Part shown: in pieces, positions 1-64,000 of the stretch
How the letters are laid out: every line of letters starts with the position of its first letter
How positions within the stretch are numbered: the stretch's first letter is position 1
Assembly: GCA_001949185.1 (NCBI GenBank)
Contig: BDGG01000003.1
Location: 500,679-564,678, forward strand
DNA from: Ramazzottius varieornatus
Lineage: Eukaryota; Animalia; Tardigrada
Direction of reading: 5' to 3'
DNA length: 64,000 nt
The notes under the pieces: generated by a model
Database searches by the model: none
What the model saw: the letters and a program-made list of their open reading frames with translations, nothing else
Told to the model about the DNA's origin: nothing
Made by a program: the position numbers and the translations under genes

Positions 1-1550
1 AGTATCCTCGACCATCTCAACATCTCGTTCAAGCTGCCTGCAGTGCTTTCCGCCTCGCAATTGCACGACCTGCAGACCGCCATTGTCCAGTTTATCGAAG
101 AGCATGTCCGACAAGATTCTTCCACGTGGAAAATGCAGCATGACAACTTGCTAGCTCACCAGGCCGAGCTGAACGAATTTCGAAGAAGCTACCAAGCTAT
201 TGCTAAAACGCTGCAATCACTGAAGAACCGATACGAAAACGACCTCAAAGAAAAAGACCAGTAAATCTCATTCGTCTTTCTAGTTTATTCGGATCGTATT
301 TGGCTGTTGTTCGCTCTGCAGCGTGCGTGCTTTTCAGAATCATCAAGGCCGAAAGGGACAAGTACGCCATCGCAAGTGGCTCGAATAACGAAGAGCTGCA
401 GCGAATTCGGACGACAAACAACGACCTTCTCCAATTCGTACAGACACGGAAACGCAGCGAAGAGTTCCTGAATGAGACCATCTGGCAGGAAGTCTTCCGC
501 TTATTCGACGAGATGGCAAGCCCGCAGCCGTTGATCGAACGCGCCCAAACCTTCCGCATGTGGCTACTCAACACGTTCGTTCTGTCGGGCGACCTCCATG
601 CCGAGATGAACCACTGGCACAAAAACCTCCGCACCGAACTCGAAAAGGTAAGTGTTTCTGTAAATATCACATTACAACTGTACCGCTTCGCCAAACTCGA
701 GCTTCGCAAGAAGCTTCGGCTATGCTCTTTCGTGTCATCTCAGTGATACTGTAGTCGCAAGAAAACGAACAGGCGTATCTCACATTTGTCTACAGTTTTT
801 CCCCTCGTCTGTATTGTTCTAGTCCGTCTTTTTAGATTGTGCTGAATGGGATTACAGCGGCCAGAGCCAAGCAAATCGCCCTGGATGCTTACGAGAAGTT
901 CCTGGCAGACCAAACGGGCCTCTTTGACTACGCTTTGAAGGCAGCCGGTGGATCGCTTGAATCCATCCGAGACACGACACCGGCCCAAGTCCCACGGGTC
1001 GTTACCAACATCTTTGGGGTCTCCGCCGAAGTACTGCTTCCTCTATCGCCGGACATGGTCATCACACCGGGCTTCCTACCTGGACAGTGTTGGCCTTTCT
1101 TGAACTTCCCTGGCAGCATCGTCATCAAGCTGGCGGCACCAGTCCGTGTGACGTCTTTCGCTATGGATTATATGCCGAGGAGGATGTCACCGACCGGACG
1201 ACTCTTACCGGCACCCAAAATCTTCGAAGTTTACGTAAGCAGCCACAAACTAGACAGGGTGAAAAGAAGAATGTCTAACATACTGTTCGTCGTTTTCGTA
1301 GGGTTTGAACTCGGTATGGGACACGGAGCCTTTTCACTTCGGAGTGTACGAGTATGAAGCCAACCACGGTGACCACATCCAGCTGTTTTCTGTTCAATTT
1401 CACCCACCTGATCTTCGGCAAACATTCAGTCATGTCGAGCTGAAGATCCTGAGTAACCATGGAAGTTTACTGTATACTTCCGTGTGTCGGTTTCGTGTTC
1501 ATGGGAATGTAACGGACGATCCAGTCCAGTGTCCGCTGCTTGATAGATGA
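1..1550 (+). CDS. SUN-domain (Sad1/UNC-84) nuclear envelope protein, 5'-partial, multi-exon
   Basis: Coiled-coil exons followed by SUN motifs FDYALKAAGG, PGQCWPF, APKIFEVY and VELKILSNHG...RFRVHG in ORFs 839-1357 and 1305-1550, joined by a GT-AG intron (~1235-1300). Confidence 0.9.
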
Positions 1551-1697
1551 ATCTATATTTTTTTCTCGAAACTTTCTTTGGTTTTGATTTTATGCTAGAA
1601 ATATTCCTCACCACGTAGTTCACAATCAGAGTTCGAAAATTGTGTCGATTGGAAGTGCCGACCCCCCTTTATTGCAAGTGAGATAAGGCAAAGAAGC

Positions 1698-3596
1698 ATG
1701 GTTTCGAACTCAGACTCTGAGAGTTCGTTTCCTCAAGCTACCGCAATGTACGCGGATGACAAGGATATTTTTGGCCTCCTGACGGTGAGGTAACTAAACA
1801 CCTGAATCACACTTCCCACATCGTTCATTGACATGGTGTGGGTGAGGAGAACCTATTCGACTGAACGGGGTTTTTTAGGGCGCTCTCAAGGATGTGGTGG
1901 CTTTCCGGCCTGACGATCCTCTCCTCTATCTCATCCAGTACTTCCGTCGAAACTGCCAGCCAGCTCTGCGAGCATGTGTCATTGGGCCATCGCTCAGTGG
2001 ACGACATAGCATCTCGCGCAAACTTTCAGAGGCTTTTGGCGTGCCACTGGTTGACGACCATCGGCTCCTCAACGAGGCGGATCCCCAACTGAGAAACATG
2101 GTCAAGACGTTCCATCAAAAGCATAAGCTGCTATCACCCCAGCTTGCTTTCTCACTGGTCCGACCGGTCATTTTCGGCGAGGAGTGTATTGCGAAAGGTT
2201 GGATATTGTGTGGGTACCCGCAGAGTCGCGCGCAAGACGCTTACTTCCGCAAAAACGGAATCAACGCCCAGAAAACCAGTAAGAACACTGTTTGCATTTT
2301 CCGGTCTTAATAAATTTTTTTCGTGTCACATCAACCTTACTTTTTGTTTGCTTTCAGTTATTCTAACCATCACTCCCGAAGCGGCAAAACAGCGTTGCCT
2401 GAAAACAGAGCATCGGTCGACGTGTGACCCTTCCGAACATGCCCAAATGATGACGCGGGAGCTGCTGTACGAGATGGACATGATTGGTAAAAGCTGCGCG
2501 CAACTGGCTCAAGAAGACCCTGCCTGCGCAGTGCTGGACGCTAATCGAGAATTCGACCAAGTCTTATCTGATGGTAAGAAATGTTCGGGAATACAGTACC
2601 TCGTGAACCAAACAATTTTGATCCGTTCCTCCGAGTTTCGACGTTTCTTCCGCGCGTTAGGATCAACGGTACTCTGCAGTTCACGTTTGTACTTATGCAC
2701 GGTATTGCGTCTGCCTCAGCGATGCCGATGATGTGCGAGATACATCGTATAATTTTCCCCATACATTCCTAGTGACCACATTTCTTTCTCTTCAGCGCGA
2801 CATTTCTGTTCCATTCGCCCAATTGAACATCGGCCTTACATGCACCGGGTTCTCTTCCTCGGTCGACCCGGAACCGGAAAGAAAAAGATGGCGAAATACC
2901 TTGCCGACCATTTCCGTCTCTCCCACATCTCTTCCGGCAGCTTGCTTATGAGAGCTGCTTCAGATCCAGAACACGAATATTGCCGGGAAATCAACATGTA
3001 TCTCAACCGAGGACACCAAAGTAATCGGCTCCTACACTCAAACCTCGTCGCTAAACACCGCTCTTTCCGGTACTTGAATCTTGCTCTTTTCAGTGCCCGA
3101 CGAACTCGTAAGCAATCTCCTTTGCAAAGCTCTCAAAGACACGGAACTGCAAGGTTTTGTCCTCAGCGGCTTCCCGTGCACGCAACGTCAGGCTGAGATC
3201 CTCGACCAGTCTGGCTTTCGACCATCCAAAGTCTTCTTCTTTAATACCCCCGTCGATGTCGCGCGTGAGCACTTCATCAACCGCGAAAAGGAGCATCATG
3301 ACAAAGCCTTGTCGCTGAGGGATTTTTACGAGGACGAAGGAGCTCGGTTGGGTTTACAAACGGACGAGTACGGAAATTACGGTCTCGGATATCAGAGTCA
3401 AGAAGTACAGCGGGATATGTTTGGCGAACAAAATAATCTGTTCGAGGATAACGAACAGTCACTGAGAGAATTTTATGGGAACGTTGAGTATGAGATCGAT
3501 GCAACGTTGCCTGAAAATGATGTTTTTGGATTGTTGAAATATCACCTTGTGCATCCACAACCATTAAGGCCTCAGGAACCACAACGTTCACGTTGA
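1698..3596 (+). CDS. AK8: Adenylate kinase 8-like protein with two AK domains, multi-exon
   Basis: N-terminal RPDDPLLYLIQYF (DPY30/RIIa-like), first P-loop-like GPSLSGR plus GWILCGYPQSRAQ, second P-loop GRPGTGKK plus GFVLSGFPCTQRQA. Confidence 0.75.
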
Positions 3597-3762
3597 CCAT
3601 ACCTGTACGTCTTTCACTTTTGAAAATATAAATTCTGGAAAAACAGATTTTGGAAGGTAGTAAGAAAAAAAGTGTAACACATGATTGGTCAACGAACGAA
3701 AACTGTGAAGCACCGAGAGGACTAAACATCAAAACACCGGAACGGAAGAGAAAAATCCTGCT

Positions 3763-5002
3763 TCAAGGAAGTTCATGAAGTTTATATTCTGTGTACAACT
3801 CGTCAGTTCTTTTGTACACCGGGTCCATGGAAGCTGTCATACGACTTGCATACTCGCCAATATCGCTGTAAGAATGCTTAGAAATCTTTTCCATCAGCCC
3901 AACTTTGGACGGTAGAGCATACATGGCGAGATGAGCGGCGTTCCTCACGATCCAGCCATGATATCTGTAAAGGGTCGATTTTATTTTAAAAATGGAGGCA
4001 AAATACAAGTGTGTAAAACTACTTTGAGAGGCTTTGCTTGTAGGCTTCTTGAGCAATAGTCGACACCGGGTCCTCGTCCTTCGCGTCGATCAGTCCTTTC
4101 ATCAAGAGGACGATGAAGTCGAGAGCGCGGTGAAGACGTAGAAGAGTGCGGCTGCCGGAAGGAATGGTGGTCTTGTTGGTCGGACGTCCGGGTTCTAGAC
4201 GTTCTTTGGGAGCAGCAGTCTCAAATTCCATCATTGACTTGACAGTAATGTAATTTAGACCACGAATAGGACACTTGTGATGCTTTTCCAGGATGCTCAG
4301 TTTGTCCTTGACGTCGTCACCCACAAAGGAAAAGACGGAACCCATCAACTCGAACAACCTGTGAGAAATAAATTCAAATTTGGTACATCAGTGAATGATT
4401 CATGACGTCAACCTAGATCGTTACCTCAAGTGGCGCACGTTTCCATTAATACTGCACGAAGGCATGCGCCACTTGAGAAGAATTATTGATCTGGGTGACT
4501 TCATCCGCAATGACGTCATTGCGGCCGAACCCGAACACCATGTGCCCTTGTCTCAACGAACGGTGGATCACGTGACTGTCAGTTAATCAAGCCTCAACAA
4601 TCAACTCGGTTCCAGTTCGTTGGAGCTTTACGCACCTTTCCAGCTCACGATAAGCAAGAATGTAGTGGCCCATATCGATCTCGTCGCTCTCGATGCACCG
4701 TTCAAAGTTTCGGCCGACTATCAGCATGTCGAATCCATCGTCCCGAGGCTGGAAGTGGTACTTTGAGGGCTGGTCAACTTCTAGATCATTTTCCGAGAGG
4801 GAGCGCTGGTGTGGATGGCTCAAGAGTGTTCCGTCCGTTTCGTCCACTCCGGTCAGCCGCGCTTCGTTTCCGTTATTTGAGGAGCGAGTAGGAAGAGGTG
4901 GCGACGACTTTGTTCCTGCCGGGAAAACGCATGGGATGAGAAAACCAACTGGAATCTGGAGAAGAATCTCCGTTTACCTCGTCGCTCTTGCGCGTTATCC
5001 AT
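3763..5002 (-). CDS. CPTP: Glycolipid transfer protein family, ceramide-1-phosphate transfer protein-like, multi-exon
   Basis: FELMGSVFSFVGDDVKDKL, SGSRTLLRLHRALDF and YHGWIVR motifs; spliced start MDNAQERR (5002-4978) joins in frame to an exon starting at 4915. Confidence 0.85.
4415..4492. repeat. GTGGCGCA-N27-TGCGCCAC palindromic module (CPTP intron)
   Basis: CTCAAGTGGCGCA 4425-4437, spacer 4438-4464, TGCGCCACTTGAG 4465-4477, outer AGATC/GATCT. Confidence 0.9.
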
Positions 5003-5540
5003 TCTGACCAGTACGTGTATCAGACTATCAGTCAGTCAGAGTCTCTTCTTCGTCATAATGTCATGTCAGCGTCAGCTGTAGTCGGTCATCCGTGAAGATT
5101 AGCAGTAAATAAACGCTCTGGGAAACTTCTCTAACCGGAATTTCTGATTCCCGAACAACAAGACACAAAATGTATCCCAGGGATCACGGATACAAATCGC
5201 GAAACCAAAGCGAATCACGGAATAGTTTTTCTCCACCAGTTACAGTTACACTCTACTGATAATTACGTGATGTAAGACGCGAATAAAATCACGTGAGTTT
5301 CTGACGATAACAACATTGTGGAATGCCACGTGGCCAATATGGCATCCTGTATGACATTACGAGTTTGCCCCACATTCCATTCTGTAAACACATGTGACAT
5401 CACAACCTGTCATCATTTCAGCGTCGCAGTCTCGCATTCAGCCTTTAATCGGACTTTCCTTTCCCCGAACGAGCTCTGAATCCTTCTGACGCCTTCCCGA
5501 AAGTGCGTTTAGTTTATTTAATCTCTACGGATGCTGAAGG

Positions 5541-7317
5541 ATGGTCATTCATCACATTGCCAGTCTAACTCCCGCGCTAAACCACATTGATCCGACAACG
5601 CTCGCTGCTCCAATTCCGCGTCACACTCATCATGCTGGCTCTGTCAATATTCTTGTACCTCCAACTCCGCAACAGTCACCCATTGCCACGTTCTTCTCCG
5701 GACCTCCACTCGTTCACAAAGTCGTTTCTCCCCGAGTGAAACATGCGAGAAAATCGGCTGACTCGCTGGTAGCAGGTACGGTAACATGTTATTGTGTCAT
5801 GTAATGTACTGCAGTATCGTGGCCAATTAACATTTCGTAAGTTCACCGCTCCGTTCACCGCTCCGTTCACCGCTCCGTTCACATGACGGGAACGGCAGAA
5901 TGTGTGGTCAAAGCCGTGCCAAGCACGAACTTGAGTGGAGTCGGTTTCGCTCCGCTTTGTGCGGGACACATCTTGACATCCGACAGGTTGTCATGTCATT
6001 TTTTCGGTCTACATCACATTCGCAACTGTCATGATTATGAGGGATCCTCATTTTCCTTTCCTTTCGCAGGTACGATCGCCGGAACAGTCGAAATATGCAT
6101 TACATATCCCATCGACTATGTGAAGATTCAGCTACAGCTCGATGCACGGTCTGCGAATCCGAGGTACGAAGTATCAGAATAAAACATGTAGCCAGAAAAC
6201 TGATGAAAAAACTTTCTTTTCGCCAGGTATTCTGGCATGGCCGACTGCGTTCGGCAAACTATCCGCCACCATGGCTTTCGAGGGCTGTACCGTGGCCTAA
6301 ACGTGGCCGTCCTGAGTCCGAAGGCTGTAGTGAGGTTTGGGGCTTTCGAACAGTTGAGGAAGCTCTTCGGAGATTCCAGAGGTGTCCTGACACCCACCGC
6401 GACCTTCTTCTGCGGGATGGGTGCTGGAGCTCTTGAAGCAGCTCTGGCTGTCACACCTGTCGAAAGCATTAAAGTCAAGTTCATTCATGACTTGAGCTTC
6501 TCGCAGAAATATCAGGGCTTGGTACACGGCATAACTTCCATCGTCCAACAACAAGGTACGAAAGTTGCTCGAAAACTCAAATGAATCCGAATTAAATTTG
6601 GAAAAATCTGGATAAGATTCAGAACTATTCCAGAGTCTCGAAAACATGTTCGAGATATTGGTGCCAGATTGTAGCGCACGGGAAAAGAATCGATTTTAAG
6701 CAAGTAAACGCGACACGATCGTATATCTAAGTGGCGCTCGTCTTCAGTTGATGACAATGAGACCGTGCGCCACTTTAATAGTGGGACGATCTCGTTGAGT
6801 TTGTTTCCCATCGTTTGGCTGACCTTATCTTTGTTATCACAGGTCTGAGGGGAATATACCAAGGCCTAGTGCCTACCGTCATGAAGACCAGTACGAATCA
6901 AGCCATCCGCTTTTCCGTAGTGGAAGGTTTGAAAGGCTGGAAAAAGGGTGACGATCCTCACGCGAAAGTGAATAAGGGTTTGACGGCCATTTTTGGTGCT
7001 GTGGGCGGAATCGTCTCTGTCTTCATGAACACTCCCCTCGATGTGCTCAAGTCCCGCATGCAGGGACTCGAAGCGCACAAATATAGAAATATTATGGACT
7101 GTGCATATAGTATTGCTTCCAAAGAAGGACCCAAAGCGTAAGGATAATTAAGCTATCAATAAATTTATTTGCGAATACTAAAACTCTTATTTGTTTCAGG
7201 TTTTACAAAGGAACGACTGCCAGATTGATGAGAGTGCCTTTAGAAACTGCGATAACTTTTACAGTTTACGATTTCGTGATGGAGCTTCTCCACGAACATG
7301 TATGGGAGCATCACTAA
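5541..7317 (+). CDS. SLC25A1: Mitochondrial tricarboxylate (citrate) carrier, paralog 1
   Basis: Three Px[DE]xxK carrier repeats; [65 protein letters not shown]. Exon 1 (5541-5775) splices to 6070 giving SLVAGTIAG. Confidence 0.88.
5841..5882. repeat. 12-bp tandem repeat (GTTCACCGCTCC)x3.5 in SLC25A1 intron 1
   Basis: Read directly from the sequence. Confidence 0.9.
6717..6791. repeat. GTGGCGC-N27-TGCGCCAC palindromic module (SLC25A1 intron)
   Basis: Spacer 6739-6765; outer GATCG/CGATC. Confidence 0.88.
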
Positions 7318-7627
7318 AATATCATTTGAGTTCGCTTTTGTGTGTGTTGAAGAGACCCAAAATTACTATTTCTCGTTGCTGTTGTTTCGCTCAATTACTC
7401 TTCTTAATTATACATGGCGCGACCTTGCCTGGAAGCGCTTTGTCGTTGCTTTGTTCATGATGCGTTCTGTAGCGATACCAGTGAAACGCTGCGGCTGGTC
7501 CGACTCTTTGTTACGTATAATGTATCATCTATTTTGTTATACATACTGTTTGAAACAATGAGAAAACGGTACTCACTCCAAGGAAAACCGGAAAAATCGG
7601 AAATAAAATCATTGAAAAGATAACATA

Positions 7628-8953
7628 TCACCAGACCGCGTCCAGATTCTCTCTTATCACATCGTAGACACTGAATACGATAGCTGTTTCAATGGGGACT
7701 CTGACGAACCTCGGAATGACTCCATTGTAAAACCTGAAAATACATCTGTAAATCTTTGCGGATGCAAATTTGCACATCGAAATCCGGTGCTTCTTACACA
7801 AGTGTTCCTTCATGCTTCCACATTTGCTGCACACAGTGGATCGTATTACGGTATTTTCCAGCCTCGAGACCCTGCATTCTTGTTTTGACCGCATCAGCTG
7901 GCGCATTGATCAGAACAGACACGGCGCCACCGATAGCTCCGAACACGGCTGTCAGCGGCTTTGGGATAGATTTTCCTGGGTTCCTCTGCTTCCTCCAGTC
8001 CTTTAAAGACTCTACGATGAAGAATCTTGTGCCTTGGCTGGACATGGACTTCATGATCGTTGGCGTTACTCCTTGATAGATTCCTCGAAAACCTAAACCG
8101 GAAAAAACAGGATGTTCAATCAAGTCACAAAGTGCTAAGCAATCAACTGAGCAAACTGACGTCATTTCCGACTGGCAAACCTGTACACCAAAGCTTGCGC
8201 GCAACGTCATCGCAGCAGTGTGTAACAGCGTTTCTGTAACCATTATTCTGCGCCTCCATGATGTCATGCAACGACCTACCATGTTCATGCACGATTGTCC
8301 GAATTCCGTGGAACAGTCCGCGATACCTTCGCTCGGGAGAGTTCATGTCATCGATGAACTTTACTTTGATGCTTTCGACAGGCGTGACTGCCAGTACGGC
8401 TTCACACAACCCAGCCATCATCCCGCAAAACAACAATGCAGGCCTGGACAGTTTCCCTTCAGAATCGCCGACCAGTTTTCTTAGCTGCTCGAAAGAGGCG
8501 AACCTGACAGCCACTTTGGGGTTCCAAATCGCCACGTTCAGACCACGATACAGTCCACGAACTCCGTCGTTTCGAATTGTCTGTCTCACAACATCCGCTA
8601 TTCCGGTATACCTATCGCAACAAAGGTAACGGTTGATGATTCACAAGAGTCTCAGTTGTAATCTCCATCAGCATACCTACGTTTGACTGAGCGTTCATCA
8701 AGCTGCAGCTGCGTTTTCACATAGTCTGTTGGAAAATTCACGGACATCTCAACCGCTCCCGTCATCGCTCCTTGTAGTGAAACGTAAAGTCGTTAAGGAC
8801 ATGATGCTTAATCGAAGAAGAACCAAGCTCACCAGCAAGTACGCCCTTGGTGAGTGTCTTTCCACGACTCTCCATCCTTGCGCGCGAAGTCGTCAGCTGC
8901 ACTTCTTTCATGCTATGTTTCGCAGGGAGTAAGATTGGTGACGCTCCCGCCAT
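7628..8953 (-). CDS. SLC25A1: Mitochondrial tricarboxylate (citrate) carrier, paralog 2
   Basis: [13 protein letters not shown]...[53 protein letters not shown]; equivalent intron positions to paralog 1. Confidence 0.88.
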
Positions 8954-9349
8954 TCCTACTATCCAAGGGTAAGTAGGTAAGCAGTCGGGGAGGAGAATTA
9001 CGCATCACGATTCACGAGTGTTCAAAAATGAGAGAAAAATTGTCATTTCCTGGAAATCATCAAAATAGAACCATACAGTACATGATACATGTGCTACCAA
9101 AGGGGGCCTTGCTGGCGCATGGGACCCACAACAAAGTTGTTGATTGCTGCCATTCTACCAAAAGAAAGGCGGAGCTTCAGGTTTGTCGTCATCCAAGCTC
9201 TCAGTAAAGGAAACTTGGCCATGTTCTAAACGCCACCCACAACCTGGTGGATCAATCAACCCATGCACCTTTCTACAGAACGGGATACAGGCAAAGATAC
9301 CAGCCCAAGCGTGATTTGAGCTCTGGGCAGAGCTCCTCAGAAGCTTGGG

Positions 9350-9720
9350 TCACGGCTTAGGGATATAATGTATGAACTTTAGACAAGGGCCAGGGTAGCT
9401 CAAGGGTAGGGGCCGGGGCTTGCCATGTGGAGGCCAAGAAGTTTCAAGAAAAACCTGAGACCCTCCCTTGCCCTTGTTGAATTTCATCAGCTGTGCCTCT
9501 ACCCCATGACCCCAGATTTCTGAGGAACCTTGCCCACAGCCCATTTCTATCCGAGGCCAAAAAAACGATTTGGCAGGGATCGAGCTAAAATCTTCATAGC
9601 AGTGCTGCGCCTTGTACAAATCAGTAACATCGACCTTTTGAGTACGCAATTTCCCCTGATCGCGCGATCTGGGTTCTGGCAGGCCGTGTCAAAGTGGAGG
9701 CCCCTTTTAGCAGTTCTTGT
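9350..9720 (-). mobile_element. Possible decayed Ty3/Gypsy-type integrase fragment
   Basis: LYKAQH...AKSFFWPRI followed by PRPLPLSYPGPCLKFIH resembles the integrase zinc-binding region (H...FWWP) and the P-x-P-W...IH-x-D lead-in; degenerate. Confidence 0.4.
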
Positions 9721-10410
9721 ATGAATAGAACCAGCGATGAACATACATGTGCCAAACGTTTGCATGTGCTGCTAAAGAAGACCTTACTGGAACGTCAAAC
9801 ACACTGATCAAGCGATTCATTGACTACGTTCCGCTAACGAATACAGTGTACGACAAAATAAACCGTTAAAAATGGGTGTATGGAGCCTGATGGTTAGAGC
9901 CAATGAAATTTGCTCATGCAGTAGAACCTAATTCTCATTGGTTGAGTCGTAAGTGAGCTCAGCTGGAGTATTACGCCCATTTTTAACGGTGAATTTTGTC
10001 GGACATTGTAGGTAGAACCGATATGTTGCACGTCATACGTTGATGATACACAGTACGTAATTTGATGTAATCGACTGACAAAATTCAAAGTGAGCTCTTC
10101 ATTCAATCAAGGAATGCGAGCAACAAAAGAAAACCGTCTCGCCAAACACAAGTAACCACTGGCCTGCAAAAAGCGTGAGCGATGGAGTTTGAACCGGATG
10201 TCCCTGTGGAAGTCTGCACCTTGTACCCGTTACCAACTCTTTGTGGATGATTTTCGAACGCCCTTTTCGACATCTGCCATTTTGGCAGGCCATGTGCAAG
10301 CGGAGGCCCTTTCAGCAGCACTTCAGTGATCTATGCTGATCTGGTCCGGACCGGAAGTCAAACGTAACTTTCTTCAAATTTAGTTTCTTCGGCACCTTCT
10401 GGCGTGAAGG

Positions 10411-12050
10411 ATGCTCTCGTCCAGGGTGTGCATCACATGTGACTACCTCCTCCAGTTCAGGAGCATCGTCCGGTTGTTGGGCGCAGTACCAGCCGCGAAA
10501 TCGGCTCCTCCTCGGCCTGTTCGTCGTATCAGAGGAATTGAGCCCATCGATAAGGTGCGATACAGTCATACAGACCGTACAGTATTACATAATGCTCTGC
10601 TTCCATTTCGCTCTGCACGCACTTTAACTCAGACTCTTCTGTTTAGGCAGAGTATTTCGTGGACTGGAAGCAAATATTCGTCCAGGCGGGCAATGGCGGC
10701 AACGGCGTATGCTCGTTTTTGTCGTTACCAATGACAGAATATGCTGGACCAGATGGAGGAGACGGAGGCAATGGTGGACATGTCGTATTTCAAGGCACGC
10801 ATTGCACTGATTGAACGATTCCATTGCTATTGATATTCCGAGCTGAACAGCTCCGTGCCGACACGGCCCTGTGGAATGAGGCACGGCCTTTGATGCGTGG
10901 AAACTTCAAAGTGCTGTGGTTATGATTAACGCTTATGTTTTCTTTCTAGCATCAACTAGTCAGAAGAGTCTAAATCACATGTCGTCTCGCTACAGAGGCC
11001 AGCATGGCGAGAGCGGTCGCAGTAAGAATTGCCATGGGAAGTGCGCGGAACACACCGTCATCAAGGTCCCCGTGGGCACTCTCTTCCGCGATGAAAACCA
11101 AAATCCTGTCATTGAGCTCAAGAAAGACAACGAAAAGTTTATAGCAGCTAGAGGAGGGGCAGGAGGTCGCGGCAATGCTTTCTTCCTTTCCAATGAAAAC
11201 CGGGCGCCGATGGTGAAAGAAAATGGAGGGATGGGGGAAGCCAAGACGTACGTGGTGGAAATGCGGACCATTGCCCACGTTGGACTGGTAAAGCGGCAAT
11301 CTTTTCTGCCAAATTATTAAAGATCTGTATACACACTTTTTAATCGGTCCGAAAGTTCGAGCAGATATTCTGATCATTTGGATTTTGGAATTATTGTTGA
11401 TGCGTGCTTTCTATTTTTTTTACAGGTTGGATTTCCGAACGCCGGAAAGTCTTCCCTTCTCCGTTCGATCAGCCGAGCTCGACCGAAGGTTGCGAGCTAC
11501 CCCTTCACAACGCTCCAACCCTACGTCGGGATACTCGAGTATGAAGACTATGAGCAGATTGCCGTTGCAGATATTCCTGGAATAATTCCCGATGGTACGG
11601 AAAAATCAATGTATCCCTTTTCCAAAATCAACTGTCTCGTTAGTTTGCTTTCCTGTTTCAGCTCACAAGAACCGTGGTTTGGGTATCGAATTTCTTCGCC
11701 ACATCGAGCGATGCATATGCCTGCTCTACGTTATCGACCTGTCCCAGCCCGAGCCGTGGCTGCAGCTGGAGCACCTTCGTTACGAGCTGGACCAGTACAT
11801 GCCCGGCTTGGTTGAAAGACCTTGCGCCGTTGTAGGGAACAAGATTGACCTGGAGGAAGCTCGTAAGAACCTTCCACTGTTCATAAATGAAGTAGAAAAA
11901 TATTGTCTTGAATCTGGGACGAATGCTCTACCGGTGTTTCCTGTGTCTGCCATGAAAGGCAGCCAGTTGACGGCTTTGTTGATGCATATTCGAGAACTAT
12001 ACGATTTTTATCACAAAAAAGCCGACGTAGAAGACTCAGAAGACGAGTAA
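10411..12050 (+). CDS. MTG2: Obg-family mitochondrial ribosome-associated GTPase 2, multi-exon
   Basis: Gly-rich Obg fold ([28 protein letters not shown]), G1 [11 protein letters not shown]2 YPFTTL, G3 DIPG, G4 NKID; Arg-rich N-terminus. Confidence 0.92.
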
Positions 12051-12827
12051 AACACGAAAAATGGAAATTCCGATCTGAATTTGGCCGTGATTGAACCAAA
12101 GCAAACGTAGGCTGATTCTTGCACGCACGTGCTTACGTTCTACCAAGTATTGTCACACGGTTCGTTGTATGCAAGTAGGTGAAATTGCCCGCCTTTCGGC
12201 TGCCGGTCGGACAAATGAGTTCTAACGTGAAAAACAGCGTGATGTTCGAACAACGGGCAGATCTGTTCTTCCTTTGGTGTGTTTGTAATGTTCTGCAGTG
12301 TATTGAATGGTGCGATTTTTATGGAGGAAGGAGGCGGAATCTATTGAGTTTTACGAGGTTCTGGCCACTGAACCGTCTGTGAGTTATTTTATGTCTTTGT
12401 TCTACTGATGCACGGCTTATTCACAATCAGTTATTCCGAGGGTATTCGACAGTTGTAAGAGGGACAATAAGGCTTGTTGAGGTTTATGAGCAATAACGCC
12501 ATGTCTGCGCAAATGTCCAGAGAGCAAAGTCGAGCTCGAGAGCTTCCCGTATGAAGGGTGACTGTTATTTTTCGTCGTATGTTAGTTGCCATCTGTCAGA
12601 CGTTCCTGTGTAAATTCCACTTCAACGTTTGCTCTTTCCCTGACATCGATATTTGAGTGTAAAAACCAGCACAGTACCAGCAAAATTTCCTTGGGATGTC
12701 ATTCCTTTTTGCTGAGTGCGTGTAACAGCGTAAGCTTCGCCCCACAAGGAAATATCTCCGTCATATCCAGCTTTATGAAACTCATGAATCATTTTTCGGG
12801 AACGTGATCAACTGTATATCAGATCTC

Positions 12828-15282
12828 ATGGCCGTACCCCGTCGACCGATTCTTGTCGCCCCGGAGAGGGGCTTTGGATTTCATAAGATTATCTTCTGGA
12901 ATTTTCTACTACAGTTTTCTTCCACTAGCGAAGCGGGGCTCGCGACCTGGATGTGAGTAGCGGTGTTTGTTAGCGGTATCGTCGTCATCTGGAGAACTTG
13001 GCGACAATGTCTTCGTGCTCCGAACTAATGAGGTTCCACAAGTGGGAAACCTACTCTTTGGTGTTTTGTTGTCACTAGTTATGAGCATGCATCGTTTAAA
13101 CGGATTTCCAGAAAACAAGTTTTGTTTATTCTGCAGGCACGTTGGACTGGCCGCGTCGAGCGTAGTCAATGCCCCACTGCATCATGTGTCGGAAAACAGT
13201 GTCAACAATTGGCGCGAAGTGCGCACCGCCAGCGAAATAAAGCAAAGTTTACCGAACTTGGATTGGTGTCAGCGGATACCGGGTCTGGTCGAGCACCAAC
13301 TGGCATTATGTCGGCGCAGTCCCGACGTTTTCCGGAAAGTCACCGGGGCAGCTCAGCTGGCCATCCATGAGTGCCAGGAGCAGTTTCGTGGAGAACGCTG
13401 GAACTGTACCACCGTCAACGACAGCACCGTCTTCGGCCGAACTGCTGTCAAAGGTCAGTCGAGTTGTCCGTTGTTGGAAGAAAAACACGACACACTCCCA
13501 GCCCGTAGTTATACAAACGAAAAGGATTTGCTTTTCCAAGTGACGCACGGTTTCGGCCGATTACACTGACGATGTGCGCCACTGGGAAAACAATCAGACT
13601 CGTTGAGGTCGTTCCTCCAAGTGGCGAACACTCCCAGTGGATAACGCAGAAAGGATGCGCCACTAAGAAAAACACCTTTGTCGAGTGTTTGCCGATCTCT
13701 CATGTGCAAATATTGCTAGTAATGTTATTTCGAACGTTGCTATCAGTTCATGATCAGAAGTCGAAATCAGAAACTGACAAATTTCAGAATTCTTTTGTTA
13801 ATTTTCGGAGCGATATCTAGTTCGAAGTTGGAATTAGCTAACTGGTTGACTTCCTGTTTGTAGGCAACAAGGAAACTGCATTCATCGCGGCCATTTCTTC
13901 CGCCGCAGTAGTCCACGCCGTGGTACGAGCCTGCAGTGCGGGTAACCTGACGGAATGTGGCTGCGATACACGGCAAGATGGTCAGCACGCCGCTGGTGGT
14001 CAGTGGAAATGGTCCGGCTGTTCCGATCATGTCGAGTACGGCATGGAGTTCTCCCGCCAGTTCAATGATGCACCGGAGGAGATTAAACGCCGGGATGCCC
14101 GTTCCATCCGCGACGCCATGCATCTTCACAACAAGGCTGCTGGTCGAATGGTAAGTGGGGACCGAGGAGAAGCATATTCTCACTGTTTTCCTTTTGTGTT
14201 TGATGAAGTCGATTTTTTACGATAATGTGTCTGGTCAAAGTCAGGGAGGCTTACCTGAGATGCTCAGTGTCTCACAGGTACTCGTAGGCGAGGTCTGTCA
14301 TAAAAGAAGCGCATACAACAACAGAAACATTAACACGTCTGGCTATTCATTGATCAAGTTGCTAATCACCACCATTTTGTCTGTATCATTTGTGGGAAAA
14401 ACTGCTAAATGGTTTGTTTGTTAGACGTGTCATACTGTACCATTTATGATCTCCTCACAGCATTCTCTGTCATAAACAATGGAGAGACTTTACCTGACCG
14501 ACAGCTAGAAAGCTATAAAAGATCACTTTAATCAGTCTGACTGGAAACTCGTGCAACTGTTTTTAGTTTCTACAGTGTTGTGCTGAAATTGGCACTACGG
14601 AGAATGACACCGGTATTTTTTCTACAGATCGTACAGAAGCATATGCGACTCCAGTGTCGCTGTCACGGCGTCAGTGGTTCGTGTCAAGTCAAGACTTGTT
14701 GGAGTGTCATGCCGAAGTTCTCTTTTGTGGGTCGAGTACTGAAGAAACGCTATGATCGAGCGGTCTGGATCGCCAAACGATCTATCGTCAAGTTGAAAAG
14801 AAGAGGACTTAGCCAAGGAAAGGAAAGAAAGAAACCGATCAGAGGCGACGAACTGGTCTACCTGGAAAAATCCCCAAACTACTGCAAAGCCAATAAGAAA
14901 CGAGGTTTGAAATTTCAAGTTCAATTTCTTTTAGATTTTCTTTGATGGCGGATGTTTTAGGTATCATTGGAACGTCAGGAAGAAGGTGCAACTCAACGTC
15001 CGCCGGAGCGGATAACTGCGAGGAGTTATGTTGCGGACGAGGACATTACTCACGCGGTACGTGCAGACAGATCGGGCTGTTAAACTGTAAAATGCTTGAA
15101 TGAGCTTTCGAATAACGGAAAAAGCGGGCTTTTTGGCCTGAGGCTACAGCCTTGTTAATTGTCATCCGGTCTTTATTGCAGTTGTAACGCGAGTCCACAA
15201 GTGCCATTGTCGCTTCGTCTGGTGCTGCGAGGTCATCTGTCAAGAATGTGAGAAAAAGATTGAAGTGAATTTCTGCAAGTAG
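12828..15282 (+). CDS. WNT16: Wnt ligand, Wnt16 subfamily, multi-exon
   Basis: [24 protein letters not shown]...[32 protein letters not shown] (acylated-Ser motif), [22 protein letters not shown]. The N-terminal WMHVG and the SAGNLTEC motif fit Wnt16. Confidence 0.9.
13524..13705. repeat. Two tandem palindromic modules (Wnt16 intron)
   Basis: Spacers 13548-13574 and 13629-13655, both 27 nt; right flank GTTTGCCGATCTC. Confidence 0.88.
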
Positions 15283-15870
15283 AACAAGTAGGAAGAAAGG
15301 TTTTTGGAATGTGTTCCTGGAAAAGGATTTTTGCTGGGCTTTCACGGTTGATTGTTTACCTCTTCTTCTTGTCGCTTCATGGTTCCGTTGGCAGACGATG
15401 CAACATAAAAATGAAAAGCTCAGAGAACCCATCCAGAAAACAGCTTTTGACTTTCCCGAGGCTGGCTGATTTTTCAGGTCATCTTCCTTCTTCCTCTACG
15501 AATGTCTTCTACATGTTTTCCTTGACATACTGGCGATACTTCCATGCAAGCAGAATCAGACGGAATCATGCATGGAGGAGAGCTCGAAGAAGCGCAATGC
15601 ACGGGGTGAAGTTGGCGCATCCTCACTGACTACAATAGCTCACACCTGACCACACCCAAAAGATGCGCGTTACTCAATAGGAAGATCCACTCTGACAATT
15701 TTGAAGATTTCGGCCAACGTCCGTTCGTTCATTTGTGTGATGGTTGCAATCTCACTTTCGGTACAAACATCGGATAGCGAAACAGAAATGACACCACACC
15801 AGATCAGATCTTCGACGACCCATGTTCCATCGCACTCTCGAATAGCATACACGTACTATTCTAGTCTATC

Positions 15871-17791
15871 ATGGCCTTACCTCGTTGCAGGTTCTGCTTT
15901 CTCTTTCTTACTTTACTTCCAGCTTGTTACAACGAACCCACTGACCCACAGTATGGCGATCCGGAAACTCCATACTCTTCTGGTCGTGCTCGGTCAGTTC
16001 CTCGCCAAAACCGCGCACCCCTCGATTTTTTCGGAAGCCTCATGAGTAACAACCGCTCGACGCCGCCACGTTCCCGCAGTCGCACTTCTCAGCCTCAAGA
16101 CGATTATCCTCCCTACCCAGGAGATTACGGCCCAGCTCTTGCACCAGTCTTCGGTTTCGGCTTTGGCCCCGCACAAGCCGGTTGGGGCAGGAAGAACGAG
16201 CGCGTGGTGTATCTCGCCATCCCGCTTACTGCACTCTCGGCGTTACTAGCTTCGGGTCAGTTATCCAACCTCGGTCTTGGCACCGCCTATCCCGCAAGCT
16301 CTCCCCTTCCTCCATTATTACCGATTTCTGGTGGTTACGACGGTGGTGGAAGTAGTTATGCGGGTGGTACTACTTATGGTAGCAGTGCCTCGTACGGTGG
16401 TGCGTCGGGTGGTTACGTCAGTGGTTTGACTACGGGCTCGAACTACGGTCCATCCCATTTTGTTCCTTACGGATCGAACGGCGGTGGACCTTCACTGAAT
16501 TCAGTTTTGTTTGGTGGTACCGGTGCTGCTGCTGCTGGTGGTTCTTACGGATCAGGAAGCAGTTATGGAGGTGGTAGCACATACGGATCTGGTGGTAGTT
16601 ACGGAGGTGGGGACAGTTACAGAAACGGTGGCGACTCATATTCGAACAACTTTGATGGAGACAGTTATAACGGTGGTTCAGGTGGTGGTTCGTCTTATGG
16701 CGGAGGATCTGGTTCGTACTCTGGGTCTGGCTACTCGGGCTCGAATGGTGGTGGAAAATATGGTTCAGGTGGGTTTTCGAAAGGCGACGGAAATTACGGT
16801 GGAACGATCGATGTGAACATACCGTTGCCCCCTCCAATAAGGCCGCTGGGAGTCATCGGAGGTGGCGGTAGCGGACTGCCTTGTCTTCGAGGTCCGGGTT
16901 TTTATAGAAATCCCATTGACTGTAACAGATTCTATCGTTGTGTCGACTATCAAGGACCACCGATCGGGAATCGGTTCAGGGTTTACGAGTACAACTGCCC
17001 TATTGGTAAGACTCCTCAGCTTTTGAACCTGGAATGTCATAGAGCCCCGATTTCGTACTGGTAGGTACGGTCTACTCGACACAAGTGTGGGTGTGCGTCT
17101 GGCCTTACCAAGCTGAAGCTGGCTCATGCTACGTAGGCGATTCCGGCCTGGTCCCCAACTTGCCCGTACCCTTTCCGCCACCAGTTCCACCTCCGATTCT
17201 GCCCATAATTGGTGGCGGAATATCTGGTGGATATGGGGGAACATACGACGATGAGAAACCAAGCCTTCGTGGAAAGAGTATGGACGACGATGACGGGATG
17301 CCACCAAGGTCCTTGACGGATACTGTGGTCCTTACGACCACTACGCCCAACAGTTCGTCTAGCTTGCTGCAGCCGGTTTCTGGCAAACCCAGATGTCTCA
17401 GTGTGGTATGGTACTTACGAAGCTTCAGTCATGGTGTGGTAAAGTGAAAGTATCTGCTTGGCTGAAGGCCCCGTTTCTGCAGGGCTTCTTTGTGCACCCT
17501 TTCGACTGCACCCAGTTCGCCCAGTGCTGGAAGTCGACAACGGACGACGATGTAACGGGAAACTATTTCAAGTGCCCACCAAAGACTGTGTTTAATGCTA
17601 AAGTACCGGTAAGAGATGAAGCTTTGGTTGCCGATCCATAATTGAAGGAAACGCTACGTGCAGTATTGTATTATTGGAGACCCGAAGTACTGTACAAGGA
17701 TATCACGAATCCGTTTTCGCAGGTATGCGATGATCCAGCGAACGTACCCGACATATCCTCATCCTGTCTGCAACGAGTCCACTTAAAATAA
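15871..17791 (+). CDS. Secreted Gly/Ser/Tyr-rich protein with two chitin-binding type-2 (CBM14) domains
   Basis: Signal peptide MALPRCRFCFLFLTLLPACY; GGSYG repeats; CLRGPGFYRNPIDCNRFYRC...YNCPIGTVY...VC and GFFVHPFDCTQFAQC...FKCPPKTVFN...VCD. Confidence 0.85.
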
Positions 17792-18055
17792 TGTTCAGTT
17801 GCTCCATGACAAAGTCGATCCCTACGGGACACCCAACTTTATCCTCGGTGTGCTTCCTTGGATCATATTAACCACTGTGTACTTGCTTGGCGAGACATCC
17901 TGCTGTATTTGCCCGACAGATCTGTCATTGGAGGAAGCTGGCACTTCCGAGTGTGATAAAGGCACAGGTTCAAAAAATAACAATGTCATGCTGAGCTTCC
18001 ATCTGTCGAAGACAACACATGCCTGTTACATTGACATCAGAGGCTGCGGTGAATA

Positions 18056-19324
18056 TTAAGTGCGGAAGTATGACTTGTCCCCTTGGCCTCCGCCGAAGTT
18101 AAAAGTTTTTTTCTGACGCCATACCTCAATCGTTTTGATCAACTTATACATTCACACTAGCACGGAACTCCCGAGATTTTTTTGGGAGACATTTCGCTCC
18201 ATTGCTGCAAAAGCCTGAGAGAAAAAAACAATAATCTCCGTAATGCCACTTTTCAAACCCACTTCCGGGAAAATTTCTCTATCTCTCTGGAGAAGATCTT
18301 GAGCAGGTGATATTTTGTTAGCAGGAGGATCCCACTATAAGCAGCCTGAATGGGGAATTCCAGCTCCTGTTCCTGCAGTTTTGCGGAAGTGTTTTGCTCA
18401 GAGTGCACTGCGGAGCAGACATTCAACAGTAGCGAGTCCAGTCCATGAATTCATTTCGTTTGTTCAACGGGAAGGTTTCCATAAATAATGCCTGCTCGAA
18501 AGAGATCTAAAATAACGTTATCGCATTTCTGGACGAAAGAGATTTATAGCGGTCAGGCGTGTGAGGTGGCCATCAAAATGTAATCATGGTTCTCTTTCAG
18601 TGCCGCTCACGGTTCGAACTATTCTGTCGTGGTTTGCCCCTGGCAAAACATAACACTTCTCGCTTCTATAGAGTGCCGGTGTTGTCACGGACAGCAATGC
18701 GGTCTGCTATCAGCTCGTTCTTGTTCGCAATCAGGAAAGGGAAAAAAGGAAAAACTCTGCGTTATTTTCGGGGTGCGCGAAGTAAGTGGGGTACCAAATT
18801 CTCTTGTTTTTTCGCCCTCCTCGCCTTACTTAAATTTACTATGAGACTTTAGGGAGGAAGACCTTAGTCCTGTACGAATTATAACATAGTTTGGGAAGGA
18901 TCAGGTATGACATGATCGGTCAACACATTGTCGTCCACTTTCGATTTCAGTCTTCCGTAAGGATAGATTTTCAATGAAAAATCCCCAGAGCAAAACCGAT
19001 CAAGCTTATCCCCCACGGTAAAACAGTTAGGTGTCTCATCATAAAACACGGATCTGATTTTGTCGGCGGTGCGAGATGCGTTCGTGCCTCGATAAAATTC
19101 AAACACGAAAATCCCCGAAATTTCACTTATGCATGACTCTGTCAGAATAATTTCTCGCGTACTCCAGAGCTAAGAAACCTGAATTAATAGAGTATCAAAC
19201 AAGGAACAGGGGTTGGTAGACTGACAGGAGTAAATGTTTAGAACGAAAGGACGAGGGGGAGCAGAACTACGAGTTTTTGAAATCAAGATGTTTTAACGGG
19301 GACAAGTCATACTTCCGCACCTGA
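18056..19324 (-). mobile_element. Defective mariner transposon, ~1.27 kb
   Basis: TIRs T(C/T)A(G/A)GTGCGGAAGTATGACTTGTCCCC at both ends, each flanked by TA; minus-strand remnant EFYRGTNASRTA...RFCSGDFSL...GR matches the mariner N-terminal HTH; ORF broken. Confidence 0.9.
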
Positions 19325-19338
19325 TAATTAACAATATT

Positions 19339-20102
19339 TATTGTCACCCACTAAACTATTAATAAAATTGATCGCGAATACTTACATCAGTAAGTTTATC
19401 GTCACCCAGTTTTTTGTCCCCTTGCCAGTGCTAGTTTCCGCTTAGCCACAGCGTTTAAGCGGAAAGAGTGGCGGAAAGTATAACCCAAAAAACCAGCGCA
19501 CACGGCTCAAGGTTTCGGTAACATCCGCGTGCACAGATATGAGAGTGGCATTGAAAAACGCCAAACCCGTTTGATTCGAAAATACGCGGCATGTCGACAG
19601 GCCCAAGAGCGTATCGAGGTTCTTAAAAGGTCCGCAGTATGGCCCTTTTTCTACGATGTTGCCGGTCAGGCCCGTGCCTGGCACAACCCGGACTGACATT
19701 CCCCAAAAACTTCCACGAAAAAGGGCCAAATTGCGGACCTTTTAGGGACCTCAATGCGCCCTTGGATAGACCTGAATGTTCTTCGCTCTGGTGGGCTGCG
19801 CTCAGCAGGAAGTAAGCCTGATGCGGGGCCTCTTCACTCCCTCACATATCCCCTAAAAGACCATCTCTAAGAATGCAGTTACCAGGGTGGGTCCATGACT
19901 CCACTCTGCAGTTATTATTTTCGTTCGTGAAATTTCGAGCACAAAGTCAGACGAGCTCGTGTTCGATAGGTGAGTAACTTTTCTGGGTGTGTAGCATGTC
20001 ATAAAGAATTAGTTTCGGTGGGCGACAATAAAGTAAAGTGGGTTTTGACTATAATTTCAGTGGGTGCGAATAACCTTTTTGGGTTTTACTAGGTGACAAT
20101 AA
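19339..20102. mobile_element. Probable non-autonomous element with repeated inverted subterminal motifs
   Basis: TTATTGTCACCCACTAAACT at ~19339, related motif at ~19396, and inverted copies at ~20011-20031, ~20060-20073 and ~20090-20102. Confidence 0.45.
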
Positions 20103-20363
20103 CTCCACCCTAATCATAATCCTCAGTAGTATCTAGTAAAACAGTGTGAATGTGTGATCTCTCGTCCGCAGGTACGAGTGCTGCAAGCGAGTTCATGCTG
20201 TCGAGGAATTTGCTCCGATGATTGTTCGAAACACATTCCGTGTTCGGCAAATTAGTGGCAACACAGATTTACCTACATGCCTTACGTCAGCGAATAATTT
20301 ACAGTGCAAGCGGGAAAAGGAAGTTCGGGCCCGTAAATGCGGACGATTCCGAAACAGCGGAAC

Positions 20364-20445
20364 GGAAGTACAGTATGGAAGTACAGTAAATTCACACCCG
20401 GAAGTACAGTAAATTCACACCCGGAAGTACAGTAAATTCACACCC
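20364..20445. repeat. 23-bp tandem repeat (GGAAGTACAGTAAATTCACACCC)x3 plus a partial copy
   Basis: Full units start at 20377, 20400 and 20423. Confidence 0.95.
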
Positions 20446-21048
20446 ATGCACTTTTCGGCAGTTTCTACGGTTGGATTTTCAGTTTGTCGTCTTTCTGTCT
20501 GGCCCAAACTTCCTTTTCATGCGTGTAGGGCATTCGGTATCTCTGTACATCTGTGAGGCACCCGTGTACTGCGTTACCCTAAAGAATGTCATCAAGAAAT
20601 ACGCGCCATGTCCCTGACATTCGAAGAAAGTTTTTAATCAGCTGTAGCTCCTGCTGCAACACAACCGTAACGTTTATTGCAGTTTCTCTTTCTTTAAGGT
20701 ACGTGCGTTCGATCACTTGCGCAGACATCAAACAAAAAACACCATTAATTATGGTTCGCTTAGCAGTAATGGTTTCATGCGCCGTTTTACGACAAACACA
20801 AGTCTGAAATTGAGGAAATGACAGACGATATTCAAACTGTCAGAGACATTCAAAGGTGCAAAACAGTACGCCGTAAGAAGTGAAACGTCTCGCCTCGGGC
20901 TACCTGACATTATTTTCTCGCTCTCTCGTTTTTATGTGCGTGTAGACTACGTTCGGACTGCTGTCTCACTTTCAAGTTCACCACAAGCTAACGCACTTCA
21001 CAGTAAAGATCGCTATCGAAAATTTTTGATTTATTACGTATTTGTAAA

Positions 21049-24000
21049 ATGGATCAGCAGAGTCTAGGTTCTGGATCATTGGCTAGTGCGAATTCTCCGC
21101 AAAAGAGTATTCTACACCGACCTGTTGATACTGTCCGCGACGTGCTCCAACGTATCTCTTCCCATGAAGCAATTCCTCGGTTGGATCGAAGTCGGAGTCA
21201 CGTGGCTTTTCATCAGGATCCGGAACTGGAAACACATTTGGTTCAGCTGATTGATGAAGAGGAGGAAGAGAATGGCGATACGCTCGGCAAAGATTTAACC
21301 AGGAGGAGGAGGAGGAGGTCGGTGTCAATTGACGCCAGCCAAGAAGTCCGACGCGGGAGCGACGATACGTGCAACTCGCAAGAAGAGGAAAAGCTTTCAA
21401 GCAGAGGAATAAGCAACCCCGGCTTCGGCTTACCGGAGGTAAGAAAAAAGTAATATCTTTCGCTGAATCTGGGAAGCCGGCAAACAGAACGGACAAGATC
21501 GGTATTTCAAGTGGCGCGCACTTCCAGCCAACAACAATGAAAAGTGCGTCACTGTGAAAGATTATATTGGACGATTCGTTTGCCGACCTCCCAACTTACG
21601 AACCATCAGTCACGTGAATATTTTCTCAAATCCTTGTACAGCTGAGTACGGTTATGCAATAGTTTTAATTTCGGTTTGCGGTATTGCATGATGCCTGATC
21701 ATGCAGATCTATCTGCAGTCTTCTGGATCTATCGATTTTCCACATTCCGACCAACTTGATTGTTCTGATTGTCCAACTTGAGTGGTTTTTTTCAGAACGA
21801 TGAAGGACAGGACGAAGACCATCTTCCACCGCTTCGGCGCGACTCGCGCAATGGCCCTCGCTTCCAGGTGGAAAACGAGACCAAGCCACACACCTTTCAA
21901 ATCGGTCCCGCCATCGGGGTTTCGGAGTCGGACGTTAATCTCCATACGAAGGATCCGCATAAGATGCACCGGAGTCATGCTATTATGGATACTATCCGAC
22001 GGATCGGCTCGCGCGAAAACGTCCGTGCGGTATTCCATCGGAACCACAGTCACGTCAGCTTTCACGACCCGAAGGACGTTATTCAGGACCATGCGCGGAA
22101 GATCACTCGACAAGGATCTCGGCCTTTCGACCAGCAAGACGTCGAAGTATACCGGCGGGAAATTTCAAGTCGGGCTAGTCAACTGAAGCTGTGCGCTAGC
22201 CACCCAGCTTTTGAAAGGCTCATCCAGAGCTTCGATGAAGATAACGAGGTAAAGAACACACCGAAAAACTGACACATCTGCGAATAACTTCGCCCAGATT
22301 GTCAGCTCGAGTGGCGCAGGGTTTCTAATCGACAGCTTGCGCCACTTGTAAAAACGATCTTTAAGTCTGAACAAGACTAATTACTCAAGTGGCGCACACC
22401 TTCATTGTAACTGGTTCAGAGCGTGCGCCCCTTGAGGCAGCAATCTGGTCGAGTTCATTTGCTAACGCGTCAGTTGCGAAGAAAGCCGTGTTCGTAAACT
22501 ATTTTCTGCAGGATTCCGAGCCCAAAGTTGAGCCGATGGATAACGATACTCGAATGTGGAAAGCCTACATCGTTCCTTTTTCCTCCCCTCAAAAATTCTC
22601 TGTGAAGCAGCGCAACGCCAGTCAGGGCTTCGGACCCAACGAACCTCTACCCGTAGTGGAGAACTACGCTGTCGAGTCCGGTGCGAAGGTCCGACCTACC
22701 CTCGACGATCTCCGTCGTGAGCAAGGCATGGCCGAGGAGGAACTGGTACGGAATACCGGTAACGAAGCGTCTTTTGACCGAGCCAAACTCGGCTGGATCC
22801 AGGGGGTTGTTCTTTGGACCATTCAGGATCTGTGGGCAGTGCAGTTGTTCCTTCGGCTGCCGTGGCTAGCGGCGCAGGCCGGCATCGGATTGTATACTGT
22901 GATAGTGTTGGTCAGTACGGCTATTGCGTTGTTGACGTCGCTAAGTACTTCGGCCATCGCTACCAACGGAGAAATTGGAAGTAAGCGTCACTGTTCTTTT
23001 TGCATCTTTCCTCACACTGTCTGTGTCTTGGATTTTATCCAACTAAAACAACCTTGTATTTTTGCAGTCGGTGGCACGTACTTTATGATTGCAAGAAGCT
23101 TGGGCCCAGCCTTTGGCGCAGCTATTGGAGTGATTTTCACTTTGGCAAATGTCATCAACATCTCGTTGAATTTGCAAGGTTTTGCCGACATCGTTGTCAT
23201 CCTACTGAACGTAAGCTCAGACGTTAAAAAAGGGGCTACTGTGCTGAAGTTGAAATCTAGTCTGTATCTTCGGAATAGTAGTAAAAGTACTGTACGTAAC
23301 AGGGACAGTCGCGATTTGACAAAGCCCAGGGGCTGCAATGCGGATTTTGATTTTGAGCCCGTTTTCTACAAACATTCAAAAATTTCTTTTCACACTTCGT
23401 TGTTCGCTACATTTATTCGTGGTTTTCAGGAACATGGCCAGCGTATGATCGATCACGTGAACGACACACGCATTATCGGTGTCATTGCGTTGGTGGCGCT
23501 TACGCTTTTTACCCTAGCCGGTATGGTCATCGCTTCTCGGGTGAAAACCGTGTGCATGATCGTCATCATCGTGGGCATATCTGCTGTGTAAGTGGTTTCA
23601 TCGCCAAACTTCCATTTTTACCAAAGCCGACAATGTACTTCAGGTATATTCTTCCCACAGCATTATTGGCTCGATAGTGCCACCAAACCTCCAGGAACAA
23701 GCCGCCGGCTTCGTCGGTTACTCATCCTCCCTCTTCCGCGAGAACTTTGTGCCATACTTTCAGCGAGACAAGTTCGGCGATCAGAACTTCCTGACATGTT
23801 TCGCCGTCTTCTTCCCATCCATCTCCGGAATCCTAGCAGGAACATCCATCACGGGAGACCTACGTGACCCGTCAGGTGCCATCCCCAAAGGTACCTTCGT
23901 GGCCACCATCATCTCGGCCACTGTCTACCTCGTACTGGGATGGGTCTCGGCCGCAGTGGTGCTGAGAAATGCCAGTGGAAAAGTGGAAAACTTGATAGCG

Positions 24001-26834
24001 GGCAACTTGACGGCTTGTGCCAGGGATATCACGTGCAAGGAAGGGCTGCTGGGCAATATGGAAATCATGGGCATCATCAGTCACTTTAGACCGTTGATTA
24101 TCGCTGCGACCTTCGCGGCAACGATTAGCACGTCTATCGGGTGTATTCATTTCGCGCCAAAGGTCTTCCAGGTAGGTCAGATTCCGTTTGTAAAATGATG
24201 AGTTGGCTCTTACGACTTGGTGTTGTAGGCGTTGTGCCGAGACAAGATATTCCCTGGAACCGCCATCTTTGGCAAAGGTTTTGGGCATCACGACGAACCG
24301 TATCCGGCGTACCTACTTTCCATGCTGGTCGCTGTTGCCTTTCTCATGCCATGTATGTTTTCCTATAAAAAACCAGAAAGCAAAACCTTTCACTTTACTC
24401 TGGATTAACGTATCCAGTAGAGTTTAAAGCATTCCAAGCACTGTCAATTGCGTACAATGATTCCGTTCTTAAACCTCTACCGTCTCCAGTGTGATCCATT
24501 TTCCGACGGTTTTTTCCAACATGTCTCCGGTAACAGTGACTAAAGTCTGGACTGTGAACGGTGGGTGGCTTTTTTTCAGCTGACCTGAACTTTATCTCGA
24601 ACATCGTCTGCAACTGCTTCCTGATGACGTACGCCTTGGTTAACTACGCCACATTTAATTCGTCCTATTCAAAATCCCCAGGTATGCAACTTTTTGTATT
24701 CTAGACGATCCACTTCTTCATGGTTGTAGTCTAACAATGTCTCCATCAGAATATATGTTGTGATCTTGTTTAGGGTGGCGACCAACGTTCCGGTACTACA
24801 ATCAATGGTTGAGCCTCTTTACGTGCGCCGCCTGCCTGGCATTCATGTTCGCTTTGGACTGGATGTCGGCCATCATCGTCTTCCTACTCTCCGTTGTCCT
24901 CTGGCTGTACGTCTTCTACAAGAAACCCGACGTCAACTGGGGTACCTCCGGTGAAGCCAACGTCTACCGCAGCGCCCTCTCCGACAACCTCCGACTACTC
25001 AAAGTCCAGACACACGTCAAGAACTACCGACCGCAGATTCTTGTACTGACTGGTCTACCGTTCGTCCGACCCTCGTTGGTCTACATGGCCAACAGCATAA
25101 CTCGGTCCACCGGCAAGTGAATCCGCTGCTTCGTATGCACGAATAGATACTCGAACTTCTATGTTACAGGTCTAGTGATCTGTGGACACGTGATGGTCGG
25201 CGAACCCATCCGCGAACGCACTGTTCTTGAGCAAGAAGTCTACCAATGGTTCCGCCGAAGGAAGATCCGTGCCTTCTACGAGTACATTGCCGCGGACAGC
25301 ACACTGTTCGGCGTGAAGGCTCTTCTTCAAACAGCGGGTATGGGCAAGATGAAACCCAACATTCTGATGATGGGATACCATTTGAACTGGGTCCAGTGGA
25401 ACCCGGTGTCCATGAAGGAGTACGTCCAAGTCATCCATGATGCATTTGATGCCAATCGAGCAGTCATCATCTTCTGCGCAAGGGAGGGCTTCGATATTTC
25501 CGAAGTGGTCAACTTTGAAAAAATTTGTGGTGACAACGCTGCAGCCTCATTGGACACTGGTACAGTCACAAAAATGACTCACGATCCAATTTTTTTGGCC
25601 ATGCTGACGATGTTGTCACAGACCACACATCGTTTCTTCATCTTTTCTGACTAGTGCCATTTTCTACGGTATTTTCGAGACAAGCAGAATAAGCTGGCGG
25701 TTAGTTGTCCACGGACTGACTGTTACTCTTGTGTTTCAGATGGAAAGGATGAACCCGAGTCCGAGCCGGAGAACAGAGCCGCCATTCCGCTGGAGGTCAA
25801 TCCAACGGACAATCCAGAGTTGAAAGCACGCATTGAGATGGCCGAACGGTTCGAGCCCGGCAGGAAAAAGAAATGTGCGGGCGAGGTGCACGTCTGGTGG
25901 TTGTACGATGATGGCGGTCTAACCTTGCTGGTGCCACACTTGATGCGTAGGAAGACGCCTTGGAAAGGCAGCAAGCTTAAGGTCTTTTGTCAAACTGGCA
26001 AAGACGGTAACGCGGAAGAAACCAAGAACAGCATGGAGGCGTTGTTGAACAAGTTCCGCATTAAAGTCGATGATATCATACCGGTGGATTTGTCTATTGC
26101 ACCTTCAACAGACGCGTATGTTCGGATCTTTCGTTATGATCATTTTTTAAAATCATTAGTAAACCGTTCAACTCCAAAATCTGGAACTTCGGCACGCGAA
26201 TTGGCCCAGATCGTTCTCAAGTGGCGCACTTTTCCAGCCAGTAACAACGAAAACGTGCGCCACTTGTGGTAACGATTTGAGTAATTCCAGTTGATCACGT
26301 CCCGAACATTTGAAAGTCCTGTAGACTGTCGCCATTATTGAGTCTGGATAAGAATATTTCTCTGCGGGTTTTAATTTCGTATTCTACGCGAAACCGCTTT
26401 CATTATTTCACCTTTGGACTTTTTTGCAGGATAAGTTCTTTCAATAGCGTGATCGAAGCCCAACGGATGCAGGCGGGCCACGTCAACGACCCGCATTATG
26501 TCATCGGTGACATGGATTGCTTTGATTATGGTGATCGGACTATCAAGCAGATTCGGTAAGAGTTCGTTCCTTTAGAGAGCAGAACGTCTCAAAAGTTTTG
26601 AATTGCTGCTTGAAACAATTCACCCGCTGAATCATTTCTCCATCTGCCAGGTTGAGAGAGCTCTTGTTGGAGAATTCAGCAGCGGCATCGTTGAATGTGA
26701 TCACCATGCCGTTACCCAAACGCGGAAGGAGCAGGGCCTTGTACATGGCCGTGCTAGCCAGCATGAGTGCCGGTCTTCCGCCCACCTTGCTGGTCAGAGG
26801 AAACCAGGAGAACGTTTTGACGTTCCATTGCTAG
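21049..26834 (+). CDS. SLC12 cation-chloride cotransporter, NKCC/NCC-like, multi-exon
   Basis: KLGWIQGV, LFLRLPW, SAIATNG, GGTYFMIARSLGP, FAVFFPSISGILAG, DVNWG, HVKNYRPQILVL, VWWLYDDGGLTLL, LLVRGNQENVLTF; RFQV motif in the N-terminus. Confidence 0.93.
21469..21594. repeat. Palindromic module with outer inverted arms (SLC12 intron)
   Basis: Spacer 21519-21544 (26 nt); outer GGGAAGCCGGCAAAC...GTTTGCCGACCTCCC. Confidence 0.85.
22280..22466. repeat. Two tandem palindromic modules (SLC12 intron)
   Basis: Spacers 22319-22337 (19 nt) and 22397-22423 (27 nt). Confidence 0.88.
26184..26279. repeat. Palindromic module (SLC12 intron)
   Basis: CAAGTGGCGCA, spacer 26229-26255 (27 nt), TGCGCCACTTG. Confidence 0.9.
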
Positions 26835-27091
26835 TACTACCTGTGAGATGTAACAATTGCTTCTTCTGCAACCGAACAGCGTTTCTGCACGAGACTGCTG
26901 GCCATACACTGCGCAGCACGATCAGCTGATCGACGTCCGGTTGCCTTTTAACTTGCTCAAGCAATCAAGCGTGTGTCTGATCAGCTGATCGGTCTCATGC
27001 GAACAACATGGCGAGCAAATCCGGGCGCACATGAACCGTCCGGAACTGATTTCGGGCGTTTGAACTGTCACATCTCACAGGTAGGACTGTA
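26835..27091. mobile_element. MITE with terminal inverted repeats immediately after the SLC12 stop codon
   Basis: CTACCTGTGAGATGTAACAATT (26837) is inverted relative to AACTGTCACATCTCACAGGTAG (ending 27084); the right end reads CTG|TA, Tc1/mariner-like. Confidence 0.7.
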
Positions 27092-27284
27092 CTAGCCTAG
27101 TAAACGGTTCCAGAGTTTTATTAGATACTTCTAGTCCTTCCTGTCAAATGCGGGCTTCAATTTCAGCCGTCGTTTCTGAGAAACAGTTTTTTGTCAATAT
27201 ACAGTAGTTACCATGTTGAACAACCATGAGAAACAGCTACCATGTTGACTGTGAGGTTCGATCTGGACATAACAGTTTGCGATT

Positions 27285-28066
27285 TGGTCAATGCGCGCAG
27301 CAGGGCACTTTCACTTGCAGCTGAATGGGGCCTCAATTATCCGCGCTGCTGATTAAAAACTCGGCTTGACGGACTAGCTGTGCAGAAACTTGACAGAAGC
27401 CGTTTTGTAAAGCAAAGCTGCTCCAATGTATCGTTCACGGCTCTGTGTACTTTTCGGCTTACAGACCAGAACAAATAAGCTTTCGAAATTTCACTCAATA
27501 GAAGTTCAACAGTATCAGTTACTGTGTGAACAATCGAGAAGGGAAACACGATCTGGGCGGTAGATTCGACGAAACAATGGTATCGCGTTGCCAATATTTT
27601 CCTTTTGAATGGAAAGGAAAAATTTCAGTGCTCGGCAAGTGTCAATGAGTGATTATGCATGTGCTGATGATTGACAACGTGCTGATGCTTCACCACAACA
27701 TCAACATTAATACTTTCAGCACGATCGTTTTCATGTTTGCAGAATACTACCGTCCTATTTGTATATACAGAATTTTTATTGGCTGGTACCGTGTTGCGGA
27801 GGCTGGTCCAACCGATAGGCAATTTTCGAAATTTCGAAATTCGGACTGGCAGGTCATGAACGCCAAATCTCAAAAAGGGAGAACTGGTCGTCTTGATTTT
27901 CTTCTGACCGCACTGATGACTACAAAACTTATCCCAGGTTCGGCTTCGATAGATAAGACTGTCCCGATTACTCCAGTTTTTTTCTAAGCAAATACCGTGC
28001 ACGTGTTTCGCGCGAAGAGACGAAACACCAAATTTCACCAAAACCGCCCGAAACCGTGGAAAAAAA
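27285..28066. repeat. ~790 bp dispersed repeat, copy 1
   Basis: Near-identical reverse complement of 38717-39498; identical incidental ORF translations at both sites. Confidence 0.92.
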
Positions 28067-28585
28067 TTCCAGCGTGCTGGTGTTCTGCTGACCGATGGTC
28101 ATTAGAGTTGCTTTGGTGAGAAGACCGAGGTACATGCAAACAAAAAGACCCAGACCCGAAAGACCAAAAGCTAAAAGTGGGAGGTGAATGAAGCCGAGTG
28201 ATTGTATACACAAAAAGGACGGTCGTACGCAGAGTGGTAAATATCTTATGCTGCTGTGCCTCTCTCTGACTGTAAACAAGGCGATTAACCAAACTAGGCT
28301 GAATCAAATAACTTCGAAAGTCATTTGCGTAGGTCGGCCCTGGTCTGAGAACTTCGACACGAAAGACCGATCACCCTGCGCGATAGAAACTTAGGACTCA
28401 GTTGGAAGGCGTATCACTGGATTACTTATTAGTGGTCGACGCGTACTATCAGCGCGAGGCGAAAAAAGTACAAAAATAATAGCTTAGACAATTATCACAT
28501 AGAAGCAAGGAGGAGAAGGAAGACGAGGAAGAGGAGGAGGAAGAGTTAGGCAAGGCGAGGGCAACAATGCCTTACTAAAGCGTAT

Positions 28586-29510
28586 TTACTGCTCCTGGGT
28601 CTGCGACTGGGAGGCATCGCTTCCCGAAGCTTGGGCCGATCCGCTGGCTGCCGATCCGCTGGCATCGGAAGACGCCGAGCGAGCCGCAGCTTGCTTCCTA
28701 GCGCCACCACTGCTTTTCTTGCTGCTGCTGCTGCTGCTGCTGCTCTTGCTGCTGGAGGACTTGGAGCTCTTCGAAGAGGAAGGCTTGCTGGCAGACGCGG
28801 AGGCAGAGGACTGGACGGCCCCAGTGGCGGCGGCCTGCAGTTCGTAGTCATCCTGGTTGTCCAACAGGACATTTTTCTCGGTGTACAGACGGCTGTTGGA
28901 GTAATCCTGGAACTGCTTGGACTGGCTGCAGTCGACGTTCCAGAACCAGTCGCAAATCAAGGTGATTTGGTTGAACACCTGCAACAGCAACAGATTGTGA
29001 ACACATCAGATGCATAAAATAGCAGTCCCTCAAGACCTCTGATATCCTATCGCGCGCCAGCAAAAGAACCCCCGTTGGTCGAAGTACTCAGAAACGGGTG
29101 ACGGCAACACCTTTTCCAGCTTCGATCAACAATGGCATAAAAACATGTTTGGGCACGGGTCTACTTACAGTCATGTTGGGGCACAGGTAGCTGGTCAAGT
29201 TTCCATTGACGTCACATCGATGAAAGACCTGGCAGCGGCTGCTATCATCAGCATAGAAACCAGGCTGCTTGAACGAAGCGCAGTCAATGTTGGACTGCGG
29301 AATCTCTGACAGAATGGGGAAGTCCTGTCCGGGTTGGGCAGCGGCATAAATCTCTTGAATTTGATCAGTTCCCAATGGAGCCTTTCCACGGAGTTTGTCC
29401 AAGGCGTCCCAGACTTTGGGGTTCTGGTCGCCATTGGCACGGCGGACTCGGTGCAGCGAGCCAGCGCTGGCCACAGCAACCAGGACGGAAAGGACGACGA
29501 GGCACTTCAT
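28586..29510 (-). CDS. Secreted chitin-binding (CBM14) protein with Ser-rich tail, copy A (intron 28979-29168)
   Basis: Signal peptide MKCLVVLSVLVAVASA; PGQDFPILSEIP...C...PGFYAD...CQVFHRC...SYLCPN-VFNQITLICDWFWNVDC. Confidence 0.9.
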
Positions 29511-30467
29511 GGCTGACGAGCAGTGATACTAGTGCGGAAATATTGGGTGATAGACTGAGAGAAGCAAATGGAAAGTGATGGTTACTCGAACGACCTCGTG
29601 GCCATCTTTATATGAAATCGGAACGGTCGGTGTCTCGGTGAGAAGAACTTCAGAGAGAAAAGATTTTTGTCGAATATTATGCCACCGGTCGGACCAAGTA
29701 GGGCAGCATGGTGCATTGCCAGTGTTATGTGAACAATAGGCGGCATTTTGACACTAGTTTTCCGCATCGTTCGAAGACACAAAATTCATCTATGAATTAC
29801 CGTTATTAACCAGCGTTGTTTCATTTGGTAACACATTCGAAATCCTTTTCTGCATCGGCAACACAGTTTCTTGTACCTGTAGAAATTATCTAAGAAGGAA
29901 GCTGTATTGTTTTTAGGGAGGACTTTTTGCTCTTGTTTTACAACGTGTTCGGTGACATCATCATTGGATTAAAAATCAATGGAAAAAATGATGAAATTAC
30001 ATCAACGACAAAATATGTTGGGGTGAGTGGCCGAAAGGCTCCGATAACGAACACCAATGATAATCATACGCACGATCGACCTTGGCGCGAGCAGACACTA
30101 CGCTGACTAAAAGCGTGCGATATGTGGATAAAGATGTCGATGCGCGAAGAAAACAATGGTTGGTAATGACGTTTGCACAAAAGATCGGCTTAACGAACAC
30201 ACGAACAGTTTTGATGATATCTATCAATGTCAATATTTTTTATTGGAGATGAAGGAAATACCGTGCCGCACCTTTCAAAACCGTGCATAAACAGCACCGA
30301 ATCAATTATTAATGAGACTAATTACGGGAAAAACAAGAAAACGGGAAAGCTTTCGAGGTATAAAAACTTTTCACCAGAGAATTCGAAAGACCATCAGTTC
30401 TCATACCTCCTTCCACTTGTCTACATCGGCATTACTTCTTCCTGCTCCCCAGTCAGCAGCAGCAACA

Positions 30468-31185
30468 ATGAAGTGCCTCGTCGTCCTTTCAGTCCTGGTT
30501 GCTGTGGCCAGCGCTGGCTCGCTGCACCGAGTCCGCCGTGCCAATGGCGACCAGAACCCCAAAGTCTGGGACGCCTTGGACAAACTCCGTGGAAAGGCTC
30601 CATTGGGAACTGATCAAATTCAAGAGATTTATGCCGCTGCCCAACCCGGACAGGACTTCCCCATTCTGTCAGAGATTCCGCAGTCCAACATTGACTGCGC
30701 TTCGTTCAAGCAGCCTGGTTTCTATGCTGATGATAGCAGCCGCTGCCAGGTCTTTCATCGATGTGACGTCAATGGCAACTTGACCAGTTATCTCTGCCCT
30801 AATATGAGCGTAAGTCTCACACATGAGAGCTGCAAGCGGTCGTTCACTTCATCACTTGATTCATCTTCCCTGTTTGCAGTTGTTCAACCAAATCACCTTG
30901 GTCTGCGACTGGTTCTGGAACGTCGACTGCAGCCAGTCCAAGCAGTTCCAGGATTACTCCAACAGCCGTCTGTACACCGAGGGAAATGTCCTGTTGGACA
31001 ACCAGGATGACTACGAACTGCAGGCCGCCACCAGGGCCGTCCAGTCTTCCCGCAGCCGTACCAGTAGCAAGAGCAGCAGCGTCAAGAAGCAGTCGCGCGC
31101 GGACTCTTCGGAATCTAGCGATCAGGTTGACCAAGCTTCCGGAAGTGATGCCGTTGAGGAACCATTCCAAGCTCAATTAGAGTAA
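30468..31185 (+). CDS. Secreted chitin-binding (CBM14) protein, copy B (intron 30810-30879)
   Basis: Same signal peptide and CBM14 domain as copy A; different, shorter C-terminal tail. Confidence 0.9.
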
Positions 31186-31950
31186 ACGCATAGTACGAGC
31201 GTCCACGGTCTACCGGTCATCCCGTCTATTGTAATTTCCGTCTTCTGATTTCATTTCTCTGCTTGTGATTGTAATCTATGCTATTTATTTGTTTTTTGTC
31301 CCTCATGCAGAAGTTGAATCATATACAGGCGCTCTTCTGTTGTTCATGCGCAAACGAGATTCTCAATGTGACCCCTGGCAGAACTCTTGCTCGTTACACA
31401 AGTGCGAAGAACCCAGCCTCCACACACCTTCAGCAGTCAATCAGGCGAGAAAATGCCTATGAAAGGAGCATCGAGCGATTAACTGCAGTACGAGGTAGAC
31501 TCCACAATTCCGGAGGGCCAATTTCCCATCATAATTCGGGCGGCTCGAAATTCGATACGTAGTTTGCTATGCTGTATTGGTTGATCATCGTACTTTTACG
31601 AGCAAGTTCGAAAAGACGAAGCAACTTTATTAAACTGAGACAACTGCACTATCGGGAGAACTTGCAGTTCATTTAAATACAGGAATGATAGAAAAAGGCG
31701 GAAACTAACGAAACGAGAGCAGATGGTTATTGGGTCGGTTAATTATCACAGATCATTAATCGGTACCTTAAGGTGAGAATAGCCTCGGGAAGGGTACTCG
31801 GGAGGCCTTTTCACAAATAACAATAGTGGTAGATCGAGATGTGAACTACATTTTAGAAAAACGTCGGTGTCGATATCTCCATCCGGTAATTCAGTGTGAA
31901 AGTCTAATGTTGACCACCCAAATTGAAGATTGTCTCTCTTGCTGGTCTTA

Positions 31951-32848
31951 TCAGGTGCGGAAGTATGACTTGTCCCCCGTTGTCGACCACAGTTTCAGAA
32001 ATTAGTTTCTCCCCATTGAGCCAAGTACTTCATCCCAAATTTTCAGCAATATGATGCACCATTCAGCATTCACATACGTTCAGGGATATCCAGATTATGA
32101 GCGTGCGCCGAGCTGCGGAATTAGTTTACCGAAAGGGCTGTTGTGTGGAAAAAAACGCCACTTTCGGAAAAACATTTGTTTCGAGCGCCCAGTTCCCTTG
32201 GGAAACCTCATTACGTTTTCGAAGCATGCTCCCTTGGTGGTTCTTTTGAAAGCAATAATAGGTTTTCTTTTGGATACATTGGGTGTCGAATTTATCCGGC
32301 TGGAAACTTGGACGCGGGTCCGAAAAACACTGGCTCTCGCCTTGCGAGAGCTGAAAGAGTTCAGTCGCGGAACAACTCCCACCGAAAATGGACCATACCC
32401 TGATGCATCTACTGCAAATCTCACAAAAAGTTTTCAAGATGCCCATGAGAAGTGGAAAAGTGGCGCATTTTAGAGGACGTTTTTACACCCTCGAAAACGA
32501 AAATTCTTGTTTTTGAAAAACCAGAAGTCGCAGTCAGATAACTTGTGACTGTTGTCGTGAAGAACCAACTCAGTTCCATAGACTAATATGATTCGCTTTG
32601 AAATCGGTCAAGCCAGTAGCTGTAGAAAAAATTCGGAAAAACAGAAAAACAATCTTCTCCCTTTGACTGTAAACCTAGTTTTCTCCTCGTGTGGGCAACG
32701 CACGGACCTGATTCTTGCTGCAGAAAAAGGAGAAGTGTTGGTGGACAACCCGTCACATGAAGCAGAAGAGAAAAGACGAAAATCTAACTCGTAAAAATTT
32801 TTCAAATATGTCCCCTCGAAAAGGGACAAGTTATACTTCCGCACCTAA
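31951..32848. mobile_element. Non-autonomous mariner-family element, ~0.9 kb
   Basis: TA|TCAGGTGCGGAAGTATGACTTGTCCC ... GGGACAAGTTATACTTCCGCACCTAA|TA, the same TIR as 18056-19324. Confidence 0.88.
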
Positions 32849-34030
32849 TACAAATTAGTGGCACACGCGTGCTAGTTTCCCGGACACGGGACAAAGTCAG
32901 TGTTCGATGCTGACAAAGGCTAGCAAAAGCTCGCTTCGACTTTGAAGCCGAGCTTCCAAATGAAGAGAAAGCCAGCCTGTGCTCAGCTGCTCGGAATCCG
33001 CCAATATGTAGAAACGTACCAGGGCACGCGGTTGCTCTCCACTGGTCAAGCCTCTCTCTGGCCAAGTCACTGTTCACACAGAAAATCAGCTGGGCTTCCT
33101 GAACAATGCACTGTTTTCGGGGCGCGTAGTTTATCATAGTTGCGTAGTTTAGAAAACAATTAACATGCTCGTAGAAGCGATCATCTTAATTGTTTTCTAA
33201 AATGGCCAATCAACAGAAGGATGTTTGAGGTAGAGTGTACTAGGAGCGATTGTGGATACTTGGCTCCGTTGTCTATTTTGGAAAAACTAGCAGACTCTTC
33301 GTCTTGTCGAGATCTACATATTTGGTGCTTGGTAGCCTCGTGGGACTAACCCGTCAGGATGAAACCTCGGCACAAGTTCGTTTTTTTATGGCAACACAGC
33401 AGGGCAATAAAACCATTGTGACCACCGCGACAACCTTCATTGTGTAGTTTCATCATATCCTTGTATTCCTGCACTATTGTCATATGAAAATTGCAAGCGC
33501 AGTGAATTTCCTCCTGAAGATGCCCAGGTTTTCGGAGATCTTCGCCTTAAGAAACTAAGTAAGGGAAAAGAGGGCGTAGACTGAGGGGATTTCAACTAGG
33601 ACGTCGTCAACAGCAGACGCTTTATAAGATATCCGATATCCGGGATGACCATCGGAGTCGACAGGGAGATATCTGGAGACTAAAGTGATGAGTGATAGCT
33701 TACGTAACAGTGCATCGGTTGATGTAACTCCTGGCCATTTAACAGTGCGCTAACCCTCTTCCTCCCACCGTCGACTCCTCAACTCTGGCCCATAACACTG
33801 ACTGCACGTGCGACTTCATCTGCACCGAAACCGATGAATCTCTGATTCTTGCGCATGCTTCTGCCGACGGCTAAATTAATTGTCACGGCTTCAAATCGTT
33901 GTATCGTTTTCTCAGCAGTGGCAAGTCTGTCGAGATTTCAATGGACGATATGATTCTTCGAACTTTCAGACATCGCAAACCCAGTACTGAAAAAAGACAC
34001 GCCACTTGATCGGGGCGATTAAAAATTTTA

Positions 34031-34936
34031 CCGAAGTCAATACTGTTACAGGACGGCTTCAGACTGCGTTCTCCACTAAACTCATCGTTCCACAACTCTT
34101 GCAGAACCGCGGTGTGTCTCCCCAAATTGTTGCTGGACATATACGGAACCAGGGAAGGACAGAAAACGTGGTGAAATGAGCACCCCATTTACTTTGCGAA
34201 CCTCAGAAAAAACGCGGAGTTCCTACTTTCGTTTCTCTCCTGATCGTGAATAGGAACAAACCGACCCAAGACTGCTTTGTCACCGCTGTTGAAAAGTGGA
34301 CTCTGCAGGGTGTTTTTAAGGGAGAATCGGTTCGCTGAGACGAAGCGGAAGCACCACAGAAGGCTTTGAATCGTGAGCGGCACCAAACGAGGACCATGGT
34401 CACATCATGGTGGACAACTCACGCTTGTTACCGCTTCATGCTTCCTCTACCCAATAAACCGATAGCGGTAGACTTGGCCTCTCTGGAAACGGGGTAATTA
34501 CTGGAAAAGTCCCTTGTGCAACAGCAGGTGTTTTTCAGTCCGCCGAAGTCATTACTGTTGCAAGACGGCTTCAGATTGTGTTCTCCACTAAACTCCGCCG
34601 CAAAACCGTACGAAGTGAAATGGAAACTCCCTTTAAGAGCTCTAGTAGTACGCACCTGACGCAAACAAACTATCATTATTTCACGAGATTAGGAGACCTG
34701 CAGCGAGTAACAAAAATCCTCTCGGAAGAGGCTGTAGAGAATGGCTTCAGAACGTTTATATTTTCTCTTTCCGCCCCCTGCTGCTGCGGCGGTATGAATT
34801 TGCTGCCAAAAAAATGGCTCAACTACCTTGATGGTTTGGATGAACAAGTGAACCAAAAACTTCCAAATTTGAAGTCAGGAAAAAACTTTGAAACCTTTAC
34901 TTCGAAAAGTTGCAGGTCATACTTTCGCACCTGATA
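34031..34936. mobile_element. Degenerate element with a 53-bp direct repeat and a solo mariner-like right TIR
   Basis: 34031-34083 is repeated at 34543-34595; GTCATACTTTCGCACCTGA|TA at 34916-34936 resembles the mariner TIR above. Confidence 0.5.
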
Positions 34937-35619
34937 GAATCAAAGGAAAGAAACGGACTAAAGGCGAAGCGGACCGCATCGCGATCGAAAACGGACTGGA
35001 CTCAGAACGACCAAAAACGAGAGCGGACTGGGAACGGATGCGCACCCGGATCTTTAAACTTACAGAGTCGTTCCCATTAAGCTTACGGAGTCGTTCCCAC
35101 TCCGTTCGCTCGTCGTTCAGCGTCTTTTCTTGACCTGGTCTTGGGTCTCACTTGCCACACTACATACACTGTGACGTGACTAATCAAATTAGCAAACTGC
35201 TTTGGACGAAAGATCCCACCATGTCTCTCGTTGTTCTTGAAAACTAAAAATCAGCTGTGTCGTCACTATCCCCAACTACGATCGGTCCTGCAAACCCTGC
35301 TTTCAGTTTTTCATCCCAGAAAGCTCACTTGACTCGCCCGACGGCACCATCAAAGAACACCTGTCTTTCGACTCCAATGAGAAATTTCACTATCACCAAT
35401 GTTTTCAGTGGACAAAAAGTCCGAGTAGAACAGACATCTCCAGAAGAAACGAGATCGAAAAAGGCCATTTTTGCCGTTCGTGAAATGGAGCTTTTTAACC
35501 GGTAAGATTGAGTGGTACAGACAAGGAAATATGGCTCATCTCTGACTGCCACTCTCCCGTCACATGACACGCTCACAGTAAAACCGAAATCGCCGAAATG
35601 TTTTGCAAACATTAGTAAC

Positions 35620-35756
35620 GCGCCTGGCCTAAATATGAGCATGGACAAAACTACGGGCAGCGGAGCGACTTAGTTGATTGGTCAACTTCAGCTGACCCGT
35701 GCCGCTTTTGCTCCGCTGCCCACAGTTTTGACTATGCCCATATTTAGGCCAAGCGC
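35620..35756. mobile_element. ~137 bp foldback MITE
   Basis: GCGCCTGGCCTAAATATGAGCATGGACAAAACTACGGGCAGCGGAGC is an imperfect inverted repeat of GCTCCGCTGCCCACAGTTTTGACTATGCCCATATTTAGGCCAAGCGC. Confidence 0.8.
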
Positions 35757-36853
35757 CATTGCACGAGAAGAAATCTATAGAAAAATTGTCTTCCGAAACT
35801 TTTCCATATGAGTTCTACAACCCACTTTCGAGGAATATTTTATGCATGGCTGTCATCCACTTTGGATATCTTGTTCTCGTCCGATTTTAGCCCAATAAGT
35901 TTTATGAGATACATATGTGGTACTGTCTAGAACGACCACAGATGTGTGCTGCAGAATCCACAGGTGACGGAGAAGAGAAACGATAGGACTGAAATGCCCG
36001 CAAAAGTGTGGTGTTAATCCCATAATTATGGAAAATTTCGTAAGGAGTTTTTATTGGAGAACTCTTTCTGCTAAATTTAAATTGACCGATGTTTTTTTGG
36101 TTTGTGCAGTCTGGGATTTTCGGCGCTGTTTCGCGTCTTCTATCGTCTTATTTGTTCCGCGTTATTAGATGTGGAAGTCCCAAGAGTGTCCTAATGAGAA
36201 TACCGTATTCGACAATCGCTCATTTGGTAACTTCAGGCTCGTTTGTTAACACAGAGCCGACGGCTGATCTTTGGAATTACGCTATTTTCCGAAAATAAGG
36301 GGAGCTCCGGAAAGCAAAATGTAGTTTCACGTCATGAAAAGGGGCGGAGCAAGGCCGTAGCTGCAGTTTCAAAGTGAACGGGAGTGGCAGCTTGACCTTT
36401 GTAACTTCAGGCATATACGCCTCTACGAGCACCGGAACCACGACCTTCTGATCGCAATCACAGGTCAGAACGGTGCCGCAGTGTTATGCATAAGCTCAGC
36501 AGTAAAGAATGGCAAGACTATGCCTGGCCACCGGAACAACACCAAGGTCCACAAAGGCACTCAACGCACATCTTGCAATACCTCGTCAAGATGACTTTGC
36601 TATCAGTCGTTAAAAGTAGCGGCGCGCAGGACTGTCTAATAGATAGATCCGCTTCCGTTTCCCTCCGCCTGGTCAGTTAGAGTAACTACGGTTCCGATCT
36701 TCTTTCTAGAAAACGAACGGCGGGGAGAGGTGTTGCGGAAAAATGCAGTTCACCGGATCTCATGTACTCAAAAGTCCAAAATCAGGCTATAAACTATGAA
36801 AATCCCCTTTCTCAAACATAATTTGCACGTAGATTTCTACCACATATTAACAT

Positions 36854-39800
36854 TCAGTACGCCGTAAACAGTTTCTGAAATGCGATTGACGAAGCCCAGA
36901 GAGTGGACACGAAACAGAGTATTTTGTTGGAAAGCTCGCAGGTGGCAGCACTACAGACGATCGGCTGAGAAGGATGTATTGGATACACATCTGCTGGTTT
37001 CCTTCTCTTGGCCGAGGAGCTGTTTGTCCCCTCCATTGCAGATCTTGGTCTACAAGAAAAGCGTCCATTGATTCAATTAAGTTTAGAATTCCAAAATTCC
37101 GTTCCATTTGGTAAATGAGCGTGCTGGCAGCTAGCTTACGCTGGCGTTGTGCTGAGCTGCTGCTTGATCCACAACTCGTTAAAATTCCGATTAGAAGTCA
37201 TGTTTAATGAGGGCCGACGTCGTCGTCCAGCAGCTCGAAGGACGTCTTGCTCGCCGTAATCCGGAGGAAGATTAGGCAGCAGACGCCACTCGTCATGCGC
37301 CTTCTGACGACGCCCAGTCTTCCCTTCTCGACCGACTTTGCGCCGATGATGATCCAACTCATCATCCAAGATTAATTTGCCCGTATGGGCTTCGGCGTGC
37401 GTATGAACCATAACGTTCTTTTGGCGGTTCCTTCTTCGTCCATTCGCAATCCTCGTCCTGCCGAAAGATAAGCTCATTACATCGTTTTCTGGTGCAACTA
37501 ACTTGGTTTGCGCTCCAGCTTCGGTATACATACACGAAGAAGTATTTTCAAACGCGAAGCCCACAATATGCAAGTGGCGTAAAGTTGCAGTCAATAACAT
37601 GCAAAATTGCGCCACTCAAAACAAGGACGATCCCGAGACTGTTAGTGGGAAAGTTTACCTGTTTGCTTACTTACTGTTTGATGTGATGATTTGCGGATAA
37701 GTGGGTGACGTTGTAACCCACTTCCTTCATCAGATCGATAATGGAATGGTTGCCCAAAAAATGGCCTGGAAAATAACAGCAAACAAATCATCTTACTTCT
37801 CGCATTGACATCCTCTTATGTAAATGCGAAGTCCAGCAGGATTTGTTTGAGCAGGATTATGAATGCATGACAGAGCGTACCGGCGCCGAAAGCAAAGAAA
37901 AATGTCCGATGAGGGAAGGTTTCGAGGAGCTCGACGACGCGTTTGGCCATGCGCCGGTTTCTCTTGTGTATCAGCTCTGTGCGAAAGTACTGGTCAATAG
38001 AAGGCGTCACCGAGTTGTTGAATGAAGGTGCAGCAGGTAGGGCTGCCGACATCCACTCATTAGATCCATCCCGTATGGCTATCACAGATTGCAAATCACC
38101 GCAGTTGTATTCGTAGACCAACTCGTCCACCGAAGGACTTTTCGGAGAACTCGAAGTAGCATTTCCTACCCGAACTGCCTCGTAATGATCGAGGGCTTGT
38201 TCCAGCGCCACCAGTACCTGCAAAACCAAACACCATCATCAGACGTATCATTTCGACAACCGCGAGAACTATTCAAGACTTGGTGAATCACCTCTTTTTA
38301 CTGCCTCGGCTTCCCCTACATTCGGGGTTTTTTTCTTTTTTGGAAGCTCGGCAAACAAACTCGACCAGATCGCTTTCTTAAGTGATTTACGTTCGCAGTT
38401 TCATCAACTGAAACCGTGCGCCACTTGAAAAAGCGATCTGGTCTAAAGTTTGCTTGTTTCTCCCAGTGGCGCACGTTTCCAGTGGTATGAGCAGCAAGCG
38501 TGCGCCACTTGCATGAACGATCTGGTCGAAGTTGTTTGCCGAACTCACATTCTGCGAAGAAAGCTTCAATGTACGAACGAAATTAGGCTCAAATTCGAAA
38601 TTTCTAGTTCGGAGTCTTTCCAGCTTATCAGAGCTAACTTTTGCATTGGCAGCATTGGGGAACTCGGGTTTGACAGATTAATGACAGGATTGTCCGTGCT
38701 GGAGGGCTGATCCGAGCTTTTTTTCTACGGTTTCGGATGGTTTCGGTGAAATTTGGTGTTTCGTCTCTTCGCGCGAGACACGTGCACGGTATTCACTTAG
38801 AGAAAAACTGGAACACTGGGACAGTCTTATCTATCGAAGCCGAGCCTAGGATAAGTTTTGTAGTCATCAGTGCGGTCAGAAGAAAATCAAGACGACCAGT
38901 TCTCCCTTTTTGAGATTTGGCGTTCATGACCTGCCAGTCCGAATTTCGAAATTTCGAAAATTGCCTATCGGTTGGACCAGCCTCCGCAACACGGTACCAG
39001 CCAATAAAAATTCTGTATATACAAATAGGACGGTAGTATTCTGCAAACATGAAAACGATCGTGCTGAAAGTATTAATGTTGATGTTGTGGTGAAGCATCA
39101 GCACGTTGTCAATCATCAGCACATGCATAATCACTCATTGACACTTGCCGAGCACTGAAATTTTTCCTTTCCATTCAAAAGGAAAATATTGGCAACGCGA
39201 TACCATTGTTTCGTCGAATCTACCGCCCAGATCGTGTTTCCCTTCTCGATTGTTCACACAGTAACTGATACTGTTGAACTTCTATTGAGTGAAATTTCGA
39301 AAGCTTATTTGTTCTGGTCTGTAAGCCGAAAAGTACACAGAGCCGTGAACGATACATTGGAGCAGCTTTGCTTTACAAAACGGCTTCTGTCAAGTTTCTG
39401 CACAGCTAGTCCGTCAAGCCGAGTTTTTAATCAGCAGCGCGGATAATTGAGGCCCCATTCAGCTGCAAGTGAAAGTGCCCTGCTGCGCGCATTGACCACC
39501 GGGCAGTTCTACCGTCGATACGTTCTCCTTGAATGGTCAACCTCAATTGGAGGGAACGGTATAGTAATAAAGGAAGAGAAGTTTGACAATGATGAGTGAA
39601 TCGATTAAAATGACAAGTACGTACTCCTTCACAAACTGCCCTGATGGGATAATTTACCTACTGTACTCCCCTTTTCAGATTTTAATCGAGAATACGATTT
39701 CATTTAACTTTTATTGGAAGTCATTGACTTTTACGACGTGGAATATATCATCGTTACTGGGTTGGTGAAGGACTTCAATGAGGATCGATTTAAGCAAATT

Positions 39801-41837
39801 GTTGAAGTTGACGTATCATTTTGAGAAGGATAATGTGAGTACGAGGGGGAGGAATAAACAGTCAATGTGGGCAGTTGTCCAGCGAATTCAGCTTGTCAAA
39901 AGGGCGGCCTGGATGGATCTGGATGAGGGATGTCTAATGTGGACTTTCATCCGTCATCCCCTAATTTTCAAATGAAGCCCAAAATTGTGGAGCAGATCGA
40001 ATACCCTGCTGCTGTTCCCAGATTCATCCATCACGTTCTCGACTGGGCAAACACACCGTAGAACGGTTTTTATCAGTTCCGTAGAATCTACCCTCCCCCC
40101 CCTCCATCCCCTGACCCGTCAGCCGTACCTCGCTCTGGACATGAGTTTTCATTTTGTCCGCAAGGTTGCTGTGCTTTCAGTGCACATGTTTTGATGGTAC
40201 GAATGAAGGTGTGTTGCCTTTAAGATACATCAACAGCAGACGTGTCCGTTTGAGGTTAAAAGGATGGTAAACACAGGCAGTGAGGAAAGGCTGCTGGACG
40301 GTACAAAGCCGGTTGGGCACGAGAAGGCCATCCTGTCAAAAGTCAACGTGAATTTTTCACCGTCATTATGCAGTGGGAGCATCACTCGACAAAAGCGCTA
40401 TTGACTCTGATATATATATATCGTCAACTGTGCAACTGTCCACCGCACAGCTTTTGACCACTTGCAAAAGTGGTAGCACAACAAAGTCAAGCAAAGTGAA
40501 GCAGAGTTGAACAAAGTGTCTTGTGCTTCTCAAATAATATCCCTTCTCAGCTTCCCTCACTGCACAGTCCAGATTTCTGTGTACACAATCCTCGAAACTA
40601 CTGTTCAGTTTACGGTATACATCGCGTGAATCCAGACGGCACACTCCAGTTTGCTCGCACGACATTCCCCAATTTCAATGCAAACATTCCCTAATTTTCC
40701 AATACTTCTCCAAGATCGAGAACACAACAAAAATAAAGGTTCGCGTTCTCGTTAACCCTTAGAAAATTTTCCGAACGTTTGAATGGGATACAAATCATTA
40801 GACTTTACGTGGTCGGAGGAGTGTACACGCACCACGAGAAACTATGGACCAGTAAAAATTATGGACCAGACCTTATCGCTACAGCGGTACGGAAACATGT
40901 ACTGTACGTACGTACGCGACTGATTCACTCTAATACACTTTCCGACACTTTGCCACGTTTAATTTTCAATGTTGCCGCCTTTTCGGCCTTGCCCATAAAT
41001 TTGTACTGGCCCATAATTTCTCGTCGTGCGTGTACTGAAGTTTACCATGCTGGTATGCCTGGGTGCGTGAAAAAGAACTCGGCATTTTTCTGCGCATATT
41101 CGACCAAACTGGCAGAAATGGTAGATTTGATTTGGTGATGATTACAATGTCTGCTAATGACAATGTCTTCGTACCTGCGAGACGTTCATGGTATTGAGAG
41201 GTGCGCATTGTTCTTGGACGCTCTCGACGGCGCCCGTTCTTTTCTTGCGTCTGCCGGCCTCTTGAGCCAGGAAGGCGTCCAGCACCGGCCCGCCACGACC
41301 AGCCATCTCCGTCTCGGTCAGCGAATTCAGGAGAAGCAGCAACCACACTGGGCGCTTCCTTTGCCAGTCACTGGTCAAGGCACTGAAAAGGTAGTCGCTG
41401 TACAGCCCCGCCACGGGACTCTCCTTACTCTGCATCCACTTGGGCAGCATTCGTTGCACGTAGACCAGGTGAGCTTGAACGCGAGTGAAGAGCGGGGCAG
41501 GAAGGATTTGGCTGAGGTGTTGCGTGGGTGGAAGGAGCTGACAACGAGCCAGGGATTGGATGGTGTGCCGGTCGGATAGATCTAGCTCGAAGATGACTTG
41601 GTCGGACGAGTCAAAGGCGGACTTGGTGGCGGGAGAGACAAAGTCCCAGACTTTGCTGTAGGGGACGTGAATCGTACCGAAAAAGTATGAACTCTTGGAG
41701 GGAAAGGTGGAGTTGGAACTCGAGGAGAGATACGCTTTTTCGATGGACCAGAGGAAGGAGTTTCGAGTTTGACCCTCTTTGGAACAAACGGGGTGGAACG
41801 CGCAGGAGAAGTTCACCGTGAAAGACATGACGATACC
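36854..41837 (-). CDS. TRABD2: Tiki (TraB-domain) metalloprotease, multi-exon; first exon uncertain (possibly ~42190-42303)
   Basis: NSFLWSI, SYFFGTIHVPY, FELDL, WQRKRPVW, PVLDAFL, AVESVQEQC, YNCGDL, ELIHKRNRRMA, FFAFGAGHFLGN; the last exon (36854-37050) encodes a hydrophobic GPI/TM-like tail. Confidence 0.92.
37571..37632. repeat. Palindromic module (Tiki intron)
   Basis: Spacer 37582-37607 (26 nt). Confidence 0.8.
38341..38549. repeat. Best-preserved element: outer inverted arms plus two tandem palindromic modules (Tiki intron)
   Basis: AGCTCGGCAAACAAACTCGACCAGATCG...CGATCTGGTCGAAGTTGTTTGCCGAACT; spacers 38390-38416 and 38474-38500, both 27 nt. Confidence 0.92.
38717..39498. repeat. ~790 bp dispersed repeat, copy 2 (inverted, inside a Tiki intron)
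   Basis: Near-identical reverse complement of 27285-28066. Confidence 0.92.
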
Positions 41838-41875
41838 CTGGAAAGAAAATGGTGCCCAGTTCGTGGCCTGTCATG

Positions 41876-41940
41876 TCAAGTGGCGCAGGCTACCATTGTC
41901 ATTGTTCGAAGGTGCGCACCACTTGGGAAAAACGATCTGG
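41876..41940. repeat. Palindromic module (upstream of the first confidently identified Tiki exon)
   Basis: Spacer 41888-41914 (27 nt); right arm CGCACCACTTG...CGATCTGG. Confidence 0.82.
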
Positions 41941-43554
41941 TTCGATTCATTTTCGCATGCCCCATATACGACTTGCTAATATAATGCAAAAAAATTTACT
42001 TACTATGAAAATTAGTTTATGGACTTTCCAGCGTCTTGAAGTAACGTTCGGCCAATTAATCCCATCAAGAAAGTATTCCATAATTTAATCCACAAGGCAA
42101 GCAATTAGTCCTTGTCGATTAAGCGCAACAGGGCGTAATAATCTTCTAGCATAAGGATAAGCGACCAGCGATTTTCCGGTTGACTGGACCGGTAACCAGA
42201 ACAGGGATGCTATCCATCGGAGCTTATCATTGCTCCATTTCCATTTCCAACAGCCGTGGCCCATGTTCACCAAAAGCCACAACAATACTCCCTCATAAAA
42301 CACCTGCAGAAACCTTCGGCATAATTTCCACTGAACTTATCCTGACAGCATCACCTTTAATGCAATTACGCTAAATTGTCCGTCGGTTAACCCGCTTCCT
42401 CGTCAAAGCGTAAACATAATCGAAATGGACTCGACTGGAAGATCGCCTGTCTCTTCTTGTACTTTCTTTGAAACCGGCTATTCACTTCCATTGGTTGGAA
42501 GACCTAGAGTGGGTGGAGTCACAGTGTACTGTAGTCGTCGGCTTCGTTGGAGCTTTCAGTTGATTGTTCTGTGAAGAGAAGAAGGCCTTCTGTGTGGACG
42601 TTGCGTGTTTTGCAGCGAAAACAGCGTAATCCATTAATTCGCACCTGCCATCTCTCATTTTGTTAACTTTTGTCTACTTTTGTTCTACAGGCGATGCTTG
42701 AGCCGTAAAGCCTACACAATTACCGTGTTGGAACATGGCGTGCCGTCCGATGGATCAAAGCGCCGGCAGATAAGCCTGTGTACGCAAGCCCTTCAATCAA
42801 CGCAGACATAAACTTTCGCCGCCATGCAGCCCAAAGATTTGTTCAATGTGTCAACACTACGGAGAACACACTTCGATGAGAGTACGTAAGGGTTTTCCAA
42901 GCTTTCATACCAAAAAAGACGTGTCACTGTTCTTGCGTGCTCTTGGGAAACCGAGTTTCTCAGACTTCTGAAAATTTTTGAAAGAACTGTGCTTGTTTAA
43001 GTGACTATTGAAGCCAGGGAAGACGACAGGCAATACACGTGTCTGTCTCGCCTTTTATGCCTTCGATTTCGTCCCATCCCTTTGGTCGGTTTCTTGGTCC
43101 TTCTGACGAAGCAAAGTGCCGAAAGCGAGTTCATCATAACCTGACTACTGTTTCAACAAAGATCTAGTTCGAACTCGTTAGTCCAGAGAACCACCATGAC
43201 TTTTACAGAACCGAAACTTCACTGTTTAAACGAAGCTTTTGGGCAGCGGTAGAGCCGCATCCACTTATCAAAGACAATAGGGAATTCATCTCAAGGAAAC
43301 TTTCGCGGTGGCGCCACCTTCTGCCAAACCATGACTGTAAGTGCTGCAGCAGAACAGATGAAAGGCAAACGAAACCCGAAGCGAAGGCCCAACTATCGAG
43401 AACGTTCAAACTAACTAAGAAGCAATTATGAGCGTTCGTTTCACGAGGGCAAAACAAGTTAAAGTTAGAACTGCACAACCGGTTGAGATCCACAAGTATC
43501 GTCATCAGCATCGTTCACAACGGATCTGTCTTTTCAGACAATATTACTGTCATG

Positions 43555-43842
43555 CTATCCCAGCCCAAATCCAAACCGGCTTCTGGCCCTTTGAAGGCTT
43601 CCGTAAGGCCTGGCGACGGGCACGGACACCGTCCGGCGCTGATTTGTCTTCTGTAGTCTGATCAGACTTTTATCCATCTTTGCGAAGAGCCGAGATGTTT
43701 GTTCCGAGAACTCGAACTGCGAGTCAAAACGGTGCTTGTTTCGCCAGATCACTGACTGATCCCATATCCACCAGCTTGCTGCTGGTAGAATGTAACAGGA
43801 GAGCAAAAGGAGACAGAATGTTGAGGACAAGTGGGGAAGCAT
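43555..43842 (-). CDS. Secreted peptide precursor ending RFGFGLG (FGL-amide, allatostatin-A-like), paralog 1, 95 aa
   Basis: Signal peptide MLPHLSSTFCLLLLSCYILPAAS; C-terminal RSRFGFGLG-stop; aligns along its full length with the ORF at 45002-45298. Confidence 0.75.
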   Translation of the reverse strand: MLPHLSSTFCLLLLSCYILPAASWWIWDQSVIWRNKHRFDSQFEFSEQTSRLFAKMDKSLIRLQKTNQRRTVSVPVARPYGSLQRARSRFGFGLG

Positions 43843-45001
43843 CGTTGTCGAGAAGGAGATTGGGTAATTTACTGGAGAATCAATCATCCATCTGCATCAA
43901 CGAATTGTCGGGAGCACGAAATAAACTTTCGTTATATGAAGCCAACTGGCGCATCTACGGGTAATGGAGATACAAGCGCGGTCCCCGAACATGGATGGAT
44001 GTAAGTTGTCGGACCTCGCTTATTATACACCACTTATGCGAGTGAGTTGAGTCCGAATGAATATTTGAACAGAAGTAGCCTAAATGTGGTACCCTGCAGG
44101 GATTTTGCATGCATGCGTCGATCCGGTTTGCGTAGAACGTGGAAGCGCGTTGGACTGAAGACTGTCGGTAAGCTACAGGCTGCTGCTTCAGAACGTCATA
44201 CTGTGGAAAGATCTTGTTAAAAGATTCACAGAGGTTCCAGGACCCTTTGGAGAAGCAAACAATACCCTAGGGTAGGTGCCTGCGTCAGCAAACTAGACAA
44301 CTATACAATCAAAGCAGCCCGAGCATTCGTCTCTTTGCCTCGCAGCTACTGTAGATTACTGCAAAAGGCGACGAGAGCCAGCTTGTTGTTGGTGGTATGT
44401 ATTGCGTTATCCTGTGCCGTTACCAGCACTGAAATCGACCTGGAAAAAAAGGTTAATGAACCGCCTCATCCCAGGCCATGGGAAAATCCTTCAGCGAGAA
44501 AGAGCTGCAGCTGGTAGAAGTGTTTCTCCCAGGTTAGAGCATTTCCATGTCTTCGATGACGGTATCTCGCAAGCTAACTTAGGTTTCCGTCAGCCCTAGT
44601 CAAGTCTGTTGTTTCTCGGCGGGAACTCATGCAGTTCCGTTTAGCTCATCCTGCATTTGCGAACTATCGCAGGTAGGCTAAACGTATGCACCGTCTTCGG
44701 GGTGAAGTTTCCTGTACGCTCAACCGGCAGGAGTACAAAGGCAATTCAGTTTTCACGAATTGCGGACCTCTGGTGAGGTAGTGAAATTCTCTTCATTAAT
44801 GAGAAAAATTAATATTGGCGGATTTGGCTGAATATGTAAGCGATACCAAAGCTACAATGAAAAAACTCTAAAATGTTTTCGTCAGAAAAGAAAACCACTT
44901 GCGCTAGAATTCATAACATCGGTCGTTGGTACGTCTCGTGGTCTGGAACTGCACAGTCCTTCAGGCGGTATATCCATCGCACACCATCGTATCATTGAGC
45001 T

Positions 45002-45298
45002 TCACCCCAGCCCGAATCCGAACCGACGCCGGTCTTTCTGTAGGCTCTCGTAGAGCCTGGCGTTGGGCATGAAGACCGCCAGTGGCTGTTGGTCCAACTT
45101 CTGCTGCTTGCCCAGACCTTTGTCCATTTTGCCCAACAGCATCGAGGTGTGTCCCAAAAGTGTAAACAACGGATCACGAGCCGCTCGGTTTCTTTGTTGT
45201 CGAACCATTGACCGATCCCACAAAAACAAACATTCAGATGGCAGAACGCAACACGCTAGCAGAATGACAGTAACTGAAAAGGTCGAATACGGAAACAT
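45002..45298 (-). CDS. Secreted peptide precursor ending RFGFGLG (FGL-amide, allatostatin-A-like), paralog 2, 98 aa
   Basis: Signal peptide MFPYSTFSVTVILLACCVLPSEC; C-terminal RRRFGFGLG-stop; shares WD.S, TS.L..KMDK.L and P.AR.Y.SLQ with paralog 1. Confidence 0.75.
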   Translation of the reverse strand: MFPYSTFSVTVILLACCVLPSECLFLWDRSMVRQQRNRAARDPLFTLLGHTSMLLGKMDKGLGKQQKLDQQPLAVFMPNARLYESLQKDRRRFGFGLG

Positions 45299-47506
45299 CG
45301 TTCTCCTGATCAGCTTCGAGTCTCACCGCGCTGTTCGAAGTGCGACCGGTAAATGCAACAACTCCAAAGCTTTTGTAGGATTAGCGAGAAACTAACGAAC
45401 TAAGTATGGAAACGAAGAACGAATTGAAAAAGGGAGTTTCCCGTGGATGATCTGTAAAGATGGCTCCGAGATATGATGGTAGGGGGTGAGCCGACAGTTT
45501 TGGTCTCCGTCCGCCTGAGTTGCCGTGCAGAGAAATCGCGATGAACGGTCGACAAGACCGGCGGTAAACGAAACTAACGATGTGCGGAAGGATTTCTTGA
45601 AGCCATTTCGTTCAGACGCAATTTGAAGACTGAAAAAGCTCGCTCGGGCCTGTGTATCGACGTAATTGTCACCAAGTTCGAGAAGCAAATGAAGAGGATT
45701 CAACTTCGTTGACGCGGCTGAAAGCGGGGACCAGGTGTGGCACTGTTTGGCTAACTACCGCGTCCTCGGTGACTAAGGTTTTTTCAAGCGTTCTAAAGTT
45801 GTCGCCTCACGTGTTACTTTACGTGCTGCACCGTACTGATGAGCACGAAGGTAAAGGATAATTGTTTTTTCTTAAATTTCAACAACATCCCCGATGCTCC
45901 GAAATGGTGAAGAAGTGAAGAAAAACACCACACCTGGCGTGGGTGTTTTCTGCCGAGAAAGGGCACTTCCGCCTTTGTTCACGATGCGGGCATGAAGTTT
46001 TCTTCCATGTCACGAAAGTCCTGAAATAGCGCACCGACAGAAAAATTTTCGCTACTACAGAGCACGCTGAATCTGGGCGCGATCTACGGAAACAAGTCCC
46101 TGTGCTGTTCCACTTGCATGCATCAAGACGGAGATGGATATTGAAGCCTGTACAATTTCTGCTGATGCCAGTATTTGGTTGACAATTTGAAGAACTTCTA
46201 GTGCCAAGAAGCGAAACGAGGCTGCTTTCCCCTGGGAATATTCCCAAGCTCCCTACGATTCAAGCTTGGATTACAAGTATACTGTACACTTACAATAGAA
46301 GTTACAAACAAGCATAGAGGCGGAGTATTGATACCTGACCATAGCGCTACAATAAGGGCTCACAAAGACCAAGCTGGCTTGGTGGTGTAATTACACCAGC
46401 TACTTTGGTGGATACGCCCAGAATATTTTTTCGACCAGTTAGGAAAGCGGTGTAACGGCTCGGTTTGAAAGCCCCGCACAGCAGGTAAGTACGATCGGAG
46501 GATTATCAGATCTGTGATGTCGGAGGAACCACCATACACTCACCAGTAAGACGAGTAGCGAGAACATCCTATTCATGGAAGTGACATTTGAAGGTTTGGA
46601 GGGGAGCACAGCGTACTCGGGATGTTGGTCCAGTCTGGTGTAATTACGAGTCGTTCCGGAGCGACTCGCAATCACACCGAAAGTGTAATGTCTGGTGGAA
46701 TGAATAAACCAATCGTAAAGGTGTGGGTGGAGCCAATTGCACCAGCGTTGTAATTCCACCAGCGGTGTGATCTGTCTTTGTAAGCCCTTAATGAAGGAAG
46801 TGTGCGGTTGTTCATCCTTGAGATTTGCATTTCTGAATCGATATACTTACAATGAATTTCTACGGCTTTTCTACCATTCACGATACGGTCATTCAATCAT
46901 TCTGTACAGAGGACACGTACTCTCAGTTCGCAAAATGAAGACCCATAAATACTTTCCAACCTCCTTATGTAAAGCCGCTTATTGTCTTGGTCGGCTTCTT
47001 GGGACAGACTCGACGATGAATCAGCGGAAAAATGTTTGATGGAATCAAAGGGTCGGATTCGCTTCAATGAAAAGTCTAAATGCTGATACAACTCTTTTGG
47101 TCGGCAGACCTGTTCGGCCATGTAGACAAGGCTCAATTCTTGCCCGTAGATCAACTGCGAACTAGGTACGCAACATTCTCGACAGAGCAACGGCCAGCCA
47201 TACCCCGAACTCATTGCAGTGCTCGCCCGGTATCCATTTCCTGCTTCCGTACGTTGCCCAGCGACAGGTGGGCAGAACGAGGGTATTCTGTGAATAATTC
47301 GAACGAGATATCAACTGTCACCTGTCTAGACCGATTATCCGGGATACTTCTGGACCAGCGGATGACCGGCCGAAAGACTTCATTCGCGCCTCAATGTCTT
47401 AATTTTCTGGCTCGGCGTTTATTTGCTTCTCGAAGCGGGAGAGATTACTTGACGTCGAGTATGGTATCGAGACGAATGGAATAAATTTCTGGCATTGGAA
47501 TTTTTG

Positions 47507-49444
47507 ATGGAATTCCTTTCCAGGTTATATTTCTGCTGGTCAGTCGCCTTATCCTTTTTTATTGTGGAAATATTTGCCGACGAACCTCAAGTGACATACG
47601 ATCCATTAACTCACAAAGGTTTGATTGTCCTCAACGCCACCTCGAACGATCAGCCCATCCAGCCGGAAACTTCCTTCAACATCACCTGCAAGGCCATTGC
47701 CAAGCTCAGTTGGTACTTGAATAACACCGCCCTCGATCTTCTCGAACCACACACTTCCTACTACTTTGACGTGATTGAGGAAGACCTGACCGACGTCATC
47801 CACAACCACACCGAGACCGACCAGCTCGCCTACCAGTCCACGCTCCTCGTCAACCATGCCTCCAAAGCCCACGAAGGCACCTACCAGTGTGTCGTATACG
47901 CCACCGACAACGTCACCGGCAAAACTGAAAAGTTTGTCGAGGAGATTAGCATCACCCTTGCTGAGGTCCTCGTCTTCGCTGGACCGAACGTTGTCCCTCC
48001 GGAGAATACAGAGTATCCTCCTTCAGTAACTTTAACGTGCCGTTTACAAGCCAATGTACCCGTCAATGTCACCTGGGCTTTCCATCATCACTACTTGAAG
48101 AACGATACTGAGCGTCATCTGATTCTCCATGAGGGCCCGTGGACCAATCTGACCATTGTCAAGCCGACGAAAGATGACCTGGGTCGGTACGCTTGTTTAG
48201 CTCGCCGTGTGGACGAAACGGACCGGATGCATCCCTTCGCCTCCCTTGGCTTTGTCTACTTCGGCAATGCCTCAGACTCCCAAGACGACGATGTGGATGA
48301 CTATGATGAAAGTACGAAGGAAGTCGATTACTTCGTGCAGAACCTGTTGGAGATTGTTTACGATGTGGAACCACCTGCGATGACTATTATGACATGTACT
48401 CTCAACACGACATTTCACGTTGTCCACAGACCAAGCGCAGCCTTCCCCAAAGAAGTTGAGATACTGTGTACGCCACCTGTAGGTTACGTGTTACACAGCG
48501 AAGCCGTCCCAACTTGGCTTTTCAAAAACAATGCGTCGGACACTGCACAATTTCAAACCATACTAGACAAAGATGGCCGGCCCGTCAGGATGGAATCTTC
48601 GTTCAACGAGGACAGCAAGAAAGCAGCTCACTGGTTCACTCGAGTGTACGACAACAAGACGTTCGGCTTAGTCATCCGTGATCCGACGTTTCAGGATGAG
48701 GGACTCTACAGAGTACAGACTACGTTGGCCAAAGCCGAAACTGCAGATCAGAAAGGACCTGACCAGACGTTCGCTCCGATGAAGCTGGAAGCTCAGCCGT
48801 CGATCGACCCATACTTTGAACTGTCATACGCTGTGGACGTGGGTAACCCTATAGACCTGTCATGTAATGCTTGGAGTGAGAGTGTATTCAGCCCGACCGT
48901 GATCACCTGGTGGAAAAATGGCGAGGTGTTCGTGCCTGACGGAGATCGAGTCAAGTTAGGGTCGGCCACTTACCAGAACGGTTCGAACACACTGTCCTTT
49001 ACCACGACTCAATATGATGACAGAGCGGAGTATAACTGTACAGCCACGAATGACGCAGGGACTTCCTCGACCAAGTCAACACTTCGGGTGCAGAACCCCT
49101 ATAGGTTTGTCGGACCGCTGGTGGCCTTGTTTGTATGCCTGCTACTGACCGCTGCGTTGGTGTACGCGGAACAGTGGTGGAGGAAGAAGCATCCGTTGGT
49201 GCCACGTAAGTCCAGTGTGTCGGTGGCTGAAGAGAGTACGGTGTTGTTGAACAAGAAGATGGAGCACCAACATTCGCTACCGCAGTCCATAGTTATTCCC
49301 ATGGTTGCTCAAGGCCAAGAAGTCTACCCCATTTATGTGGTGGATGCTGCTGTCAAATGGCGGACCTTTGTGGAGAGAAAGAAAGCCTTAAGGGCAGGAA
49401 TTCCGCTATCCGGTATTTCCAGCAAAGGGAAAATGACTTTCTGA
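47507..49444 (+). CDS. Type I membrane protein with about four Ig domains, basigin/neuroplastin-like
   Basis: Hydrophobic leader; Ig motifs NITC...W...EGTYQC, TLTC...W...DLGRYAC, DEGLYRV, LSC...W...DRAEYNC; TM FVGPLVALFVCLLLTAALVYA followed by RKK. Confidence 0.85.
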   Translation: MEFLSRLYFCWSVALSFFIVEIFADEPQVTYDPLTHKGLIVLNATSNDQPIQPETSFNITCKAIAKLSWYLNNTALDLLEPHTSYYFDVIEEDLTDVIHNHTETDQLAYQSTLLVNHASKAHEGTYQCVVYATDNVTGKTEKFVEEISITLAEVLVFAGPNVVPPENTEYPPSVTLTCRLQANVPVNVTWAFHHHYLKNDTERHLILHEGPWTNLTIVKPTKDDLGRYACLARRVDETDRMHPFASLGFVYFGNASDSQDDDVDDYDESTKEVDYFVQNLLEIVYDVEPPAMTIMTCTLNTTFHVVHRPSAAFPKEVEILCTPPVGYVLHSEAVPTWLFKNNASDTAQFQTILDKDGRPVRMESSFNEDSKKAAHWFTRVYDNKTFGLVIRDPTFQDEGLYRVQTTLAKAETADQKGPDQTFAPMKLEAQPSIDPYFELSYAVDVGNPIDLSCNAWSESVFSPTVITWWKNGEVFVPDGDRVKLGSATYQNGSNTLSFTTTQYDDRAEYNCTATNDAGTSSTKSTLRVQNPYRFVGPLVALFVCLLLTAALVYAEQWWRKKHPLVPRKSSVSVAEESTVLLNKKMEHQHSLPQSIVIPMVAQGQEVYPIYVVDAAVKWRTFVERKKALRAGIPLSGISSKGKMTF

Positions 49445-50909
49445 AGATTGAACTTTATGCTGTGAATGTACTTTTTCCTCAACGGGTAAGGCTTACCCAC
49501 CTTTTACTGTTTTTAACTGCTGGTCGTCTTCCAGCGGGATAACATTTTTGACAAGAGTTATTTCTTGAGGTAGTTTTTTGCTGCTGTTTGGCAGAAGTGA
49601 GGCTTGTAAATGAGATGCTTCTCCTCGATGTACTAGAAGTGGTGCCTTAACTTGGTCGAATAAAAGCTGGCGTTCGATCAAACTGTCGGGTTTAAGCAGC
49701 AGTCTCACTGGTGCAGCCACCCACCCCAAGAGCTTAGCTCCCAACTTCCCGTCGTGGAAACGAGCTCCATTGCATATAGGTGGCAGTCTAGCCAGACAGA
49801 CGAGGCCAGTAGCAGCGCCGTTCTACTTAATATCCTGACCGTGGAAATTGCTGCCAAGTTTCGCAGCGAACCACCTGTTCGTTACGGGTACCGCTAAAAT
49901 ATTGATGGTCTGCTCACCCAGCTGCAGGCTCGGCAAAGTGAAGTCAATAATTATTGGTCAATTTCGCACCTTGATCACCGGGTGGGAAACTCACTTTCCC
50001 GGCGCACACTGATACGTGCGTTCCAGTTTAACTTTTTCTCTTTATTTTTTGCTAGTTGCCTGAAGAATCAACTGCTCTCTAAACTACAACTGGCAGCCAC
50101 TGGACAGTGTATCTGCAACAGGATGGAAATTTCGTCCTAGCCAGCAAGCCTTTTCAGTCAGGCTTTCGGTTGGGCCAGTGTCTTCAGAATTATTCTAGCC
50201 TTAGTCTAAACACTTCTGCATCTAGCAAATGTTTCAGATTCGAGAAATGATCTGTTCGGTGGTCAAGAGAAAAACATGAAGGTTGGCCGTTTCAAGGCGA
50301 TAGGTGGTGCACTGTTCACCATATTCCCAAATCTCCGCCATTCGAGAAGGTGGTGATTGGGCATATTTGGCAACGCCCCCGAATTCGACCACGTGAAAAA
50401 GGCGAAAGTGACTTTCGCACCCCGTATTTTGATAGCCCGAAATCGTGTGGTGCTCCAGGTGTTGAAAGTGTGGTAGGACAATAATTCTGGTTTAGGTTGA
50501 GTTTACGATGTCGTAAAACTTTCTGTTCTTTATGGGCGAACTAGTGAGGACAGCTCAGCTGTGTGGTAAGAAATTACCCTGCGACGGGCTAGTGAGTTTG
50601 CTTTCTTTGACACTTTGCCGCAGGCGAAAAGCTCTGGGTTTATTATGGTGCGAGTCTAGGTTTTTACGGATGTCGCACGAGCTGCTTACACTGTTTTTTT
50701 ACCGGCTCATGTCGTACGCGAAGTGCGGTCTAGCATATGTTCTCATTATTGAAGGACAAAGAGCCAGTCGACTTAACCGATTGTCTACGTTGCTGCAACT
50801 CATCAGTGCATCAAGATAAATTTTCTCGCAATTTGTCCCCAAGCTTCACGAGCAATCTCATCTACATGAACTCTTTACCAAGCTGTTTCTGTCTTTAACT
50901 ACCATATGC

Positions 50910-52119
50910 ATGTTGCTCGCTTTGTGCTCGCTACTGTATCTGACTAGAAGTGGTGCCAAGCCAGTTGAAAATAATCCTCGTACGCAGGGATGCGTAGTGT
51001 CGTCTCCTTCGATGTCGTCCAACAGTTCCCATATGTATACCGATAGCGAACCATGTCTGACCAACCAGTGCAAGATCGATGTCCATCACCACTACGTCCC
51101 CAGCTTCTTTCCCGAAGGTAGGATAAGTCCTCTGGCTGAGTTACCTCGCGCACTGAACGTACAGTACTCTATCGAAGCCGTTTCCAGCGTTCAGGAATGA
51201 AGGAGGGGATCCCAGTGGCTTCGGCTTGCCTGACTGGAATCTACAACTTGACACGCAGTTCTCGAATGACCACGGCATATCTACTCGTATCTTGTCGTTG
51301 TCATCCCCCGGCGTATCTCTGTTCAACAACCACAGCGCAGCCCGAGCCATGGTTCGAAAAGTCAACGAGTACGGCGCTTCTCTACGGGTCAAAGACCCTT
51401 CCCGAATCGGCTTTTTCACAGCACTGCCATCTCTCTTCGACAAGGAAGCGACCTTGGCCGAGATCCGTTACGGCTTCGACGTACTGAAAGCTGACGGTGT
51501 TGGACTGTACACTCGTCACCGCAACGATCGCGCACAAGGATATTACTTAGGTCACCGTAACTTCACCGAGATCTGGGACGAGCTGGATCGGCGCAAGGCT
51601 GTGGTGTTCATTCATCCAACTTACGAACCGACACCGCTGACACGAGTCGAGCCAAACATTACCGCGTCCACAATCGACTTCCCACAGGAGACCACCCGTA
51701 CCGCCGTCGATCTCATCGTTACTGACACGCTGAAGAACCATCCTAATTTCAAAATCATCCTATCGCACGCTGGGGGAACATTACCGTACATTGCTGGTCG
51801 GGTGTCGACTCACTTGTATCATTCTGGGAGAATCACCAAAACTCCGGAAGAGTTTATGGAGGAGAGCAAGAAATTTTATTTCGACACGGCTACCTCTGGC
51901 AATGAACTCACATTGTCGCTGCTAGAAAAGTTCGCCGTTGACAGTCATATTGTTTTCGGCACAGATTTTCCCTATGGACCACAAAGAGCCATCAGCCTAT
52001 CGGTGAAAAAGATTGAAACCTTTGAGTGGAAGGAAACAACGGCTGACAAGGTCAACCGCGATAACGCTTTGAACCTGTTCCCCCGTCTCAATAGGTCCCC
52101 TGGTGGTCAACTTGTTTAA
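50910..52119 (+). CDS. Amidohydrolase_2 family non-oxidative decarboxylase (6-methylsalicylate decarboxylase/ACMSD-like); intron 51118-51187
   Basis: KIDVHHHYVP, GGDPSG, ILSLSSPG, VFIHP, DFPQETTR, ILSHAGGTLPY, FYFDTA, IVFGTDFPY; a 70-nt GT-AG intron joins the two ORFs in frame. Confidence 0.9.
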
Positions 52120-53238
52120 ATGATATTATCTTCGGATGGCAGTTTGGAAAAAGAGGAATTGGCCGATAGCCTCACATGTGCTGTTTATCGGTTGCGGATG
52201 ACGCAGATGAAGGTTGACACCGGTGGCTACTAAAGCTCCAGATCTGATTTATCATAGCACATGGAAATCAAAGGTCGTGTGTGGTAGCGTTTCTGTTCAC
52301 TGTCACCGACGACATGGTACTTCTCGGGTTAGCCGCCAAAGGCATATCAACTCGGTTACTTGAAGAGCGGGACATCCAAGATCGTCTGGATGCCAGGTGC
52401 CCCAGACCATTCAAAGAAATACGATCGAGGTGTGTTCTTACCGGACTCATAGCTGAACATCGACCAGAAAGATCTTCAACAGGCCAATCAGCCTTCAGTT
52501 CTTTCCCATACAACACCGGGAAGTGACTAATGAGGAGGTTGGTCAGGAGGGTGCAGAGACCACTCCAAACCGTCGAAAGGAACATGACCTTGGCGGCCAC
52601 CAGACGTTTCTCGATCAAACGTCTGATGATCTAACCGTAAACCAAATTTATAGCACCGAACTTCATTTTGGTTGAATAGGAACCTTGGATTTCAACAAAA
52701 GCCTTGAACAAACGATCAAACTGATTGGTGAAAAATGGTCGCCATCGAAGAACTATTTGTTTTCTTTGATTATTGTGTTTGATCGTTTATCCGAGGCTTC
52801 GTTTAATTCGCGAGGTCACTGATTCCACAGCAGGGGTGTCTTCGCCTCGAAAAGACAACAAAATATTAGAAGAGAAGCCAATGTTGTCATTATTATACTA
52901 AAGTGCCATAAGATATGCGTGTTAATCTCTCGATAGTCGTGAACTGATTACTTGCAGTTAGTTCTGCCTAGCCAAAAATATATTAATTCCGCGTTTCGTT
53001 TGTCCTACCAACAAAAATGCCAAGCTCATCGGAATGCCGATATCCCAGCTTGTACAATTTCCGTCCAGGGTTGTCCTCGTCTTCCGCCTCATCTTCATGG
53101 CGCCAAACTACATTGAGGTTCTGCTTCGCTCGCTCATTCCCCTTCTTCTCTTCCATACTAGAACAGATCGGAACTTTGCTACAATTAAGATGAATATCTG
53201 CTCACGTTCTCATACATGATACGCGCGAAAGAGGTGAC

Positions 53239-54717
53239 TTACGTGGTCGAAGCGGCTACTTTGCTTCGCACCTCGAAGCTCTGTCGTTCTCCCAGGTTCC
53301 GCACTCGTTTCATCAGTCGAAAATACCCTGATCCATTCGTTGCTGCCTCACGTTCTCTGCCTGGCTCCGTTTCCACACTACGACCCACCCTATCTCTACT
53401 TCGGTCGCGCTGGTCTTCCGGGTTGGATCGTCGGGCAGCGTGCCGATCTGGAGTAGGCGATCGCTTCCGCCGCGCGTCATCCCGTCGATGGATTCCGTTA
53501 TCTCTACCACTAACTTTGACCAGCGGGTCGCTTTGGCGTCGCGAAGCAGCTGAGGGGGGAGCGGAGATCGCGCTCAGTCGAAGAAGAATGTCCTTCTCGG
53601 CACTTACTTCCGGTTGACTGGTACCAGCTACAAGCATAAATATCGTCTCGGACTTCTGTATCAAATCACTTGTTTTAGCGCAGAAATGACCAATAAACAA
53701 ACTGTAATCCATATCCAGTAAAGTTTTGGGCATATTTATACCTTTTCGCGGAAGCTCTGTGGAACTTGAGACTTCAGGAGCCTGCTTGCGATCGCTCTTT
53801 AGCGAATCAATGCGTGGATCCTTGGGATACTGACTGGCACTATAAGACGGATAATCCATTTTGTGACTGGCTGTAACGCTATTGAGACCGTTGGGCTGCG
53901 GATGACTTCTGTCAATATGAGCTCGCGCTTTTACGAGACCTGGTGCTTGAACAATGTCCAGCGTTCGCAGCACTGGTTTCACGAACGAGTTCAGAGCGGG
54001 AAAACTCGGCTGGGTTGCCGCTCTGAAAATAGGCAAGTTTTCGGCTCTTTTAACAAGCCCACCAGCTGGTCTACTCGAAGAACCGACTGGTGGCTTCAGC
54101 GTGGTGGCCAGGCTATTTTGCTGGCTTTGAAGAGGCTGATGATGGCCGATTGAGGACTTCGTAATATTCACGACAAACGGCACTGACATTTTACTTGATG
54201 GCCGCTTAACTTGGCTGGCTAGGTTCTTCGTAGGCTCGTTGACTACTCGTTGTGGAAGGCTTGTAGGCTTCGGTGGCGTCACTTGGTTGACAGGTTGGCT
54301 GGGAATGTTCGCGAAGGGTTCTCCAATCTCGACACTACTTTCCACTTCCGTTACCGGTGGAGTGCGCATGGCTTGTAGGACATCCACGAAGTTGAACCCC
54401 AGAGAGACATCTGGCGTTTTGTCGAAGTACGGTCGAGCTGCTGGAACGACAATGGAAGCTGGGACGACAAACGGGCTGGACGGAGCATGATAGGCTGTGG
54501 AGATGGGAGGGCTGAGGACCGGAGGACTTGAGGGTAACTGCTGTAGACGGGTGGCCGGTGATCCTGCCGAAGTAACGACGCATGCTGGCGGCGTTGAGGG
54601 ATATTCTGGTGAAGTCTGAGTTGGAGACGGTACAATGACGGTCGACGGCTTCCGAGAAGGCCGAGGAGTAAAGACTGGGTTGGATATCTTTTCTGATGAA
54701 TTCCCCCTAGCTCGCAT
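53239..54717 (-). CDS. Uncharacterised Pro/Ser-rich, Arg/Asp-rich low-complexity protein; probably part of a multi-exon gene
   Basis: 492-aa open frame with disordered composition and an RRKRSPTP/RDRSRDR segment; splice-like signals near both ends; no recognisable domain. Confidence 0.55.
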   Translation of the reverse strand: MRARGNSSEKISNPVFTPRPSRKPSTVIVPSPTQTSPEYPSTPPACVVTSAGSPATRLQQLPSSPPVLSPPISTAYHAPSSPFVVPASIVVPAARPYFDKTPDVSLGFNFVDVLQAMRTPPVTEVESSVEIGEPFANIPSQPVNQVTPPKPTSLPQRVVNEPTKNLASQVKRPSSKMSVPFVVNITKSSIGHHQPLQSQQNSLATTLKPPVGSSSRPAGGLVKRAENLPIFRAATQPSFPALNSFVKPVLRTLDIVQAPGLVKARAHIDRSHPQPNGLNSVTASHKMDYPSYSASQYPKDPRIDSLKSDRKQAPEVSSSTELPRKGINMPKTLLDMDYSLFIGHFCAKTSDLIQKSETIFMLVAGTSQPEVSAEKDILLRLSAISAPPSAASRRQSDPLVKVSGRDNGIHRRDDARRKRSPTPDRHAARRSNPEDQRDRSRDRVGRSVETEPGREREAATNGSGYFRLMKRVRNLGERQSFEVRSKVAASTT

Positions 54718-55104
54718 GTTGCCTCCCTAATGGACGACCTGCAGTTACAAACTTGATATTGATAACGTCATCACAAAATTCTTTGATGAAAAGAGATAAT
54801 ATGAAATAATACCTCTTGTAGATAAACGAGTACGCACGGCGGAAAGGGGTTAACGGAAATCCAGGCGGAACTTCCCACGATGGCGAAAATACCCATAGAC
54901 AATCACGAAATAAAGTCTGACCTGGAGAAAGTGTGCCAAAAAGTTTCCATAAGATTTTCGTGAAAAGCTTGTCTTAAAATTCCTGACTGCGGTACAATGC
55001 GAAAGCCGGATCCTTGTCACGGAAACCCCCACGAAGTATCACATGGCCCTGACATGACCAGCGTGACGTCACCGCAGAAACGTCATGTCCCTGTGGTGTA
55101 ATGG

Positions 55105-55154
55105 NNNNNNNNNNNNNNNNNNNNNNNNNNNNNNNNNNNNNNNNNNNNNNNNNN
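55105..55154. other. Assembly gap (50 N)
   Basis: Run of n. Confidence 1.
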
Positions 55155-55537
55155 CCAAGCCAGCTTGCAGAAGCTCCCATAACGAGAACCAGTGTTCCCT
55201 TAACCGCAGCGCAACATCAATGTAGTCGGCACGTCAAGAAGTCTGCGCGAGGTCAGCTTTTGATGTTTTTTTTAGCTTCGATGTTCCACGACATCATCGC
55301 AGTAAGAACAGAAGCCCAACTTCAAGAAGCTTCTCACAGAACTACAAATTGCCTAACAAGTAAGAAAGATTTTTCTATCGAACTTCAGTGTAGTGCTAGT
55401 CTAACATTCAGTAAACCAGAAGGTGTGTGAATAAAATAAGAGCAACAAAAAGTGTCCGACTGGAAAATTTACATCGAAGAAATGTGTAAAATCTTCACAT
55501 CAAAACTTCAACTCATCAACGTTTCTTCCTCTTTTCC

Positions 55538-57140
55538 TTATTTCTTTGCCGGTGGCCTACAAGAGAAAGAAGCAACATCAGATTATCATCCGGGAAGGCG
55601 AGCCAAGGTATTTTTACCTGTACTGACCAGCCACGACGGCGTGATCACGTTCGTACGGTTCCAATGTAACTTGTTCCAACGGTTTGATTTTCTCCGACTG
55701 GAGCTTCTTGACTTCTTCGGCGAAGACTGCTTCAGGTTGTGCCGTACTGTCGATGCAGTTGGCTTTGATGGAAATGACGACGTGACCGCCATTCTTCAGG
55801 TAGTGATGGGCATTGAGAGCGACGATACGGGCTTGATCAGGCTGTGCCACATCGGCGAAGATGACATCGACCATGTCGACAATCATCCGATACTTCTGGG
55901 GATGTCTGGCATCTTCGATGATCGGGACGATGTTTGTCCTCTTCTTGGCGGCGTTGATTAGGTCGCGACCCGATCGGTGTGAAAACTCCACGGCGTAAAC
56001 CAATCCTTCCTGAACGCGAACAGAAGATCAATTTTTTCGCACAAGGCCGTGCCAATGTTTTGCAACTCAAGGTCGTGCTGAGATGTTCGTCTCATTCCAA
56101 GTTCCAACGGCATTCGCTTCGTAATTCTTACCTTCCCAACGACGTCTGAAACATGTGAAACAGTAGTCCCAGAAGCAGCACCAAGGTACAGGACTTTGCT
56201 ACCCGGCCCAAGCCAGATATTCTCGATGCCAGCCATCACAGCAGCAGCCAACTTTGAACGGAAAGGGTTCCAGATGCGATATTCAGTCTTCGCTCCATTC
56301 TCTCCCTACAAAAACAGACAGACAGTTTGATAAAAACATTGGCGCAACCATCGTACTTCTTTCCTACCGAAGAAAATCCAAAATACAAACGGCAAACAGC
56401 CAAGAATAAGAAATAAGCCGACTGCAGGGAGAAAGCGTAAGACGGCACAGATCGATACTGAGTCCACTATCAAGGCCGTGTCGAAAGAATCAGCTGGTTG
56501 CTTCTTCTGCTTCCCGTCGATCCAAAGCACGTCAGGAGACACTTCGCTGGATAAAAATTAACTCACATCAACGCTGATTCTCTTCTCTCCGTAGACAGAG
56601 TCTCCGGGTGTTGAGTTGATGGTGCACAGAGCGTCCTCCTTGCCTCGAGAGACGAAGATGCCGGGGTGACGATGTGGTTCAACGACGACAGTTTTGCCTC
56701 CTCTCATTCCACCACCACCACGTCCTCCACCTGTGACAAAACGCTCGCAATTCTGTCTGAAAATCGCAGCGATATCAACAGGAAACTTACGGCCTCGTGG
56801 TGCTCCTCGTCCGCCTCTTCCACCCCTTCCACGATCACCGAAGCCTCCTCGGCCACCTGGTGATCCAAAGCCTCTACCTCGTCCACCGAAGCCTCCTCCG
56901 CGTCCACCTCGATCTCCTCCGCGGAATCCACCTCTGTCACCCCCGCCAAAACCTCCTCTATCTCCTCCACCAGCTTTGAAGCCTCCGCGATCGCCAAAAC
57001 CACGGCCACGCGATCCACCGCGATCACCTCCGCGAAAGCCTCCACCACGCGCCGGACCTGCAATCACACCTTTCTAGTACACCACACTCAGTCCGTGATC
57101 TTCTACTCCGCATGAACGGCTACTTACGATCGAATCCCAT
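55538..57140 (-). CDS. FBL: rRNA 2'-O-methyltransferase fibrillarin, multi-exon
   Basis: GAR (RGG) domain, [75 protein letters not shown]. Confidence 0.97.
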
Positions 57141-58141
57141 TGTTGCTTCTCTCTTTCAGATAGGGACAGAAGAAATTACGGGATACGGGAAGCAGTTGAG
57201 CAAGACAACGACGTCAAAAGTCAAAACTTCGAACAGGAAAGCCGGAGAGGATTTCGCAATACCACTCACTGGTTCAATCAAGCTAAACTCCCAATCAATC
57301 AAGTTGGAGTTTTGCGCAGGTCAGCATGAAATTACTGCTCCTTGCTCGTTTAACCTGATTGGCTCACCCAATATAAATGACCAGTCACCAGCACGAGTCA
57401 GCGCAATGGAACCGCTTGACTGAATTCCGTCCGCGTGTCAGTCAAATCAAGTGAATCAAACGAAGCTCACCACGATACACATACCGCAGCCATGACATCA
57501 GCGGCGGTATTCTTAGCTACAGGGCAAATTACCGAAGTGTGCTAAAGCTGATCAGCACAAGTCTGCGTGAGTGTCTATCCAGGCCAGTGAAGGCTGCGCC
57601 GGCAAGTTTGTGTGTCTGTCTTGTTTGAAAGTGTCGAGTGCAAATATTGGCTTCTCATCCCTAGGCCGATTACGCCAAGGCAAACGACGAGGAGGAAGAC
57701 CTGACGCCGACTCTGGTGGATCTTTTTCACTTCAACTTTCTTAAACTCAATAAAGCCAAAAATACTTTCACGTCAGAGTATAAAAATTACTTGAAAATCT
57801 TCATCGATGACACTTCACGGCAAAATGACGACAGAGAGAGAAGAGAAAGAAGTACAAAACAAAAAACTATGCGCAACGTCAAGAGATTCTCGCGGCTGCC
57901 ATTTTCTGTGGAACACACCTTCTTGTTTCTTCACTTCACAAAAGACAAGTTAAAACGTGATATCAATATAACGGTTAGAGACTTCCTTTGACAACGAAGG
58001 CAAAAAAACCAACATGGCGGATAAAATGGCTAGAAAGAAGGGGAGGAGCTACATACTACAACAGAAGGGAAGCGAGAGAGAATGGGGCGCGACGAACTTC
58101 TTTGGCAGCCAATGATGAGACATGACCACAGTCCAGCCCAC

Positions 58142-58768
58142 CTACAACGTCTTGGGTCCCGCCAGCTCCTTGCGCGACATGACGAACGAACCGATGAAGA
58201 GGAGGCCGTTGAGGATGGCGATGGCTCCAGCCGCGATGCGCAGACCCTCATTGTCCATGATCTGTCGGCTATAGCTGTCGTACTTCCACTGTACCGTCAT
58301 GACAATCTCCAGGATGCCGGCCGCCAGCAGCATCAGGGCCAGCAGAAGGTTGGCCACGTTCTCCAGGGTGGTGGCTTTGGGGATGATCATGGCCGACGTG
58401 GTGTGGAAGAGGTACGAGATGAGGATGATAGCCAGCACCGTGATGACCGCCGTGTGGGCACACAGGAAGAAGACCTCCCCCACCAGGAACTGCTCGCGCA
58501 TGTACGACAACCAGGGATGCTGGGGAACGGGGTTGGGGTTCAGCGAGCCTTCCGTCGTAATCAGTGGCCGGTGTTCTTGGCGCAGCGAGGCGATTAGGCC
58601 CAAGGCCACGGCAGCCAGGATCAGCTCGACAATCTTGAGGATGCCGGGAATCTTGCCCAGGTAGTTGGAGTTGAAGCCGGGCGTCGACGTGATGGTGGCG
58701 TTGACCGAGTTGGTCTGGTTCCCCTTGGTGATGCTGTAATTCAGCGTCTTGGTCGTTGTTGTCACCAT
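58142..58768 (-). CDS. MARVEL-domain four-TM protein (CMTM/plasmolipin-like)
   Basis: FNSNYLGKIPGILKIVELIL signature and four hydrophobic helices ending AAGAIAILNGLLF; a splice acceptor near 58797 implies upstream exon(s). Confidence 0.85.
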   Translation of the reverse strand: MVTTTTKTLNYSITKGNQTNSVNATITSTPGFNSNYLGKIPGILKIVELILAAVALGLIASLRQEHRPLITTEGSLNPNPVPQHPWLSYMREQFLVGEVFFLCAHTAVITVLAIILISYLFHTTSAMIIPKATTLENVANLLLALMLLAAGILEIVMTVQWKYDSYSRQIMDNEGLRIAAGAIAILNGLLFIGSFVMSRKELAGPKTL

Positions 58769-60968
58769 TGTGGCGGCGGGCTTTTTCGGGAGACTTCCTG
58801 AAAGAAAACAAACACACAGACTCAACAAGGAGCAAGGAAAGACGGTCGCGTCGGGACTATCGCTGGGGAATATTCCGGCTCAACAGAGACACAACGGCAA
58901 AATGGCAGAGATGCAATGTCCGTACGGCGTAAATGGCAACTGACTGAAAACTGACGAACGTAACCGGCAGACGATGGCAGCCTTTTCAGCCATGATGCAA
59001 AATCCGGTTTAGCCGGGAAAGCCCGCCTTCCTTCTAGCCCGGCATTGGCTGGGCCGGCCTGCCGGGGTAAATTCCCATGGCGGCAGTTCGGCCCCTCTTC
59101 CTGCTTGACCCTCTTTCCGCGAATCATGCCTGATTTATGACTGGTCGATCGCTATCAGTCATTGGCTGGAATCCACCCTGCTTACGGGCTCAGTGACTCA
59201 TGTGAAGGAGCCTGGCTCATGCCTTCTATGAAGGGTGCATTCGGTACAAACATCTGGATGACGTCAGGCTGGTCTGACAATTGTGCACGGCCTTTCAATG
59301 TAAAGTTTGTATATGGTTGAGCTTGCCATGGTCGAACCGGGAACTTGGGAAAGATGATCGAGTTCTCGGAAACTGGTTTCTCGTCCCGCGAGCGAAATTT
59401 CTGGGTCATTTAATCTATTTTGGGATTTGGATCAGAGGATCCAGGCACGTACGCTGTTTGGGAGAGTGGCGTGAGCTCGTATCGGAAATCAGACAAGCTC
59501 TCACAGAGGCTTTTCGTCTAACGCTGGAAATAATTTCATAGAGTCGCGCAGGCTGCAATCAACATTGCTGCGGAATAAATTGCAGAAGTTTATCTTGCCT
59601 AGTAATTTTCATTGAACAGACAGCTTGCAAGAGAGTGTTCCTGCACCGTACAGCATTCTGGAACTGGTTTTGGCGGTGAGTAAATTCTTGAGTAAATTGC
59701 CGCCATTAGGAATGCCGGTGAGCAGCAGGGTTATCTGGCCTTATAGCGGTGAATTCGCTGACAGCAGGAAAATTAATACCGCAGAAGTCTGTTTATCTGG
59801 TTGTTTGAAATCGATTGTTTTTTTTCATGGTGAATAAAGAATGAGAAATCGTGTCGGAAGTCATTCGCCCAGTCATCGGCATGAGTGATGCTTTGTAAAG
59901 ACGCGACAGTAATGTGGAGTGGACATAATCATAACTTTGTCACTTGGCGCATTCATCAAAACCGCTCACTGATCAGATTAGGCCTGTGTGACGTCATGGC
60001 GAGTCGACGCTGTAGCCCAGGAACGCAATAATTACTACACAGTTGGACTCACGAGTCACGATTTCCTGGTATGCGGTAATTATCGACTTTCCGACGGTCC
60101 GAAGCGTTAATTAACTCTTGACCGCAGCTGGAATTTATTCCATCTCAAATTGCTTGGAAATGACATTGTCAAGCTTCTGATGAAGAGGATGAAGGTTATG
60201 GAAACAGAGAGGCAGAACCCGAAAACTGAAAACACAGCAAGAAAGACGACGACGACTTCCATTCGGCCACGCGTGCATTTCGGTCAAAAGGAAACGAAAA
60301 CCGGTCTGGCGCCTATTTTAAGATGCCTCTCACGATTGCATTCCTTAGCGATTATTTATAAATCTCTCCCACACACAAAAGCCACGTTGAAGTCTTGTGT
60401 AAAGTTTTTATTGAGAAAAGAAGGCAAGAGAAAATGGCGTCTTGAATGACTTGCGCTGAGAGAAAATCGGTGATGCACGCAGGTGACTGACGTGCGCAGC
60501 GTGCCATGCGCACCACTCCGGTGTGCACTCCAGGTCTTCCCTCTGGACTATTCCCGCCCTTGCTTCCTTTCACACAGTAAACAGTATCTTTACACAGCAA
60601 TCAATTCAAGGAGAATTCCCCTTGCAATTGGGAACTGGGCTACTGCAGTCGAATTACCGTACGTGCTTTGCGTTGATCGGGCGCAAGCTCTGTCATGAAC
60701 CGCGCGATCGATGATGTTCAAGGGAGCTCTTCCTGCCAGCAAGCCACTTCATGGCGTGCAAACATCTGTCGAGAGCGGCCATTCTGAAATATTTGAATAT
60801 TCAATAACGAACAAAGCTTCTCAATAATACGCGATCGTTTTCAGGCTCGAAACTATCCGCAAAAAAGTTGAGAAAGCCTTCTTAGATCGACAGATGGACA
60901 ACTTCGCCGACGAGGAAGTCTTTTCGAACTGGCGCAGCGATCAACTCAATCAAGTGAGACGTGGGTAG

Positions 60969-61031
60969 CCATTGGCGCACGTGTGTAGCGTTGATGGCTG
61001 CAAGAATGCGCCACTGGGGGAAAACAATCTG
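60969..61031. repeat. Palindromic module (upstream of the MARVEL gene)
   Basis: CCATTGGCGCA, spacer 60980-61006 (27 nt), TGCGCCACTGG. Confidence 0.82.
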
Positions 61032-63063
61032 ATCCATATGGTTCTGATTCAGTTGATCGCTTGAACACAGCATGGCATTTTTTGTCGCTCTTTGGCTCCT
61101 CTGGATCGCCGAGCTTTGATATGGGTTCAGTTGGTGTTCGCGAGCTTCGAACACGCTGTGGGTCGTTCGTGAGCGATAATTTTGCGGCGAAAGAAAAACA
61201 AGAGCAACACTCGGCACGTTACGCACTAGCAGCTACTTGATAATGGCGTGGATTGTCTTGTTACGTAACGTGATACACGAGGAAAACAAGCTGGCGTGAT
61301 ATTTGATGTCTGACGCCGCGAGTACTATGATCTCCCGCCATGGTAGCTGGGCGATCCGCTACGGATAGAGTGATGGTTCACTGTACGAACTCTTGCACTA
61401 CGCGGATGCTGAGGAGCAAGTCGTCGAACGGAGAGGCGAAGAGGCCTCACGCACGCACACATGCAGTTTCCGCACGTCAGCCATTTCGCTCTGCAATTCC
61501 ATGCTCGTTCATCATTTCTCCCCTGTCAAGGTCGCTGGTAAAAATATCCCCGAGAGATGAGCAACACGAGCTACCGATTAACTAATCTTCCTCACCAGCC
61601 ACATTCACATCTCCGGATCCACGCCCGCAGCGCGTGCAGTGTAATCCTGTAATTAGTTTCGCGAGGAAAGCCAGAGAGCATCGTTCCATCAACTCGGTCA
61701 ATCCACAGGTCCTCCAATCAACTGAGCCACAAGCTATTCCGGAAAACCAATCAACGGTTGCCAAAGGAGTACGTTGACGTCTGCGCGGAGCAGTGGAATG
61801 GTTCGATTGATTGGACCAGCCCTCAGTAACTTGATTGACTTCTGAGTTCTTGTCGAAGACTGAGAGCCATCTACGCGCTCGCTTCTTTCAATTCCTGCAG
61901 AACTGTGTCGTAATTTCCGGTACCAGGAGTGGTGATTGTGGTCATGGAAGCGATATGACTAGGTAATGAGTTATTTGCACCCACGCGTGGCTTTTATGGT
62001 CGCTATAGAGTGCAATTAAGTCTTGTTCATTGCTTCTTCTGCCAGAGAAACACTTCTTTCAAGTACCACGCATTCCTCTGGCCAATTATTCAGTCGAATT
62101 TGAACTTAATGAATTACAAGATATGAGTATGTAACGAGCCACCTTATCGCAAGGTGGAAAGCTGGAAGAAAGTGGATTTGGAAGGACAACTTCCGTGTGG
62201 TTTGCAATATCATTCCTTGGCTTGATTAATTGATGAAGCAGAGAGGAATGACAAATTCCCGCGAGGATCATCACGGTTAAGCCTACACGAGTAGCGACTC
62301 TCTGTCTCTCTTGGAATTTCAGTGTTTTCACAAATGTGTTACAAACAGTCATGCGGAACACCCAGAAATGAACCGCTTCAAGGAATGTCTGATGGGTCAT
62401 TGGAGTGAGGCATCTAGGTGGAGGATCTGGCGAGATAGTAGAGTGTACAGAGAGGAATGCAATGGATCTGGTGTTTGTTGCCTGTCGATAGCGTGGATTA
62501 TTTATCTTGACAGGAAGTGCCTTTGGCACATGGCCGTATGTCTCCACATGGCTGACGGACTTAAGTTTACTACCCCGACTCATCCCATGATTTATCAAGT
62601 TGATCCCTGCATCGCAGACCAGGAAGTTTGTGATAGCTGTACAGGCGAGGTTGCAGAATGAATCTGAATCACACCCAAACAAGGCATGTGATTCCATATC
62701 AAGTGTCCTTCCCTACAACGTTACTTCCTGGCGTCAGCGAACCAACAACTTCACCAAGTAACACAATTCAGTGTTCATGTCTGTTTTATTAGAATTCATA
62801 CCGAGGTTAAACTTCGAGCTTCAGCAGGCTTTTTCACTATCGGTATAGTTTCTCAAAGAGGAGAGGAGTTCAAATTTCAGACAATCAAAACAAAGATCGA
62901 ATTCAAGAAGGAACCGCCATCATCAAAGATAAATAGACAAAAAGCAAATCTATTTAGAGGCACTTTAAACCGGAAGGAAGTCAGAGGGGAACGGGAAGGA
63001 GGAAAGAGGCCCTTACTTAATGGCACACCAAATCAACTCTAACGTCTTCCTCACCACAGAGTA

Positions 63064-64000
63064 TTACAAGCCTTTATTATAAAACAGGGCAGTATCATTA
63101 GTTGCTGCTTGCAGCTTTTTCTCCAGCTTGTGGCGAGGGATGGTGGATTCCTGCGGGAACAATCCGATGGCTAATGGCAGAGCCAGACCAAAAGACAGAG
63201 CACCCAGGGTGGCATTTACAGGCAGATAGGCTTTGGGGAAGCGAGTGAAAAGCGCTGTCTTCTCCAGCGCGGTCATGATTAATGGCGGGATTGTCAGGAT
63301 GGGAGCCGGGAGAACGATGCGTGTCAGGGCTGTTTCTTTAATGGCATCGAAGGCTGCAATCTTCGAGGTACCAATTACCTAGAAAAGAAATTCTAAATCC
63401 GTGCAGTGTTCCCAGTTTCGAAAGGAAAGAGAAAAACACGTTGCTTGACTTTTGCCGCTCCGAAGAAAGAAAGATTAGAAGGATGCCATTTTCTTCCACC
63501 ATTTGAGACCTAGTCAGACAAACGCGGCAATATCGTAGCCTAGATCCGTAGCGCACGCTTTTGGCCATAACAGTAAAACCGTGCGCCACTTGCCAACACC
63601 GTCTGGTGGAGTTTGAGTTTCCTTTGAAAATTCCAGATGCGAAAGTTTCTCAGAGCCGTAGCTCACCTTTTTATTTTTGTCGTACACTTCAATTCCAGTA
63701 TTCAGCTCTTGTCGACGCATCAGGAAGACGTTACAGACGTTAGCTACTGCGACGGCGGGGAAGGGAACGAACTTCTGAATGAGGAGACGACGAGCAGGAG
63801 TAAGGCTCTTCGCCCGAGTTATCAGCTGGTTGAGTCCGACAGCAATGCCTACTGCGCTCGTTACAGCTCCTGAAACGAAGAAAACACAAGCATATCACTG
63901 GATATTCTTTATAAAAGATTCATTTCTGTTTTAGGAAGCCGATGCCGCTGGAAAACGTCGGAGACCTAAACCGGAAACTCAACGGCGAATATTCATGTGT
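63064..64000 (-). CDS. SFXN5: Sideroflexin-5-like, 3' part, multi-exon
   Basis: FVPFPAVAVANVCNVFLMR, ETALTRIVLPAPIL, FGLALPLAIGLFPQ, C-terminal YNKGL. Confidence 0.9.
63548..63606. repeat. Palindromic module (SFXN5 intron)
   Basis: GTAGCGCA, spacer 63556-63581 (26 nt), TGCGCCACTTG. Confidence 0.8.

Follow-up and report, generated by a model that had tools for sequence, protein, structure and literature searches.

An 11-bp box decays more slowly than the rest of an ancient palindromic MITE in the tardigrade Ramazzottius varieornatus

Palindromic units and host genes

The DNA analyzed here, referred to as the window, is a 64-kb stretch of the Ramazzottius varieornatus genome that carries exons of GLTP, mitochondrial-carrier, wnt, SLC12, TIKI/TraB metalloprotease and sideroflexin genes. 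The initial annotation described a dispersed intronic palindrome in 14 units at 11 loci, and all of these are present; its hand count of the spacers between the arms (27 nt in ten units, 26 nt in three and 19 nt in one) is correct. The units, scored by nhmmer, are listed below. No strand is assigned to a unit, and the strands in brackets are those of genes.

4412-4507: MITE monomer, outer arms partly decayed, 59.7 bits; perfect arms and 27-nt spacer; adjoins GLTP exon 4022-4387 (minus)
6700-6810: MITE monomer in the intron of a mitochondrial-carrier gene (plus), 67.3 bits; plus-strand exons on either side (6207-6581, 6782-7138) each match Mito_carr
13513-13699: MITE dimer in a wnt intron (units 13513-13595 and 13591-13699), 50.1 and 63.5 bits; flanking exons correspond to wnt profile 2-61 and 59-163
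21476-21590: full-length MITE monomer in the upstream part of the SLC12 gene region, 71.6 bits; long hairpin, z = -6.3
22276-22465: MITE dimer (units 22276-22361 and 22367-22465), 48.4 and 65.6 bits; spacers of 19 nt (internal deletion) and 27 nt
26186-26296: MITE monomer, the best preserved in the window, 78.3 bits; starts ~6 nt past an SLC12 exon (Pfam match ends ~26180); hairpin z = -4.3
37570-37633: strongly decayed unit of which mainly boxes and spacer remain, 23.2 bits; missed by the motif-masked model
38345-38546: MITE dimer in the intron of a TIKI/TraB metalloprotease gene (minus; units 38345-38453 and 38454-38546), 76.9 and 72.5 bits
41855-41954: MITE unit whose right box carries a 1-nt insertion, on the 5' side of a TIKI exon, 49.8 bits
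60971-61042: truncated or decayed MITE unit, 38.8 bits; 27-nt spacer
63508-63616: MITE monomer just downstream of a sideroflexin exon (minus), 48.0 bits; SFXN Pfam match ~63649-63870

Intron placement was judged by consecutive Pfam profile coordinates in same-strand exons on either side of a unit. The initial annotation had put ten loci in introns; this is confirmed in the mitochondrial-carrier gene (6700-6810), in wnt (13513-13699) and in TIKI/TraB (38345-38546, between exons 41157-41870, TraB profile 9-162, and 37819-38235, profile 178-244), and is likely in SLC12 (26186) and sideroflexin (63508). The genome-wide baseline is 22% intron and 43% intergenic sequence (PMC5531438). The possibility that the element itself is the intron, an introner, is rejected because the Pfam matches of wnt stop at ~13455 and resume at ~13857, around a dimer that spans 13513-13699. 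An orthologous locus in a sister species was sought via the TIKI exon, and the best relative is only 60% identical. The nearest unit (60971) is more than 5.8 kb away from an assembly gap at 55105-55154, which leaves the finding unaffected.

Structure and classification of the element

What was noticed as a dispersed palindrome forms the middle of a non-coding MITE of ~127 bp whose sequence is palindromic almost throughout. The ~127-bp palindrome is the full extent of the element and includes both the arms and the outer AGATCG/CGATCT pair that had been noticed around them. Its consensus has the terminal inverted repeats of a MITE (116 of 127 positions are self-complementary, and 58 out of 59 tested mirror pairs complement each other), its size of ~127 bp, or ~200 bp for dimers, is within the range for MITEs (under ~600 bp, without coding capacity), and it is dispersed genome-wide in high copy number. 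There are two forms, monomers and two-hairpin dimers. The ends are poorly kept (identity 0.45-0.79), and the flanks have an A..T-type palindromic bias with no clear target-site duplication, in just 9 copies with both ends readable. A palindromic subfamily variant, 18G/110C, is present (p = 0.003), and some variants of this kind are older than insertion.

Each half-element contains one 11-bp box, AAGTGGCGCAC, ~40 nt in from the end, with its complement in the other arm; the boxes of a pair are inverted and 25 nt apart. In the spacer consensus, which is read in both orientations because the arms are palindromic, an inner stem (CGYTTCCAG/CTGGAARCG) encloses a 9-nt loop, CCAATAACA. The spacer is not the freely variable sequence first described; it is a decayed consensus, ~32% diverged, similar to the rest of the element. 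Neutral MITE decay had served as the null expectation against which the palindrome was set, and the palindrome turns out to be a MITE itself, ordinary as a repeat apart from its slower-decaying boxes.

The element resembles Tourist/Stowaway-type MITEs in its size (~125 bp), its lack of coding sequence, its near-perfect inverted arms and its thousands of dispersed, hairpin-forming copies in or near genes. In contrast to these, its head-to-tail two-hairpin form with a junction of its own is unusual, and an internal box outlasts the terminal repeats. REP/BIME and attC sites, to which the initial annotation had formally likened the palindrome, are also dispersed imperfect palindromes with short conserved boxes around a variable middle, but they are prokaryotic and lie between genes or in integron cassettes, whereas the MITE units lie in spliceosomal introns (wnt and TIKI, and probably SLC12). 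These bacterial systems do not apply to introns of animal genes, and an exact match to the paired-box pattern is absent from 185,579 prokaryotic genomes and from JGI metagenomes.

Copy number and age

In the window, there are 18 occurrences of GTGGCGCA or its complement, where shuffled sequence leads one to expect 1.67 and never gives more than 6. The paired pattern with perfect arms is present 4 times, with none expected; in the whole genome, this paired pattern is found 2,846 times, against 0 for the reversed control. Unselected sequence of 264 kb contains 52 MITE copies, and the 55.8-Mb genome holds ~11,000 units and so ~22,000 boxes. Divergence statistics are drawn from the 264 kb, supplemented by pattern counts over the whole genome. 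The R. varieornatus genome paper and a tardigrade comparison paper contain no description of the MITE, and the box sequence has no occurrence in the paper texts searched.

The copies are equally old and star-like, without close relatives, and probably go back to a single ancient burst. Per-copy divergence has a standard deviation of 0.064, against 0.054-0.057 under a binomial, a nearest-neighbour test of the copies shows no excess (z +1.3), and their common variants are not linked (r2 0.0218 vs 0.0208). When seven units were used as BLAST queries against the genome, none (0/7) had a relative with at least 80% identity over at least 110 nt. Dimer partners are no more alike than random pairs of units, and the use of dimers as a clock of in-situ duplication is rejected on that account. 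Because the copies have no age spread, a regression of box decay on copy age is uninformative.

Slower decay of the boxes

Decay has been ~3 times slower in the boxes than elsewhere in the element. Box divergence is 106/1074 (0.099, or 9.9%), compared with 0.303 in the inner remainder; the uniform substitution across arms and spacer that the initial annotation had named as contrary to its proposal is not seen. The Jukes-Cantor rate ratio of the rest to the boxes is 3.7 (bootstrap 3.0-4.5), and 2.9 once possibly ancestral high-frequency alleles are removed. The conservation of the arms beyond the remainder, as originally claimed, survives both arm-masked detection and an alignment-free genome count. 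A model with both boxes blanked recovers 50 loci, all within the 52 of the full model, and no box-less copies; detection bias is therefore not the cause of the conservation. In the genome-wide count, the box 11-mer has 7,002 perfect occurrences (control 20), and an arm 11-mer 15 nt from the box, CCAGATCGTTT, has 552 (control 6). There are also relic units in which the boxes are kept and the remainder is unrecognisable.

The edges of the box are sharp, with a rise from 0.65 to 0.90 at position 40/41 and a fall from 0.80 to 0.41 at position 51/52. In genome-wide counts, the odds of a C-to-T change at a CG are 0.29 in the arm and 0.046 in the box, and those of G-to-A in the box are 0.034. Such figures bear on a mutational cold spot, in which a germ-line protein at the boxes, or some other local property, would lower the mutation rate without selection. 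The reduction is uniform over copies and independent between boxes, and the central CG is the best-kept part of the box, all of which a cold spot would accommodate; edges sharp at single-nucleotide scale argue against it. CpG is not hypermutable in the element (0.189 vs 0.198), so that an explanation of box conservation by CpG or methylation is rejected and methylation protection cannot be the mechanism of a cold spot. A three- to eight-fold reduction by protein occupancy alone would, to our knowledge, be without precedent, and a cold spot appears quite improbable.

Within a unit, each box decays independently of the other (rho 0.02). The number of mismatches per box has a mean of ~1 and a simple, Poisson-like distribution, with no separate classes of intact boxes and of boxes in free decay; a clock whose start was merely delayed in the boxes would fit this as well. 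In a rival account, the element is an ordinary MITE whose lineages stayed mobile for long, gathered changes everywhere but in the boxes and, after the last insertion, decayed equally throughout with no host function. In several DNA transposon superfamilies it is normal for binding sites to lie internally, tens of bp from the ends, which favours such a legacy of transposase sites. Box mismatches and the independence of the boxes are as it predicts, and so is the lack of spread in copy age, given equal lineage depth; there are a few palindromic subfamily variants, and the best genome-wide BLAST matches of the queried units (76-79%) are little below the ~81% expected for sister copies. However, there is no subfamily structure, linkage or close relative among the copies, and simulated long activity under Yule growth gives a nearest-neighbour z of -0.9 to -5.4, opposite in sign to the one observed. 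The ends, which any transposase also needs, are the least conserved part of the element, dimer partners are as diverged as random pairs, and the relic units retain their boxes when the rest can no longer be recognised. A long-lived transposing lineage explains the pattern poorly because the copies are equally old, star-like and without close relatives and their ends are unconserved; these tests, with 49 copies and 7 BLAST queries, have modest power. The legacy is unlikely.

Spacing and pairing of the boxes

A fixed spacer length was the basis on which a geometry-dependent function had been proposed. Indels occur in the spacer of 12 of 49 sampled copies. Before controls, they are 2.6 times rarer in the spacer than in the arms; when dimer junctions and the homopolymer runs of the arms are left out, the rates are 0.015 and 0.023 events per nt (9 vs 15 events). 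A constraint on spacer length is rejected because the deficit vanishes with this control, and the argument from fixed spacing falls. Each box seems to act alone, and the spacing seems to be inherited from the transposon without separate maintenance.

The boxes could also act by pairing within intronic pre-mRNA, where a GC-rich 11-bp stem would loop out the insertion or feed a small-RNA pathway. Many copies are intronic, 6 of 8 copies folded give hairpins (z -2 to -6) with the box stem as core, and double compensatory changes are slightly in excess (80 vs 66). In spite of this, RNAalifold gives no consensus structure (0 pairs), paired cells amount to 69.8% against 68.5% in shuffles, and compensatory changes in box pairs number 2 where 2.6 are expected. 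Outside the boxes, ~55-65% of stem cells remain paired, and transitions have no transcript-strand bias to G-U-compatible changes. Protection is confined to 11 bp and ends sharply on both sides, in an ancestral stem of ~58 bp. There is no Rfam match, and a structured RNA or pre-miRNA-like hairpin family is rejected for want of covariation or a known family. The pre-mRNA hairpin of the initial annotation is not supported, and RNA pairing is highly improbable as the cause of box conservation.

Resemblance to the CTCF core

The loose likeness to a CTCF core mentioned in the initial annotation is borne out in part. In the tardigrade element, AAGTGGCGC agrees at 8 of 9 positions with AGGTGGCGC, the in vivo core of CTCF in Drosophila (PMC1904468), the reference being the fly core. 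The one mismatch affects a strongly conserved position, the G of 'AG', which is an A in the box; relative to the CTCF core (CC..AG..GGC), the upstream CC is also shifted out of register by 2 nt. According to the literature, CTCF pre-dates Panarthropoda.

A proposed path from transposase site to host binding site

The ~3-fold slower decay of the boxes suggests that they are kept as protein-binding sites. The reading that we hold to be somewhat probable is that they once served a transposase and have since been kept as sites where a putative host protein binds; we infer that selection is responsible and that it acts through a protein, as well as which protein that may be. One ancient burst of the MITE would have given rise to the ~11,000 units, many of them intronic. 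The box AAGTGGCGCAC would originally have been the binding site of the mobilising transposase, and such an origin would account for its inverted presence in both arms at a set distance. After the burst, drift would have taken the ends, inner stem and loop to ~30% divergence and the boxes to ~10% only, most likely through purifying selection that may be weak per site and act on nearly all of the ~22,000 boxes. Had transposition competence been kept, the ends would be expected to be conserved, and their lack of conservation argues against that. Weak selection across ~22,000 sites places a heavy demand on the explanation. The candidate host protein may be a domesticated transposase or a CTCF-type zinc-finger architectural factor. 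Of the dimeric DNA-binding site originally suggested, a sequence-specific binding site is retained as the best reading, with no sign that a dimer depends on two boxes in fixed spacing.

Known systems offer partial parallels. The MADE1/Hsmar1 MITEs of primates are short palindromic elements with two inverted arms and thousands of copies, whose hairpins also fold as RNA, and in SETMAR a DNA-binding domain retained by the host recognises the Hsmar1 transposase site in each MADE1 arm. The tardigrade MITE shares the inverted arms, the thousands of copies and the RNA-foldable hairpins. It differs in that its boxes lie ~40 nt inside the element rather than in the terminal repeat proper, and in that the slower decay of the sites is measured, not assumed, whereas the link to a transposase is one that we infer. 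Transposon-borne CTCF sites, for example in the rodent SINE B2, likewise come from one burst of a short repeat that spread thousands of zinc-finger motifs; in contrast to them, the tardigrade boxes form inverted pairs 25 nt apart, are candidate sites by likeness to the CTCF core, and seem to be under weak constraint in nearly all copies instead of a chosen subset. In its strongest form, the proposal states that a MITE burst seeded the introns of the compact tardigrade genome with ~22,000 sites for a CTCF-like or domesticated-transposase architectural protein, and that weak purifying selection has since held almost every one of these sites; this is speculative and, as a whole, doubtful.

Masking of the MITE accounts for much of the 'pervasive palindrome' signal in the genome. 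The point worth attention is the 2.9-3.7-fold protection of an 11-bp box across ~11,000 equally old copies. Should it be only a legacy of transposase sites, it would be a warning example against reading 'conservation' inside repeat families. If the slower decay reflects selection, the boxes would form one of the largest collections of protein-binding sites that transposons have left in a small animal genome and would provide a concrete motif for tardigrade chromatin biology. The strongest form of the proposal, if true, would amount to a genome-wide system of cis-elements from a single transposon family in an ecdysozoan.

Anatomy and abundance of the element

The 8-mer arm GTGGCGCA or its complement occurs 18 times in the window (1.67 expected), and 13 arm pairs are found when at most one mismatch per arm is allowed; the arms of the units at 38380 and 41876 are more damaged than this. 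A profile search of the window recovered exactly the 14 units at 11 loci listed in the initial annotation, and the hand-counted spacer lengths (27 nt in ten units, 26 nt in three and 19 nt in one) match those found. The nearest unit lies more than 5.8 kb from the assembly gap (55105-55154), which is irrelevant to the finding. In a 264-kb sample (the window plus 200 kb of other genome sequence, loci L001-L020) the profile detects 52 units, which extrapolates to a genome total of about 11,000. The 2,846 perfect-arm pairs and 7,002 perfect boxes counted genome-wide (assembly of 55,842,812 bases in 200 contigs) agree with this estimate.

When copies are aligned with their flanks, similarity reaches far outside the arms originally described. 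From the outside inward, the consensus comprises an outer arm (TTGGGAGCTCGGCAAAC...CCAGATCGTTTTCCC), an 11-bp box (AAGTGGCGCAC) and a 25-nt middle in which an inner stem encloses the loop CCAATAACA, followed by the mirror image; 116 of 127 positions are self-complementary. The spacer was described as variable, yet it has a consensus and appears in both orientations; it looked variable partly because both orientations were seen and partly because it is ~32% diverged. About a third of the units form head-to-tail pairs (period 74-82 nt); the two units share one set of outer arms and are joined by a junction particular to this form. Three same-orientation boxes with an 82-nt period stand at the very start of contig 1 (G000 C1:1478, 1560, 1642), and therefore arrays beyond dimers exist. 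Size, inverted arms and copy number make it very probable that the element is a MITE: it is real and, but for one unusual feature, of an ordinary kind.

Paired boxes are still visible in units too decayed for the profile. Two relic units missed by the profile search, L016:5826-5880 and L016:6560-6640 (G000 C1:1155826-1155880 and 1156560-1156640), retain only the two boxes at their 27-nt spacing and faint remains of CCAGATCG. Solo 9-mers (AGTGGCGCA) number 9 in the 264-kb sample against 1.7 expected, several of them within relic units; the solitary box at window 32459-32467 is not surrounded by any recognisable MITE sequence.

Genomic context

Exon fragments were searched singly against Pfam, and units were placed from flanking exons with consecutive Pfam coordinates. 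MITE units lie in introns of wnt, mitochondrial-carrier and TIKI/TraB metalloprotease genes, and probably also inside SLC12 and sideroflexin introns. Features in the window are:

12961-14222: wnt gene
26180-26186: interval of ~6 nt between the end of an exon's Pfam match and the start of the adjoining unit
37139-42336: TIKI-type metalloprotease gene
63616-63649: interval of ~33 nt between the end of an exon's Pfam match and the start of the adjoining unit

The two units next to exons are thus each close to a splice donor. TIKI proteins are Wnt inactivators, and the wnt and TIKI-type genes lie ~25 kb apart.

Slower decay of the boxes

Among 49 retained copies, divergence is 9.9% in the boxes, 30.3% in the inner remainder and 33-37% in the outer arms. 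The Jukes-Cantor rate ratio of inner remainder to boxes is 3.7 (bootstrap 3.0-4.5), dropping to 2.9 with high-frequency, possibly ancestral alleles set aside. As a check on detection bias, a profile with both boxes blanked was run against the 264-kb sample; it returned 50 loci, all within the full model's 52, and no box-less copies. Whole-genome 11-mer counts are independent of alignment and of copy detection. The box 11-mer survives 7,002 times (control 20) and an arm 11-mer (CCAGATCGTTT, 15 nt from the box, one per half-element in the consensus) 552 times (control 6), implying per-site identities of ~0.90 and ~0.72, respectively, assuming ~22,000 half-elements.

The conserved block has sharp edges. 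In the genome-wide counts, C-to-T at CG has odds of 0.29 in the arm vs. 0.046 in the box; G-to-A at the box CG has odds of 0.034, and the best-tolerated box change is G46A (0.12). Across the MITE copies of the window and L001-L020 no CpG hypermutability was found (C-to-T 0.19 at CpG vs. 0.20 elsewhere; G-to-A 0.15 vs. 0.19), which suggests that germ-line CpG methylation was absent over the family's lifetime.

Form of the proposed constraint

Conserved arms at a fixed spacing had been read as a sign of a geometry-dependent function, with a dimeric DNA-binding site among the candidates. Indels are 2.6 times rarer in the spacer than in the arms, but the arms contain T4C3 and A3-type runs, and dimers also non-homologous junctions; outside such runs, monomers have 0.015 indels per nt in the spacer vs. 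0.023 in the arms. Mismatches per box are Poisson-like (mean ~1), and the left and right boxes of one unit vary independently. Because the boxes vary independently and indel rates are alike in monomers outside runs, a geometry-dependent dimeric site finds no support. Regarding an RNA hairpin, 6 of 8 window units folded form one; outside the boxes most of the pairing has disappeared, no consensus structure is predicted by RNAalifold, no transcript-strand bias of transitions was seen and Rfam gave no match. The proposed likeness to CTCF holds at 8 of 9 positions of the fly core and fails at a key G. The nearest functional parallels are repeat-borne CTCF sites and MADE1/SETMAR, in which MITE arms keep a transposase site that a host protein uses. 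No description of this MITE was found in the searchable literature.

Box conservation before or after insertion

If the boxes were conserved only because mobile lineages needed them, the family should show subfamilies, close relatives and well-kept ends; none of these was seen. The ends are the least conserved part of the element, the copies do not spread out in age (sd 0.064 vs. 0.054-0.057), and there is neither a nearest-neighbour excess among sampled copies nor linkage among 42 common variants. Mirrored double variants show only a small surplus (80 vs. 59-66), dimer partners have diverged as much as random pairs, and 7 units compared with the whole genome have no relative with at least 80% identity over at least 110 nt. 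Simulated growth with long activity gives a nearest-neighbour signal of opposite sign to that observed, in a test of modest power. Taken together, the age, relatedness, linkage, dimer and end-conservation results favour, without proving, a single old burst after which the boxes changed more slowly. We lean slightly towards boxes constrained after insertion as protein-binding sites.

Three pairs of copies stand out in the genome (G000): 80-nt stretches at C7:1115197 and C7:1119299 differ at 1/80 nt, C7:2207292(+) and C7:2314272(-) are identical over 80 nt, and C40:1439 and C40:4961 have the same BLAST statistics against the query unit (76.1 bits, 80%, query 1-93). These look like recent segmental duplications, and such pairs could act as an in-genome clock of change after insertion.
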